From assembly GCA_965240325.2 (NCBI GenBank), contig OZ251238.1, forward strand, positions 806,001 through 870,000: DNA of 64,000 nucleotides, read 5' to 3'. The notes beneath the pieces were generated by a model. That model worked only from the letters and a program-made list of their open reading frames with translations, was not told where the DNA came from and did no database searches. This stretch comes from Rebecca billardiae RCC1528. Lineage: Eukaryota; Protista; Haptophyta. Below, piece after piece: positions 1-64,000 of the stretch (positions within the stretch are counted from its first letter, which is position 1; the number at the start of each line of letters is the position of its first letter). The translations under genes and the position numbers were made by a program.

Positions 1-461
1 GGTGCGCGCCGTGCGGGACCAGAGGCACTGTCCCACCCGGTCGTATCAGGCCAGCGACGGATCAGCGAACGCTGATCCTTGCCGCGGGACGATGGAACAG
101 GCCGCGATGCATGGTATGCGACGCCACCGAGGCCGTGGTACAGCTAGGCACCGCTTGATGCGCGCCCACCAGTAGGGCGGCCAGGCGGCCTGCCGGCTGC
201 GGCTGGAGCGCGCTGTGCTCTCACGGCGCGAGACGGCCGCCAAGTTGCCGCGTGGATGCGATGTGCACGCCCTATGTCAGCTGCGGATCAGCAGTCGTCA
301 CGCGAAGCTCTAGTGCGTACTACGCCGTACTATGAGGAGTAGTGACTGCAGACTGCCCGTCTGCCCGGACTAGTGCAGATTGAGCAGTGATTACGACGGT
401 AGACTCCTAGTCGTCCGAGCCCTGATGATTCGGCCGCGGATCATTCAGACCAGTATAATAC

Positions 462-2357
462 TAGGTGGGCCCACTGGCCACTGTGGGATTATAGTGACGC
501 AGAGCGCGAGCTCATAGCGCGATGTTTACTTTCGTCTCGAGCTGGATTCCAGCCCCAGGAGATGGCCCCTGGCCTGCCTGGTTAAAAAACCAGTGGTACA
601 TGCTGTAAATATAGGGAGTAACGGTGGTCCTGTTTACTTATTGGAAATGGCCTGTGACCAATGTAACGGCCATGTAACGGGCGTCTTAAACGTGATATAT
701 AGGGTCGATAGACGTCACTTTGATATAGCACTTTGATGAGCTGATCATAGGTCTTCAGCAGCATGCACACCCATTGTCACATATACGGCGTATATGGGCA
801 CTGTGAGAATACGGGATAACGGCCGTTACACCCGTGCGTTACATATACACCGCCATGCTGATCAGCATGGCTGCCATAGTATTTCAGACTGTTTCAGACT
901 GCTCTCGTAGCAGCCGTACGGCGTGCATGTGACACCTAAGAATTTTTCCAACCCTTCTACCCTCGAAGGATGAGTCTTAAGGAGCCGTGGGCAAAGATTG
1001 AGCCGCACCGAGTCGCGGCGCCAGCCCGCCCGCCGTGGTCAAGGCAAGCAGGAGTGGTGCACGCGGCGCCGGGCCCATCCAGCAGCCCGCAGCGTAAACA
1101 CGGCGGACAAGGTTCGTCGAGAGCTCATCTGTGGCGTTCAAGGCAGGCACTGCTATGCATCGAACGCCTATTCTCATGCCCCGACCTAACCGTTGCTCTA
1201 CACTGCGACCAAGCTGTGTCCGAGCTGTCCTCAGCTTGACCGTCCTTTGCCTAACTGTGCGCAACGGCCGCTTCGTCGCAGCGCCGAGCTGGCTCGCCGT
1301 GGTGCGCGCGCGCGCGTAGCGATGTGCACTCATCACCGCTTCCTGCGTGGCAGCAGGGCGAGACATGGCTCGCAGGTAAGCTGATACGCCTGCTGACCGT
1401 GCACCGGCGTCGGCGGCGCCACCAACGTCCTCGGGCAGGCTCACGAAGGGCTCAAATCACTGGTGAACGCATCAACTGTACTGTCCGCAGCGAGCACGGC
1501 GCACAGCGGATGACCAAGCAGAGGCGGGGCGACTGCTGTGCGGCCGCGCGGGGGGAGTAGCTGGGCTCTTGAGGTACGCGTAGAGCCACGACAGGGCTCA
1601 ACAAGCGCATCAGCTGCGATCTACCCGGCTTGACGCGCAGCCCGACCTCGTGCAATCGTGTGGCTCGAGGCCCTCCAAGGGGCTCGTAGCTTCCAAACAC
1701 CTGAGGTGCGTCGGCACTGAGAGTTGAGTCGAGGCCGGGGAGGTAACAGACGGCACACGCATCCACTTTGACCGCTGTTTGACCATCAGATCCTTCCCCA
1801 AGTGCCCACGATCATGTGAATAGCCACAGCGTTCGGTCACACCGCGCAGACTTCCGGGGACCTGACCGACGAGGCGGGTCTCCGCAGGGCCACAGAAGTA
1901 GCTGGGCCTTGCCAGGATACCATGCATATGCTGTCCGAGTAACGCTCCGGAGTGTCCGAGTTGATTCGAGTGCGTCCCAAGCTCGCGTTGTGCACGCATT
2001 ACAATCCTCAAAGCTGTTCCGGTGTTTGAACGCGCGACTGTCGGCGAGAGATGGCGGACCGGGAAGATGACCCAGGGATGAACCGTTCGCATGGCTCGTT
2101 TCAGAGGGCTACGCAGTATGCCACGGGCGTGCGGCGCAGCGTGCCTCGCATGGTAGGCGGGCAAGCGCGGCGGACAACGCGCTGACGACGCGCACAGGTC
2201 GATCCCGGTCATCGTTTTCGCGAGCGACCGGCTTCCCGGACCGGGAGTTTGGCGGCCTGGAAAAAAGGGACTTCAGCGCGAGAAAAAGAGCACGGCTGCG
2301 GTCCGAAAAAGCCAGAGAGATTGTGTTTTCATTTTTAAATGGCTGTGGGCCCACCTA
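462..2357. mobile_element. Non-autonomous TIR DNA transposon (hAT/P-like termini), ~1.9 kb
   Basis: Perfect 13-bp inverted repeats TAGGTGGGCCCAC (462-474) and GTGGGCCCACCTA (2345-2357). Each is immediately flanked by the same direct repeat ATAATAC (455-461 and 2358-2364). The interior is lower in GC than the flanking genes and has no recognisable intact transposase ORF. Confidence 0.7.
661..901. repeat. Subterminal cluster of short palindromes/direct repeats inside the putative transposon
   Basis: TGTAACGG twice (662, 673) with its reverse complement CCGTTACA at ~823; hairpin CATATAC-GGC-GTATATG (780-796); perfect 20-bp palindrome GCCATGCTGATCAGCATGGC (852-871); tandem TTTCAGACTG x2 (882-901). 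Confidence 0.6.
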
Positions 2358-2606
2358 ATAATACGGCGCCCGAGTCCTAGAAGGCGGTCGTATGCCATTC
2401 TGCGCGTTCTGTATCAGTATATGATACCGACTACCGTTCGTTTGAAGCAGCAGACTTCACTATATACATAGCTCTTAAGGCCGCGAACAAGTAGCAGTTG
2501 CGTTAGTGAGGCTGCTGACGAGCCTGACGATATGACACTACGGCCCCATCGCCGCATGCGGCCGCGAGTAGTTGAGCAGCGTCGCCGCGGCCTCACGGCC
2601 TCCGAC

Positions 2607-3734
2607 TCACTGCTCCGTACTCGCCGTGCTCGCCTCGCGCCACGACGAGCGCCACGCCCCTAGCCTTGCGCGCAGGAAGAAGTCGACGATGTCCGCCATC
2701 CCCTGCTCGCACGTGAACGCGTGGAACCCGTACGCCAGGTTGAGCATCCCCTCGAGGTCCGAATTGTGGAATTCCACATGGGCGTACTCTGCGCGGCCCT
2801 CGGGGATCGCGCCGGAGAAGGGGCGGAGGGTGTGCCGCCAGCGCTCGCCGCGGGCGACCTCCTTGTCGTCCGGCATCGGGTTGAAGTTGACCAGGTTGTC
2901 GTCCGCGTCCAGCAGCCCGTCCCGCTTCAGGGCCAAGTACATGTCTGAGCTCGTGGCGGCGCTCACCGACGGCAGCTGCGACGCAAAGAAGCCAGGGCCG
3001 ATGTGGTACTGGCCGAGCTCGAGCTCGGCGGCGGGGACGCCGGCGCCGCGCAGGGCGCGCGTGGCGGCGTGGACTCGCGCGGCGCGCTTCGTGTCGCGCG
3101 CGTTGTACACGAGGAGCGTCGGCGGCTGCGCGCTCGCGCCGCGCTTGTCCGTCGTCGACTCAGTCACCCGGCGCGGGATGTCGGCGGGTGTGATCGCCAC
3201 GTGCGCCGTGAGGTTCAGCTTGCGCCGACGATGCCTGGCGAGCTCGAAGACGGGCACGGAGCCGGAGGAGAGCGAGATGGCGAAGAAGGGCAGCTTGCCG
3301 CCGCCACCCAGCTCGCGCTTCGCGTAGTCCATCCCCCATTCCATCAGGTGGCGGTCCCTCGGCCACTCCCACCCGCCGCGCGGCGTCCACGCGCGCCCGC
3401 CGAGCCAGGTGCGCTTGGGCGCGGAGACCATGAGCACGGCGAGCTGCGCGCGCACGAGCGCCTCCACCATGCACACCGTGCCGACGAAGCCCGCGCACAC
3501 CGGGCACGCGTCCGACTTGGGCCAGTACCGTCGCGCGGACGTCGCCGAGCCGTGCATGATGAAGACGACGCCGAGCGTCTCGGCGGCAGCCGGCCGCTCC
3601 CAGATGACCTCGACGGTCTGGTTCACGGCGAGATACGTCGGGGCGCTCGCGGCCGTCCACGCGAGCAGGAGGAGTGGGCAGAACCCGCGGCGCAAGCAGG
3701 CCACCGCACGAGTGCTGGTTGGCGGGGCCGCCAT
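2607..3734 (-). CDS. Secreted alpha/beta-hydrolase-fold protein (~375 aa), resembling an uncharacterised plant/algal family
   Basis: The first ATG (MAAPPTST..., 3734) is followed by a signal-peptide-like LLLLAWTAASA. Motifs: VVFIMHG, YWPKSDACPVCAG (CxxC), nucleophile-elbow-like AISLSSGS, candidate Asp in VYNARD and His in LAYGFH. The ORF-track start at 3860 is a GTG. Confidence 0.7.
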   Translation of the reverse strand: MAAPPTSTRAVACLRRGFCPLLLLAWTAASAPTYLAVNQTVEVIWERPAAAETLGVVFIMHGSATSARRYWPKSDACPVCAGFVGTVCMVEALVRAQLAVLMVSAPKRTWLGGRAWTPRGGWEWPRDRHLMEWGMDYAKRELGGGGKLPFFAISLSSGSVPVFELARHRRRKLNLTAHVAITPADIPRRVTESTTDKRGASAQPPTLLVYNARDTKRAARVHAATRALRGAGVPAAELELGQYHIGPGFFASQLPSVSAATSSDMYLALKRDGLLDADDNLVNFNPMPDDKEVARGERWRHTLRPFSGAIPEGRAEYAHVEFHNSDLEGMLNLAYGFHAFTCEQGMADIVDFFLRARLGAWRSSWREASTASTEQ

Positions 3735-4023
3735 CGCCCTTGTCGCTGCCGACCGCGCTTCGGCTTTGAGCGCGGGAATCGAAGCAGAAACGAAATCGAT
3801 TGACGATTCATTCGTCACATTCGTGTGATGCAAACGGTCTTTCTTCTCCGCCCGTGGCACCGGGCCGCCCCATGCACGCCGACCATGGCTTAGGACAAGA
3901 ATGATGACACAGCCGGTTGCAGCCTCGAGTCCGTTGGGCTACCTGGGCGCCTGACCCCACCCACGGCGAGGACGGGCGCAACGCGCGGTCGTGCGAGCGG
4001 AGCGGGCGAGGCGCGCAACGCCC

Positions 4024-7000
4024 CTAGCGCGACGCCGCAGCGTCTGCTGACGCGTCGTCCGCGGCCGCTTGGCCCGCTTGCTCGAGGAGCGCGTATGTGG
4101 CCGCCGCGTGGTCGTTCCCCGCCTCGCCGCTCGCGCCGAGCACGCGGCGCGTGTGCTCTGCCGCGTACCCCATCTCGCTCTCCATGCGGCGCACGATCCG
4201 CTCGTCCGGCTCGGCGTGCGTCACGCCGAGCCGTCGGCGCGCGGGCAGCGCGGCGCGCGCGTCGGCCCACGCGCGCTCGTACCACGCGCCGCGGCGCACG
4301 TCGGCGAGCCGCGCGCGCTCCGCGGGGAGCCGGACCAGAAGTGCATGGACGAGCGCCGCCGGCTCGGGCGAGAGCGCGGCCGAGACGCGCGGCTCGGCGC
4401 GCATGATGGCGCGCGTGTCGCTGAACGGCAGCTGCCCGTGCAGCAGCTCGTACAGCAGCACGCCGAGCGACCAGCTGTCCGACAGGAAGCCGTCGTACGG
4501 CTGGCGCTGCAGGATCTCGGGCGCGGCGTGCGCGGGCGTGCCGCACGGCACGCGCAGCAGCTGCCCCGGCCGCGTGCGCGCCGAGAGCCCAAAGTCGGTG
4601 ACGGTGAGCCGGCCGGCGGCGTGGAGCAGCAGGTTGGCCGGCTTGATGTCGCGGTGCACGATCATGTGCGCGTGGCACGCGCCGATACCCTCGCACGCCT
4701 GCACGAACAGCCGCCCCGCCTCCGGCTCCGCCAGCCCGCCCGCCGCCGCCTGCGGGCAGCGCGCGCGCAGATACGTCTCGAGATCGCCCGAGATCGCGAT
4801 CTCCATCACAAGATACAGGTGCGTGCGCGAGTCGACCACCTCGAGCAGCCGCGACACGTGCTCGTGCGGCAGCGCGCGCAGGATCTCGACCTCGCGCCGA
4901 AGCGCCCTGAGGTCGGCCTCGGTGCGCACGTCCGCCTTCTTGTAGCACTTGACGGCGACGAGCTGGCCGCTCAGGCGATGCACGCCTGCCTTGACCGCGC
5001 CGAACGCGCCACGGCCGAGCGTGCGGCCGAGGGTGTACAGCTGGAGCGAGTCGAGCGGGCGGTGGGCCGCGCCCCCGCCGCCTCGCCCCGCCGACCCCGC
5101 CGACCCCGCCGCCGCGCCGCCGTTCACCCCGCCCTCCGAGGACGCGACGAGCGCCCGAAGCGCCGACAGCTCAGAGGGGCTCGGCGGCTGCGCGGCGAGC
5201 GGAGTGCGCTCGAGCGCACGCGGGGCGCGCGCGCGCCGCGGGCTGGCGCGCTCCGCCTCGGGCTGCGAGCGCGCGCTGCTCGGCCCGGCGGCTGCGCTCG
5301 CCCCGTCCGGCGGCCGCGCGTCCGGCTCGCTCGGCGGCGCGGCGCGCAGGCCGCCCGCGCCCGCGCCGCCGCCCGCCTGTGCGCGCGCGGCGCGCGGCTC
5401 GCCCGCGCGCCGCGCCGCCTCGGCGTCGTCGTCGTCGGAGACGTCGTCCTCGTCGCCGCGCAGCAGCTCGCCCACCGCGCCGCCACGCCCGGGCCTCGCC
5501 ACCCCGCGCGCCGGGCGCAAGTGCCGCGCCGACGCGCTGCGTGCCAGCCTCCCCTCCCAGCCGGCGCCGTCGTCGTCGCCCGCGGCCGCGCGCGCGCGCG
5601 GCGCGCTGGGCGAGCGCGCGAGGGCAGGAGGCTGCTCGCCGTCAGCGCCGTCCGAGCGCGCGGCCGGGCGCGCCGGCCTCGGCCGCGCGGGCGAGCGCGC
5701 GGGCACGAGCGCCGCGCCCGGCGGGCTGTCTGGTGGGCTGAGCGCGCGTGCTCCCGTCGGCGCCGGCGCGAGCGCCGCCGCGCCCGGCGGCGACGGCGCG
5801 GCGCGCGCTTCACTCAGCGGGCGCTCCGGCGTGCGTGGCCGCCGAGTTGGCACCGCCAGGCCCTGGCCCTGCGCGCGCGCGCCGTTGGGCGCGAGCCGTC
5901 GCTGCGGATCGGCGCCGCCGCCGCCCTTCGCGTTCGGCGCCAGCGCCGCCCGGCTGCGCAGCACCGACTCGCCCCCTGCTGCTGCCGCCGCGGCGACGGG
6001 CGCCGCGGGCGCGGGCGGACGCGCGGGCGCGACGCGCGCGTGCGCGGAAGAGCCGCGCGCGCGCGCCTGCTGCGGCGGCGAGGGGCGCGGCTCGGGCGGC
6101 GCGCCGACGGGCGGCTCGCGCGGCGGCGCGGGCCGCTCCGCGCGCAGCGCGAGCACCTGCGCCTCGAGCTGCCGCACGAACGTGCGCTGCATTGCGTGCG
6201 CACGGCGCGCCTCCCCGGCATCGTGCAAAGCGAGCGTCGCGGCCGCGCGCGCGACCGCCGCGCGCCAGCGGCCGAGCGCGGCGGCGAGCGAGAGGTGCGC
6301 GAGGGCGAGTAGCACGCGCTCGAGCTCCGGCGCGACCAGCGCGCGCCCGTACGCGTCGCGCCGCGCGCCCTCGCCCTCCGCCTCGCGCTCCGCCGCCTGC
6401 TGCCTCCTGAGCGCTGCGCGTCGCTGCTGCAACGCGTCACTCAGCGAGCGCGGCGCGCCGCGCGGCTCGGGCTCGGCGGCGTCCGCGCGGTGCTCCGAGC
6501 CGCCGAGGGGCAGCGCGGCGACGGCGTCGAGCAGCTCGGCCAGCTGCGCGCGCGGCACGCCGAGCGCGCCCGCCTCGGCGCGCGCGCGCAGCTCGTCGGC
6601 TGCGGCGGTCGCGCGCTCGCGCGCTCGCTCCGCCTCGCGCTCGCGCGTCTCGCCCGTGGTCGGGGCGGTGCCCAGGGCGCGCAGCGCGCGCGAGACGGCG
6701 GCGAGGTCGAGCCCATCGCTCGTGCGCGGCTCCGCGGCGCGCGCGGGCGCGCACTCACGCCAGCGCTCGAGCGCGTCCGCGAGACACTGCGCTCGGACGT
6801 TTGCCGTCACGACTCGCATCGCCTCGAAGCGGAGGAGGACGGCGAGCTCGGCCGGGTGGGGCCGGGAGAGGCCGCATGCGGCGGTCCACGCGCGCAGCCC
6901 GGCCTCGAGCCGCGCGAGCGCCGCGTGCTCGACGAGCGCGTGCAGCGCGCCCAGCCGTGCACACGCCACATGCCGGGCTCGGCCGTTGGCCGCCATGTGC

Positions 7001-7059
7001 CGCGCGGGCAGCACCGGGAGCGCTGCGCTTGCAAGGCCAGCACCCGAGGGCGGCGTCAT
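4024..7059 (-). CDS. SNF1/AMPK/MARK-related (CAMK group) Ser/Thr kinase: long N-terminal extension, C-terminal kinase domain + UBA
   Basis: LGRGAFGAVK, VAVK, HRDIKPANLL, DFG, CGTPAHAAPE, DSWSLG in ~4280-5040, followed by a UBA-like DERIVRRMESEMGY...NDHAAATYALL. The start codon is uncertain (downstream Mets are possible). Confidence 0.88.
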   Translation of the reverse strand: MTPPSGAGLASAALPVLPARHMAANGRARHVACARLGALHALVEHAALARLEAGLRAWTAACGLSRPHPAELAVLLRFEAMRVVTANVRAQCLADALERWRECAPARAAEPRTSDGLDLAAVSRALRALGTAPTTGETREREAERARERATAAADELRARAEAGALGVPRAQLAELLDAVAALPLGGSEHRADAAEPEPRGAPRSLSDALQQRRAALRRQQAAEREAEGEGARRDAYGRALVAPELERVLLALAHLSLAAALGRWRAAVARAAATLALHDAGEARRAHAMQRTFVRQLEAQVLALRAERPAPPREPPVGAPPEPRPSPPQQARARGSSAHARVAPARPPAPAAPVAAAAAAGGESVLRSRAALAPNAKGGGGADPQRRLAPNGARAQGQGLAVPTRRPRTPERPLSEARAAPSPPGAAALAPAPTGARALSPPDSPPGAALVPARSPARPRPARPAARSDGADGEQPPALARSPSAPRARAAAGDDDGAGWEGRLARSASARHLRPARGVARPGRGGAVGELLRGDEDDVSDDDDAEAARRAGEPRAARAQAGGGAGAGGLRAAPPSEPDARPPDGASAAAGPSSARSQPEAERASPRRARAPRALERTPLAAQPPSPSELSALRALVASSEGGVNGGAAAGSAGSAGRGGGGAAHRPLDSLQLYTLGRTLGRGAFGAVKAGVHRLSGQLVAVKCYKKADVRTEADLRALRREVEILRALPHEHVSRLLEVVDSRTHLYLVMEIAISGDLETYLRARCPQAAAGGLAEPEAGRLFVQACEGIGACHAHMIVHRDIKPANLLLHAAGRLTVTDFGLSARTRPGQLLRVPCGTPAHAAPEILQRQPYDGFLSDSWSLGVLLYELLHGQLPFSDTRAIMRAEPRVSAALSPEPAALVHALLVRLPAERARLADVRRGAWYERAWADARAALPARRRLGVTHAEPDERIVRRMESEMGYAAEHTRRVLGASGEAGNDHAAATYALLEQAGQAAADDASADAAASR

Positions 7060-7091
7060 CGGCGGCGCCGTCCGGGCGGGGCGCGGCCGCG

Positions 7092-7995
7092 ATGGAGCAG
7101 CTCGTGATGTGGGTGCTTCGGCGGCTGGTCAGCGCCGAGCTGTTCGAGCTGCAGCCGCAGAACATGAGCCTGCAGCTGCTGCGCGGCCGCGTCGAGCTGC
7201 GCAACGCGCGGCTGCGCGCGGCCGCGCTGCGACGGCTCAACCTGCCGCTCGCCGTCACGCGCGCGTCGGTCGACTCGATCGACATCCGGCTGCCGTGGCA
7301 CGCGGACGCGTCGCGTTGGAACTGCGAGCTCACCGTGCGCGGCGTGCGCATCTCCACCTGCGCGCAGCGCGACGCGTCCTGGCACGGCGCGGCGGGTGGC
7401 GGCAGCGAGCAGCTTTCGGCCGAGCGCGCGCGCGAGCTCGCCGAGCTGAACGCGCGCGCGCCGCTCAAGGCGGCGGAGGGCGAGGGCGCGGAGGAGGACG
7501 AGCCGCCGGCGGCGCTGGCGCTCCTCGCCGAGGGCACCTTCCTCCGCCGGCTGCTCGAGCGCCTCGTGCGCCGCGTGCGCGTGTCTCTGATCGATGTCGT
7601 CGTCTCCGCGCAGGCGCAGCCGGGCGGCGGCGGCGGCGGCGGCGGGCCCGCGCCGCACCGGCTCGTGCTCGTGGCGGAGAGCGTGGAGGCGAGCGCGGAG
7701 CAGCGCACGCTGCCGCCCGCCGCGCCCGCGCCCGCTGAGCCGCGCCTCCCGCCGGGCGCGGTCTACTCGCTGGGGCTCAGGCTGACGGTCGCGGTGCAGT
7801 GGACGGGAGGACTGCCGGCGCACAGGGGCGCGCCTGCTGCCGGCGGCGGGCGGCACAGCAGGGGGCGGCTGAGCGCCGCGAGCGGCGGGGCGAGCGCGCG
7901 CGAGGACGGGCTGCCCGCCGCGCTCACCTCCGCCGTCGACAAGCTCCGCGCCGTCGCGGGCAGCAGCAGCGCGCTCCTCACCCCGCGCTCGGCGC

Positions 7996-8032
<37 letters not shown>

Positions 8033-10904
8033 GGGCGAGAGCGGCGGGCACTCGCGGCACGGCGCGCCGGGTGGCGGCGCCGGCGGCGGCGGCGCGGGCG
8101 CGGCCGAGCTGGCGGACGCGGAGTACTTGCTGCTGCCGTGCACCGTCGAGGGCAAAGGCACCTGGACGCAGCCGCCGCCGCCGCCGCCGGCCGCCGCCGA
8201 GCCGCGCCGCCCCGGCGGCTCTGAGCGCAGTGCGCACGCGCCGCCGAGCGCGCCGCCGCCGGTCGTCAAGTTCGACGTGGCCGTGTCCGCCGTGCAGCTC
8301 GCGGTGCACGAGGCGCACGTGCTGTGGGCGTGCTCGCAGCTCGCGCTCGCGCGCGTGCGCGAGCAGCTGCGCGCGGTGTGGACGCTGCGGCCGCGGCGCG
8401 CCGTCTCGGAGGCGCCGCGCGCGTGGTGGCGGTGGGTGCTGCGCGCGCTGACGGCGCAGCGGCGGCGGCGCGCGCGGATCGCGCGGCTCGGGCCGCGGCG
8501 CCGGCGGCACGCGCTGCGGCTGCAGTACGTCGCGCTCGTGCGCGCCGCGCTCGCGCAGCGCAAGCCGCACGCGCCGTCCGGCCCGGATGGAGTCCGGGTG
8601 GAATCTCTCGAGAAGCTTCTGGAGAGCATCGATCGGCTCGAGAGATCGCAGCGAGATGTGCCGCTGGACGACTGGCTCGCGTGGCGCGTCGAGGCGGGCG
8701 CGCGGCTGCGGCCGAGCGCGCGGCGCGGCGGCGGCGCGAGTGCCGCCGCCGCGCGTGCCTCGGGCCGCGCCGGCGCACAGAGCGCCGCGCCCCTCGGCGC
8801 GACCGCGCGTATGGCGCTTGGCGCGCTCCGGGGAGCGCGCGCCACGCTCACGGCCAGCCTGGCCTCTGTGCAGCTGGAGCTGGTGGGCGCGCTGGCGGCG
8901 GCGGCGGCGGGAGAGGAGGAGGAGCCCGCCGTGGGCGCGCAGCCGAGCAGCGGCGCGCGCGGCCGGCGCGCGACGCTCGACGCCGAGCCGAGCGCGGCGC
9001 CGCCTCCGCCCGCGCCAGGCACCCAGTCTCTGCTGCTGCGCGCGCGCGAGCTGTCGGCGCGCGCGGCCGTGGCGCTGACGGAGGAGACGGAGGATGGCGG
9101 CTCTGCGGGGCAGCAGCAGCGGCGGCAGCAGCAGCAGGAGAACGCGCGCGCCGAGCGGTCGGCGGAGCACGGCGATGCCGGCGGCGCGGCGGCTGACGAG
9201 CCGCCCAACGCCGCCGCGGCCGCGTTGCGCGGCCGCCCGCTCAGCATGGCGGCGGACGGTGATCTGCATCTGAGTGTTGGCTCTCTGTTCGCGAGCCACG
9301 AGCGGCGGACGCCGCTCGGCGCGGGCGCGGCGGGCGCGGGCGGCGCGACGGCGTCGGCCGAGCTGCCGGCGCGCGCGGAGCTGGGCACGGACGGCGCGGA
9401 GGCGGTGGTCGTTACACCGTTACTCTCTATGACGCACGTCGAGCGCTCGAGCTACGAGCCGCACGCCGAGCCGCTCGGGCGGCGCTCGCCGCGCGGCGGC
9501 AGGGCGGGCGACGCGGCTGGCGGCGGTGGCGGCGGCGACGCGTGCGCGGCCGGCGGCGAGGGCGCGGCGGGCGCGAGTGCGCAGCAGGAGGGCGAGGGCC
9601 GGGGCGGCGTTGGCAGCGCGAGCGCGCGCGTCTCCACGCCGCGCGGCGCCGCCGCAGCCACCGCGGCGGCGGGCGGCGGCGCTGGTGGCGGCGGCGGCGC
9701 GCCGCTTTCGCGGCGCGGCTCGCGCGACCGCGACCGTGGCGGCGGCGGCGACGCGGGCGCGGCGGGCTCGGAGGCGGGCCAGCAGGTGCAGCGGCTGCTG
9801 CAGAGTGTGAGTGATACCGTCAGCGAGACGCTCGACTCTGTCACCGACACGATCGCGCCGCTGCTCGGCGCGCGCTTGCACCGCTGGGGGCGGCGGCGCG
9901 GCCGCGACGAGCCGAGGCCGGCGGTGCAGCTCACGGCGAGCGCACGGCTCGCGAGGACCTGGACGGTCGCGGCCGCGGCGGCGCGGCCGGCGGGCGGCGG
10001 CGGCGCGGCCGGCGGCGGCGCGGCGCAGCCCCCGCCGCACGACCCGACTCGTCAGGAGCCGCCTCGTGAGCCGCATCTGGCGCTGGCACTCGCGTCGGGC
10101 ACGCCGGTCGTTGTCTGCATCGGCACGCCCGCGCTCGGCTGGCTGTGCGCTCTGGCGTACGAGGTTGGGGCCGCGCTCGCGATCTCGCCGCGGCTCGTCG
10201 GCGAGAGCGCGGACGGAGGCGGCGGGGGCGCGGACGGAGGCGGCGGGGGCGCGGACGGAGGCGGCGGGGGCGCGGACGGAGGCGGCGGGGGCGCGGACGG
10301 AGGCGGCGGGGGCGCGGACGCGCGCTGGGGCCCGTCGGCCCCGAGCGCGCCCGCGGCGCACGGCAGCAGCAGGCCCCGCGCGCCGCCCTCGCCGCGGCGC
10401 GCGCCCGCGTTCGCGAGCGTCGTCGCGCAGCTGGACATCGGCCCAGCGAGCCTCGTGCTGCCGGCGGATCTGGCGTACTTCTGCGCGCCGCCCGCAGGCG
10501 TGGCGCCGGCGCCGACCGGCGTGGCGGCGCACGGCGCGACGCGCGGCGCGCGCGCGGCCGCGGCCGAGGCGGCGCGGCGCGCCGAGGCGCGCGCGGGCGC
10601 GCTCGTCCTGCGCTGCGGCCGCGTGCACGCGCACGCGGCCGCGCGCGCGCTCGGCGGCGCGGGCGCGCGCGCGGGCGCGGGCGCGCGCGTCGGCGAGAGC
10701 CCGTCCGTTGACCTCGCGGTGCGCGCGCTTACGCTGCTCACGCCGAGCGACCGTGTGTCCGCGGCGATGCAGGCGCAGGCGAGCGCGGACGCGGCGGCGG
10801 CGACGCGGGCGGCAGAGGCGGCGGCGCACGCCGCGGCCGCCGCGGCGGCTTCCGCGCGGCGGGAGGCGGAGGGCGAGGGCGCCGCCGCCGCTGGCGACGA
10901 TGGC

Positions 10905-10945
<41 letters not shown>

Positions 10946-13900
10946 CGAGGGCGCGCGCGGCGGCGGCGCGGCGCACGAGGACGAGCCTGCCCCGAACCCT
11001 CACCCTGCCCCTAACCCTAACCTAGTCAAGCCGAGCACGCCGCCTCTCGCCCCGCTATGCCCGCCCGCCGCGGGCGGCGCGTCCGCGCCGCACCGCGCGG
11101 GCGGCGCGCGCGTGCCCACTCTCAACCTCCGCGGCCTCTCAGCTCGCACGGGCTCCGACGGGCCGGACAGGCCCGGCGCGTGCGCCGTGGGCGTGCTGGG
11201 CGCGCGCGGGCGCGCCGCGACGACGACGGGCGCGGCGTGTGCTGGGAACGGCACCGGACCGGCCGAGCCGCCCCCGGCCTCAGCCCTGCAGCCGTCCGAA
11301 AGTCGCGACAGCGTGAGCGCGGCGGGCGCGAGCTCGCTTGGCAGCGGCTCGCCGCCGCCCACGCCGGACGCGTGGGCGGCCGGCCGGCGGCGCGTGCCCT
11401 CGTTCGGTGCGGACGAGGCGGAGGGCGCGGCGGCGCGCGCGCGGCCCACGCGGCGCGGCAGCGGCGGCAGCAGCGGCAGCGGCGGGCTGCGGCGCGCGCA
11501 GTCGGCGCGCAGCCCGCGCCGCTCGGCCGCGCCGCTCGGCGGCGCGCGCACGCCGCGCACCGCCGCCCCGCGCTCCGCGCGCGGCGCGGGCCCGCGCGCC
11601 GCGCCGCCCGGCTGGCTCGGCGGCGCAAGCCACACGCTTGCCAATCTGTTCGCCGCACACCCGTCGCCGCGCCAGCCGTGGGGCGGACCGTTTGGCGGCC
11701 GCGGCGGCGCGCGCCTCGCCGGCGCCTTTGTCGGCTCCGCCGGCGGGCTGGGCGCGGGCGCGGCGCAGCGCTCGGAAGCGGCGGCGTTCGCGGCGCTGCA
11801 CGCCGCGGCGCGCGCGCGGCTGGCGGTGGCGCTGCAACTGCCTGAGCTGCGCGTGGCAGTGGGCGCGCCGCTCGCGTCCGCGCGCGCGCACGGCGCGCAC
11901 GTCGCGCGGATGCGCGCGCGGCGCGAGCGCGCGGCGCGCGCGCCGCCTCCGGCCGCGCACGGCGGCGGCGGTGTGGAGGGCCTCGCGCGCGCCAGCCAGG
12001 CCGACGCGCTCGCCGCCGGCGCTGCCGCGGAGGGCATGCGCGTAACCGTCGAGCTCCCGCCGATGTACATCGCCTTGACGCTTCCGCGCGCGCTCGCCGC
12101 CGCGCACGTCGCGAGCGCGGTCGCGGCGCGCGCGCGCGCGGCGGTGGCGGTGGCGCGGCGCGGCGGCGGTGGCGCGGGCGGCGTTGGCGCGGCCTCGGCG
12201 GCGCGCGGCGCGGACGCGGCCGCGCCCGCGCCGCCGCCCGCGCTCCCGCCCCTCGCGCTGCGCGTCCACCTGCCGCTGCTTGCCGTGCGGCTGCACGCGG
12301 CGCGCGGCACGGCTCTCTATGCGCCCGTGGCGCCGCCGCCGCGCACGCCGAGCGGCGGCGGCAGCGGCGGCAGTGCGGGCGGCGGCGGCGGTGGGCGGAG
12401 GGCGCGGGCGTCGATGGCGGCGGCGCAGCCGCCGCGGAGCCGCGCGCCGCCGCCGCCCAGTGGCTCCCATGCGCCCCCGCCCTCCCGCCCTCCTCCGGCG
12501 ATTGCGCTAGCGCTGCGCGTGCGCGGCGTGCGCGCGCGCGCTCTGCTCGCCCCGCCGTCGGCCGCTGCGGCGGCGCACGCGCCCGCCGCGCCGCCTCGCG
12601 CGGCGGCGCACGCGTCGCTGCCGCAGCCGCACGCCGCGGCCCTTCTCGCGATCACCGACGTGTCCGTCCGGAGCGTCAGCGTGCTGCTGCCGCACGTGCA
12701 AGCGGGCGAGCCGAGCGGCGGCGGCGGCGGCGGCGGCGGCGCGGGCGCGCGCTCGGCGGGGCTGGAGGAGCCTGCCTCGGCGGCGGCGGCCATGCTGCCG
12801 CCTCCACTGCTTCGCGTGCTCGCTGTCGTGCCTACGGCGACGGCGGGCGCGCCGGCGCTGCTGCTCGGCGGGGCCGGCGCCGAGACCGCCGCCTTGGCGG
12901 AGGGCGCGGACGGCGCGCGTCCCGCCGCCGCCGCCGCCGCCGCCGCCGTCGCCGCCGCCGCCGCCGCCGCCTCGCAGCAGCAGCCGCTGCCCTCACAGCG
13001 GCCGCGCGCGCCACCACCTGCCATCGTCGTTGCCGAGCCTGGCAGCGATGGCGAGGCCGAGGCGGCGGAGGCGGCGGGTGGCGGCGCCCCGCGCGCGCGC
13101 GCGCCGCGCCGCGCCGCGCCGCTGCACACCTCCGTCTCCGCACTCGCCATCGCCGCCGACCTGCGCGGCTGGCACGCAGACGCCGCCTCCGCGGCCGCCG
13201 CCGACCCTCTGAGTCACTCGCCGCGCGCGACACGCGACGCGCGCGCTCGCGAGTCGGCGGACGCACGCTCTGGCGCCGGCACCGGCGGTGCCGAGCGCGC
13301 GCTCGCGCTCGCGCACGCCGCGGAGGAGGCCCGGTTTCGTCAGCTGCTCGGCGTGGCGGTTACGCTCGGCCCGGAGGCTGCGGGCGCGGTGGCGGTGGGC
13401 GCGGAGGCGGCGGGCGGCTTGGGCGCGGCCGCGGGCGGCGCGGAGGCGGACGGCGGCGGCGGCGGCGCGTCGGCTGCCGCCGTCGGCGCTGCGCCGCCCG
13501 CGTCCGTCGTCGTCGAGCTCGGCCAGCCCGCGCTCGCCGAGGCCGAGGTGTCGGGGCCGCCGGGCGCGCACGGTGCGTCACGTCCTGCCGGCGCGCGTGC
13601 CCACGCCGACGCGGCCGCGACCGATGGCGACGCCGCCGAGTCCGCGCGCGCGCCGTCGGCAGCCGGCGGCGACGACGGCGGCGATGCGGGCGGTGCGGAG
13701 GCGGCGCACGCGCGCGCGCTCGCGCGCTGGGCGCCGTTCGCCGGGGAGGAAGGAGGCGGGGCGGCGGGTGCGGAGGGGGAGACCTCCTCCGCCTCCACAG
13801 CCCCAGACACGCGCGGACGGGCCGCGCTCGGCGCGACAGACTCGACCGCCGCCGACGGCGCGCCGCCGGGCGTGGCGGAGGGCGCGGGCACGGGCGCGCG

Positions 13901-16900
13901 CCCCGACGCGGCCCCCGACTCCACGCCGCTGCACGACGCTGCCATCCTGGTGCGCGTGCGCGCGCGCGCGCTCGGCACGGCCTCAGCCGCGCCGCCGCGC
14001 GCCGCCGAGCCCGAGCTCGAGCGCGCGCCGCAGCAGCGCAGCTGGCCGGCCGTCGTGTCTGTGCGCGCAGACGTGGACTGTGCGTCTGCGCACGCGTGCG
14101 TGCACGTGCCCTCGTGCGCGCGCGCCGCGTCCGCGCTGCTCCCGGCGCTCCTTCGGCCGCCGGCGCCCGCGCGCGCACCACCGGCCGCGCGCCGCGCGCC
14201 CGGCCCACCCGGGCCAACCCCGCCGCCAGCCGTGGCACTGCGCGTGCACGTGGGCGTCGCGCGCATCGGCGCCTCCGTGCTCGCAGCGAACCCGGCGCTG
14301 GCACTGCACGGCCGGCCGCTGCTGCGCGCGAGCCTGCGCGCGCTCGACGCCGGCCTGAGCGCGCGCCGCGGCGGGTCGCACGAGGCGCCTCTGCGCGTGG
14401 ACGGCGCCGCCGCCGTGCGCCTCTCTCGGCTCTTGCTCGCGCTGCCGGCGCGAGAGGCGCTGCCTGGCGGCGACGACGGCGCAGACGCGCTCTCCGCCGC
14501 TGCGGCGGAGGGCAGCGAGGGCGACGACGACGAGACGAGCGCGTCCTCCGGGCAGGACAGCGACGCGGAGGGCGGCGCCGGCGCCGGCGCCGAGCGCGTC
14601 GGTGCGGACGTGAGCTGGGCACGGCGCCCGCCGCCAGGCGCGCGCGCGCGCGCGGCCGGCGCGGGCGCCTGGCGCGCGCAGCGCAATGACGATGGGCCGC
14701 CGCGCCGCGTGGCCGCCGGCCCTCTCCCTGGCAGGCAGCGCACCGCGCTGCGCTACTTCGCGCTCGCCGCACCGCTCGCGCCCTCTGAGCGGCACGGCGC
14801 GCACGGCGCCGACGAGCGCGGCGGCGCGGCCGACGGCGCGGTGCGCGTCAGCCTGGTCCCCCTCCGGGCGGCGCGGAGCCGGCACCGCGATTCGGCCGAT
14901 GGCTCGGGCGGGGTGTTCAGCCGTGCGCCGAACGAGGGAGGAGGCGTCGGTGGTGCGTCGGGCGGCGTGCGAGGAGAGGGCGGGCAAAGCGCCGGCTCGG
15001 CGCCTCGATTCTCCGCCGCGCCCTCGCGCGACCCCTCCGCCGCCCCCGCCGCCTCCGCCTCCTCGGCCTCCTCCGCCTCCGCCTCCTCCGCCTCCGCCTC
15101 CTCCGCCTCCGCCTCCTCCGCCTCCGATGGCGACGCCGGCTCCGACGCCGACGCGACTGCCGACAGTTGGACGGACGGCGAGAGCGAGGGCGCAGCAGGC
15201 CAGGCGGGTGCGGAGGGTGCGCACGGGAGCGGCCGGTGGGCGCGAGATCGCGATCTCGCGCGGGATTCGCTCGAGATCCCGTCGCTCGGCACGTCGCTGC
15301 GCGGGCCGGCCCAGCCGGGCGCGCGGGGGCGCGCGGCGCGCACGCCGCCTCCGAGCGCGCCGCCTGCGCACGGCGGCACGGCCGCCGAGACGAGCGCCGC
15401 CGCCGCGGCCGGCGCGCGCGGCGGCGGCGCGTCGGCGCATGCCTCGCCGCATCGACAGCCGCGCCTCCGAGAGCACTCGTCGCGCCTCGGCGCGGAGGCG
15501 GACGCGTGGCGGGGCATCGCGGCCGGCGCGCGCGCCGACAGCGCCGCGCTGCAAGGCGGTGCGGCGCACGCCACCTGTGACAGCCCGTCCCCGCCGCCCA
15601 CGCCCGGCGCGTGGGCGCGGCTGCAGCCGGCGGCGGCGCCCCCGGAGCCGCCCGACCCGCCGCCGGCCGACGCCGAGGGCGGCGGGCTGCTGCGCGGCCG
15701 CGTGCCGCTGCTCGAGCTGCCGCCGCTGTGCTGCGTCGTGCACGTCGCGCCCTGCCTGGCACTGGTGGATGAGGGCTTGCTCGCGCTCGCCCTTGCCAAG
15801 CACCTGCTCGCGGACGCGCGGGAGCCAGGCGGCGCGGCGGCGGCGGGCGCGGCGGGCGCGGCCAAGCCGCTCGGCGGCGCGGGGGTCGGCGCGCGCCGCG
15901 GCTCACGCCGCTCGACGCCGCACACGCCGCGCGGCGCGGCGCCCCCCGCTGCGCCGGCGAGCGCCGCCCCGCCCCTTCCGCCGTGGCGCCTCGCGCTGGC
16001 GTCCGTCAGCCTCGCCCTGCCCGCCGACCCCGACGCGGGCACTGCGGCGGAGACTGTGTGGGTGCACGCGCGCCGCGTGCGGCTCGCGGGCGCGGTCGAG
16101 CAGGATCGCGAGTTCCCGCCGCGCCCGCCGCCGCCGCGGGAGGCGGGCGGCGTGGCGGACGCGGATGAGGCGGTCGGCGCGGCGGCGGTGGCGTGGTGTG
16201 AGCGCGTGCGCGTTCGCGCGAGCGGCGTCGCCGTGCAGGTGACGAGCGCGGAGGATTGGCGGGAGCAGCAGGAGCCGCCGCCGCCGCCGCAGCAGCCGTG
16301 GGGCGCGCCGCCGCGCGCCGCGCCTTTGCACCGCGTCTTGGCCGTGCGCCACGGCGTCCTGCTGCACGAGCTGCGCGCGCCGCTGCGCGTGAGCGCGCGC
16401 GTTGGGCTCGGCGCGGACGCGTCGACGCGCGGCGCGCTCGCGAGCGCGAGCGTCAACATGGGCGAGCCGCTGCGGCTGAGCGTGCGCCCGGCGCAGGCGG
16501 GCGCGCTGCTCTCCGTCGCCCTGCGCAACCTGCTCGTGCTGCCGCCGCGGCTGCCGCCAGAGGTGTACGGCGCGGCCGCGCCGCCGTCGGACCCGGCGAC
16601 GATCGCGCACGCCGTGGCGCTGCCGCCGGTGGCTCTGCTGCGGCTGCACGTGCGGCGGGGCGCGGTGTGGTGCGCGCCGGACCGCGGCGGCGGCGCGGCG
16701 GAGGAGGGCGGCGCGGCGCGCGGGCCGCCGGGCGCGGTGGCGCTGCTGACGTTCGCACGCGTCGCGCTCTCCTTCAGGCTGCACCGGCGCGGCCGGACAG
16801 CGCTCAACCTCGACCTGGCCAGCGCGCACTGCTACGGGCCACAGCCGCCGGTGGTCGCGCCGGTCGGCGCGCGGGCGGTCCTGCCTTCTTGGCAGGCGAG

Positions 16901-17075
16901 GGCGCACGCGCAGACGCCGCAGGCGCGGCCGAGGGCGCAGCCGCGCACGCACTCGCAGCCGCAGCTGCCCACGCGGCCGCAGCCCGCCGCGGGCACGGCG
17001 CCGGCCGACCGCGGCGCCGCGGCCGATGGCACCGCCTGGGCGGAGCTGCTGCGTCTCACTCAAGCGCGGCGCGGC

Positions 17076-17110
<35 letters not shown>

Positions 17111-20100
17111 GGGCGCGGGCGCGGGCGCGGCGCAGCCCGCTGCCGCCGCCGCCGCGCGCGCCGCCGCCGCTGGCCGCGACGACGGTGCCGCCGTCCAGGC
17201 CAGCCAGCGGCCCGGCGTCGACGCGCCTCCGCCTGGCGCCGAGAGCGAGAGCGCAGCGGCGGCGCACGGCGCGGCGGCGCACGATGCGGCGGCGCCGCGG
17301 CCCGCTTTGCCTCCGCCGCCGACGATCATGACGCCAGCGGACGTGGACGAGGAGGAGGGCGTGCGCGACGAGGGCGGCCTGCCAGCCAGTGCCGCGCGCG
17401 GCGCGCCCGCCGACGCGCGCTCGGCGGAGCCGGCCGGCGTGGGCGCGCGGGAGTCGACTCTGCCCGTGGCCCTCCGAGCGTCGCTCAAGCGCACGCCGAC
17501 AGTCGGCGGTCTCGTGGGCGCGCTCGGCGCGCCCACGCCGGGCCCCGCGTGGGGCGGGCTGCGCCTCTCGTCGCCCTCGCCGCACAGCGTGGCCCCCGAG
17601 CTGCCGCCCACGACAGTTGTCGTTTCTCTGCAGCTCAGCAGCGTGGCGCTGAGCGCGCAGCCAGCGCCCGCCCTCTCCGCCGCGACGTGGGCGCTGTCGG
17701 CGCTCGCGCACGCGGCGACGGCCGCCGCTCGGGTCGCGCGGGAGCGGGAGGCGGCGGCCGAGGCGCGCGCGGCGGCGGCGGCGGCGGCGCGGGCCAAGCG
17801 GGAGGCGCGGATGCGCCGTTGGAGGGCGGAGGCGCGGCGCGCGGCGCGCGAGCGCGCGCACGCGCGCCGCGGCGCGCCGCCCGGCGCGGCCGCGCCGCCG
17901 CCGCCGCCGCCCGGCGCGAGGCAGGCATCGCCCGCGCGCGTGCTCACTGTGACGGCGCCTGCGGCCATCTCCCTCACGGTGCGCATGGCGCTGCCTCAGG
18001 GCGTGCTGCTCGTGCCGCCGCCGGCGCGCGCCGCGTTTGGCGGCGGCGGCGCGGGCGCGGGCGTAGATTCGGCCGGCGCGCCGCACCCGGCCCTGCTGCT
18101 CGGCTGGAGCGTCCGAGCGGTCTGGTCGTCCGACGCGGACGCGACGGCTCTCAACGCCGAGGCCCACCTCACGCGAGCGCGCGCGCCGCTCGCGCAGTGG
18201 CTGCCGCGCGCGGCGCGCAGGCCGCCGGGCGCGGCGCGCGGCGCGCCGTGCGTTGCACTGCGCACGGTTGCCTCTGCCGCCGACGCCGTCGGCGTACTCG
18301 CCCGCCCCGTCTCCGTGCTCGCCGAGGCGGCGGTGCGCGGCGGCGCGCCGCGCGTGCACGTGGTCATCCCGTCTCGCGCCGAGATCGCGATCTCGCTCGA
18401 GCTCGTGCGCGCGGGGCTCGAGGCCGCGAGCGAGTGGCGCGGCGCGCTGGACGACCAGCGCGCGCGCGTGCACGCCGCGAGCGTGTTGCTTGGTGCGGTG
18501 CTCGCCGAGGCGGACGGCCGCGCGGAGGCGGGCGACGGCGCGGCGGCGGGCGCGGCGGCGTCCGGCGGCGCGCCGCCGGAGGCGCGCTCGGACGGTTCGG
18601 CCGCGGGCTTGGACGGCGGCGGCGCGCGCCGCGCGTGCGGCGGCGGCTCGCCGCGCACCTCGCGCGCGGCCGCGCTGCTCGCTGTCCCGGGTGGCGCCGT
18701 GTTGCTCGGCGGCGGCCGCTCGCCGCGCAGCTCGCACGGTGAGCCCGCCGGGGGACTGCCGGCGTCGATGGCGGTCGACCTAGAGTCTGTCGGGGCGGCG
18801 TCTTCGCTGCCGTCGACGCCGCGCGAGCCGTCGTCCGCGCTCTCGCCGCGCCGGCTCTCGTCCGACTCGGAGGGCGAGGGGGCGCGCGGCTCGCACTGGG
18901 GGCGGCGCCGCGACTTCCCGAGCCCGCAGCCCTCGCCCGTCCCGCGCGGCGGCGTCGACCTGAAGACATCGCCTGCGGACGGCGAGGGCGGCGCCGAGTA
19001 CGGCGCCTGCGAGGGCGGCAGCGCGGGCGGCGCCGCGGGCGGTTGTTGCGACGGGGGCGGTGGCGGCGTGGAGCAGGGCGCGGGGCGCGGCGGCGAGGCG
19101 GCGGCTCGCTCGCACGCGCCGCGCAACGCGCGCCGCCCCGCCGCCGCGCGGCTGCCGCCCGGCGGGCGGCTCGAGATGTCTCTCCCCGCCCTCGCCGTCG
19201 TGCTGATTGCGCCCGGCGCGGCCGCGCTGCCGCTCCTCAGGGTGGAGCTGTCCGACGTGCGCCTGAGCGGGCAGCTGCCCAGGATCGCGGCGCCGGCGCA
19301 GCCGGCGCCGCCCGCCTCGCCGCGCGGCGCGGCGGCGCGGAGCGGCGGCGCCCCCGAGCCCTCGCCGCTCGCGCGCGGCGCGCCGCACGCGCCCTCGGCC
19401 GCGTCGGCGTCGTCCGATCCGGCCGCGGGCCACGCGAGACTCGCCGAGCGCGGTGGTGCTGCCGAGGCCCCGGCTGCTCCCGCCCCGGCGCTGCCGTGGC
19501 TCGGGCAGCTGTCGCTCGCGCTGCAGTGCTCGGCGCGCGCGGAGTGGTGGCACGCGCGCGCGTTCGCGTGGGAGCCGCTGCTCGAGCCGTGCGAGCTGCA
19601 CGCGGCCGCACTCCGGCCCGCGGACAGGTCTGTGGCTGTGCACGCTCGGCTGGAGGCGGGCGGCTCGATCAACGCCACGCTCTCGTCGGCGTGTGCGCAC
19701 GAGATGCTCGAGGCGGCGGAGGCGGCGGCGCGTGCGCTGCGCGCGCCCGCGCCGCCGAGCGCGCCGCGCGCCGCGCCGCCGAGCGTGCGCTCTGTCGTCG
19801 TCAACGAGACGGGCGAAGCAATTTGGCTCGAGCCGTTCGAAGCTGCCGCGCCGGCCGGGGCGGCGGGCGCTGAGGAGGCGGGCGCGGACGGGTTCGACGC
19901 GTTCGCCGCCGAGGCGGCGGCGGCGGCGGAGCGCGGCGGCGGCGGCGGTGCCGACGACGCCGCCGCCGACGAGTCCGCTCCCGACGGCTCGGCGGCGGCG
20001 GCGGCGGGGCGGCGCTCCGCGGCGCGAGCGCGGCGCACTGCGTTTTGGTGCGCGAGGGTGGCGCGGTCGGCGAGCAAGGCGGCGGCCTCGGCGGCGGCCC

Positions 20101-22793
20101 AGCCGCGCTGCCGCCGCCGCCGCTCTCGCCGCCGCCAAGCGCGGCGGGGCCGCTCGCCGTGTACGTGCCGCCGGGCTGCAGCGCGGAGGTGGACTTCTGG
20201 GAGTCGGAGCGGCGGTGCGCGGCGCTGGGCTGGGCGACGGACGCGCCGCGCCGCGTGCGCGTGTGGCTCGGAGGCGGCGGCGGCGGCGGCGGCGGCGCGT
20301 GGCAGGAGCTGGAGGGCGTGCCGCTCAACGTGCACGGCGCGTGGACGCTGCGCCTCGCGCCGCGCCGCGGCGCGGACCTGCCGCCTCGCCGCCCCACGAG
20401 CGGAGCGCCGTCGCTGCCGCCTGCGCGCGCAGCGGAGATGTGTGTGGTCGCGCGCGTCGGCACGGGCGCGGACGGGCGCGCGCGGCTGCGGCTGCAGTCC
20501 ATGGTGCAGCTGCGCAACGCGACGCCGCTGCGCGTGCGCGTGCTCGCGCCGCTGCCCGGCGGCGAGGGCGGCGAGGGCGGCGCCGGCGTTGCCGGCTCCA
20601 CCGGCTGTGGCGGCGGCGCGCTCGGCGGCGGCGGCGGCGCGCTCGGCGGCGCCGCCGGCTCGGCCGCCGGCGCGCTGCTGGACCTGGGCGAGCTGCTGCC
20701 GGGGCAGTCGTGCGCGGTGAGCGTCGCGCGCGCGAGCGGCGCGCTGCGCTTCCTCGCCGTGCCCGCCGCGGGCCCGGAGCACGCCGCCATCGGGCCTCCC
20801 GGCACGCCGCGCCAGGGCGCGGCTCCGCGGGGCTTGGCAGGTGGCGCGCCTTCGCCGCGCGCCGCGGGCGTGGCGCGCGAGCACTGGCCGCAGGGCGGCG
20901 GCGGCGGCGGCGCGCTGCCCACGCCGCGCGAGCCGCAGCTCGCGGCGCAGGTGTCGACCGGCTCCTCCGCCAGCTCGAGCGCCGCCGCCGCGCCGCAGAC
21001 GCCCACGCCGAGCGCGTGCGGCGCGGGCCACCCCGCGCCGCACGCGGCCGCCCCGGCCGGTGGCGCGACGCCCGTGTCGTTTCTCGGAACCGACCTTTGG
21101 CTCGGCGAGCTGACAGCGTCGGACGGCGGCGTGGCGAGCGCGGAGGAGGTGGCGGAGTGGCGCGCGGCGTTCCCGCAGCTCCCGCCGACCGAGTCCCTGC
21201 TCCGCGCGTGGTCCGCCGGGCTGCACGTCGCCTCGTCCAAAGGGTACTCCATGCCGTCCTCAGGCCGACTGTTTCTCTCGACCGCGCACGTGGCGTTTTT
21301 CGCGCGCGGCCAGTCGCTCGTCTTCAAGCGGCCGCGGCGCGAGCTGCTCGCGCTGAGCAACGTGGTGGGCGTGCGGAAGCACCGCGCCGCGGGGGTGACG
21401 CGCGTGCTCGAGCTGCACACCGTCTCGGGCGCCCGCCTCGCCTTCTCCGGCTTCAGCTCGCGCAACGGCGCGCTCCACGTTTTCGAGGCCGCGCTGGCAC
21501 GCTACTCGGGCGGCGCGGGCGGGTACGCGCGCGCGGACTCGGAGGCGAACGCGCGGTTCCGCGAGCTGTTCGCGCTGGGCGGGGCGGGCTCGGAGCAGCC
21601 CGGCGCGCCGCCGCACCCCGCGCTCCCGCTCGACCCCGCCGCGCCGCCCGAGGTCGTGCTGCACGAGTTCAGGTGTGCGCTCCAGCTGTCAGACGGCGGC
21701 GGCGGCACCACCGGCGGCGGCGGCGGCCATGCTGGCGGCCACCACCATCATGGCGGCGGCGGGGCCACGACGACGTCGCAGGGGAAGCTGTACGTGTCGC
21801 AGACGGTGGTGGCGTTCGCGGGGAAGCTGGTCAACCGCTCGCTCCGCGCGGTGCTCCCGCTGCGCGAGCTCGTCGCCGTCGAGCCCGTTGACGAATCTTC
21901 GATCCTGCTCTCGTCAGCCGCGGCCTCTGATTGGACGCTCATCTTCATGAGCGCGCGCGACGTGGCCGTGTCCGCGCTGCGCGCGCGCGCGCTCGCCGCG
22001 CGCGCGCTCGCGGCGGGCGACGGCTCGGTGGCGCGGCGCCCGCCGGCGTGCGCGGTGGGCGCGAGCGCGCTGCCGCCCACCGGCTGGCCCCTCGTGCCCG
22101 CGCCCGCGCGCGACGGCGCGCGCCCGGCGGCGGCGGCGGCGGCGGCGGTAGCGGGCGGCGGCGCGGCGGGCCGCCTGCCGCCTGGGCTGGGCCCGCCGCC
22201 CGTGGGCGTGCGCGCGCTGCTCTCGGCGCGCGCGAGCTCGGCGGACGGCGGCCCCGCGGACGAGGAGACCGAGCTCTCGCGCACGCTGCCGCTGCGCGCC
22301 GCGCCCGAGGTGGCGCTCATCGCGCACGCGCGCCGGCTCCGCGCGCGCGTGCCTGAGCTGACAGGATACCCATGTACTATTGAGCTCCTCGCGCCGCTCG
22401 AGATCGAGAATCTCCTGCCCGTGACGATCGAGGTGGCGGTGCGGCTGGGCAGCGGCGGCGGGGGCGCGGCGGCGGACAAGCCTGACGGCGCGGCCGACTC
22501 GTGGCGCGGCGGCGGCGGCGGTGCCCACGCGCCCGTCACGCCCGGCGGCGGCGGCGGCGGCGGCGGCGCGGCGGCGGCGCGCGGCGGCGGCGCGCGCGGC
22601 GCGGGCGGCGGCGCGGACGCGGCGGGCGGCGGGAGCGGCGACTCTGGCGACGAGGGCAGCGTCGGCTCGGCGCTCCTCGGCACGCCGCGCTCGGCGCGCA
22701 GCGCGTGGGGCGGCGGCGGGCGCCGCGAGTCTGCGGCGAGCGCGGCGGCGGCGGCCGCGGCGACGGCGGCTCAGCAGCCACAACAGCCCGCGG

Positions 22794-22830
<37 letters not shown>

Positions 22831-23204
22831 GGCGGCGCACGGCGTCAGCTCGACGCTGTCGCCGCCGCGCACGACGCACCAGCTCTCGACGGGCAGCGCC
22901 GCGTCCGCGAGCTCCGCGCTCGGCGGCGGCGCCGCCGTCTTCCGCGCCACCCTGCCGCCCGATTCCTCCGTGATCGTCTGGCACGTACCTCCGCCGAGCG
23001 CCGCGCGAGTGTTTGTGCGTGTGCGCGGCTACGAGTGGTCCACGCCGGCTCGGCTGGCGTGGGCGCCGCCCGGCGGGACGGCGAGCGACACGCTGAGCCT
23101 GCGCTCGGCCGGCGCGGCGGCCGCGGCGCAGCAGCCGCCGGCCGAGCCCGACGGCGCCTCGTCCTACCGCTCGGCGCGCGGCGCGCTCGGCGGCGGCGAG
23201 GCGC

Positions 23205-23235
<31 letters not shown>

Positions 23236-23423
23236 GGGCGGCGCCGCGGCCGCGGGCGGCGGCGGCGTGCCTCTGCGCGTGCTGCTGCGGCAGAGCGCGC
23301 TGTCGCGCGGCCGCGCGCTGCTGCTCTCGGTGCACGCGTCGTACCACATCCACAACGAGACGGAGCTGCGCCTCGAGTTCAAGTCCGTCTTCGCACGCTC
23401 CTCTCTCGCCACGCTGGGCGCGG

Positions 23424-23463
<40 letters not shown>

Positions 23464-26400
23464 GGCGGCGGCGGCGGCGGGCGCGAGCGCGGCGGCGCAG
23501 GGCGGCGGCGAGGGGCCGGCGACGGCGGCCGCGGCGCCCGCCGCGGCGGCGGCCGAGGGCGCGGAGGGCGCGGAGGCGCTCGAGGCGAGCGAGGCGACGG
23601 AGGGTGGCCCGGTCCTGCTCTGCCGCCCGCGCTCGATGGCGCTGGGCGGTCATCTGATCTCAGCGCGAGTCTCCTCGGTCGCGACGACGGCCGAGCGCGG
23701 CGGCGCGGCGTTGCCGCCGCCGCCGCCGCCGCCGGCGTCGTCGGCGGGCGGCGGCGGCGTCGGCGGCGGCGGCGAGGTGCCCGGCGCGGGGTGCAGCGCC
23801 GCCAGCCTCGCCTCCGCCGACTCGACGAGCACCACGCCGCGCGCGCACGCCGCGCCGCCGCCCGCACAGCAGCAGCATGCGGTGCGGGGGCCGTGGTCAC
23901 CTCCCTTCTCCCTGGAGGCCCTCACCTCGACCGGCGCGCTGCGCGTCTCGGCGTTCGACCTCGGCGTGACGATCGCGCGCGCGCCGGGGCGCGCGGGCGC
24001 GGTGGCGAAGCAGGTGCGCATCGTCGGCCGCTTCTGCCTGTGGAACGAAACCGGGTACGCCCTCGAAGTCCGGCAGGAGGGCGTGGCGATGCAGACGCTC
24101 ACCGTGCTCGGCGCGCGCGCGGCCGGTACCACCCCCGCGCCGCGCGCGTACCATTTCCCCGAGGCGGCGGGGAAGGTGACGGGGGGCGCGCAGCTGCTGC
24201 AGCTGCGGCCGGTGCCCACGCCCGGCTCGCCCACGCTCAACTGGTCCGCCGGCATCCAGCTCGACGACGCGGGCGTTCACGAGCTCTGGTGCACGCCGGC
24301 CGCGCTCGCGCCGGGCGCGCCCGGCTGGTGGGCCGGCACAGTCGGTCTGGAGGCCCGGATTGGGGTGCGCGGCGCGCGGGTGGACGTGACGATCGGCGAG
24401 CCGAGCGGCGGCGAGGGCGAGGAGGGCGAGGGCGAGGGCGGCGCGGACGCGCCCGAGCGCGCGGAGCCCCTCGCCGCCGCGCTCGCGCTGCCGCCACCGC
24501 CGCGGCGCGCGCGCCGCCGCCGCCGCCCGCCTCTTGAGGTGTTCAACCGCTCGGCACTGCACCTCCGCCTCAGCCAGAAGGGGGTGGCGTACGCGCCGCC
24601 GCTGCGCGTGCCGCCGCGCGCGCACGGCGCGGTGGCGTACGCGCTGCCGTCGCACGTCGCGCCGCCCGTGCTCGTCGTCAGCGGCTACCTGCCCGCGGCG
24701 GACGCCGCGGCGGGCGCAGACGGCGGCGGCGGCGGCGGCGGCTCAGCAGCGCTCGGCGGCGCGCACCGGCGCGACAGGTCCGGAGGCCCGGAGTCCGGGA
24801 TGGTCGTCGTGTTCGAGCGGTTGGAGGTGGAGCTGGAGGGGCGGCGGCACACGAGCACGCAGCTGGGCGGCGGCGGCGGCGGCGGCGCGGCGGGCTCGGC
24901 GACGGCCGAGCCGGCGGGCGGCGGCGGCGTGGCGGCGGAGGGCAGGGCGGCGGCGGGCGCGGGCGCGGGCGCGGCGGACGGCGGCGCGGGCGGCGCGGAC
25001 GCGGGCATGCCGGCATGCGCTTTCGTGACGCTCGCCCTGAGCGGCAGCACGCGCGTGCTCACGTTCTCCGCGACGCGCGACGCGGCCGAGGCCGTCGCGT
25101 CCGCGGCCGACGGCGCGGACGGCGCCGCCGCCGCCGCCGAGGCCGACGGCGGCGGCTCAGACGGCGGCTCGGCGCGCCCGGCCGGGGGCCCGCAGCAGCT
25201 GGCGGCGCGCGCCGCGCCATCTGTTATCCTCACCGCCTCGCTCGCCCACGTCGGCGTCTCGCTCGTGGGGTACTCGGAGGAGCTGGTGTACGCGTCGGCG
25301 ACCTCGCTGCTCGCGCAGCTGCGCGCGACGCACGACGAGCGCGCGCTCGCCCTCCGCCTCGGCCGGCTCCAGATCGACCAGCAGCAGGCGCGCGCGGCCG
25401 CGCCTGTCATTCTCAGGCTCACGCCCGCGACGGCCGCGGCCGCGGCGCAGCGCGCGGCGGGCGCGCAGGAGGCGCAGGGCGGCTCGGGGTTCGTCGTGGA
25501 CGAGGCGGATGAGGCGCTCGCCCAGCTCGTCGCGGCGCCCGCGGCCGTGACCGTCGCGGCGGCCGTGCGCGTGCGTCCGCCCGCGCGCGCCGCGGGCGCG
25601 GCCGCCGCCGTGCAGGGCGGCGGCGGCCCGCTCGGGCGCGCGGGCGCGGAGCGTCAGCGAGGCGTGTCTGGCCCGGCGGCGGTGGGCGGCAGCGCGGTGG
25701 GTGCGCTGCCGTTCGGCGGGCCCAGCCGCGTGGCCTCCCGCCGCACCTCGCTCGCGCTCGGCTCGACGCCACCGCCGGAGCGAGCAGACACCGCCGCCGC
25801 CAACGCCGCCGCCAACGCCGCCGCCAACGCCGCCGCCAACGCCGCCGCCGCCGCCGCCGGTCAGGGTGGGCGGCCGGCGTTGCTCTGGTGCCGCCGGCTG
25901 CAGCTGGGGCTGTCCGGCTTGGAGGTGGTGCTCGAGCCGCTGCTGCTCGAGTCGGCGCTGCTGTACGCGCAGGCCGCGCAGCTCTCGAGCCTCGGCAGCC
26001 GCGCGCTCGCCCTCGCGAGCGGCGGCGGCGGCGGCGCAGCCGAGGACCCGGCCGGCAGCGCCGCGGCCGGCGCGGCGCTCGGCGCGCCGAGCCCGCTCGC
26101 GCCGCCCGCCGTGCGCGCGGCGCAGCGGATCTATTTCGAGCGGGTGCAGATCGCGCCGGCGCAGCTCTCGGCGGCGTTCCGGCACTCGAGCGTGCGCGCG
26201 GACGTGTCCGGCCTCTCGCAGGTCGAGCGAGATTCAATCTCGCTGCTCCGCCACCTGCCCGAGGTGCAGCCGACGGCGCTGCGCATCGAGGCGCTCTCAA
26301 TCGCGCACACACTCGAGACCGCCGCGGGCGTGGCCGAGCGCGTGGGCGCGCACGCGCGCACGGAGCTCACGCGCCAGGCGCACAAGCTGCTGCTGCAGGT

Positions 26401-28096
26401 CGGGCCGGTGGGCGAGCAGTCCTCGCTCGCGCGGCTCGGCGCGCTGCTGCGCCCGGGGCACGCACTGCGCGCGGCGCGCGTGCGCGGCGGGCCGGGCGGC
26501 GCGCAGCCGGGCGGCGGCGGCGCGCCCAGCTCGGTCGGCGCGCGCGGCGCCTCGGTCGCTGACGGCGGCGGTGAGCCGCGCGGCGGCGGCGGCGGGAGTG
26601 GCGGCAGCTTCGCCTCCGCCGCGCCGCGCGCCGCCTCCGCAGACGAGTCGCCCGCGCCGCGCGCGCCGCGCGCCGCCGCCGGCGCTGCCGCCGGCGCGTC
26701 GGCGCGCATCCGCACCGCGCTCTTTGGAGCAGGCAGGAGCGGCGGCGGCGGCGGCGCGGCGGCCGGCGGCGGCGGCACGGGCGGCGGCGGCTCGCGCGAC
26801 GCGGACGGCGCGTCCGGCCCGGGCTGCGCGCCCGCCCTCCCCGCCGCCGCGTCCGCCGCGTCCGCGCCGCCGCCGAGCCGCTCCGAGGCGATGACGCGCT
26901 CGGTGATCGGAGGCACGACCGGCCTCGGCCGCGGCGTGCTGTCCGGTGTGCTTGGCGTCGTGGCCGAGCCCGTGCGCGGCGCGCAGCGGGCGGGCGTCGC
27001 CGGCTTCATCGGCGGCGTGGGCCGGGGGCTCGCGGGCGCCGCGATCAAGCCGACAGTTGGCGTGATCGAATTCGCCGGCGGGCTGGTCGGCGCGCACCCG
27101 GGCGCTTTCCTGGACGCCGCCGCGGCCGCGGCCGATCGGCGAGGCTGGCTGCAGGGGCGCGTGCGCCCGCCGCGCGCGCTGCACGGCCCGCTCGGCGCGA
27201 TCCGAGCGTTCGAGCTCGTGCCCGCGCTCACCGCGTCGGCGCTGGTGACGGCGGCGCGCGCGTCGGCCGCGGGGCCCGCCGCGTACGCGCACGAGGTGCT
27301 GCAGTGGGCGCGGCTGCTGCTGCCCGTCACCACCACGGCCGCGAGGCGGCCGAGCGATGGCGCCGCGCCGCGCGGCGGCGCGGCCGCGCGCGACGGCGAG
27401 GCGCCGCGCGGCGCAGAGCCGGACGAGGCGGACGAGGCGGCGGCCGCGGCGGTGCTCGGCGCGCACGGCGCGCTGCCCGTCGCCGTGCTGACCGGCCTCC
27501 GCCTGCTTGTCGTCGACTGCGCCAGTGGCGCGGTGAGCGTGCACGCGCCGCTCGGCCGCGTGCGCGCCGCCGAGCTCGCGCCAGACCGCGCGCGGCCGAG
27601 CGTGCAGCTGGAGCTGACACCGGCGGCGGGCGGCGTGCGCGGCATGGTGGGCGGCGGCTCGCGCGGCGGCGCGACCGCGACAATCATCGCGGTTGTGTGC
27701 GCGAGCGAGCAGCTCGCGCGCTCGCTACACGCCGCGCTGCAGACCGCGCTCGCCGAGCATCGCGCGAGGCTCACCCTGCAGCGCAGGGGCAAGGCGGCGG
27801 GCGGTGGTGCCAAGGGCGGCGCGGACGGCGGCACGGCTGCGCCGAGCGAGGCGAGAGGCGGCGCGGCCGGCGCGGAGCCGGAGGGCAAGATGCCGGCGCG
27901 CGAGCCCGGTGAGCCCGGCGGCGCGCCCGCTGACGGCGGTGCCGACACCGACGGCGACGCCGAGCAGCAGGGCCGGCAGGCTTTGTCATCGGCACGCCAG
28001 AGCAACAGCGCCGCCGGCAGCGACGCTGACGACGACGGCGTCGTGATGATGGTGGCGGACGACGACGACGACGACCCGTACGAGACCGATTATTAA
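7092..28096 (+). CDS. VPS13: VPS13-family bridge-like lipid transfer protein (~7,000 aa), with one apparent frameshift near 20006
   Basis: Chorein_N start (MEQLVMWVLRRLV...GRVELRNARLRAAALRRLNLPLAV...IDIRLPW); PRAWWRW; WEPLLEP; six Asn-anchored VAB repeats (VVVNETG, VQLRNATP, LEIENLLP, HIHNETE, CLWNETG, EVFNRS); LQIDQQ; IYFERVQI; ATG2_C-like GLGRGVLSGVLGVVAEPVRGAQRAGVAGFIGGVGRGLAGAAIKPTVG; RVRPPR. Built by joining ORFs 6801-20720 and 20045-28096. Confidence 0.88.
10209..10319 (+). repeat. Coding minisatellite, 21-bp unit x5 plus a partial copy, encoding (ADGGGGG)n in VPS13
   Basis: Perfect GCGGACGGAGGCGGCGGGGGC repeats starting at 10209, 10230, 10251, 10272 and 10293. Confidence 0.9.
10991..11025 (+). 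repeat. Degenerate interstitial telomere-like (CCCTAA)n run inside the VPS13 reading frame
   Basis: CCCGAA CCCTCA CCCTGC CCCTAA CCCTAA CCTAG, translating as PNPHPAPNPNL. Confidence 0.4.
21150..21985 (+). other. Two tandem GRAM (PH-like) domains embedded in VPS13
   Basis: EWRAAFPQLPPTESLLRAWSAGL...SGRLFLSTAHVAFF...FSGFSSRNGA and RFRELFAL...EVVLHEFRCAL...QGKLYVSQTVVAF...FMSARDVA match the GRAM pattern F..F.LP..E.L...(C/S)AL...GRL(Y/F)(L/V)S...F...F..RD. Confidence 0.75.
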
Positions 28097-28691
28097 GCGG
28101 CGCGGCGCCATCACTGCTGCCACTGATGACTCTCACACTGACACAGCACCCGGCCCGAGCGGCGAGCAGCCGGCCCGTTATCACACGAGTAGGCGGACAG
28201 CTTCTGCGCCAACACCCCAGACCACCAGAGCGCGGCACCTGGCAGCACATGTTGTCGCCACCGCGAAATGGTGGCGCAGCTCTCCATCTGCCAAGAGGAA
28301 GACAAAGGAAGCAATCGTACCAGTACCGCGTAGTCTCGGCGACTCGCGCCATAATCTCAGTAAACTTGGTTAAAACGGTCCGACCAGTGCTCATATTAGG
28401 GGTTGAGGAAGGAAATCACGCCTTAACCAAGTGTGCACGTTAAAACATAGTAAACTGTACCAAAAGTCATGTGACCGATCTCGGAGTGATCTTGATGAGC
28501 CGGAAGCTAGAGTCCGAAGAGGGGGTAAAAATCATGTGTGCCAGAACATTTCATTGGATGGCGAGCCGTATCGTTCGTCATGACGCACAACACACTTTTA
28601 CCTGATGCTCCCCCCCCGACTCCTCTACCGTATTGGCAAATACGGCAATGTTCGCGCGCGAGGCGTCCAATCTTCGTATGTGAAGAGCCGT

Positions 28692-28798
28692 TACTTTCAT
28701 ACAAACATTCCCCCTACTTTCATACAAACATTCCCCCTACTTTCATACAAACATTCCCCCTACTTTCATACAAACATTCCCCCTACTTTCATACAAAC
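28692..28798. repeat. 23-bp AT-rich tandem repeat (4 full copies + 15 bp)
   Basis: TACTTTCATACAAACATTCCCCC at 28692, 28715, 28738 and 28761, with a partial copy at 28784. No spacers. Confidence 0.95.
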
Positions 28799-28879
28799 GT
28801 GTCTCATGACGAGTACTCACATCATATAGTAGGGCGTCCGGTCATAGTCTTGGCTTATAGTCGTTTCGATAACCGCGCG

Positions 28880-31800
28880 ATGACGAGCGCAGGAAACACG
28901 CGCGTGACTCGGCCGGAGAAAAGTGTCTCAGCTGCAGCCGGTTCGACTGCAGTTCGTGAGTGTGTCCGCCGTGAACGGCGACGCACGAGACGTGGTGCCT
29001 CCGCCGGCGCTGTGGCGGTGGTCCCAATGGGAGGGCCTCAACCTGCTCCCAGGGCTGCCCTCGCCGAGATGCGTCGCGTCTATGATTCCATCCCCGAGTG
29101 GATGGTCGACGAACGACTCCATGTTAAGCGCGCACGAGGCGATGTCCTGCGCCTCGCGATGCCTCGGCCCCGGGGGCTGCACGAGACGCTCGGGCTGAGC
29201 ATGCCGGGGGCGGACCCCCTCGACGCGTCGGCGACGCACATGGCCGTGCTTACACGCGTCATGCGCTGCATTCCTGTACACATGCGCGACGAACATGGGT
29301 GTGTCAGACGAGCACTGCGCGAGGCGAATGCTCCGCCTCGCCCTCAGCGCGTCGAGCGATGCCGGCGCGCGACGCGCGGGCTCGACCTTCCGGGCGTGGA
29401 CAGCTTCGACGTGACGGGCACTCAGATTGCCGTGCTGGAGCGCGTCGCACGCTGCGTGCCCGCGCACATGCATGCCGTGCACGCACGCGTGCAAGGTGCG
29501 CTGCGCGTGGCACACTGTGATGACGACGTCAAGCGGCGGCGCGCGCTGGTGGACTGGCGCGCGGGCGATCTGGCGCTGGCCACGGAATCGTGCCTCGCAC
29601 GCCGGCGCGCGCGCGACGAGCGGGCGCAACGCGCCGCGGCACGCGCACGCGTGCGTGCGTGCCGAAGCGGAGCAGGCTGGCACGTGTTCGAGGAGAATCC
29701 GGCGCGACGCGTTGGTGGCGGCGTGCGCAGGCGGCGTGCGCGGGCCAGCCGCCGCAGCACCCTGTCTCGGCGTCATGCGACATCCGACGCGGTGCCCCGA
29801 GACACTGCCGAGATGTCGCGCGCGCCGCAGCACGCCGCGCTCGACCACGATTCGATTCGGTGCAAGGCGACCGCCGAGCAGCGCCGCGCGCTCAGCAGCA
29901 TGCAAGCAGCAATGCAGCGTGCTGACGGCGCAGGAGCCGATGCAGCACGGCGCAAGGCGTACGGCGCGGGCGTGCGCGCCGCGTGCACGGCGCTGCGCGT
30001 TTGCGCCTCGAACGCGCCCACTCTTCCCGAGGACGACGCGCTGCTCGAATCGGCGATGATGATCGCCGCGCGCGCTGGGCTGCTCTGGTTTGGCCGCGCG
30101 CCGCCATCGCAGCTGCTCGCACCACCACCTGCGGCTGGGGTGCAAGCCCTCTCTGCCGTCGCTCGCGCCTCGAAGGCGGAGTCGGGCTGGCGGGACGTGG
30201 CGTTTGCCGTCGCGCACGCGCGGCTGCGGCGTGAGCGCGCCGCGCGCGCCATCCAACGGCGCGCACGCCCGCTGTGGCGAATCCGCGGCACCGCCGCTGG
30301 CGCGCGCGTGGAGTTGGGGCGTGCGCCGCGGCGCGTGGGCGCGGTGCGCGGCGCGCTCGGCATCGTCTGCATGGAGCGGCGGCGCGCGCGGCTGCTGGCC
30401 GACGAGGAGATGCTGATGCCCGGTGGCGACTACTACTACACGCCGATGGCGTACGCGCCGGGTGCGATCGCCGGCGCCGAGCCCGCTTCGACGCCGCCGC
30501 CGCAGCTGCCGCCGTCGCACGACCGCATCGCGTCAACCTCTGCCGGGCAGCACTCGCGGGCAGCCTCGGGCTGCTGCTCTGCGGCAGGCTGCGCCGCGCG
30601 CGTGGGCCGCCCAGCGCCCGTGGCGGCGCACGCGCTGTACGCGGTGCCGTGCGCGCACGTTGGCGCACCGCATCGTGATCGTGCGGCGAGCGAGGCGGAC
30701 ACGGCGCCACCGTGCGGAGCTGGCGAGCAGGGCGGGCACTTGGCGCCAAGTTTGGTGGCGCGGCCCGGCGCGCACGTGGACGGCGACTGGCTCAACGCGC
30801 GCGCGCGCGGCGGCGGCGCATCGCTGGCAGCGATGCTGGGCGTGGACGGATTGGCAACCGTCCGCGATATCATCGTGGCGCGCGTCAAGTCCTCGAACTT
30901 CTCGGTCGAGCAGAGCCTCGCCGTGCTCGAGACCGGGCTGGGCTACGGCGCGGCCGCTGAGCATCCCGCGCTGAGCCGTGTCGCGCCAGACCAGATCCGC
31001 AGGCATCGTCACCGCCTGCGCGCGCTGCTGGGGAAGCACGCACCCACCGCCGTCCAGCGGCTCGACGCGCACCGCGCTTCAAGCGCACGCGGCGGCGCTG
31101 CTCCATCCGTATCGGCTGCGACGGCTGCCCCGCAGACCGACGCACACCGTGCCCCGAGCACGCGCGATGGCGCCGCAGCTGCTGACCACCGCGCGCCCCA
31201 CCTGACGCGGTCGGAGTCGACGACGCGGCGTCCATCCACCACGCAGACGGAGGCTGACGGGAGCGCCATATCGTCGCCGCCGGCCACGTTGCTGCTGGAG
31301 GTCCTCGGCGCCCAGGCGCATGCGCGCGTGTGCGCGCTCATCAGCTCGCGCTCGCAGTCCCAGCTCTTCTCGCTCGAGCAGAGCCTCGCGGTGTTGGAGA
31401 CGGGTGTGGTCGGCGCGCCGCCGGGCCGCCATGCGCTCCTCGCGGACCTCAAGCCCCAGCAGTGCCGGTCGCATCGCTGGGCGCTGCACAACCTGCTGCG
31501 CGGCGAATGCGCCGACGCGCTCGAGCGTCTGCAGGCCAAGAGCGTCGAGCTTCCTCGCCGCCCCGCCGCCGGCAAGCGGCCGCGCGCCGCCGACTCGGTG
31601 GCGAGCGCGCCGGGCGCACGCGACGCGTGGCCCAAGGCTCTGCAGCGCGCGCTCGGGGCCGAGGGCCGCGCGCAGCTGCACTCCGTGCTCGACGAGCACG
31701 CGAGCGAGCTGTGCCTGCCGGTGGACGACGCGCTCGCCGTGCTCTTCATGCAGTTCGACGGCCGCTCCGCCAAGAGCATGTCGCAACGTCATCGGCAGGC

Positions 31801-32584
31801 GTCGAAGCCCGCGCTCGCGCAGTGCGCGCGCCAGCTGCAGGACCTTTTGCGCGCGCACGCGCCGCGCGCGCACGCCTGCGTCTGGCCGCTCAGCACGCTC
31901 TCGGGCGGCTCGCCGTGCGGCACCGACGCGGGCGAGGCGGCGCCGCGCGCGCACGAGGTGGAGCCGTCCGTGACCGACATGGACGTCGACCCCACCAGCC
32001 CCGCCGCCGCGCAGCTCGGCGACACGGCCGAGGCCTCGTTGCCCACCGGCTGTGAGGGCGTCGACGCCCACGCGGCGCGCGGCGCGCAGGCGGCGCGCGG
32101 CGCGCAGGGGGAGCGGCAGCCGGGCACCGAGCCGCAGGGCGAGCTCTCGCCGGAGGACTCGCCCGAGCGCGCGTTCGGGCGCTTGCACGCCGCGCTGCGC
32201 ACCATGCACGACGAGCGCGTCCTGCGATTCTACACGCAGAACGACTCGTCGTGGACGATCGAGCAGGACATCGGCCTGCTGCAGACGCAGTACGCTCACG
32301 TGCTGCACGCGACACCGCAGCGCGCGTGGCCCGCATTCGAGGGGAAGACGCCGAGGGCGTGCAAGGAGCGGCTGCTGCGGCTGCGGGAGGTCGTGGACAG
32401 GCTCGAGCCGCGGCTGCTCGCGACGCTCTTCCCCGCCGACGCAGACGACGAGCTGCGCGAGCTCGTCCGACGCTGCGCCGATCCTGCCGAGCGCGCGCGC
32501 CTGTGTGAGGCCGAGACGGGCGAGCTGCCGAGCGCGACTGCCGCGCTGCGCGCGGCCACGGCCGGGATGCCCGAGGCGCATTAA
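28880..32584 (+). CDS. Orphan ~1,190-1,230-aa protein with two internal repeat families (possibly mobile-element derived)
   Basis: Long ORF with GC3-biased codons from ATG 28880 or 29027. It has ~60-aa repeats (GL.(M/L)PG.D..D...T..AVL.RV.RC(I/V)P.HM) and four ~80-aa helical repeats (FS(V/L)EQSLAVLETG-type). The 28538 start in the track is a GTG and the frame runs through the minisatellite. Confidence 0.6.
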   Translation: MTSAGNTRVTRPEKSVSAAAGSTAVRECVRRERRRTRRGASAGAVAVVPMGGPQPAPRAALAEMRRVYDSIPEWMVDERLHVKRARGDVLRLAMPRPRGLHETLGLSMPGADPLDASATHMAVLTRVMRCIPVHMRDEHGCVRRALREANAPPRPQRVERCRRATRGLDLPGVDSFDVTGTQIAVLERVARCVPAHMHAVHARVQGALRVAHCDDDVKRRRALVDWRAGDLALATESCLARRRARDERAQRAAARARVRACRSGAGWHVFEENPARRVGGGVRRRRARASRRSTLSRRHATSDAVPRDTAEMSRAPQHAALDHDSIRCKATAEQRRALSSMQAAMQRADGAGADAARRKAYGAGVRAACTALRVCASNAPTLPEDDALLESAMMIAARAGLLWFGRAPPSQLLAPPPAAGVQALSAVARASKAESGWRDVAFAVAHARLRRERAARAIQRRARPLWRIRGTAAGARVELGRAPRRVGAVRGALGIVCMERRRARLLADEEMLMPGGDYYYTPMAYAPGAIAGAEPASTPPPQLPPSHDRIASTSAGQHSRAASGCCSAAGCAARVGRPAPVAAHALYAVPCAHVGAPHRDRAASEADTAPPCGAGEQGGHLAPSLVARPGAHVDGDWLNARARGGGASLAAMLGVDGLATVRDIIVARVKSSNFSVEQSLAVLETGLGYGAAAEHPALSRVAPDQIRRHRHRLRALLGKHAPTAVQRLDAHRASSARGGAAPSVSAATAAPQTDAHRAPSTRDGAAAADHRAPHLTRSESTTRRPSTTQTEADGSAISSPPATLLLEVLGAQAHARVCALISSRSQSQLFSLEQSLAVLETGVVGAPPGRHALLADLKPQQCRSHRWALHNLLRGECADALERLQAKSVELPRRPAAGKRPRAADSVASAPGARDAWPKALQRALGAEGRAQLHSVLDEHASELCLPVDDALAVLFMQFDGRSAKSMSQRHRQASKPALAQCARQLQDLLRAHAPRAHACVWPLSTLSGGSPCGTDAGEAAPRAHEVEPSVTDMDVDPTSPAAAQLGDTAEASLPTGCEGVDAHAARGAQAARGAQGERQPGTEPQGELSPEDSPERAFGRLHAALRTMHDERVLRFYTQNDSSWTIEQDIGLLQTQYAHVLHATPQRAWPAFEGKTPRACKERLLRLREVVDRLEPRLLATLFPADADDELRELVRRCADPAERARLCEAETGELPSATAALRAATAGMPEAH

Positions 32585-32931
32585 TCATCATCCATCGATG
32601 TTCAATCACACTGAATCGGATTAATTGTATTCATCATAGCTCCCTGGGCCGGGTGAGTTCCCATATTCGATATATTCATGAAGGCATAAACCACTGAGAA
32701 TCCATGACTTATCCACACGATTCTCGCCTGAGCCACCTAGGCCCAAGCTTGGGACAGCCAGTCAGCAGTCATCTCATCAGCGAACCGCCAAATCGGCGAA
32801 ATCGCCAGAGCCGCGCGCCCCAAGCACAGCTTCGGAGGTCAATCTCACGCCGCGAGCGAGGGGCGTCGTCGTCGCCCATCACAGCCAACACATCGTCGCA
32901 GACGACCGAGTGACCGCGATCCACGAGCGAA

Positions 32932-35900
32932 ATGTCGTCGAGTCTGTTCCTCTCAACACTCTACTTCGATCCGAACGGCGGCACGAACTCGTACATGCGC
33001 GTGTGCGCTGTTGGCGGCTGCGTTCAGCTCGACGCGATACAGTCGTATAACGTGCCCGCCTCGGGCGCAGGTGCGTATGGTGCATCGAACACGCTGAGGA
33101 ACTCGAGAATCGAGGCGCCCGATTGCACCTACCTTATCGATGCCGCTCGGCCCACGGATCCCGCCGTGATCGAGCTGCGCACCTCCCAAGGCCTGGGCTC
33201 GCTTGACATTGACGCGATGGACGGCGATGACTCCTTCACGATCGAGTACACCCGCGGCTGCACGGGCAACTCGCCGGCCGCGACGCTGTCGATGGGCACG
33301 TTCGACGACACGTTCCAGGGCGGGGCCTTCACCGTGTGCACGCTCACCGACGGCGCGATCCAGGGCGAGCTCACTATCGACGCCATCGAGAATGGGTACG
33401 ACTACTTTGCAGACACGGCGCTCGCGAGCTGCCCGTGGTCCTTCGGCGGCCTCACGCCAAGCTCGCCGCCTTCCGCGCCGCCGCCCGCACCGCCTGCGCC
33501 GCCGCCCTGGCCGCCCGGGCTCCCGCCCCAACCGCCGCTGCCGCCTCGCCCGCCCATCCCCGTGCTGCCGGGCCTCTCGATCACGTCCGGCAGCACGCAC
33601 TCGTGCCTGATCGACCCGACGAGCTCGACGATCAAGTGCTGGGGCGACGGCGGCAACGGCCGGCTCGGCACGGGCGACACGTCCGACCGCGGCGGCCAGC
33701 CGAACGAGATGAGCGACGCGCTGCCGGAGCTCGATCTGGGCGTTGCCGGCGAGGCCCCGCTCGAGGTGTACGCCGGCGACGCGCACACATGCGTCCGCTT
33801 CGAGAGCGGCCGTCTCAAGTGCTTTGGCGCTGGCTCGGGCGGGCGCCTCGGCCTGGGCGACGAGCAGGACCGCGGTGACCAGCCCGGCGAGCTGGGCAAC
33901 GCGCTGCCCTGGGTCGACCTTGGCGACGGCCTGAGCGTGCACACGCTCTCGCTCGGCACGAGTCACGCGTGCGCGCTGCTCGAAAGCGCCCGTCTCAAGT
34001 GCTGGGGCGACAACTCGGAAGGGCAGCTCGGGTACGGCGACACGACGACGCGTGGCGTGCTGTCGTCGCAGATGGGCGACTCACTGCCCTTTGTGGACCT
34101 CGGCGCGGGCGCCAACGTGACGGCCGTGAGCGCGGGCGAGACGACGACATGCGCCGTGCTCAACATTGGCGCGCACTCGGGCGTGCTCAAGTGGTGCGTG
34201 CTCGCGCGCTCCCGCCGCCATCGTGCGCCTCGTCCCTTGGCCCCTTGCCGGCGCGTGACACGCGTGCGCGTGCGACCGCACGCGCGCGGTCTGCATCGGC
34301 CCCGCCTGACGTGACTCTCCCACCGCCGTTGCCCCGCCCCTCGCTTGCCTCCACAGCTGGGGCCGTGGAAGTTCCGGCCAGCTCGGCACGGAGGACGCCA
34401 ACTCGCGCGGCGCCACGCCCGGCTCGATGGGCGACGCTCTCCCGCTGATCGCGCTCGGCACGAACGCCGCCTCGATCGAGTCTGTCGCCGCGGGCGCAAA
34501 CCGTGCGTGCGCGCGCCGTGCTCCTCGCCCAGCCGCGCGCCGCGCGCACGAGCACACGCGCAGCGCGCTGAGGGACCGCTGCTCAGCGCATGGCGTGGCC
34601 CCGCTCGCCACGCACGCCGCGCGCAGACACGTGCGTGCTGCTCGACGTGGATGGCAACGGGCTGGGCGGCGACGTGGTGTGCTTCGGCTCTGGCGAGGAC
34701 GGACGACTCGGCACGGAAGACAACCGCACGCGCGGAGACGCGCCGGGCACCATGGGCGACGCCCTCGGCGCCATCAGCCTCGGCGCCAACTACGACGCCA
34801 AGTCGATCTCCGCCTCTGCGCGTGGCTCGTGCGCTGTGGTCACGGGCGGCTTCCTCAAATGTGCGGCGCGCAGCGCGCGCCCGCGTGCGCGCCCTTGCGC
34901 AAGGAGTCGTGCGCCCCGCGCCGCCTCGCGCCGCGCCACACATGCGGCTCACCGCTTCGCAACCTGACGCCGTGCGCGCGCAGGCTGGGGCAGCGGCTCG
35001 AACGGAAGGCTCGGGCAGGGGGACACCCTCTCGCGGGGAGACCGGTCGGGGACCATGGGCGACGCGCTGCCGCCGGTCAACCTGGGCACCGACTATGAGG
35101 ATGACTATGAGCCCGACACCCCGCGCGAGACGGATCCGGACGGCCCGGACTGCGATGCCATCTTGGAGGAGCGCGCGCGGGGCAAGGCGCTCGGGCACGA
35201 CAACAACAACAGCATCGGGCAGGGCCGGCGCAGGCTCAAGTTCGTGTACCGCGACGACTACCATCCGGTCAAGGGCTCGAAGCGCGCGCTGGCCTCCTCG
35301 TTCGGGCGTGATCACAATTGCGTGTACTCGGCGAGCGGAGTCCGATGTGCGCGCACGACTCGCGTCTTCATCGCGCGGCCGTGAGCGCGCTGCCCCTGCC
35401 TCGTGTCCGCCTTGCAACTCACTCCACTTGCCGCGCGACCCCGCCGCGCGCGCAGGCTTTGGCGATGGATCGAAAGGGCAGACGGGCCAAGGCGACCGTG
35501 AAGCGCGCGGCGACAAGGTGTGCGACATGGGCGACTACCTCGGCGATGTGGCGGTGGCATCCAGCCCGCCACCAGCGCCGCCGCCTCTCCCGCCACCCAG
35601 CCCGCCACCGCCGAGCCCGCCACCGCCGCCCGCACCGCCTTCGCCGCCGCCCTGGCCGCCCGCGCTCCCGCCCCAACCGCCGCTGCCGCCTCGCCCGCCC
35701 ATCCCCGTGCTGCCGGGCCTCTCGATCACGTCCGGCAGCACGCACTCGTGCCTGATCGACCCGACGAGCTCGACGATCAAGTGCTGGGGCGACGGCGGCA
35801 ACGGCCGGCTCGGCACGGGCGACACGTCCGACCGCGGCGGCCAGCCGAACGAGATGAGCGACGCGCTGCCGGAGCTCGATCTGGGCGTTGCCGACGAGGC

Positions 35901-38900
35901 CCCGCTCGAGGTGTACGCCGGCGACGCGCACACATGCGTCCGCTTCGAGAGCGGCCGTCTCAAGTGCTTTGGCGCTGGCTCGGGCGGGCGCCTCGGCCTG
36001 GGCGACGAGCAGGACCGCGGTGACCAGTCCGGCGAGCTGGGCAACGCGCTGCCTTGGGTCGACCTTGGCGACGGCCTGAGCGTGCACACGCTCTCGCTCG
36101 GCACGAGTCACGCGTGCGCGCTGCTCGAAAGCGCCCGTCTCAAGTGCTGGGGCGACAACTCGGAAGGGCAGCTCGGGTACGGCGACACGACGACGCGCGG
36201 CGTGCTGTCGTCGCAGATGGGCGACTCACTGCCCTTTGTGGACCTCGGCGCGGGCGCCAACGTGACGGCCGTGAGCGCGGGCGAGACGACGACATGCGCC
36301 GTGCTCAACATTGGCGCGCACTCGGGCGTGCTCAAGTGGTGCGTGCTCGCGCGCTCCCGCCGCCATCGTGCGCCTCGTCCCTTGGCCCCTTTCCGGCGCG
36401 TGCACGCGTGCGCGTGCGACCGCACGCGCGCGGTCTGCATCGGCCCCGCCTGACGTGACTCTCCCACCGCCGTTGCCCCGCCCCTCGCTTGCCTCCACAG
36501 CTGGGGCCGCGGAAGTTCCGGCCAGCTCGGCACGGAGGACGCCAACTCGCGCGGCGCCACGCCCGGCTCGATGGGCGACGCTCTCCCGCTGATCGCGCTC
36601 GGCACGAACGCCGCCTCGATCGAGTCTGTCGCCGCGGGCGCAAACCGTGCGTGCGCGCGCCGTGCTCCTCGCCCAGCCGCGCGCCGCGCGCACGAGCACA
36701 CGCGCAGCGCGCTGACGGACCGCTGCTCGGCGCATGGCGTGGCCCCGCTCGCCACGCACGCCGCGCGCAGACACGTGCGTGCTGCTCGACGCGGATGGCA
36801 ACGGGCTGGGCGGCGACGTGGTGTGCTTCGGCTCTGGCGAGGACGGACGACTCGGCACGGAAGACAACCGCACGCGCGGAGACGCGCCGGGCACCATGGG
36901 CGACGCCCTCGGCGCCATCAGCCTCGGCGCCAACTACGACGCCAAGTCGATCGCCGCCTCTGCGCGTGGCTCGTGCGCTGTGGTCACGGGCGGCTTCCTC
37001 AAATGTGCGGCGCGCAGCGCGCGCCCGCGTGCGCGCCCTTGCGCAAGGAGTCGTGCGCCCCGCGCCGCCTCGCGCCGCGCCGCACGTGCGGCTCACCGCT
37101 TCGCAACCCGACGCCGTGCGCGCGCAGGCTGGGGCAGCGGCTCGAACGGAAGGCTCGGGCAAGGGGACACCCTCTCGCGGGGAGACCGGTCGGGGACCAT
37201 GGGTGACGCGCTGCCGCCGGTCAACCTGGGCACCGACTATGAGGATGACTATGAGCCCGACACTCCGCGCGTGACAGATCCGGACGGCCCGGACTGCGAT
37301 GCCATCTTGGAGGAGCGCGCGCGGGGCAAGGCGCTCGGGCACGACAACAACAACAGCATCGGGCAGGGCCGGCGCAGGCTCAAGTTCGTGTACCGCGACG
37401 ACTACCATCCGATCAAGGGCTCGAAGCGCGCGCTGGCCTCCTCGTTCGGGCGTGATCACAATTGCGTGTACTCGGCGAGCGGAGTCCGATGTGCGCGCAC
37501 GACTCGCGTCTTCATCGCGCGGCCGTGAGCGCGCTGCCCCTGCCTCGTGTCCGCCTTGCAACTCACTCCACTTGCCGCGCGACCCCGCCGCGCGCGCAGG
37601 CTTTGGCGATGGATCGAAAGGGCAGACGGGCCAAGGCGACCGTGAAGCGCGCGGCGACAAGGTGTGCGACATGGGCGACTACCTCGGCGATGTGGCGGTG
37701 GCATCCAGTCCGCCACCAGCGCCGCCGCCTCTCCCGCCACCCAGCCCGCCACCGCCGAGCCCGCCGCCGCCGCCCACACCGCCGCCCGCACCGCCTTCGC
37801 CGCCGCCCTGGCCGCCCGCGCTCCCGCCCCAACCGCCGCTGCCGCCTCGCCCGCCCATCCCCGTGCTGCCGGGCCTCTCGATCACGTCCGGCAGCACGCA
37901 CTCGTGCCTGATCGACCCGACGAGCTCGGTGATCAAGTGCTGGGGCGACGGCGGCAACGGCCGGCTCGGCACGGGCGACACGTCCGACCGCGGCGGCCAG
38001 CCGAACGAGATGAGCGACGCGCTGCCGGAGCTCGATCTGGGCGTTGCCGGCGAGGCCCCGCTCGAGGTGTACGCCGGCGACGCGCACACATGCGTCCGCT
38101 TCGAGAGCGGCCGTCTCAAGTGCTTTGGCGCTGGCTCGGGCGGGCGCCTCGGCCTGGGCGACGAGCAGGACCGCGGTGACCAGCCCGGCGAGCTGGGCAA
38201 CGCGCTGCCCTGGGTCGACCTTGGCGACGGCCTGAGCGTGCACACGCTCTCGCTCGGCACGAGTCACGCGTGCGCGCTGCTCGAAAGCGCCCGTCTCAAG
38301 TGCTGGGGCGACAACTCGGACGGGCAGCTCGGGTACGGCGACACGACGACGCGCGGCGTGCTGTCGTCGCAGATGGGCGACTCACTGCCCTTTGTGGACC
38401 TCGGCGCGGGCGCCAACGTGACGGCCGTGAGCGCGGGCGAGACGACGACATGCGCCGTGCTCAACATTGGCGCGCACTCGGGCGTGCTCAAGTGGTGCGT
38501 GCTCGCGCGCTCCCGCCGCCATCGTGCGCCTCGTCCTTCCGGCGCGTGACACGCGTGCGCGTGCGACCGCACGCGCGCGGTCTGCATCGGCCGCGCCTGA
38601 CGTGACTCTCCCACCGCCGTTGCCCCGCCCCTCGCTTGCCTCCACAGCTGGGGCCGCGGAAGTTCCGGCCAGCTCGGCACGGAGGACGCCAACTCGCGCG
38701 GCGCCACGCCCGGCTCGATGGGCGACGCTCTCCCGCTGATCGCGCTCGGCACGAACGCCGCCTCGATCGAGTCTGTCGCCGCGGGCGCAAACCGTGCGTG
38801 CGCGCGCCGTGCTCCTCGCCCAGCCGCGCGCCGCGCGCACGAGCACACGCGCAGCGCGCTGAGGGACCGCTGCTCGGCGCATGGCGTGGCCCCGCTCACC

Positions 38901-41900
38901 ACGCACGCCGCGCGCAGACACGTGCGTGCTGCTCGACGCGGATGGCAACGGGCTGGGCGGCGACGTGGTGTGCTTCGGCTCTGGCGAGGACGGACGACTC
39001 GGCACGGAAGACAACCGCACGCGCGGAGACGCGCCGGGCACCATGGGCGACGCCCTCGGCGCCATCAGCCTCGGCGCCAACTACGACGCCAAGTCGATCG
39101 CCGCCTCTGCGCGTGGCTCGTGCGCTGTGGTCACGGGCGGCTTCCTCAAATGTGCGGCGCGCAGCGCGCGCCCGCGTGCGCGCCCTTGCGCAAGGAGTCG
39201 TGCGCCCCGCGCCGCCTCGCGCCGCGCCGCACGTGCGGCTCACCGCTTCGCAACCCGACGCCGTGCGCGCGCAGGCTGGGGCAGCGGCTCGAACGGAAGG
39301 CTCGGGCAAGGGGACACCCTCTCGCGGGGAGACCGGTCGGGGACCATGGGTGACGCGCTGCCGCCGGTCAACCTGGGCACCGACTATGAGGATGACTATG
39401 AGCCCGACACTCCGCGCGTGACAGATCCGGACGGCCCGGACTGCGATGCCATCTTGGAGGAGCGCGCGCGGGGCAAGGCGCTCGGGCACGACAACAACAA
39501 CAGCATCGGGCAGGGCCGGCGCAGGCTCAAGTTCGTGTACCGCGACGACTACCATCCGATCGAGGGCTCGAAGCGCGCGCTGGCCTCCTCGTTCGGGCGT
39601 GATCACAATTGCGTGTACTCGGCGAGCGGAGTCCGATGTGCGCGCACGACTCGCACCTTCATCGCGCCGCCGTGCGTGCGCGGCTGCTGCCTCGCGCCCG
39701 CCTTGCAACTCACTCTCGCTTTCCGCGCGACCCCGCCGCGTGCGCAGGCTTTGGCGATGGATCGAAGGGGCAGACGGGCCAAGGCGACCGTGAAGCGCGC
39801 GGCGACAAGGTGTGCGACATGGGCGACTACCTCGGCGATGTGGCGGTGGCATCCAGCCCGCCACCAGCGCCGCCGCCTCTCCCGCCACCCAGCCCGCCAC
39901 CGCCGAGCCCGCCGCCGAGCCCGCCACCGGGCTCGCCGCCGCCGACGCCGCCTCCGCCTGTACCAACTCCACCGCCAAGCCCGCCACCGAGCCCGCCGCC
40001 GAGCCCGCTGCCGTCGCCGCCGCCTAGCCCGCCGCCAAAGCCGCCGCCGCTGCCGTTGCCGCCGCCCAGCCCGCCGCCGAGCCCGCCGCCGTCACCACCG
40101 CCGAGCCCGCCGCCTGCCCCTCCGCCTTCGCTGCCACCGAGCCCGCCACCCAGCCCGCCGCCGTCCCCACCGCCGCCATCGCCACCGCCTTCGCCGCCGC
40201 CATCGCCGCCGCCGAGCCCGCCACCGCCGAGCCCGCCACCCAGCCCGCCGCCGCCGAGCCCGCCTCCGAGTCCTCCGCCGAGCCCACCGCCGAGCCCACC
40301 ACCGCCGCCCTCGCCACCGCCCTCGCCGCCGCCCTCGCCGCCGCCTTCGCCGCCGCCAAGCCCGCCACCGCCGAGCCCGCCACCCAGCCCGCCGCCGCCG
40401 AGCCCGCCACCCAGCCCGCCGCCGTCACCGCCGCCACCAAGCCCGCCGCCGAGCCCGCCGCCGAGCCCGCCTGCGAGCCCGCCGCCGCCCAGCCCGCCGC
40501 CCAGCCCGCCGCCCAGCCCGCCGCCCAGCCCGCCGCCACCGCCGAGCCCGCCGCCGAGCCCGCCGCCCAGCCCGCCGCCGTCACCACCGCCGAGCCCACC
40601 GCCGCCCAGCTCGCCGCCGTCACCGCCGCCGAGCCCGCCTCCGAGTCCGCCGCCGTCGCCACCGCCGAGCCCGCCGCCGAGTCCTCCTCCAAGCCCGCCG
40701 CCCAGCCCACCGCCGCCGCCCACGCCGCCGCCCTCGCCGCCGCCCTCGCCGCCGCCCTCGCCGCCGCCGAGCCCGCCACCGCCGAGCCCACCACCCAGCC
40801 CGCCGCCGCCGAGCCCGCCTCCGAGTCCTCCGCCGAGCCCACCGCCCAGCCCACCGCCGCCACCCTCGCCACCGCCCTCGCCGCCGCCCTCGCCGCCGCC
40901 CTCGCCGCCGCCGAGCCCGCCACCGCCGAGCCCACCACCCAGCCCGCCGCCGCCGAGCCCGCCTCCGAGTCCTCCACCGAGCCCACCGCCGAGCCCACCG
41001 CCCTCACCGCCGCCGCCCTCGCCCCCGCCGTCGCCGCCGCCGAGCCCGCCGCCGAGCCCGCCACCGAGCCCACCGCCGCCACCGAGCCCGCCGCCGAGCC
41101 CACCGCCCAGCCCGCCGCCCAGCCCGCCGCCGAGCCCGCCGCCGAGCCCACCGCCCAGCCCGCCGCCAAGCCCGCCGCCGAGCCCGCCGCCGAGCCCGCC
41201 GCCGAGCCCACCGCCGTCGCCGCCACCGCCGAGCCCGCCGCCGAGTCCGCCGCCGAGTCCGCCGCCAAGCCCGCCGCCACCCAGCCCGCCTCCGAGTCCG
41301 CCACCCAGCCCCCCGCCGAGCCCACCACCGTCGCCGCCACCGCCCTCGCCGCCGCCATCCCCGCCTCCGAGCCCACCACCGCACCCGTCGCCGCCGGCGC
41401 CGCCGCCGAGCCCGCCGCCGTCGCCGCCGCCAAGCCCGCCGCCGAGCCCGCCGCCGAGCCCGCCGCCGCCGCCCAGCCCGCCGCCCAGCCCGCCGCCCAG
41501 CCCGCCGCCGAGCCCGCCGCCGAGCCCGCCGCCGAGCCCGCCGCCGAGCCCGCCGCCGAGCCCACCGCCATCGCCGCCACCGCCGAGCCCGCCGCCGAGC
41601 CCGCCGCCAAGCCCGCCGCCAAGCCCGCCGCCCAGTCCGCCACCAAGCCCGCCGCCCAGCCCGCCGCCGTCACCACCGCCAAGCCCGCCGCCGCCGAGCC
41701 CGCCGCCGAGCCCACCGCCAAGCCCGCCGCCCAGCCCACCGCCGCCGCCAAGCCCGCCGCCGAGCCCGCCGCCGAACCCGCCGCCGAGCCCGCCGCCGAG
41801 CCCGCCGCCGAGCCCGCCGCCGAGCCCGCCGCCGAGCCCGCCACCGAGCCCGCCGCCGAGCCCGCCGCCGAGCCCGCCGCCGAGCCCACCGCCTTCGCCG

Positions 41901-42594
41901 CCACCGCCGAGCCCACCGCCCAGCCCGCCGCCAAGCCCGCCGCCCAGCCCGCCGCCAAGCCCGCCGCCGCCAAGCCCCCCGCCGTCACCACCGCCGAGCC
42001 CGCCGCCGCCGAGCCCGCCGCCGAGCCCGCCGCCGAGCCCGCCGCCGTCGCCACCGCCAAGCCCGCCGCCGAGCCCGCCGCCGAGCCCGCCGCCGAGCCC
42101 ACCGCCGCCGCCGAGCCCGCCGCCGAGCCCGCCGCCGAGCCCGCCGCCGAGCCCGCCGCCGAGCCCGCCGCCGAGCCCGCCGCCGAGCCCGCCGCCGAGC
42201 CCGCCGCCGAGCCCGCCGCCGAGCCCGCCGCCGAGCCCGCCGCCGAGCCCACCGCCGTCACCGCCACCGCCGAGCCCGCCGCCGAGCCCGCCGCCAAGCC
42301 CGCCACCAAGCCCGCCGCCGAGCCCGCCGCCCAGCCCGCCGCCTTCGCCGCCGCCGTCACCACCGCCGAGCCCACCGCCGCCGAGCCCGCCGCCAAGCCC
42401 GCCACCAAGCCCGCCACCGAGCCCGCCGCCGTCGCCACCGCCGAGCCCGCCGCCGCCGAGCCCGCCGCCGTCGCCGCCGCCAAGCCCACCGCCGTCGCCA
42501 CCGCCGAGCCCGCCGCCGCCGAGCCCACCACCGAGCCCGCCGCCAAGCCCGCCGCCGTCGCCACCGCCGAGCCCGCCGCCCTCGCCGCCACCGA

Positions 42595-42633
<39 letters not shown>

Positions 42634-44652
42634 CGAGCCCGCCGCCGAGCCCGCCGCCGAGCCCGCCGCCGAGCCCGCCGCCGAGCCCGCCGCCGAGCCC
42701 GCCGCCGAGCCCGCCGCCGAGCCCGCCGCCGAGCCCGCCGCCGAGCCCGCCACCGTCGCCTCCGCCGCCGAGCCCGCCGCCGAGCCCGCCGCCAAGCCCG
42801 CCGCCAAGCCCGCCGCCCAGTCCGCCACCGAGCCCGCCGCCCAGCCCGCCGCCGTCACCACCGCCGAGCCCGCCGCCGCCGAGCCCGCCGCCGTCACCGC
42901 CGCCAAGCCCACCGCCGAGCCCGCCGCCGTCACCGCCGCCAAGCCCACCGCCGAGCCCGCCGCCGAGCCCGCCGCCGAGCCCACCGCCCAGCCCGCCGCC
43001 GAGCCCGCCGCCGAGCCCGCCGCCGAGCCCGCCGCCGAGCCCGCCGCCTTCGCCGCCGCCTTCGCCGCCGCCGTCCCCTCCACCGTCGCCGCCGCCGAGC
43101 CCACCGCCATCGCCGCCTCCAAGCCCGCCACCGAGCCCGCCACCCAGCCCGCCGCCCAGCCCGCCGCCGAGCCCGCCGCCCAGCCCGCCGCCGAGCCCGC
43201 CGCCTTCGCCCCCGCCGTCGCCGCCGCCGAGTCCACCGCCGTCGCCACCGCCGAGCCCACCGCCATCGCCGCCTCCCAGCCCGCCGCCGAGCCCGCCGCC
43301 GAGCCCGCCGCCGAGCCCGCCGCCGAGCCCGCCGCCGAGCCCGCCGCCGAGCCCGCCGCCGAGCCCGCCACCCAGCCCGCCACCCAGCCCGCCGCCCAGC
43401 CCGCCGCCGAGCCCGCCGCCCAGCCCGCCGCCGAGCCCGCCGCCGAGCCCGCCGCCGAGCCCGCCGCCGAGCCCACCGCCATCGCCGCCTCCAAGCCCGC
43501 CACCCAGCCCGCCACCCAGCCCGCCGCCCAGCCCGCCGCCGAGCCCGCCGCCCAGCCCGCCGCCGAGCCCGCCGCCGAGCCCGCCGCCGAGCCCACCGCC
43601 ATCGCCGCCGCCAAGCCCGCCACCCAGCCCGCCACCCAGCCCGCCGCCGAGCCCGCCGCCGAGCCCGCCGCCGAGCCCGCCGCCGAGCCCGCCTCCAAGC
43701 CCGCCGCCGAGCCCGCCGCCCAGCCCGCCGCCCAGTCCGCCGCCGAGCCCGCCGCCTTCGCCGCCGCCGTCCCCTCCACCGTCGCCGCCTCCGAGCCCAC
43801 CGCCGTCGCCACCACCCAGTCCCCCGCCGTCGCCGCCACCGAGCCCGCCACCAAGCCCACCTCCCAGCCCGCCGCCGAGCCCGCCGCCATCGCCGCCGCC
43901 CTCACCCCCGCCCAGTCCGCCGCCGAGTCCGCCACCGTCCCCACCTCCGAGCCCACCGCCATCGCCGCCTCCCAGCCCGCCACCCAGCCCGCCGCCCAGC
44001 CCGCCACCCAGCCCACCACCCAGCCCGCCGCCGTCGCCACCGCCCTCGCCGCCGCCCTCGCCGCCGCCATCGCCGCCACCGAGCCCGCCACCCAGCCCGC
44101 CGCCGCCATCGCCGCCGCCATCGCCGCCGCCATCGCCGCCGCCATCGCCGCCGCCCAGCCCGCCACCGAGCCCGCCGCCGTCGCCGCCGCCGTCGCCGCC
44201 TCCGCCGAGCCTGCCGCCGAGCCCGCCGCCGAGCCCACCGCCCTCGCCACCATCACCACCGCCGCCCAGCCCTGGCCCTACTCACCCCTCGCCGCCGCCG
44301 GCGCCGCCAGCGCCGCCGCCGGACATGACCGTGCAGGACTACGTCGAGCTCAAGCTCAACCTGACGGGCCTGGACGTGGGCGTTGTGACGGCGGACCTGC
44401 TCGCCGCGATTGCGGAAGAAGCGGGCGTGGACCCCGCACGCCTCTCGATCGAGCGCATCGAGCCGCTGGGCGATGGCGCGTCGCTGGTCGTGGTCAAGTC
44501 GACGGCCAACCCGGCCGCGGGCGAGACGCTGACCGACCTCTCCTCTCTGTTGAAGGAGGTGTCTGAGCAGCCCCCACCGCAGGCGCCGCTGGACGCGCTG
44601 AGCTCGGAGCTGGGCTACACGCTGATCGATGTGCAGCGGCAAGTGCCGCCAT

Positions 44653-44699
<47 letters not shown>

Positions 44700-46575
44700 C
44701 CCAACCACGGCACCGAGGAGTACCTCGGCCTGCACCTGAACACGACGGCGGGTCAGCTGCCGGCCTCGACCCAGTCCGCGCTGCTGGATGCCATCGCCGC
44801 TGAGCTGGGCGTCGACGCGTCGCGGCTCTCGTTTGAGGAGGTGACCGACCAGGGCGACGGCACCACGAGTGTGGTGATCAAGCTGACGACCGAAGAGTCT
44901 TCCGGCGAGTCGCAGGTGGACCCGACATCTCAACTCACACCCAACAACGGGCCGGGCACCCCGTCGTCACTCGCCGACCTGTCCGCCAAGCTGGGCGTGC
45001 CGGTGGCCGAGCCGCCGTACAACCACGTGCCGCCGTCGCCGCCGCCGGCACCGCCCTCGCCGCCGTCGCCGCCCTCGCCGCCCTCGCCGCCGCCTGACCT
45101 CGGCACCGAGGAGTATGTCGCACTCCGAGCAGCCGTTTCGTACGCCTACCTGCAGGGCCTCACGCCCGAGTCGCTGGCTTCCAGGATCGACGGCCTGCTC
45201 GGCAACCTCGCCCTCGAGCTGGGCATCGACGTGTCGAGGCTCTCGCTCGAGGCGATGCTGGACCAGGGCGACGGCACGACGAGTCTCGTGATCAAGCTCA
45301 CGACCGAAGAGTCTGCCGGCGAGTCGAAGGTGGACCCGACATCTCAACTCACACCCAACAACGGGCCGGGCACACCGTCGTCACTCGCCGATCTCTCGGA
45401 GCGGCTGGGCCTGCCGATGGCCGAGCCGCCGTACAACCACGTGCCGCCCTCGCCGCCGCCCGCACCGCCCTCGCCGCCGCCTGCACCGCCCTCGCCGCCC
45501 TCGCCGCCGTCGCCGCCCTCGCCGCCGCCCGACCACGCCAACGAGGAGTATCTCGCGCTCGAGATCTCGCTCACGCCCGCGCAGCTCGAGGCTACACGGG
45601 AGTCCCTGCTCGGCGCGCTCGCGACCGAGCTGGGCGTCAACGCGTCTCGGCTCTCGTTCGAGTCGGTGGCCGACCAGGGCGACGGCACGACCGAGCTCGT
45701 GATCAAGCTGACGACCGAAGAGTCTTCCGGCGAGTCGAAGGTGGACCCGACATCTCAACTCACACCCAACAACGGGCCGGGCACACCGACATCGCTCGAG
45801 GAGCTCTCGGAGAGGCTCGGCGTGCCGGTTGTGGAATCGCCTTACAACCGCGTGCCGCCGTCTGCGCCGCCGTCACCCTCGTCGCCGCCCAACCTCGAGC
45901 TGTACGACTACGTCGCGGTGATTGTCAACACGACCGAGTTTGCGGTCGACGAGATCGACTTCCTGGCGAAGGTGGCTGAGGCGCTCGATGTGGACGTGGA
46001 GCGGCTCTCGGTGCACGCGCGCGAGTTGACTGAGACTACGACGCGCATCGTGGTCCGCATCCGCAATAATCCGACCGTCGGCGATGCGCCGGTGGATGCA
46101 GTGGAGACGCTCTCACAGGAGACCCCCGCGGTGGTTTCGCCGTTGGAGCGGCTCACCGACACGCTCGGCCTGCCCGTCATCGAGGTGCCCACGGCCTTCG
46201 AGCCGCCCTCGCCGCCGCCATCGCCGCCCTCGCCGCCGCCGGACCTGACGGTGGAGGACTACGTCGAGCTGCGGCTCAACCTCACGACGTGGGAGGCGGC
46301 CGCTGTGGCGGACGAGCTGCTGGCCGCGCTGGCGGAGGCGGCGGGCGTGGACCCGTCGCGCCTCTCGATCGAGCGGATCGAGCCGCTCGGCGAGGACGAC
46401 GCCCTGGTCGCGATCAAATCGACGACCAACCCGGCCGCGGGCGAGACGCTGACCGACCTCACTTCCGTGTTGCAGCAGGTCACACAGCAGCCACCGGCGC
46501 CGGCTCCCTTGGACGCGCTGAGCTCGGATCTGGGTATTGAACTGATGAGCGTGCACAGGCACGTCCCACCTTCTC

Positions 46576-46628
<53 letters not shown>

Positions 46629-46998
46629 CCCAACCACGGCACCGAGGAGTACCTCGGCCTGCACCTGAACACGACGGCGGGTCAGCTGCCGGCCTCGACC
46701 CAGTCCGCGCTGCTGGATGCCGTCGCGGCCGAGCTGGGCGTCGACGCGTCGCGGCTCTCGTTTGAGGAGGTGACCGACCAGGGCGATGGCACCACGAATG
46801 TGGTGATCAAGCTCACTACCGAAGAGTCTTCCGGCGAGTCGCAGGTGGACCCGACATCTCAACTCACGCCCAACAATGGGCCGGGCACACCGTCGTCCCT
46901 CGCCGACCTGTCCGCCAAGCTGGGCGTGCCGGTGGCGGAGCCGCCGTACAACCACGTGCCGCCCTCGCCGCCGCCGGCACCGCCCTCGCCGCCGCCTG

Positions 46999-47042
<44 letters not shown>

Positions 47043-50000
47043 CCCGACCACGCCAACGAGGAGTATCTCGCGCTCGAGATCTCGCTCACGCCCGCGCAGC
47101 TCGAGGCCACGCGCGAGTCCCTGCTTGGCGCGCTCGCGGCCGAGCTGGGCGTCGACGCGTCTCGGCTGTCGTTCGAGTCGGTGGCCGACCAGGGCGACGG
47201 CACGACCAAGCTCGTGATCAAGCTGACGAGCGATTCGTCGGCCGGCGAGTCGAAGGTGGACCCGACAGCTCAACTCACACCCAACAATGGGCCGGGCACA
47301 CCGTCGTCGCTCGAGGAGCTCTCGGAGAGGCTGGGCGTGCCGGTTGTGGACACGCCGTACAACCACGTGCCGCCCTCGCCGCCGCCCTCGCCGCCCTCGC
47401 CGCCCGCATCGCCACCGTCACCCTCGCCGCCGCCCAACCTCGAGCTGTACGACTACGCGGCGGTGATAGTCAACTCTACGGAAGCCGCGTTTGCCGAGCT
47501 GACCGACGAGTTCCTCGCGAAGGTGGCCGCGACGCTGGGCGTCGACCCCGAGCGCCTCGACGTGCAGGCTGTCGACGGGCTGAGCGACACGGCCACGCGT
47601 GTCGTCATCAGCATCCGCAACGACCCTTTGGCTGGCGATGCGCCGGTGGATGCAGTGGAGACGCTCTCGCAGGGCCCCTCGCCGGTGCTCACGCCCGTTC
47701 AGAAGCTGACGGACACGCTCGGCGTGCCCGTGCTCGTGGTGCCGAAGGCGTTCGAGCCGCCCTCGCCGCCGCCCTCGCCGCCGTCGCCGCCGCCGGACCT
47801 GACGGTGGAGGACTACGTCGAGCTGCGGCTCAACCTCACGACGTGGGAGGCGGCCGCTGTGGCGGACGAGCTGCTGGCCGCGCTGGCGGAGGCGGCGGGC
47901 GTGGACCCGTCGCGCCTCTCGATCGAGCGGATCGAGCCGCTCGGCGAGGACGACGCCCTGGTCGTGATCAAGTCGACGGCCAACGCGGGCGAGGCGCTGA
48001 CCGACCTCTCCTCCGTGTTGCAGCAGGCGGCAGGTCCGGAGCAGGCGCAGGCGCCGCTGGACGCGCTGAGCTCGACGCTCGGGTACACGCTCGTGAGTGT
48101 GCACTCGCACATGCCGCCCTCTGCCCCACCGTCGCCGCCGACGCCACCCTCGCCGCCCTCGCCGCCCTCGCCGCCGCCTGACCACGCCAACGAGGAGTAT
48201 CTCGCGCTCGAGATCTCGCTCACGCCCGCGCAGCTCGAGGCCGCGCGCGAGTCCCTGCTCGGCGCCCTCGCTGGCGAGCTGGGCGTCGACGCGTCTCGGC
48301 TCTCGTTCGAGTCGATGGCCGACCAGGGCGACGGCACCACCAAGCTCGTGATCAAGCTGAAGACCGAAGAGTCTTCCGGCGAGTCGAAGGTGGACCCGAC
48401 AGCTCAACTCACGCCCAACAATGGGCCGGGCACCCCGTCGTCCCTCGCCGACCTGTCCGCCAAGCTGGGCGTGCCGGTGTCCGAGCCGCCGTACAACCAC
48501 GTGCCGCCCTCGCCGCCGCCGGCACCGCCCTCGCCGCCGCCTGCACCGCCCTCGCCGCCCTCGCCGCCATCGCCGCCCTCGCCGCCGCCCGACCACGCCA
48601 ACGAGGAGTATCTCGCGCTCGAGATCTCGCTCACGCCCGCGCAGCTCGAGGCCACGCGCGAGTCCCTGCTCGGCGCGCTCGCGGCCGAGCTGGGCGTCGA
48701 CGCGTCTCGGCTCTCGTTCGAGTCGATGGCCGACCAGGGCGACGGCACGACCGAGCTCGTGATCAAGCTGACGACCGAAGAGTCTTCCGGCGAGTCGAAG
48801 GCGGACCCGACATCTCAACTCACACCCAACAACGGGCCGGGCACGCCGACATCGCTCGAGGAGCTCTCGGAGAGGCTGGGCGTGCCGGTTGTGGACACGC
48901 CGCACGACCACGTGCCGCCCTCGCCGCCGCCCGCGCCGCCCTCGCCGCCCGCATCGCCGCCGTACCCTGCGCCGCCGCCCAACCTCGAGCTGTACGAGTT
49001 TGCGGCCGTGACGATCGACTCGACTGAGCTCGACTTCGAGGACTTCTCGATCGACTTCATCGCGGAGGTGGCAGCGGCGCTCGGCGTCGATCCGGATCGG
49101 CTGGCCGTGCACGCCGTCGAGGGGCTGAGCGACACGGCCACGCGCGTCGTCATCCGCATCCGCAACGACCCTTCGGCTGGCGATGCGCCGGTGGATGCGG
49201 TGGGGACGCTCTCGCAGGGGCCCTCCACGCCCACGCAGAGGCTGAGCGACGTGCTGGGTGTGCCCATTCTGGACGTACCGGACGCGTTCGAGCCGCCCTC
49301 GCCGCCGCCCTCGCCGCCGTCGCCGCCGCCGGACCTGACGGTGGAGGACTACGTCGAGCTGCGGCTCAACCTCACGACGTGGGAGGCGGCCGCTGTGGCG
49401 GACGAGCTGCTGGCCGCGCTGGCGGAGGCGGCGGGCGTGGACCCGTCGCGCCTCTCGATCGAGCGGATCGAGCCGCTCGGCGAGGACGACGCCCTGGTCG
49501 TGATCAAGTCGACGGCCAACGCGGGCGAGGCGCTGACCGACCTCTCCTCCGTGTTGCAGCAGGCGGCAGGTCCGGAGCAGGCGCAGGCGCCGCTGGACGC
49601 GCTGAGCTCGACGCTCGGGTACACGCTCGTGAGTGTGCACTCGCACATGCCGCCCTCTGCCCCACCGTCGCCGCCGACGCCACCCTCGCCGCCCTCGCCG
49701 CCCTCGCCGCCGCCTGACCACGCCAACGAGGAGTATCTCGCGCTCGAGATCTCGCTCACGCCCGCGCAGCTCGTGGCCGCGCGCGAGTCCCTGCTCGGCG
49801 CCCTCGCTGGCGAGCTGGGCGTCGACGCGTCTCGGCTCTCGTTCGAGTCGATGGCCGACCAGGGCGACGGCACCACCAAGCTCGTGATCAAGCTGAAGAC
49901 CGAAGAGTCTTCCGGCGAGTCGAAGGTGGACCCGACAGCTCAACTCACGCCCAACAATGGGCCGGGCACCCCGTCGTCCCTCGCCGACCTGTCCGCCAAG

Positions 50001-50079
50001 CTGGGCGTGCCGGTGTCCGAGCCGCCGTACAACCACGTGCCGCCCTCGCCGCCGCCGGCACCGCCCTCGCCGCCGCCTG

Positions 50080-50123
<44 letters not shown>

Positions 50124-51615
50124 CCCGACCACGCCAACGAGGAGTATCTCGCGCTCGAGATCTCGCTCACGCCCGCGCAGCTCGAGGCCACGCGCGAGTC
50201 CCTGCTCGGCGCGCTCGCGGCCGAGCTGGGCGTCGACGCGTCTCGGCTCTCGTTCGAGGCGGTGACCGACCAGGGCGACGGCACGACCGAGCTCGTGATC
50301 AAGCTGACGACCGAAGAGTCTTCCGGCGAGTCGAAGGTGGACCCGACATCTCAACTCACACCCAACAACGGGCCGGGCACGCCGTCGTCGCTCGAGGAGC
50401 TCTCGGAGAGGCTGGGCGTGCCGGTTGTGGACACGCCGCACGACCACGTGCCGCCCTCGCCGCCGCCCGCGCCGCCCTCGCCGCCCGCATCGCCGCCGTA
50501 CCCTGCGCCGCCGCCCAACCTCGAGCTGTACCAGTTTGCGGCCGTGACGATCGACTCGACCGAGCTCGACTTCGAGGACTTCTCGATCGACTTCATCGCG
50601 GAGGTGGCAGCGGCGCTCGGCGTCGATCCGGATCGGCTGGCCGTGCACGCCGTCGAGGGGCTGAGCGACACGGCCACGCGCGTCGTCATCAGCATCCGCA
50701 ACGACCCTTCGGCTGGCGATGCGCCGGTGGATGCGGTGGGGACGCTCTCGCAGGGGCCCTCCACGCCCGCGCAGAGGCTGAGCGACGTGCTGGGCGTGCC
50801 CATACTCGACGTACCGGACGCGTTCGAGCCGCCCTCGCCGCCGCCCTCGCCGCCGTCGCCGCCGCCGGACCTGACGGTGGAGGACTACGTCGAGCTGCGG
50901 CTCAACCTCACGACGTGGGAGGCGGCCGCTGTGGCGGACGAGCTGCTGGCCGCGCTGGCGGAGGCGGCGGGCGTGGACCCGTCGCGCCTCTCGATCGAGC
51001 GGATCGAGCCGCTCGGCGAGGACGACGCCCTGGTCGTGATCAAGTCGACGGCCAACGCGGGCGAGGCGCTGACCGACCTCTCCTCCGTGTTGCAGCAGGC
51101 GGCAGGTCCGGAGCAGGCGCAGGCGCCGCTGGACGCGCTGAGCTCGACGCTCGGGTACACGCTCGTGAGTGTGCACTCGCACATGCCGCCCTCTGCCCCA
51201 CCGTCGCCGCCGACGCCACCCTCGCCGCCCTCGCCGCCCTCGCCGCCGCCTGACCACGCCAACGAGGAGTATCTCGCGCTCGAGATCTCGCTCACGCCCG
51301 CGCAGCTCGTGGCCGCGCGCGAGTCCCTGCTCGGCGCCCTCGCTGGCGAGCTGGGCGTCGACGCGTCTCGGCTCTCGTTCGAGTCGATGGCCGACCAGGG
51401 CGATGGCACCACCAAGCTCGTGATCAAGCTGAAGACCGAAGAGTCTTCCGGCGAGTCGAAGGTGGACCCGACAGCTCAACTCACGCCCAACAATGGGCCG
51501 GGCACCCCGTCGTCCCTCGCCGACCTGTCCGCCAAGCTGGGCGTGCCGGTGTCCGAGCCGCCGTACAACCACGTGCCGCCCTCGCCGCCGCCGGCACCGC
51601 CCTCGCCGCCGCCTG

Positions 51616-51659
<44 letters not shown>

Positions 51660-53151
51660 CCCGACCACGCCAACGAGGAGTATCTCGCGCTCGAGATCTC
51701 GCTCACGCCCGCGCAGCTCGAGGCCACGCGCGAGTCCCTGCTCGGCGCGCTCGCGGCCGAGCTGGGCGTCGACGCGTCTCGGCTCTCGTTCGAGGCGGTG
51801 ACCGACCAGGGCGACGGCACGACCGAGCTCGTGATCAAGCTGACGACCGAAGAGTCTTCCGGCGAGTCGAAGGTGGACCCGACATCTCAACTCACACCCA
51901 ACAACGGGCCGGGCACGCCGTCGTCGCTCGAGGAGCTCTCGGAGAGGCTGGGCGTGCCGGTTGTGGACACGCCGCACGACCACGTGCCGCCCTCGCCGCC
52001 GCCCGCGCCGCCCTCGCCGCCCGCATCGCCGCCGTACCCTGCGCCGCCGCCCAACCTCGAGCTGTACGAGTTTGCGGCCGTGACGATCGACTCGACTGAG
52101 CTCGACTTCGAGGACTTCTCGATCGACTTCATCGCGGAGGTGGCAGCGGCGCTCGGCGTCGATCCAGAGCGGCTTGCCGTGCACGCCGTCGAGGGGCTGA
52201 GCGACACGGCCACACGCGTCGTCATCAGCATCCGCAACGACCCTTCGGCTGGCGATGCGCCGGTGGATGCGGTGGGGACGCTCTCGCAGGGGCCCTCCAC
52301 GCCCGCGCAGAGGCTGAGCGACGTGCTGGGCGTGCCCATTCTCGACGTACCGGACGCGTTCGAGCCGCCCTCGCCGCCGCCATCGCCGCCGTCGCCGCCG
52401 CCGGACCTGACGGTGGAGGACTACGTCGAGCTGCGGCTCAACCTCACGACGTGGGAGGCGGCCGCTGTGGCGGACGAGCTGCTGGCCGCGCTGGCGGAGG
52501 CGGCGGGCGTGGACCCGTCGCGCCTCTCGATCGAGCGGATCGAGCCGCTCGGCGAGGACGACGCCCTGGTCGTGATCAAAGCGACGGCAAACGCGGGCGA
52601 GGCGCTGACCGACCTCTCCTCCGTGTTGCAGCAGGCGGCAGGTCCGGAGCAGGCGCAGGCGCCGCTGGACGCGCTGAGCTCGACGCTCGGGTACACGCTC
52701 GTGAGTGTGCACTCGCACATGCCGCCCTCTGCCCCACCGTCGCCGCCGACGCCACCCTCGCCGCCCTCGCCGCCCTCGCCGCCGCCTGACCACGCCAACG
52801 AGGAGTATCTCGCGCTCGAGATCTCGCTCACGCCCGCGCAGCTTGAGGCCGTGCAGGAGGCGCTGCTGGCCTCGCTCGCGGCCGAGCTGGGCGTCGACGC
52901 GTCTCGGCTCTCGTTCGAGGCGGTGGCCGACCAGGGCGACGGCACCACCAAGCTCGTGATCAAGCTGACGACCGAAGAGTCTTCCGGCGAGTCGAAGGTG
53001 GACCCGACAGCTCAACTCACACCCAACAATGGGCCGGGCACGCCGTCGTCCCTCGCCGACCTGTCCGCCAAGCTGGGCGTGCCGGTGTCCGAGCCGCCGT
53101 ACAACCACGTGCCGCCCTCGCCACCGCCGGCACCGCCCTCGCCGCCGCCTG

Positions 53152-53195
<44 letters not shown>

Positions 53196-55464
53196 CCCGA
53201 CCACGCCAACGAGGAGTATCTCGCGCTCGAGATCTCGCTCACGCCCGCGCAGCTCGAGGCCGCGCGCGAGTCCCTGCTCGGCGCGCTCGCGGCCGAGCTG
53301 GGCGTCGACGCGTCTCGGCTGTCGTTCGAGTCGATGCTGGACCAGGGCGACGGCACGACGAGTCTCGTCATCAAGCTCACTACCGAAGAGTCTTCCGGCG
53401 AGTCGAAGGTGGACCCGACATCTCAACTCACACCCAACAATGGGCCGGGCACGCCGTCGTCGCTCGAGGAGCTCTCGGAGAGGCTGGGCGTGCCGGTTGT
53501 GGACACGCCGCACGACCACGTGCCGCCCTCGCCGCCGCCCGCGCCGCCCTCGCCGCCCGCATCGCCGCCGTACCCTGCGCCGCCGCCCAACCTCGAGCTG
53601 TACGAGTTTGCGGCCGTGACGATCGACTCGACTGAGCTCGACTTCGAGGACTTCTCGATCGACTTCATCGCGGAGGTGGCAGCGGCGCTCGGCGTCGATC
53701 CAGAGCGGCTTGCCGTGCACGCCGTCGAGGGGCTGAGCGACACGGCCACGCGCGTCGTCATCCGCATCCGCAACGACCCTTCGGCTGGCGATGCGCCGGT
53801 GGATGCGGTGGGGACGCTCTCGCAGGGGCCCTCCACGCCCACGCAGAGGCTGAGCGACGTGCTGGGCGTGCCCATACTCGACGTACCGGACGCGTTCGAG
53901 CCGCCCTCGCCGCCGCCCTCGCCGCCGTCGCCGCCGCCGGACCTGACGGTGGAGGACTACGTCGAGCTGCGGCTCAACCTCACGACGTGGGAGGCGGCCG
54001 CTGTGGCGGACGAGCTGCTGGCCGCGCTGGCGGAGGCGGCGGGCGTGGACCCGTCGCGCCTCTCGATCGAGCGGATCGAGCCGCTCGGCGAGGACGACGC
54101 CCTGGTCGTGATCAAAGCGACGGCCAACCCGGCCGCGGGCGAGACGCTGACCGACCTCTCCTCTCTGTTGAAGGAAGTGTCCGAGCAGCCCCCACCGCAG
54201 GCGCCGCTGGACGCGCTGAGCTCGACGCTCGGGTACACGCTCGTGAGTGTGCACTCGCACATGCCGCCCTCTGTCCCACCGTCGCCGCCGACGCCACCCT
54301 CGCCTCCCTCGCCGCCTTCGCCGCCGCCTGACCACGCCAACGAGGAGTATCTCGCGCTCGAGATCTCGCTCACGCCCGCGCAGCTCGAGGCCGCGCGCGA
54401 GTCCCTGCTGGCCTCGCTCGCGGCCGAGCTGGGCGTCGACGCGTCTCGGCTCTCGTTCGAGTCGGTGGCCGACCAGGGCGACGGCACCACCAAGCTCGTG
54501 ATCAAGCTGAAGACCGAAGAATCTTCCGGCGAGTCGAAGGTGGACCCGACATCTCAACTCACACCCAACAATGGGCCGGGCACACCGACATCGCTCGAGG
54601 AGCTCTCGGAGAGGCTGGGCGTGCCGGTGTCCGAGCCGCCGTACAACCACGTGCCGCCCTCGCCGCCGCCGGCACCACCGTCGCCACCCGCGCCGCCGCC
54701 CGACCACGCCAACGAGGAGTATCTCGCGCTCGAGATCTCGCTCACGCCCGCGCAGCTTGAGGCCGTGCAGGCGGCGCTGCTGGCCTCGCTCGCGGCCGAG
54801 CTGGGCGTCGACGCGTCTCGGCTCTCGTTCGAGGCGGTGACCGACGAGGGCGACGGCACCACGAAGCTCGTGATCAAGCTGACGAGCGGTTCGTCTGCCG
54901 GCGAGTCAATGGTGGACCCGACAGCTCAACTCACGCCCAACAATGGGCCGGGCACGCCGTCGTCCCTCGCCGACCTGTCCGCCAAGCTGGGCGTGCCGGT
55001 GGCCGAGCCACCGTACAACCACGTGCCGCCCTCACCGCCGCCAGCACCGCCCTCGCCGCCATCGCCGCCACCGTCGCCGCCGTTGCCGCCCTCGCCGCCA
55101 TCACCACCGTCGCCGCCTCCGGACCTTGAGAACGAGGAGTACGTCGCGCTGACGGTCGCGATGACGCCCGCGCAGCTCGAGGCCACGCGCGAGTCCCTGC
55201 TCGGCGCGCTCGCGGCCGAGCTGGGCGTCGACGCGTCTCGGCTGTCGTTCGAGTCGGTGACCGACCAGGGCGACGGCACGACCAAGCTCGTGATCAAGCT
55301 GACGAGCGATTCGTCTGCCGGCGAGTCAATGGTGGACCCGACAGCTCAACTCACACCCAACAATGGGCCGGGCACCCCGTCGTCCCTCGCCGACCTGTCC
55401 GCCAAGCTGGGCGTGCCGGTGTCCGAGCCGCCGTACAACCACGTGCCGCCCTCGCCGCCGCCCG

Positions 55465-55499
<35 letters not shown>

Positions 55500-58400
55500 C
55501 CCGACCTGGAGCTGTACGACTTTGCCTCTGTGATTGTCAACTCGACCGAGGCTGCCTTCGGCGAGCTCTCAATCGACTTCATCGCGAAGGTCGCTGTGGC
55601 GTTGGGCGTCGATCCGGAGCGGCTGGCCGTGCACGCCGTCGAGGGGCTGAGCGACACGGCCACGCGCGTCGTCATCCGCATCCGCAATGACCCCGCGGTG
55701 GGCGATCCACCCGTGGACGCGGTTGCGACGCTGTCGCCGAGCACGCTGCCGTTGACGGCTGCGCAGAAGCTGACGAATGCGCTGGGCGTGCCCGTGCTCC
55801 AGGTGCCCGACGCGTTCGAGCCACCTGCGCCGCCTCCGTCGCCGCCGTCGCCGCCGACGTCACCACCATTGCCGCCATCGCCGCCCTTGCCTCCTTCACC
55901 GCCACCTGACTTCAGCACGGAGGACTACGTCGAGCTGCTGCTCAACATGACGACTTCGCAGGTGTCGGCGGCGGCGGACGAGTTGCTCGCCGCGCTGGCG
56001 GAGGCAGCTGGCATCGACGCCTCGCGCCTGTCGATCGAGCGGATCGAGCCGGTGGGCGATGGCGCGTCGCTGGTCGTGGTGAAATCGACGGCCAACCCGG
56101 CCGCGGGCGAGACGCTGACCGACCTCTCGTTGATGCTCAAGCAAGTCTCAGATGAGCCAGCGCCCGCGTCGCCTTTGGACACGCTGGGCGCTGAGCTGGG
56201 GTACACGCTGGTGACCGTGCAGTGGCACATGCCGCCCTCGTCACCGCCCGTGCCGCCCTCGCCACCGTCACCGCCATCGCCACCGCCGCAGCTCGACTCT
56301 GAGGAGTACGTCAGCCTGCGCGTTGCGATGCCGGCGGACGAGCTGCTGCGCTCGGCCAACAGCTCGCTGCTCGCCGCTATCGCGGCTGAGCTGGGCGTCG
56401 ACGCGTCTCGTCTTTCGTTCGAGGCCATCACCGACCAGGGCGACGGCACGACCAAGCTCGTGATCAAGCTCACTACCGAAGAGTCTTCCGGCGAGTCGAA
56501 GGTGGACCCGACAGCTCAACTCACACCCAACAATGGGCCGGGCACACCGTCGTCCCTCGCCGACCTGTCCGCCAAGCTGGGCCTCCCTGTGGTGGACGAG
56601 CCGTACAACCACGTGCCGCCGTCGCCGCCGCCCTCGCCACCAACGCCGCCCTCGCCTCCTCCCTCGCCGCCATCGCCGCCATCGCCGCCATCGCCGCCAT
56701 CGCCGCCGCCCGACCACGCCAGCGAGGAGTATCTCGCGCTCGAGATCTCGCTCACGCCCGCGCAGCTTGAGGCCGTGCAGGAGGCGCTGCTGGCCTCGCT
56801 CGCGGCCGAGCTGGGCGTCGACGCGTCTCGGCTCTCGTTCGAGTCGGTGGCCGACCAGGGCGACGGCACCACCAAGCTCGTGATCAAGCTGACGACCGAA
56901 GAGTCTTCCGGCGAGTCGCAGGTGGACCCGACAGCTCAACTCACACCCAACAATGGGCCGGGCACGCCGTCTTCGCTGGCAGACCTTTCCGCCAAGCTGG
57001 GCGTGCCGGTGTCCGAGCCGCCGTACAACCACGTGCCGCCCTCGCCGCCGCCAGCACCGCCGTCGCCACCCGCGTCGCCACCGTCGCCCTCGCCGCCGCC
57101 CAACTTCGAGCTGTATGACTACGCGGCGGTGATTGTCAACTCGACCGAGGCTGCGTTCAGCGAGTCCTCGTTGGACTTCATCGCGAAGGTCGCCGCGGCG
57201 CTGGGCGTCGATCCGGAGCGGCTGGCCCTGCACAGCACGACTGGGATCACCGAGACGACGACTCGCGTCGTGATCCGCATCCGCAAAGACCCTGCCGTGG
57301 GCGAGGCGCCGGCTGACGCGGTCGCGAAGCTGTCGCAGGGCACGCCGCCGTTGACGGCCGCGCAGAAGCTGACGAATGCGCTCGGCGTGCCCGTGCTCGA
57401 GGTGCCCGACGCGTTCGAGCCCCCAGTTCCGCCGCCATCGCCTCCTCCGTTGCCACCCCCGCCATCGCCGCCCTTGCCTCCTTCACCGCCACCTGACTTC
57501 AGCACGGAGGACTACGTCGAGCTGAAGCTCAACCTGACGGGCTTGGACGTGGACGAGGCCAGCGCACAGCTGCTCTCCGGCATTGCCGTGGCAGCTTCTG
57601 TGGACCCGTCTCGCCTCTCAGTCGAGCGGATCGAGCCTCTGGACGATGGCATCGTGGTGGTCGTGGTCAAGGCCACCACCAACCCGGCCACAGGCGAGAC
57701 CTTGACGGAGCTTTCATCTGTGCTTCAACCGCATCCCCCAACGCCCGCTCCGCTGGATGAGCTGAGCGCTGTGCTGGGGTACACGCTGGTGACCGTGCAG
57801 TGGCACATGCCGCCCTCGTCACCGCCCGTGCCGCCCTCGCCACCGTCACCGCCATCGCCACCGCCGCAGCTCGACTCTGAGGAGTACGTCAGCCTGCGCG
57901 TTGCGATGCCGGCGGACGAGCTGCTGCGCTCGGCCAACAGCTCGCTGCTCGCCGCTATCGCGGCTGAGCTGGGCGTCGACGCGTCTCGTCTTTCGTTCGA
58001 GGCCATCACCGACCAGGGCGACGGCACGACCAAGCTCGTGATCAAGCTGACGAGCGATTCGTCTGCCGGCGAGTCGAAGGTGGACCCGACAGCTCAACTC
58101 ACACCCAACAACGGGCCGGGCACGCCGTCTTCGCTGGCAGACCTTTCCGCCAAGCTGGGCGTGCCGGTGTCCGAGCCGCCGTACAACCACGTGCCGCCGT
58201 CGCCGCCGCCCTCGCCGCCAACGCCGCCCTCGCCTCCTCCCTCGCCGCCATCGCCGCCCTCGCCACCATCGCCGCCCTCGCCGCCGCCCAACCACGCCAA
58301 CGAGGAGTATCTCGCGCTCGAGATCTCGCTCACGCCCGCGCAGCTCGAGGCCGTGCAGGAGGCGCTGCTGGCCTCGCTCGCGGCCGAGCTGGGCGTCGAC

Positions 58401-61335
58401 GCGTCTCGGCTCTCGTTCGAGGCGGTGGCCGACCAGGGCGACGGCACCACCAAGCTCGTGATCAAGCTGACGACCGAAGAGTCTTCCGGCGAGTCGAAGG
58501 TGGACCCGACAGCTCAACTCACGCCCAACAACGGGCCGGGCACACCGTCTTCGCTCGCCGACCTGTCCGCCAAGCTGGGCGTGCCGGTGGCGGAGCCGCC
58601 GTACAACCACGTGCCGCCCTCGCCGCCGCCGGCACCGCCCTCGCCACCCGCGTCGCCACCGTCGCCCTCGCCGCCGCCCGACCTGGAGCTGTACGACTTC
58701 GCCTCTGTGATTGTCAACACGACGGAGGCTGCGTTCAGCGAGCTCTCGATCGACTTCCTTGCAGAGGTCGCCGCGGCGCTCGGCGTCGATCCAGAGCGGC
58801 TTGCCGTACACGCCGTCGAGGGGCTGAGCGACACGACGACGCGCGTCGTCATCCGCATTCGCAAGGACCCGTCAGTCGGCGAGGCGCCCGTGGATCTCGT
58901 CGAGCTGCTCTCGCGCGTGCCGCCGCCGCCGCTGCTCTCGCCGCTCGAGCAGCTCAGCGACCGGCTGGGCGTGCCGTTGGTCGAGGTGCCGAAGGCCTTC
59001 GAGCCACCGTCTTCACCACCCTCGACGCCGCCCACGCCGCCGCCTCCGTCGCCGCCGCCCGACCTCACCAGGGAGGACTACGTCGACCTCAAGCTCAACC
59101 TGACCGGCCTGGACGTGGACGCGGTGACGGCGCAGCTGCTGACGACGATCGCGGCGCAGGCCGAGATCGACGTGTCGCGGCTCTCGATCGAGAGGATCGA
59201 GTACCTGCCGGGCGGGGTTGCGAAGGTAGTCGTCAAGTCGACGGCCGACGCGGCCGCCGGCGAGACGCTCACCGACCTCAGAGCCCTTCTCAAGCCCGCG
59301 CCGCCCGTGCAGGCGCCGCTGGCGGCGCTGAGCGAGAAGGTGGGCTACACGCTCGTGAGCGCGCACAGGCACACGCCCCCGTCCCCACCGCCGGCGCCAC
59401 CGACGCCGCCATCGCCGCCGGCGCCGCCTCCCGACCTGGACTCTGAGGAGTACCTGGGCCTGCACCTCGATGTGCCAGTCGATCAGCTGATGAGCTCAGC
59501 CAACACCACGACGCTGCTCACCGCGCTCGCGGCCGAGCTGGGCGTCGACGTGTCTCGGCTCTCGTTCGAGGCGGTGATGGACCTCGGCGACGGCACCACC
59601 AAGCTCGTGATCAAGCTGACGACCGAAGAGTCTTCCGGCGAGTCGAAGGTGGACCCGACATCTCAGCTCACACCCAACAATGGGCCGGGCACACCGACAT
59701 CGCTCGAGGAGCTCTCGGAGAGGCTGGGCGTGCCGTTGGTCGACGAGCCGTACAACCACGTGCCGCCGTCGCCGCCGCCCACGCCGCCGTCACCGCCGCC
59801 CGCGCCGCCCTCGCCACCCTCGCCGCCCTCGCCGCCCTCGCCGCCGCCCGACCACGCCAACGAGGAGTACGTGGCGCTCACGCTGGACCTGTCGCCAGAG
59901 CAGACCGAGGCCGTGCAGGAGGCGCTGCTGGCCTCGCTCGCGGCCGAGCTGGGCGTCGACGTGTCTCGGCTCTCGTTCGAGGTGGGGATCGACCAGGGCG
60001 ACGGCACGACCAAGCTCGTGGTCAAGCTGACGACCGAAGAGTCTTCCGGCGAGTCGAAGGTGGACCCGACAGCTCAACTCACGCCCAACAATGGGCCGGG
60101 CACACCGTCGTCCCTCGCCGACCTGTCCGCCAAGCTGGGCGTGCCGGTGTCCGAGCCGCCGTACAACCACGTGCCGCCCTCGCCACCGCCGGCACCGCCC
60201 TCGCCACCCTCGCCACCCTCGCCGCCCTCGCCGCCGCCCGACCACGCCAGCGAGGAGTACGTGGCTCTTACGCTGAATCTGACGCTCGTGCAGCTCGACG
60301 CCGCGCGCGAGTCCCTGCTCGGCGCCCTCGCTGGCGAGCTGGGCGTCGACGCGTCTCGGCTCTCGTTCGAGTCGGTGGCCGACCAGGGCGACGGCACGAC
60401 CCAGCTCGTCATCAAGCTGAAGACCGACGAGTCTTCCGGCGAGTCGAAGGTGGACCCGACAGCTCAACTCACGCCCAACAATGGGCCGGGCACACCGTCG
60501 TCCCTCGCCGATCTCTCGGAGAGGCTCGGCGTGCCGGTGTCGGAGCCGCCGTACAACCACGTGCCGCCCTCGCCACCGCCCGCACCGCCGTCGCCACCCG
60601 CGTCGCCCCCGTCACCCTCGCCGCCGCCCAACCTCGAGCTGTACGACTACGTCGCGGTGATTGTCAACTCGACCGAGGCTGCGTTCAGCGAGCTCTCGAT
60701 CGACTTCATCGCGGAGGTCGCCAGGACACTCGGCGTCGACCCTGACCGGATATCCGTGGACACCGTCGAGGGGCTGAGCGACACGGCCACGCGCGTCGTC
60801 ATCCGCGTCCGCAACGATCCGTCGGCCAGCGACGATCCCATCGACGCAGTGGGCACGCTGATGCAGGAGCCGCCGGCGCAGCTCTCCGCGTTGGCCTGGC
60901 TCAGCGCCACCCTCGGCGTCCCGGTGCTCGAGGTGCCGACCGCGTTCGAGCCGCCCTCGCCGCCGCCCTCGCCGCCATCGCCGCCGTCGCCGCCGCCCAA
61001 CCTGGGCGAGGAGGAGTACGTGGCGCTCGCCATCAACCTCACGATCGCCGAGTTTGACGGCCTGCGCACGGAGCTCCTGCTGACCCGCATCGCGGAGCGG
61101 CTCGGCATCGACCGCGAGCGCGAGTCCATCGAGCTCGTCGTCGAGCGCACCGAGGACGGCATCCTCGTGGTCGTCAAGATCCGCGTGCGCGAGGGCGAGG
61201 ACTTTGCGGACCCGGTCGGGCGGCTCACGCCGCTCAACGGGCCGGACGCGCCGCGCTCGCTCGAGGAGCTCTCCGAGTGGCTGGGCGTGCCCGTGCTCGC
61301 GATCTTCTCGCACGTGCCGCCCTCGCCGCCGCCCG

Positions 61336-61394
<59 letters not shown>

Positions 61395-63470
61395 TACCTG
61401 ATGGTGGAGGACTACCTGGCGCTCACGCTCGCGCTCACGCCCGAGCAGCTGGGCGCGGCGGAGGGCGCGCTGCTCGCCTCGATCGCGGCGCAGCTCGGCG
61501 TGGACGTGTCGCGGCTCTCGGTCGAGCTGGTCAGCCCACTGGGCGACGGCACGACCAAGTTCGTCGTCAAGCTCTCCACCGACCTGTTCGCAGGCGAGAC
61601 CCCCATCGATTTCTCGGCGCGCATCATGGCGCCCGCGGCGCGCGTCAGTGCGGGTGGCGGCGCCGGCAGCGACGGCGCCGGCTGCGGCAACTCCACCAAC
61701 TCGACGAACCAGACCAACGGCACGGGCATCAACTGCACCAGCAGCACCGAGCCATCCGCCCAGTCGCTCCTCGAGGGGCTGAGCGCGCTGCTGAGCGTGC
61801 CAGTCGCAGCGCTGCCGTACAACCACGTGCCGCCGTCGCCGCCGCCCGCGCCGCCCGCGCCGCCGCCAGACCAATCGACCGAGGAGTACATCGCGCTGGA
61901 GGTGGACCTGCCGTGGTACGCGGTCGCGGAGGGCTCGAGCGCGCTGCTCGCCGCGATGGCCGCGTGCCTCGGCGCCTCGCCCGAGCGCTTCTCGCTCGAG
62001 CTCACGCAGGAGCTCGGCACGAGCCGGACCAAGGTTGTGGTGAAACTTACGACGAACTTTGGCGCCGGCGAGGCGCCCGTGAACCCGACGGCGCGGCTCA
62101 CGCCAAACAATGGGCCGGGCACGCCGGTTTCGCTCGACGCGGTGTCGGACTGCCTAGGCGTGCCCGTCGTCGCCGACCCGTACAACCACGTGCCGCCGGC
62201 GCCGCCGCCGTCGCCACCGCCGCCGCCGATCACGCCGCGCAGCCCGCCCGCCGCGCCGCCGCAGCCGCCGCCGAGCGAGAGCGACCCCAACCTGCTGCTC
62301 GACCCGCAGGTGGCGCCCGGGGCGGGCGTCTTCAGGCCCAACGACGACCTCAACGTCGGTGGCGAGAGCACGGCGGGCACGAACAACGTGATCGACATCC
62401 GCGACCTGTGGGACGTCATCCGGGAGGCCCTGGCCGACCCGCGCACGGGCGCGTGGACGCTCGGCGGGATCGTCTTCGGCGGCATCTTTGTGATCGGCCT
62501 CATCGCCGGCGGTGTGTGGTACATCGTCACGCGCCGCCGGCGCAAGCGCGAGAGCACTTTCAGGGAGCTCTTCATCCCCGCGTTCGGCCTGGGCGGCTTT
62601 CGCCTGCAGATTCGCCCACTCCTCGCCGCCAAGCCACTTGCCGTGGTTCCCCCGCCGCCGGCGGCGCCGCCCGTTCAGGTGGAGCGGCCGACCACCGACT
62701 ACTCGTGGAGCTTCCTGCCCGGAGGGTCGAAGAAGCGCCCCGGGAGGCGCCCAAGCCTCGGCGATCCCAACGACCTGCGCGACGTGCCCGTCTCGGCGAG
62801 CGGGATGCCCGTCGTGCTCGTGCAAAGCCCGCCGCAGCACTCGCGCCGGAGCTTCGGCGGCGGCGTCCGGCTGACGCCGCTGCCGAGCCCTGTCGGGAGG
62901 ACCCCGAGCCTCGGCGGCAACCGGCCGACCAAGCTCCCCGCCACCCTGGACGATGACGTGTCCAGCCCGACGACCACGCCCGCCATCCAGAGCCGACGCC
63001 CGGGCGCGCTCCCCTTGACGCTCAGCCCCGACACGTCGCCGCAGGCCGCCGCGAGGCGCAGGCCCCCGCCGCCCGCCAGCCAGGAGGGTGTAGCCTCGAC
63101 CACGTTCCGTACGCGCCTGTCGTTCCTGCCGGCCTCGCCCCCCAAGATCCCCCGGCGCAGCTTGGACCGCAAAGACACGGGCGGGCGTCGCATCCTGCAT
63201 CAACCGGGTGGCAAGATCACGATCGGCCAGCTCGATAAGCCGCTCCGGCCGCCGTCCGACTCGGGCGCATCCGACTCGCTCGTGAGCTCGAGAATGGGAC
63301 CTCAGCCTCCGGATCCCGGCAAGGGCAACGCCACGCCCACGAACAAGCCGCCCTGGCGGCCGCCGCCGCCGCCGCCGTCCGATTCGAGCTCATCCGGCTC
63401 GCACGTGAGCTCCAGAACGGTGCCTCTGCCTCGGGATTCAGGCAAGGGCAACAACCCGCCGCCCAAGTAA
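32932..63470 (+). CDS. Giant ~9,660-aa single-pass surface protein: 3x RCC1-type propeller, (SP3-4)n rod, 46 SEA-like modules, TM, cytoplasmic tail (13 exons)
   Basis: Exons 32932-34193, 34357-34502, 34627-34860, 34984-35346, 35456-36338, 36501-36646, 36771-37004, 37128-37490, 37600-38494, 38648-38793, 38918-39151, 39275-39637, 39748-63470. All 12 introns are GTGCG...CAG. Splicing keeps frame (28,992 nt = 9,663 aa + stop) and rebuilds the RCC1 motifs LKC|WG, ANH|TC, LKC|WG and VRC|FG. The 5' end is uncertain. Confidence 0.82.
33480..39900 (+). repeat. Three near-identical tandem copies of a ~2.15-kb exon+intron cassette, each encoding one 7-bladed RCC1/BLIP-II-like propeller plus a Pro linker
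   Basis: Equivalent donors at 34194, 36339 and 38495. Introns per copy are 163/124/123/109, 162/124/123/109 and 153/124/123/110 nt. Each copy has seven (H/T/G)xC...C(W/F)G...G(R/Q)(L/T)G.(G/E)D...RG....(M/L)GD.LP.(V/I).LG blades. Confidence 0.9.
39852..44321 (+). repeat. ~1,490-codon extensin/HRGP-like Ser-Pro3/Ser-Pro4 rod
   Basis: Near-continuous AGC/TCG-CCG-CCG-CCG units. SPPP and SPPPP are mixed up to ~42880, followed by ~100 uninterrupted SPPP units (~42882-44093). Confidence 0.95.
44322..62192 (+). repeat. Array of 46 ~105-aa SEA-like modules (10 A, 26 B/B', 10 C) joined by PPSPP linkers; 1,536-bp super-repeat in the centre
   Basis: A = DYVEL.LNLT...RLSIERIEP; B = EEYLAL...RLSFE..DQGDGTT.LVIKL...TPNNGPGTP; C = LELYD/EF...EGLSDTATRVVI.IRNDP. 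Equivalent positions 47813, 49349, 50885, 52421 and 53957 are exactly 1,536 bp apart. Confidence 0.9.
62451..62549 (+). other. Single transmembrane helix with GxxxG motifs followed by a basic stop-transfer cluster
   Basis: AWTLGGIVFGGIFVIGLIAGGVWYIV-TRRRRKR. Confidence 0.85.
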
Positions 63471-64000
63471 CCAGCCGTCGCCGCCGCCATCGCCGTCCGT
63501 CGCAACCGAGTCCGAGTCCGACCGTCCCCGGACAGCCGCGGACAGGCAGAAGTGACGACGCATCCGAACTCGATCAAGGCAGGGTCAGGGCCCGCGGCCC
63601 CGCAACTCCTGCGCGGCGCCGTTCCGGCGGTTCTTTCCACTTCCAGCACGGGCGGCTCAGCACCTGTTTGCACACATCATGTCCATGGTGATGGTGCCCC
63701 CGGACCGTGATGCCCATGGCCACTACGGGCTGCCATATGAGTCATCATCCGTCCATGTCATCAGTCAGCTTGAGCACAGCATGCATCCGCGCCATCATCG
63801 TACGTCCGATCGCGGACGCAGAGTGTGATATGACTGATGAATCGCCGCGATGCCCGATGATCTGATTCTGATGAGTAACACCCGTAGTTCAGAAAAAACG
63901 CCAGTCTGCGGCGGAGCGCAGTCAGACGACGCTCGGAGTCGGAGTACCCAGGGTAAGTTACTTGCCCCCTGGCCGTACTCGTCCGTGCCCAGGGGTGCAA

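Follow-up and report, generated by a model that had tools for sequence, protein, structure and literature searches.

Inspection of a 64,000-nucleotide stretch of the Rebecca billardiae genome (the window, numbered from its first letter) revealed a 30.5-kb gene in very GC-rich DNA (72-86% GC). Its frame runs from an ATG at 32932 to a stop codon at 63468-63470, and removal of 12 GT-AG introns yields a CDS of 28,992 nt without internal stop, which encodes in one spliced frame a predicted product of 9,663 aa and 981 kDa. A preliminary description of this DNA had placed a gene with 12 junctions at 32932-63470. The frame indeed closes and every countable detail holds: the Cys-containing N-domain comprises 175 aa with 6 Cys, three 7-bladed RCC1-type propellers are borne out by Pfam and PDB sequence matches and by 21 blade signatures, the ~1,490-aa Ser-Pro rod has 1,488 aa in 363 units, the modules on Pro linkers number 46 (copy number as assembled), and the single transmembrane (TM) helix at aa 9323-9352 is followed by a tail of 313 aa where ~310 had been estimated. 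The features are as follows, with the basis of each assignment in brackets.

32932..33456, plus strand: N-terminal domain, aa 1-175 (translation)
33565..35565, plus strand: RCC1 propeller 1, aa 212-705, 7 blades (Pfam, blade signatures, tblastn)
34194-34356, 34503-34626, 34861-34983, 35347-35455, plus strand: introns of propeller 1 (GT-AG)
35566-35709, plus strand: 48-aa xPP linker ahead of propeller 2
35710..37709, plus strand: RCC1 propeller 2, aa 754-1247 (cassette repeat, blade signatures)
36339-36500, 36647-36770, 37005-37127, 37491-37599, plus strand: introns of propeller 2 (GT-AG)
37866..39857, plus strand: RCC1 propeller 3, aa 1300-1793 (cassette repeat, blade signatures)
38495-38647, 38794-38917, 39152-39274, 39638-39747, plus strand: introns of propeller 3 (GT-AG)
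39858..44321, plus strand: Ser-Pro3 rod, aa 1794-3281, 1,488 aa (translation, unit count)
44322..62192, plus strand: 46 modules, SEA-like in predicted shape, number as assembled (sequence types, AF2 model, structure comparison)
62193..62444, plus strand: juxtamembrane stretch of 84 aa, Pro-rich then acidic (translation)
62445..62528, plus strand: single TM helix (hydropathy)
62529..63470, plus strand: cytoplasmic tail of 313 aa, to the stop codon (translation)

The introns measure 109-163 nt each, and all 12 splice sites are intact. Four of them lie in each of three 2.15-kb cassettes, which are 97-98% identical and have their intron phases in common. Every splice restores a canonical RCC1 motif (LKCWG, NHTC, LKCWG, VRCFG), and in tblastn searches with three secreted RCC1 homologues the aligned blocks switch frame exactly at the predicted introns. 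The last exon (39748-63470) sits within an open frame of 7,953 codons, in which ~100 stops are expected from base composition and none is observed. It carries both the final blade of propeller 3 and the rod with no stop between them, and joining of head and rod therefore needs no splice. GC3 is 0.83-0.89 as compared to a GC2 of 0.54-0.62 in all non-rod segments, and selection acts on the coding frame, with dN/dS values of 0.2-0.9 between paralogous modules and propellers. GC content is lower on both flanks of the gene model, in 32585-32931 and beyond 63470, and amounts to 50-64% on the downstream side. The GC3 excess, the synonymous variation in the rod, the frame switches at introns and the fold of the modules argue for real coding sequence.

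The N-terminal domain is acidic and beta-rich and contains no Lys. It has no Pfam match and no relatives among proteins of 231-735 aa, its atlas scores do not exceed 0.87, and as judged from sequence it is an orphan. Searches for a leader at the modelled start (MSSSLFLSTLYF...) revealed no convincing signal peptide by hydropathy, the single criterion applied: the best 9-residue Kyte-Doolittle values are 1.49 at M1, a weak hydrophobic stretch, and 1.68 after M22. A leader-bearing upstream exon was likewise not found in the 347-bp gap ahead of the gene (32585-32931).

Downstream of this domain, the predicted spliced protein shows exactly 21 RCC1 blade signatures, seven in each of three 494-aa units; blade 6 of propeller 1 holds an insert of ~75 aa. 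Pfam analysis of the exon products returned RCC1_2 at 65.7-68.7 bits (cut-off 22) and RCC1 at 40.5-41.4 bits (cut-off 21.7), and the RCC1-like domain of the same group (PF00415/PF13540/PF25390) also matches the region. A phmmer search of the PDB with the propeller retrieved UVR8 (E 4.6e-22), the best solved relative, as well as RPGR and HERC. The nearest RCC1 relatives, at 40-52% identity, come from myxobacteria, Bdellovibrionia, Actinomycetota, Volvox and Ectocarpus; they are bacterial and algal proteins of the secreted or lipoprotein type and carry leader peptides. These secreted proteins, including the BLIP-II type, share the seven-bladed propeller but are single propellers of ~400-500 aa, whereas the Rebecca protein chains three of them and fuses them to a rod.

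The rod is composed of 363 units, among them 296 SPPP (82%), 30 SPPPP and 9 SPPPPP; the SP4 and SP5 units are scattered over its distal two thirds, and the proximal third is near-pure SP3. Over its first ~24 residues the rod matches the linkers between the propellers, and the duplication of cassette DNA reaches into it, to 39943. A perfect (SPPP)102 run is encoded by 33 different 12-mers, so all DNA variation within it is synonymous, and all 39 longer units of the rod differ by +3 or +6 nt, without a frameshift across 4.4 kb. The rod contains the repeated Ser-Pro(3-5) motifs of extensin-type hydroxyproline-rich glycoproteins (HRGPs). Its units are devoid of Tyr, and the Tyr motifs by which plant extensins cross-link (YXY, VYK) are absent; the only Tyr in any Pro-rich stretch occurs in B>C module linkers, in the motif PPYPAPPP. 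By analogy with extensins and mastigoneme HRGPs, the rod is probably hydroxylated and O-glycosylated. The rise of ~0.31 nm per residue assumed in the preliminary description, and with it the estimated length of the SPPP rod, agrees with the TLP-4 glycofibril, in which S/T-P-x-x tetrapeptides are repeated in a linear chain with a rise of 12.4 Å per repeat and a glycan shell brings about the fibril (PMC11725842). TLP-4 appears as a free fibril without folded domains, whereas the Rebecca rod is fused to folded domains.

The modules measure 104-116 aa (about 108), with one of 145 aa, and are of three types, A, B and C, arranged as A-B-B(-B)-C super-repeats; along the array they read ABBBC ABBC x5 ABBBC ABBC ABBC ABBBC B?B. 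They are joined by (SPP)n linkers of 12-32 aa, the length of which is specific to the module types joined. The net charge is about -12 per module and -650 for the whole ectodomain, and the array contains 29 N-x-S/T sequons. Four super-repeats of 1,536 bp are 97-99.4% identical. Since these and the cassettes are nearly identical, the copy numbers are those of the assembly; between super-repeat copies, however, 9-44 of the 1,536 bp are different, and long reads could therefore resolve the copies.

Structure prediction, which the preliminary description had recommended for each module, gave a clear answer for the array (AF2 model of a module, pLDDT 95.1, with SEA-like matches) but not for the N-terminal domain, whose single-sequence model reached a pLDDT of only 32. 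The order of elements in the module is beta-alpha-beta-beta-alpha-beta (E-H-E-E-H-E), as in the SEA fold. An unbiased PDB scan returned membrane-adjacent SEA-like or MAD ectodomains as 13 of the 18 top matches, with Z-scores of 9.5 for CELSR1, 8.7 for PCDH15, 8.6 for CDH23, 7.0-7.5 for the MUC16 SEA domain, 7.4 for IA-2, 7.1 for Notch2 HD and 6.3 for Trop2. The very top match is an intracellular domain of Nup54, and among ferredoxin-like folds Z-scores of 7-10 count as middling. The best structural counterparts of this kind (PCDH15 MAD12, CDH23 MAD28, CELSR1, the KIAA0319 C-terminal domain, IA-2/phogrin and Notch HD; Z 7.1-9.5, TM 0.65-0.72, sequence identity 6-21%) are all extracellular, adjoin the membrane and occur as single copies, whereas the Rebecca module recurs 46 times along ~6,000 residues. 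In the AFDB clusters the best match is a protein named as an SEA domain protein (TM 0.66). Pfam SEA (PF01390) was absent at E <= 0.1 over 1,450 aa of modules, and the language-model score to SEA clusters is only 0.78. The protein contains no GS[VI]V (G-S-V-V) autoproteolysis motif anywhere; the beta2-beta3 turn of the modules reads DQGDGTT, GEDDA or LSDTAT. The earlier designation as SEA-like thus stands at the level of the fold, by AF2 model and Z-scores, and fails for the Pfam family and the cleavage motif. As modelled, the module belongs by shape with the SEA-like ectodomains of the ferredoxin type that lie next to the membrane; with both the Pfam match and the cleavage motif missing, it represents a new, rare sequence family.

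The TM segment has a Kyte-Doolittle value of 2.25 and is followed by RRRRKR; no other segment exceeds 1.6. On the basis of the positive-inside rule, the C-terminus is predicted to lie in the cytoplasm. The tail is basic (+27) and Pro/Ser-rich and has no Pfam domain match, and Pfam revealed no polycystin over the C-terminal 856 aa.

Among 1.84 billion proteins, 14 matches to the module were found, one of them a fragment from a Pavlova gyrans transcriptome with one module and a Pro linker (36% identity); RCC1 occurs in none of the 14. A metagenome contig from a different organism (63% GC) carries (PPPS)9 that runs straight into at least nine homologous modules, which are 27-30% identical to those of Rebecca (E 2e-37). 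The rod-to-module junction is conserved in this other organism. The search for relatives of the architecture, proposed earlier, has so far produced this junction but no RCC1-bearing or giant relative. No protein with the RCC1-rod-SEA-like combination appeared in the databases or literature searched, and nothing contradicts the earlier statement that none has been described.

The gene model itself could be wrong, such that head and rod/modules are separate transcripts, cassettes are skipped or repeats are mis-assembled, and no 9,663-aa protein is made. We regard this as improbable, even though the gene structure was read from DNA, a set of 5.8 billion protein clusters contains neither a giant protein from this locus nor a relative of 4,350-13,800 aa, and the modelled start lacks a convincing signal peptide. 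The only sequencing run with the locus yields low-depth contigs that are unspliced over three intron borders, and the run therefore looks like DNA. The near-identical repeats also favour such an error, as do the common intron phases of the cassettes, owing to which cassette skipping would stay in frame. Against it stand the exon shared by propeller 3 and the rod, the frame kept throughout the rod with unit variants of only +3/+6 nt, the distinguishable repeat copies, the recurrence of the rod-to-module junction on an independent contig and the fall in GC on both sides of the gene. That the locus is a decaying or silent repeat-rich pseudogene, its open frames a by-product of high GC content and repeats, is far less credible still. 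Long spurious antisense ORFs do exist (e.g. 2,429 aa at 47418-54707 on the minus strand), and the rod is open in all three frames, so that its openness proves little by itself. However, the missing stops, a GC3 far above GC2 throughout, purely synonymous rod variation, the confidently modelled module fold and the intact splice sites are all at odds with decay.

We therefore favour, with some confidence, the reading that a single gene encodes a type I membrane glycoprotein of ~1 MDa that forms a surface fibril with a distal propeller binding head. The fibril, a single polypeptide, would stand out from the cell or flagellar surface. That is, the basic disordered tail would lie in the cytoplasm, followed by the one TM helix; above the membrane, the strongly acidic SEA-like beads, spanning ~6,000 residues, would be held on stiff (SPP)n polyproline-II spacers; further outward, the (SPPP)n rod would add ~0.46 µm; and at the far end three seven-bladed propellers and the small Cys-containing tip domain would form a multivalent binding head. 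For this protein we infer secretion, the topology just outlined, glycosylation, an extension of ~0.9-1 µm and ligand binding by the head. The topology, with its ectodomain of ~9,300 aa, needs a signal peptide. The head may serve in adhesion, in recognition of a partner or of prey, or in sensing, and to speak of an adhesin, hair or coat is conjecture.

The same protein may instead be a passive polyanionic, sugar-coated hair or brush, either a non-tubular flagellar hair or a glycocalyx that wards off viruses, grazers or fouling, in which the propellers serve self-assembly or bundling without external ligand and the ectodomain is perhaps shed into mucilage. This is unlikely in our view but deserves consideration: the ectodomain is highly negatively charged, the rod resembles extensins or TLP-4, SEA-like domains are typical of membrane mucins, and MST3/Mstax is an example of one giant HRGP that makes up the core of a flagellar hair (PMC11015965). 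On the other hand, a mere spacer would hardly repay the cost of three conserved propellers and a Cys-containing tip, on which purifying selection acts (dN/dS 0.26-0.68), the missing cleavage motif leaves no such route to shedding, and a cytoplasmic tail of 313 aa points to a connection with the cell interior.

A bolder version of the binding-head fibril, which we advance as a doubtful speculation, is a haptophyte-specific class of single-polypeptide 'propeller-on-a-stalk' surface organelles. Here, the RCC1 head on its µm-long tether would capture a partner, be it a cell, prey, a virus or a surface, and the chain of 46 SEA-like beads would be an extensible element, or one that bears or senses force, with a link to a signalling tail in the cytoplasm. 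The number of heads could be set between one and three if the triplicated cassettes, with their matched introns, were skipped in frame. If true, the tether would have arisen by convergence as a counterpart of MUC16 and of the tip link that cadherin-23 and protocadherin-15 form. The protein could just as well make up the core of the fine, non-tubular hairs on the flagella of Pavlovales.

For the ~1-MDa fibril with a binding head, the closest functional precedent is, by analogy, one that the preliminary description had not mentioned: MST3/Mstax of the Chlamydomonas mastigoneme, an 8,572-aa membrane-anchored HRGP that spans an 800-nm filament (PMC11015965). As compared by description, both are giant, membrane-anchored single polypeptides (8,572 vs 9,663 aa) with polyproline-II segments in tens of repeats (42 vs 46 plus the rod), and one MST3 molecule spans a filament of ~0.8 µm. 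However, the MST3 anchor is a PKD2-like multi-pass domain, not a single TM helix with a long cytoplasmic tail; MST3 is also sheathed by MST1, has neither RCC1 head nor SEA-like beads, and carries P13...P11(XXP)3 repeats instead of SPPP-based ones. MUC16 (CA125) and other SEA membrane mucins resemble the Rebecca protein in their type I anchor, whose tail is short or unstructured, in dozens of SEA-fold modules (~110-156 aa) arrayed in tandem on Pro/Ser/Thr-rich linkers, and in a huge N-terminal region, with linkers and N-terminal region glycosylated in the mucins and predicted to be so in Rebecca. They are animal proteins with PTS-type linkers, whereas the algal protein has extensin-type SPP/SPPP linkers and rod, and modules without Pfam SEA match or G-S-V-V motif; we know of no mucin with an RCC1 head. 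The Chlamydomonas agglutinins SAG1/SAD1, of ~3,300-3,900 aa, are extrinsic to the membrane and are not known to carry RCC1 or SEA-like modules. They and extensin-type HRGPs provide the parallel of a long polyproline-II shaft of Ser-Pro(n), topped by a globular head, with SP3-SP5 motifs in common; the agglutinins use this design in cell-cell recognition.

The central feature of the locus is a single spliced reading frame on the forward strand, whose 3' part remains open over 7,953 codons where base composition alone would predict ~100 stops. Upstream of this long frame lie three 2.15-kb cassettes with a mutual DNA identity of 97-98%, each interrupted by four short GT-AG introns. Introns were located by visual inspection of copy 1 and from their pattern in the remaining copies:
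39609-63470, + strand: open frame of 7,953 codons
34194-34356, 34503-34626, 34861-34983 and 35347-35455, + strand: introns of propeller copy 1
36339-36500, 36647-36770, 37005-37127 and 37491-37599, + strand: introns of propeller copy 2
38495-38647, 38794-38917, 39152-39274 and 39638-39747, + strand: introns of propeller copy 3

In each cassette, three of the four introns fall within the Cys codon of a [KR]C[WF]G motif, the fourth within the His codon of N-HTC; excising them restores LKCWG, NHTC, LKCWG and VRCFG. As an independent check, tblastn searches with three secreted RCC1 homologues returned blocks at ~33.5-34.17, 34.34-34.51, 34.62-35.35 and 35.44-35.6 kb, and the frame switches between these blocks coincide with the placed introns. 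Splicing yields a coding sequence of 28,992 nt from the ATG at 32932 to the stop at 63470, which specifies 9,663 aa (981 kDa) with zero internal stops and exactly 21 RCC1 blade signatures, seven per 494-aa propeller. The preliminary description had reported a ~9,660-aa head-rod-beads protein, and all its counts for this gene (spliced coding sequence, 21 blades and 46 modules) were reproduced, confirming a giant gene in a single frame. The window is eukaryotic. Its GC content is 60-87% (73% is reported for Diacronema lutheri; PMC8379373) and drops to 50-64% immediately 5' of the ATG and 3' of the stop, thereby marking the limits of the gene.

Several features argue that this frame is coding. 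GC3 reaches 0.83-0.89 as compared to a GC2 of 0.54-0.62 in the N-domain, propellers, modules and tail, and dN/dS ratios are 0.18-0.87 between modules of the same type and 0.26-0.68 between propeller copies. The longest perfect (SPPP) run of the rod comprises 102 units encoded by 33 different 12-mers, so that all DNA differences within it are synonymous. Moreover, 39 of the 363 rod units contain precisely one or two additional Pro codons, always with the frame preserved. Since the rod is open in all three frames, it is this keeping of the frame rather than openness that constitutes the meaningful evidence. Giant open frames also occur on the opposite strand:
40024-44259, - strand: open frame of 1,411 aa through the rod
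47418-54707, - strand: open frame of 2,429 aa through the module array

On the basis of GC3 and the fold evidence, these were rejected as coding sequences; such frames arise from high GC and repeats, and mislead ORF callers.

Head, rod and beads are continuous. A single exon carries the rod together with the final blade of propeller 3, and the rod (39858-44321) runs into module 1 without interruption. Because its first ~24 residues are identical to the linkers 3' of propellers 1 and 2, and the duplication of cassette DNA reaches 39943, the rod looks like an expanded inter-propeller linker. The same junction is present in an unrelated metagenome contig (L001; 3.2 kb, 63% GC), in which (PPPS)9 is directly followed by at least nine homologous modules that share 27-30% identity with those of the window (E 2e-37). 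The modules of this contig are joined by short non-proline linkers, not (SPP)n, and their array changes reading frame within an overlap of ~115 bp (1195-1310), which could be due to a sequencing error, a frameshift or a short intron. Two metagenome scans, with the module alignment and with the L001 protein, respectively, detected no confirmed related locus.

Segmentation of the bead array gave 46 modules, with copy numbers taken from the assembly alone. The modules fall into three sequence types arranged as an A-B-B(-B)-C super-repeat; the four central super-repeats of 1,536 bp are 97.1-99.4% identical. The length of the (SPP)n linkers is set by the flanking types (C>A 13, A>B 22, B>B 29 and B>C 22 aa). 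The linkers (44646-62192) consist of SPP units of period 3 and the rod of SPPP units of period 4, and this sequence pattern suggests that two different polyproline or glycosylation 'codes' may coexist within one protein.

The preliminary description had also called the modules SEA-like. Comparison with Pfam gave nothing above threshold. AlphaFold, supplied with the 46 paralogues as alignment, returned a beta-alpha-beta-beta-alpha-beta model with a pLDDT of 95.1 and a pTM of 0.86. Foldseek matches of this model in the PDB were weak (best E 3e-3), while the top AFDB cluster was a 'SEA domain-containing protein' from a marine protist (TM 0.66). Shape comparisons with Swiss-Prot and the ESM Atlas added the C-terminal domain of KIAA0319 (TM up to 0.72), plant ALE2_N and haptophyte Ephrin_rec_like proteins. 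When all PDB representatives were compared by VIA-align, 13 of the top 18 matches were membrane-adjacent SEA-like/MAD ectodomains; rank 1 was the intracellular ferredoxin-like domain of Nup54 (Z 10.2). Z scores were 9.5 for CELSR1, 8.7 for PCDH15 MAD12, 8.6 for CDH23 MAD28, 7.5/7.0 for MUC16 SEA, 7.4 for IA-2, 7.1 for Notch2 HD and 6.3 for Trop2. By these structural comparisons, 'SEA-like' is right for the fold, whereas it does not extend to Pfam SEA membership, and the autoproteolysis motif is absent. A module profile retrieved only 14 proteins from 1.84 billion representatives at E <= 1e-3, including the metagenome relative described above, a transcript fragment of Pavlova gyrans (36% identity; the one transcriptome hit with a named source) and a Rhodomonas protein; some of the protist proteins carry ephrin-receptor-like Cys repeats and three to four modules adjoining a TM segment, and RCC1 occurs in none of the 14. 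The modules define a new, very rare SEA-like sequence family that is predicted with high confidence to fold.

The propellers have 562 homologues at E <= 1e-3, the best being 47-52% identical, and the best ones of named source are bacterial (Chondromyces, Bdellovibrionia, Actinomycetota) or algal (Volvox, Ectocarpus). UVR8 is the best solved relative. All four homologues that were read start with a signal or lipoprotein leader, indicating that the propellers belong to the secreted kind of RCC1 protein, in support of an extracellular head. In all three propellers, blade 6 contains a charged insertion of ~75 aa (DYEDDYEPD ... RRRLKFVYRDDYHP; 35016-35330 and its counterparts in cassettes 2 and 3), which is missing from the four aligned secreted relatives and is a candidate specificity loop. 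Intron positions and phases are common to all three cassettes (33400-39950). Thus, if donor k of one copy were spliced to acceptor k of a copy further downstream, the frame would be preserved and an entire chimeric propeller restored, making isoforms with one, two or three heads possible in principle.

The N-domain (aa 1-175) is an orphan: Pfam does not recognise it, no homologue was found among proteins of 231-735 aa, an Atlas search gave weak leads only (RTX-like bacterial clusters, score <=0.87), and its single-sequence AF2 model has a pLDDT of 32. The modelled N-terminus shows no convincing signal peptide, and no leader exon was found upstream in 32585-32931. Either the weak hydrophobic start acts as leader, or the 5' end is incomplete. 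In the low-GC gap 5' of the ATG, a strong GTGAGT donor (32653) is followed by a CGCAG acceptor that ends at 32901. They may delimit a 5'-UTR intron, which would add no coding sequence and leave the missing signal peptide unsolved. Further upstream are the following frames:
28538-32584, + strand: open frame of 1,348 aa ending in a stop, no Pfam match
4000-28000, + strand: overlapping ORFs of 4,639 and 2,683 aa in a 24-kb stretch of 79-84% GC

The former is Ala/Arg-rich and contains the motif F-S-x-E-Q-S-L-A-V-L-E-T-G twice, reflecting an internal duplication. It looks like a gene of its own, whose end lies 347 bp 5' of the giant gene.

A single strong hydrophobic helix spans aa 9323-9352 and is followed by RRRRKR. 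Net charges are +27 for the tail and -650 for the ectodomain, with ~-12 per module; N-glycosylation sequons number 29 in the modules and four per propeller. The TLP-4 rise of 12.4 A per tetrapeptide (PMC11725842) corresponds to 0.31 nm per residue, at which the rod would measure ~0.46 um. The 980 linker residues add ~0.3 um and the 46 beads roughly 0.15 um, and the full fibre would reach 0.9-1 um if fully extended.

Chlamydomonas agglutinins provide a precedent for a head on a shaft. For the bead array, MUC16 comes closest in architecture, and the nearest functional precedent is MST3/Mstax, an 8,572-aa HRGP with 42 repeats and a PKD2-like anchor, one copy of which forms the core of the 800-nm Chlamydomonas mastigoneme (PMC11015965). 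Giant membrane-anchored HRGP or mucin-like surface fibrils are known; new is the SEA-like module family that builds the predicted protein. The earlier statement that no described protein combines three RCC1 propellers, an SP3 rod, 46 SEA-fold modules and a single TM held in the searched databases and papers. A search for giant relatives with the last exon (region 5000-7906) found none, nor did the literature on RCC1 with haptophytes, SEA or HRGP, on giant SEA proteins, or on Pavlova hairs and knob scales yield anything relevant. The interpretation as a surface filament is partly supported, and we infer the function of the protein from its architecture only.

If expressed as modelled, the protein would be among the largest predicted for any alga and a clean example of a cell-surface fibre made from a single polypeptide. 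It would join three building principles known only separately: to our knowledge, HRGP shafts occur in plants and green algae, tandem SEA-fold beads in animal mucins and tip-link cadherins, and secreted RCC1 propellers mostly in bacteria. Almost no molecular components are known for the surface biology of haptophytes, be it flagellar hairs, adhesion or contact with viruses or grazers, and the giant protein would provide a directly testable candidate. Its 1,488-residue rod could serve as natural substrate for studies of the Hyp-glycosylation code outside the green lineage.

An exact-product look-up of the first-exon ORF returned no record, no RNA run turned up for 32600-35600, and among public runs only one (X1) holds the locus, in short contigs of low depth. 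These are unspliced across the intron borders 34193/4, 34860/1 and 34983/4; hence, the run behaves as DNA and says nothing on transcripts. Its contigs are 99-100% identical to the window in the propeller region. In the upstream gene (29650-32650), they carry 8-11 differences per ~250 bp and small indels, and one contig skips 31877-32361. Such sequence divergence suggests that the sample may represent a different strain or haplotype.
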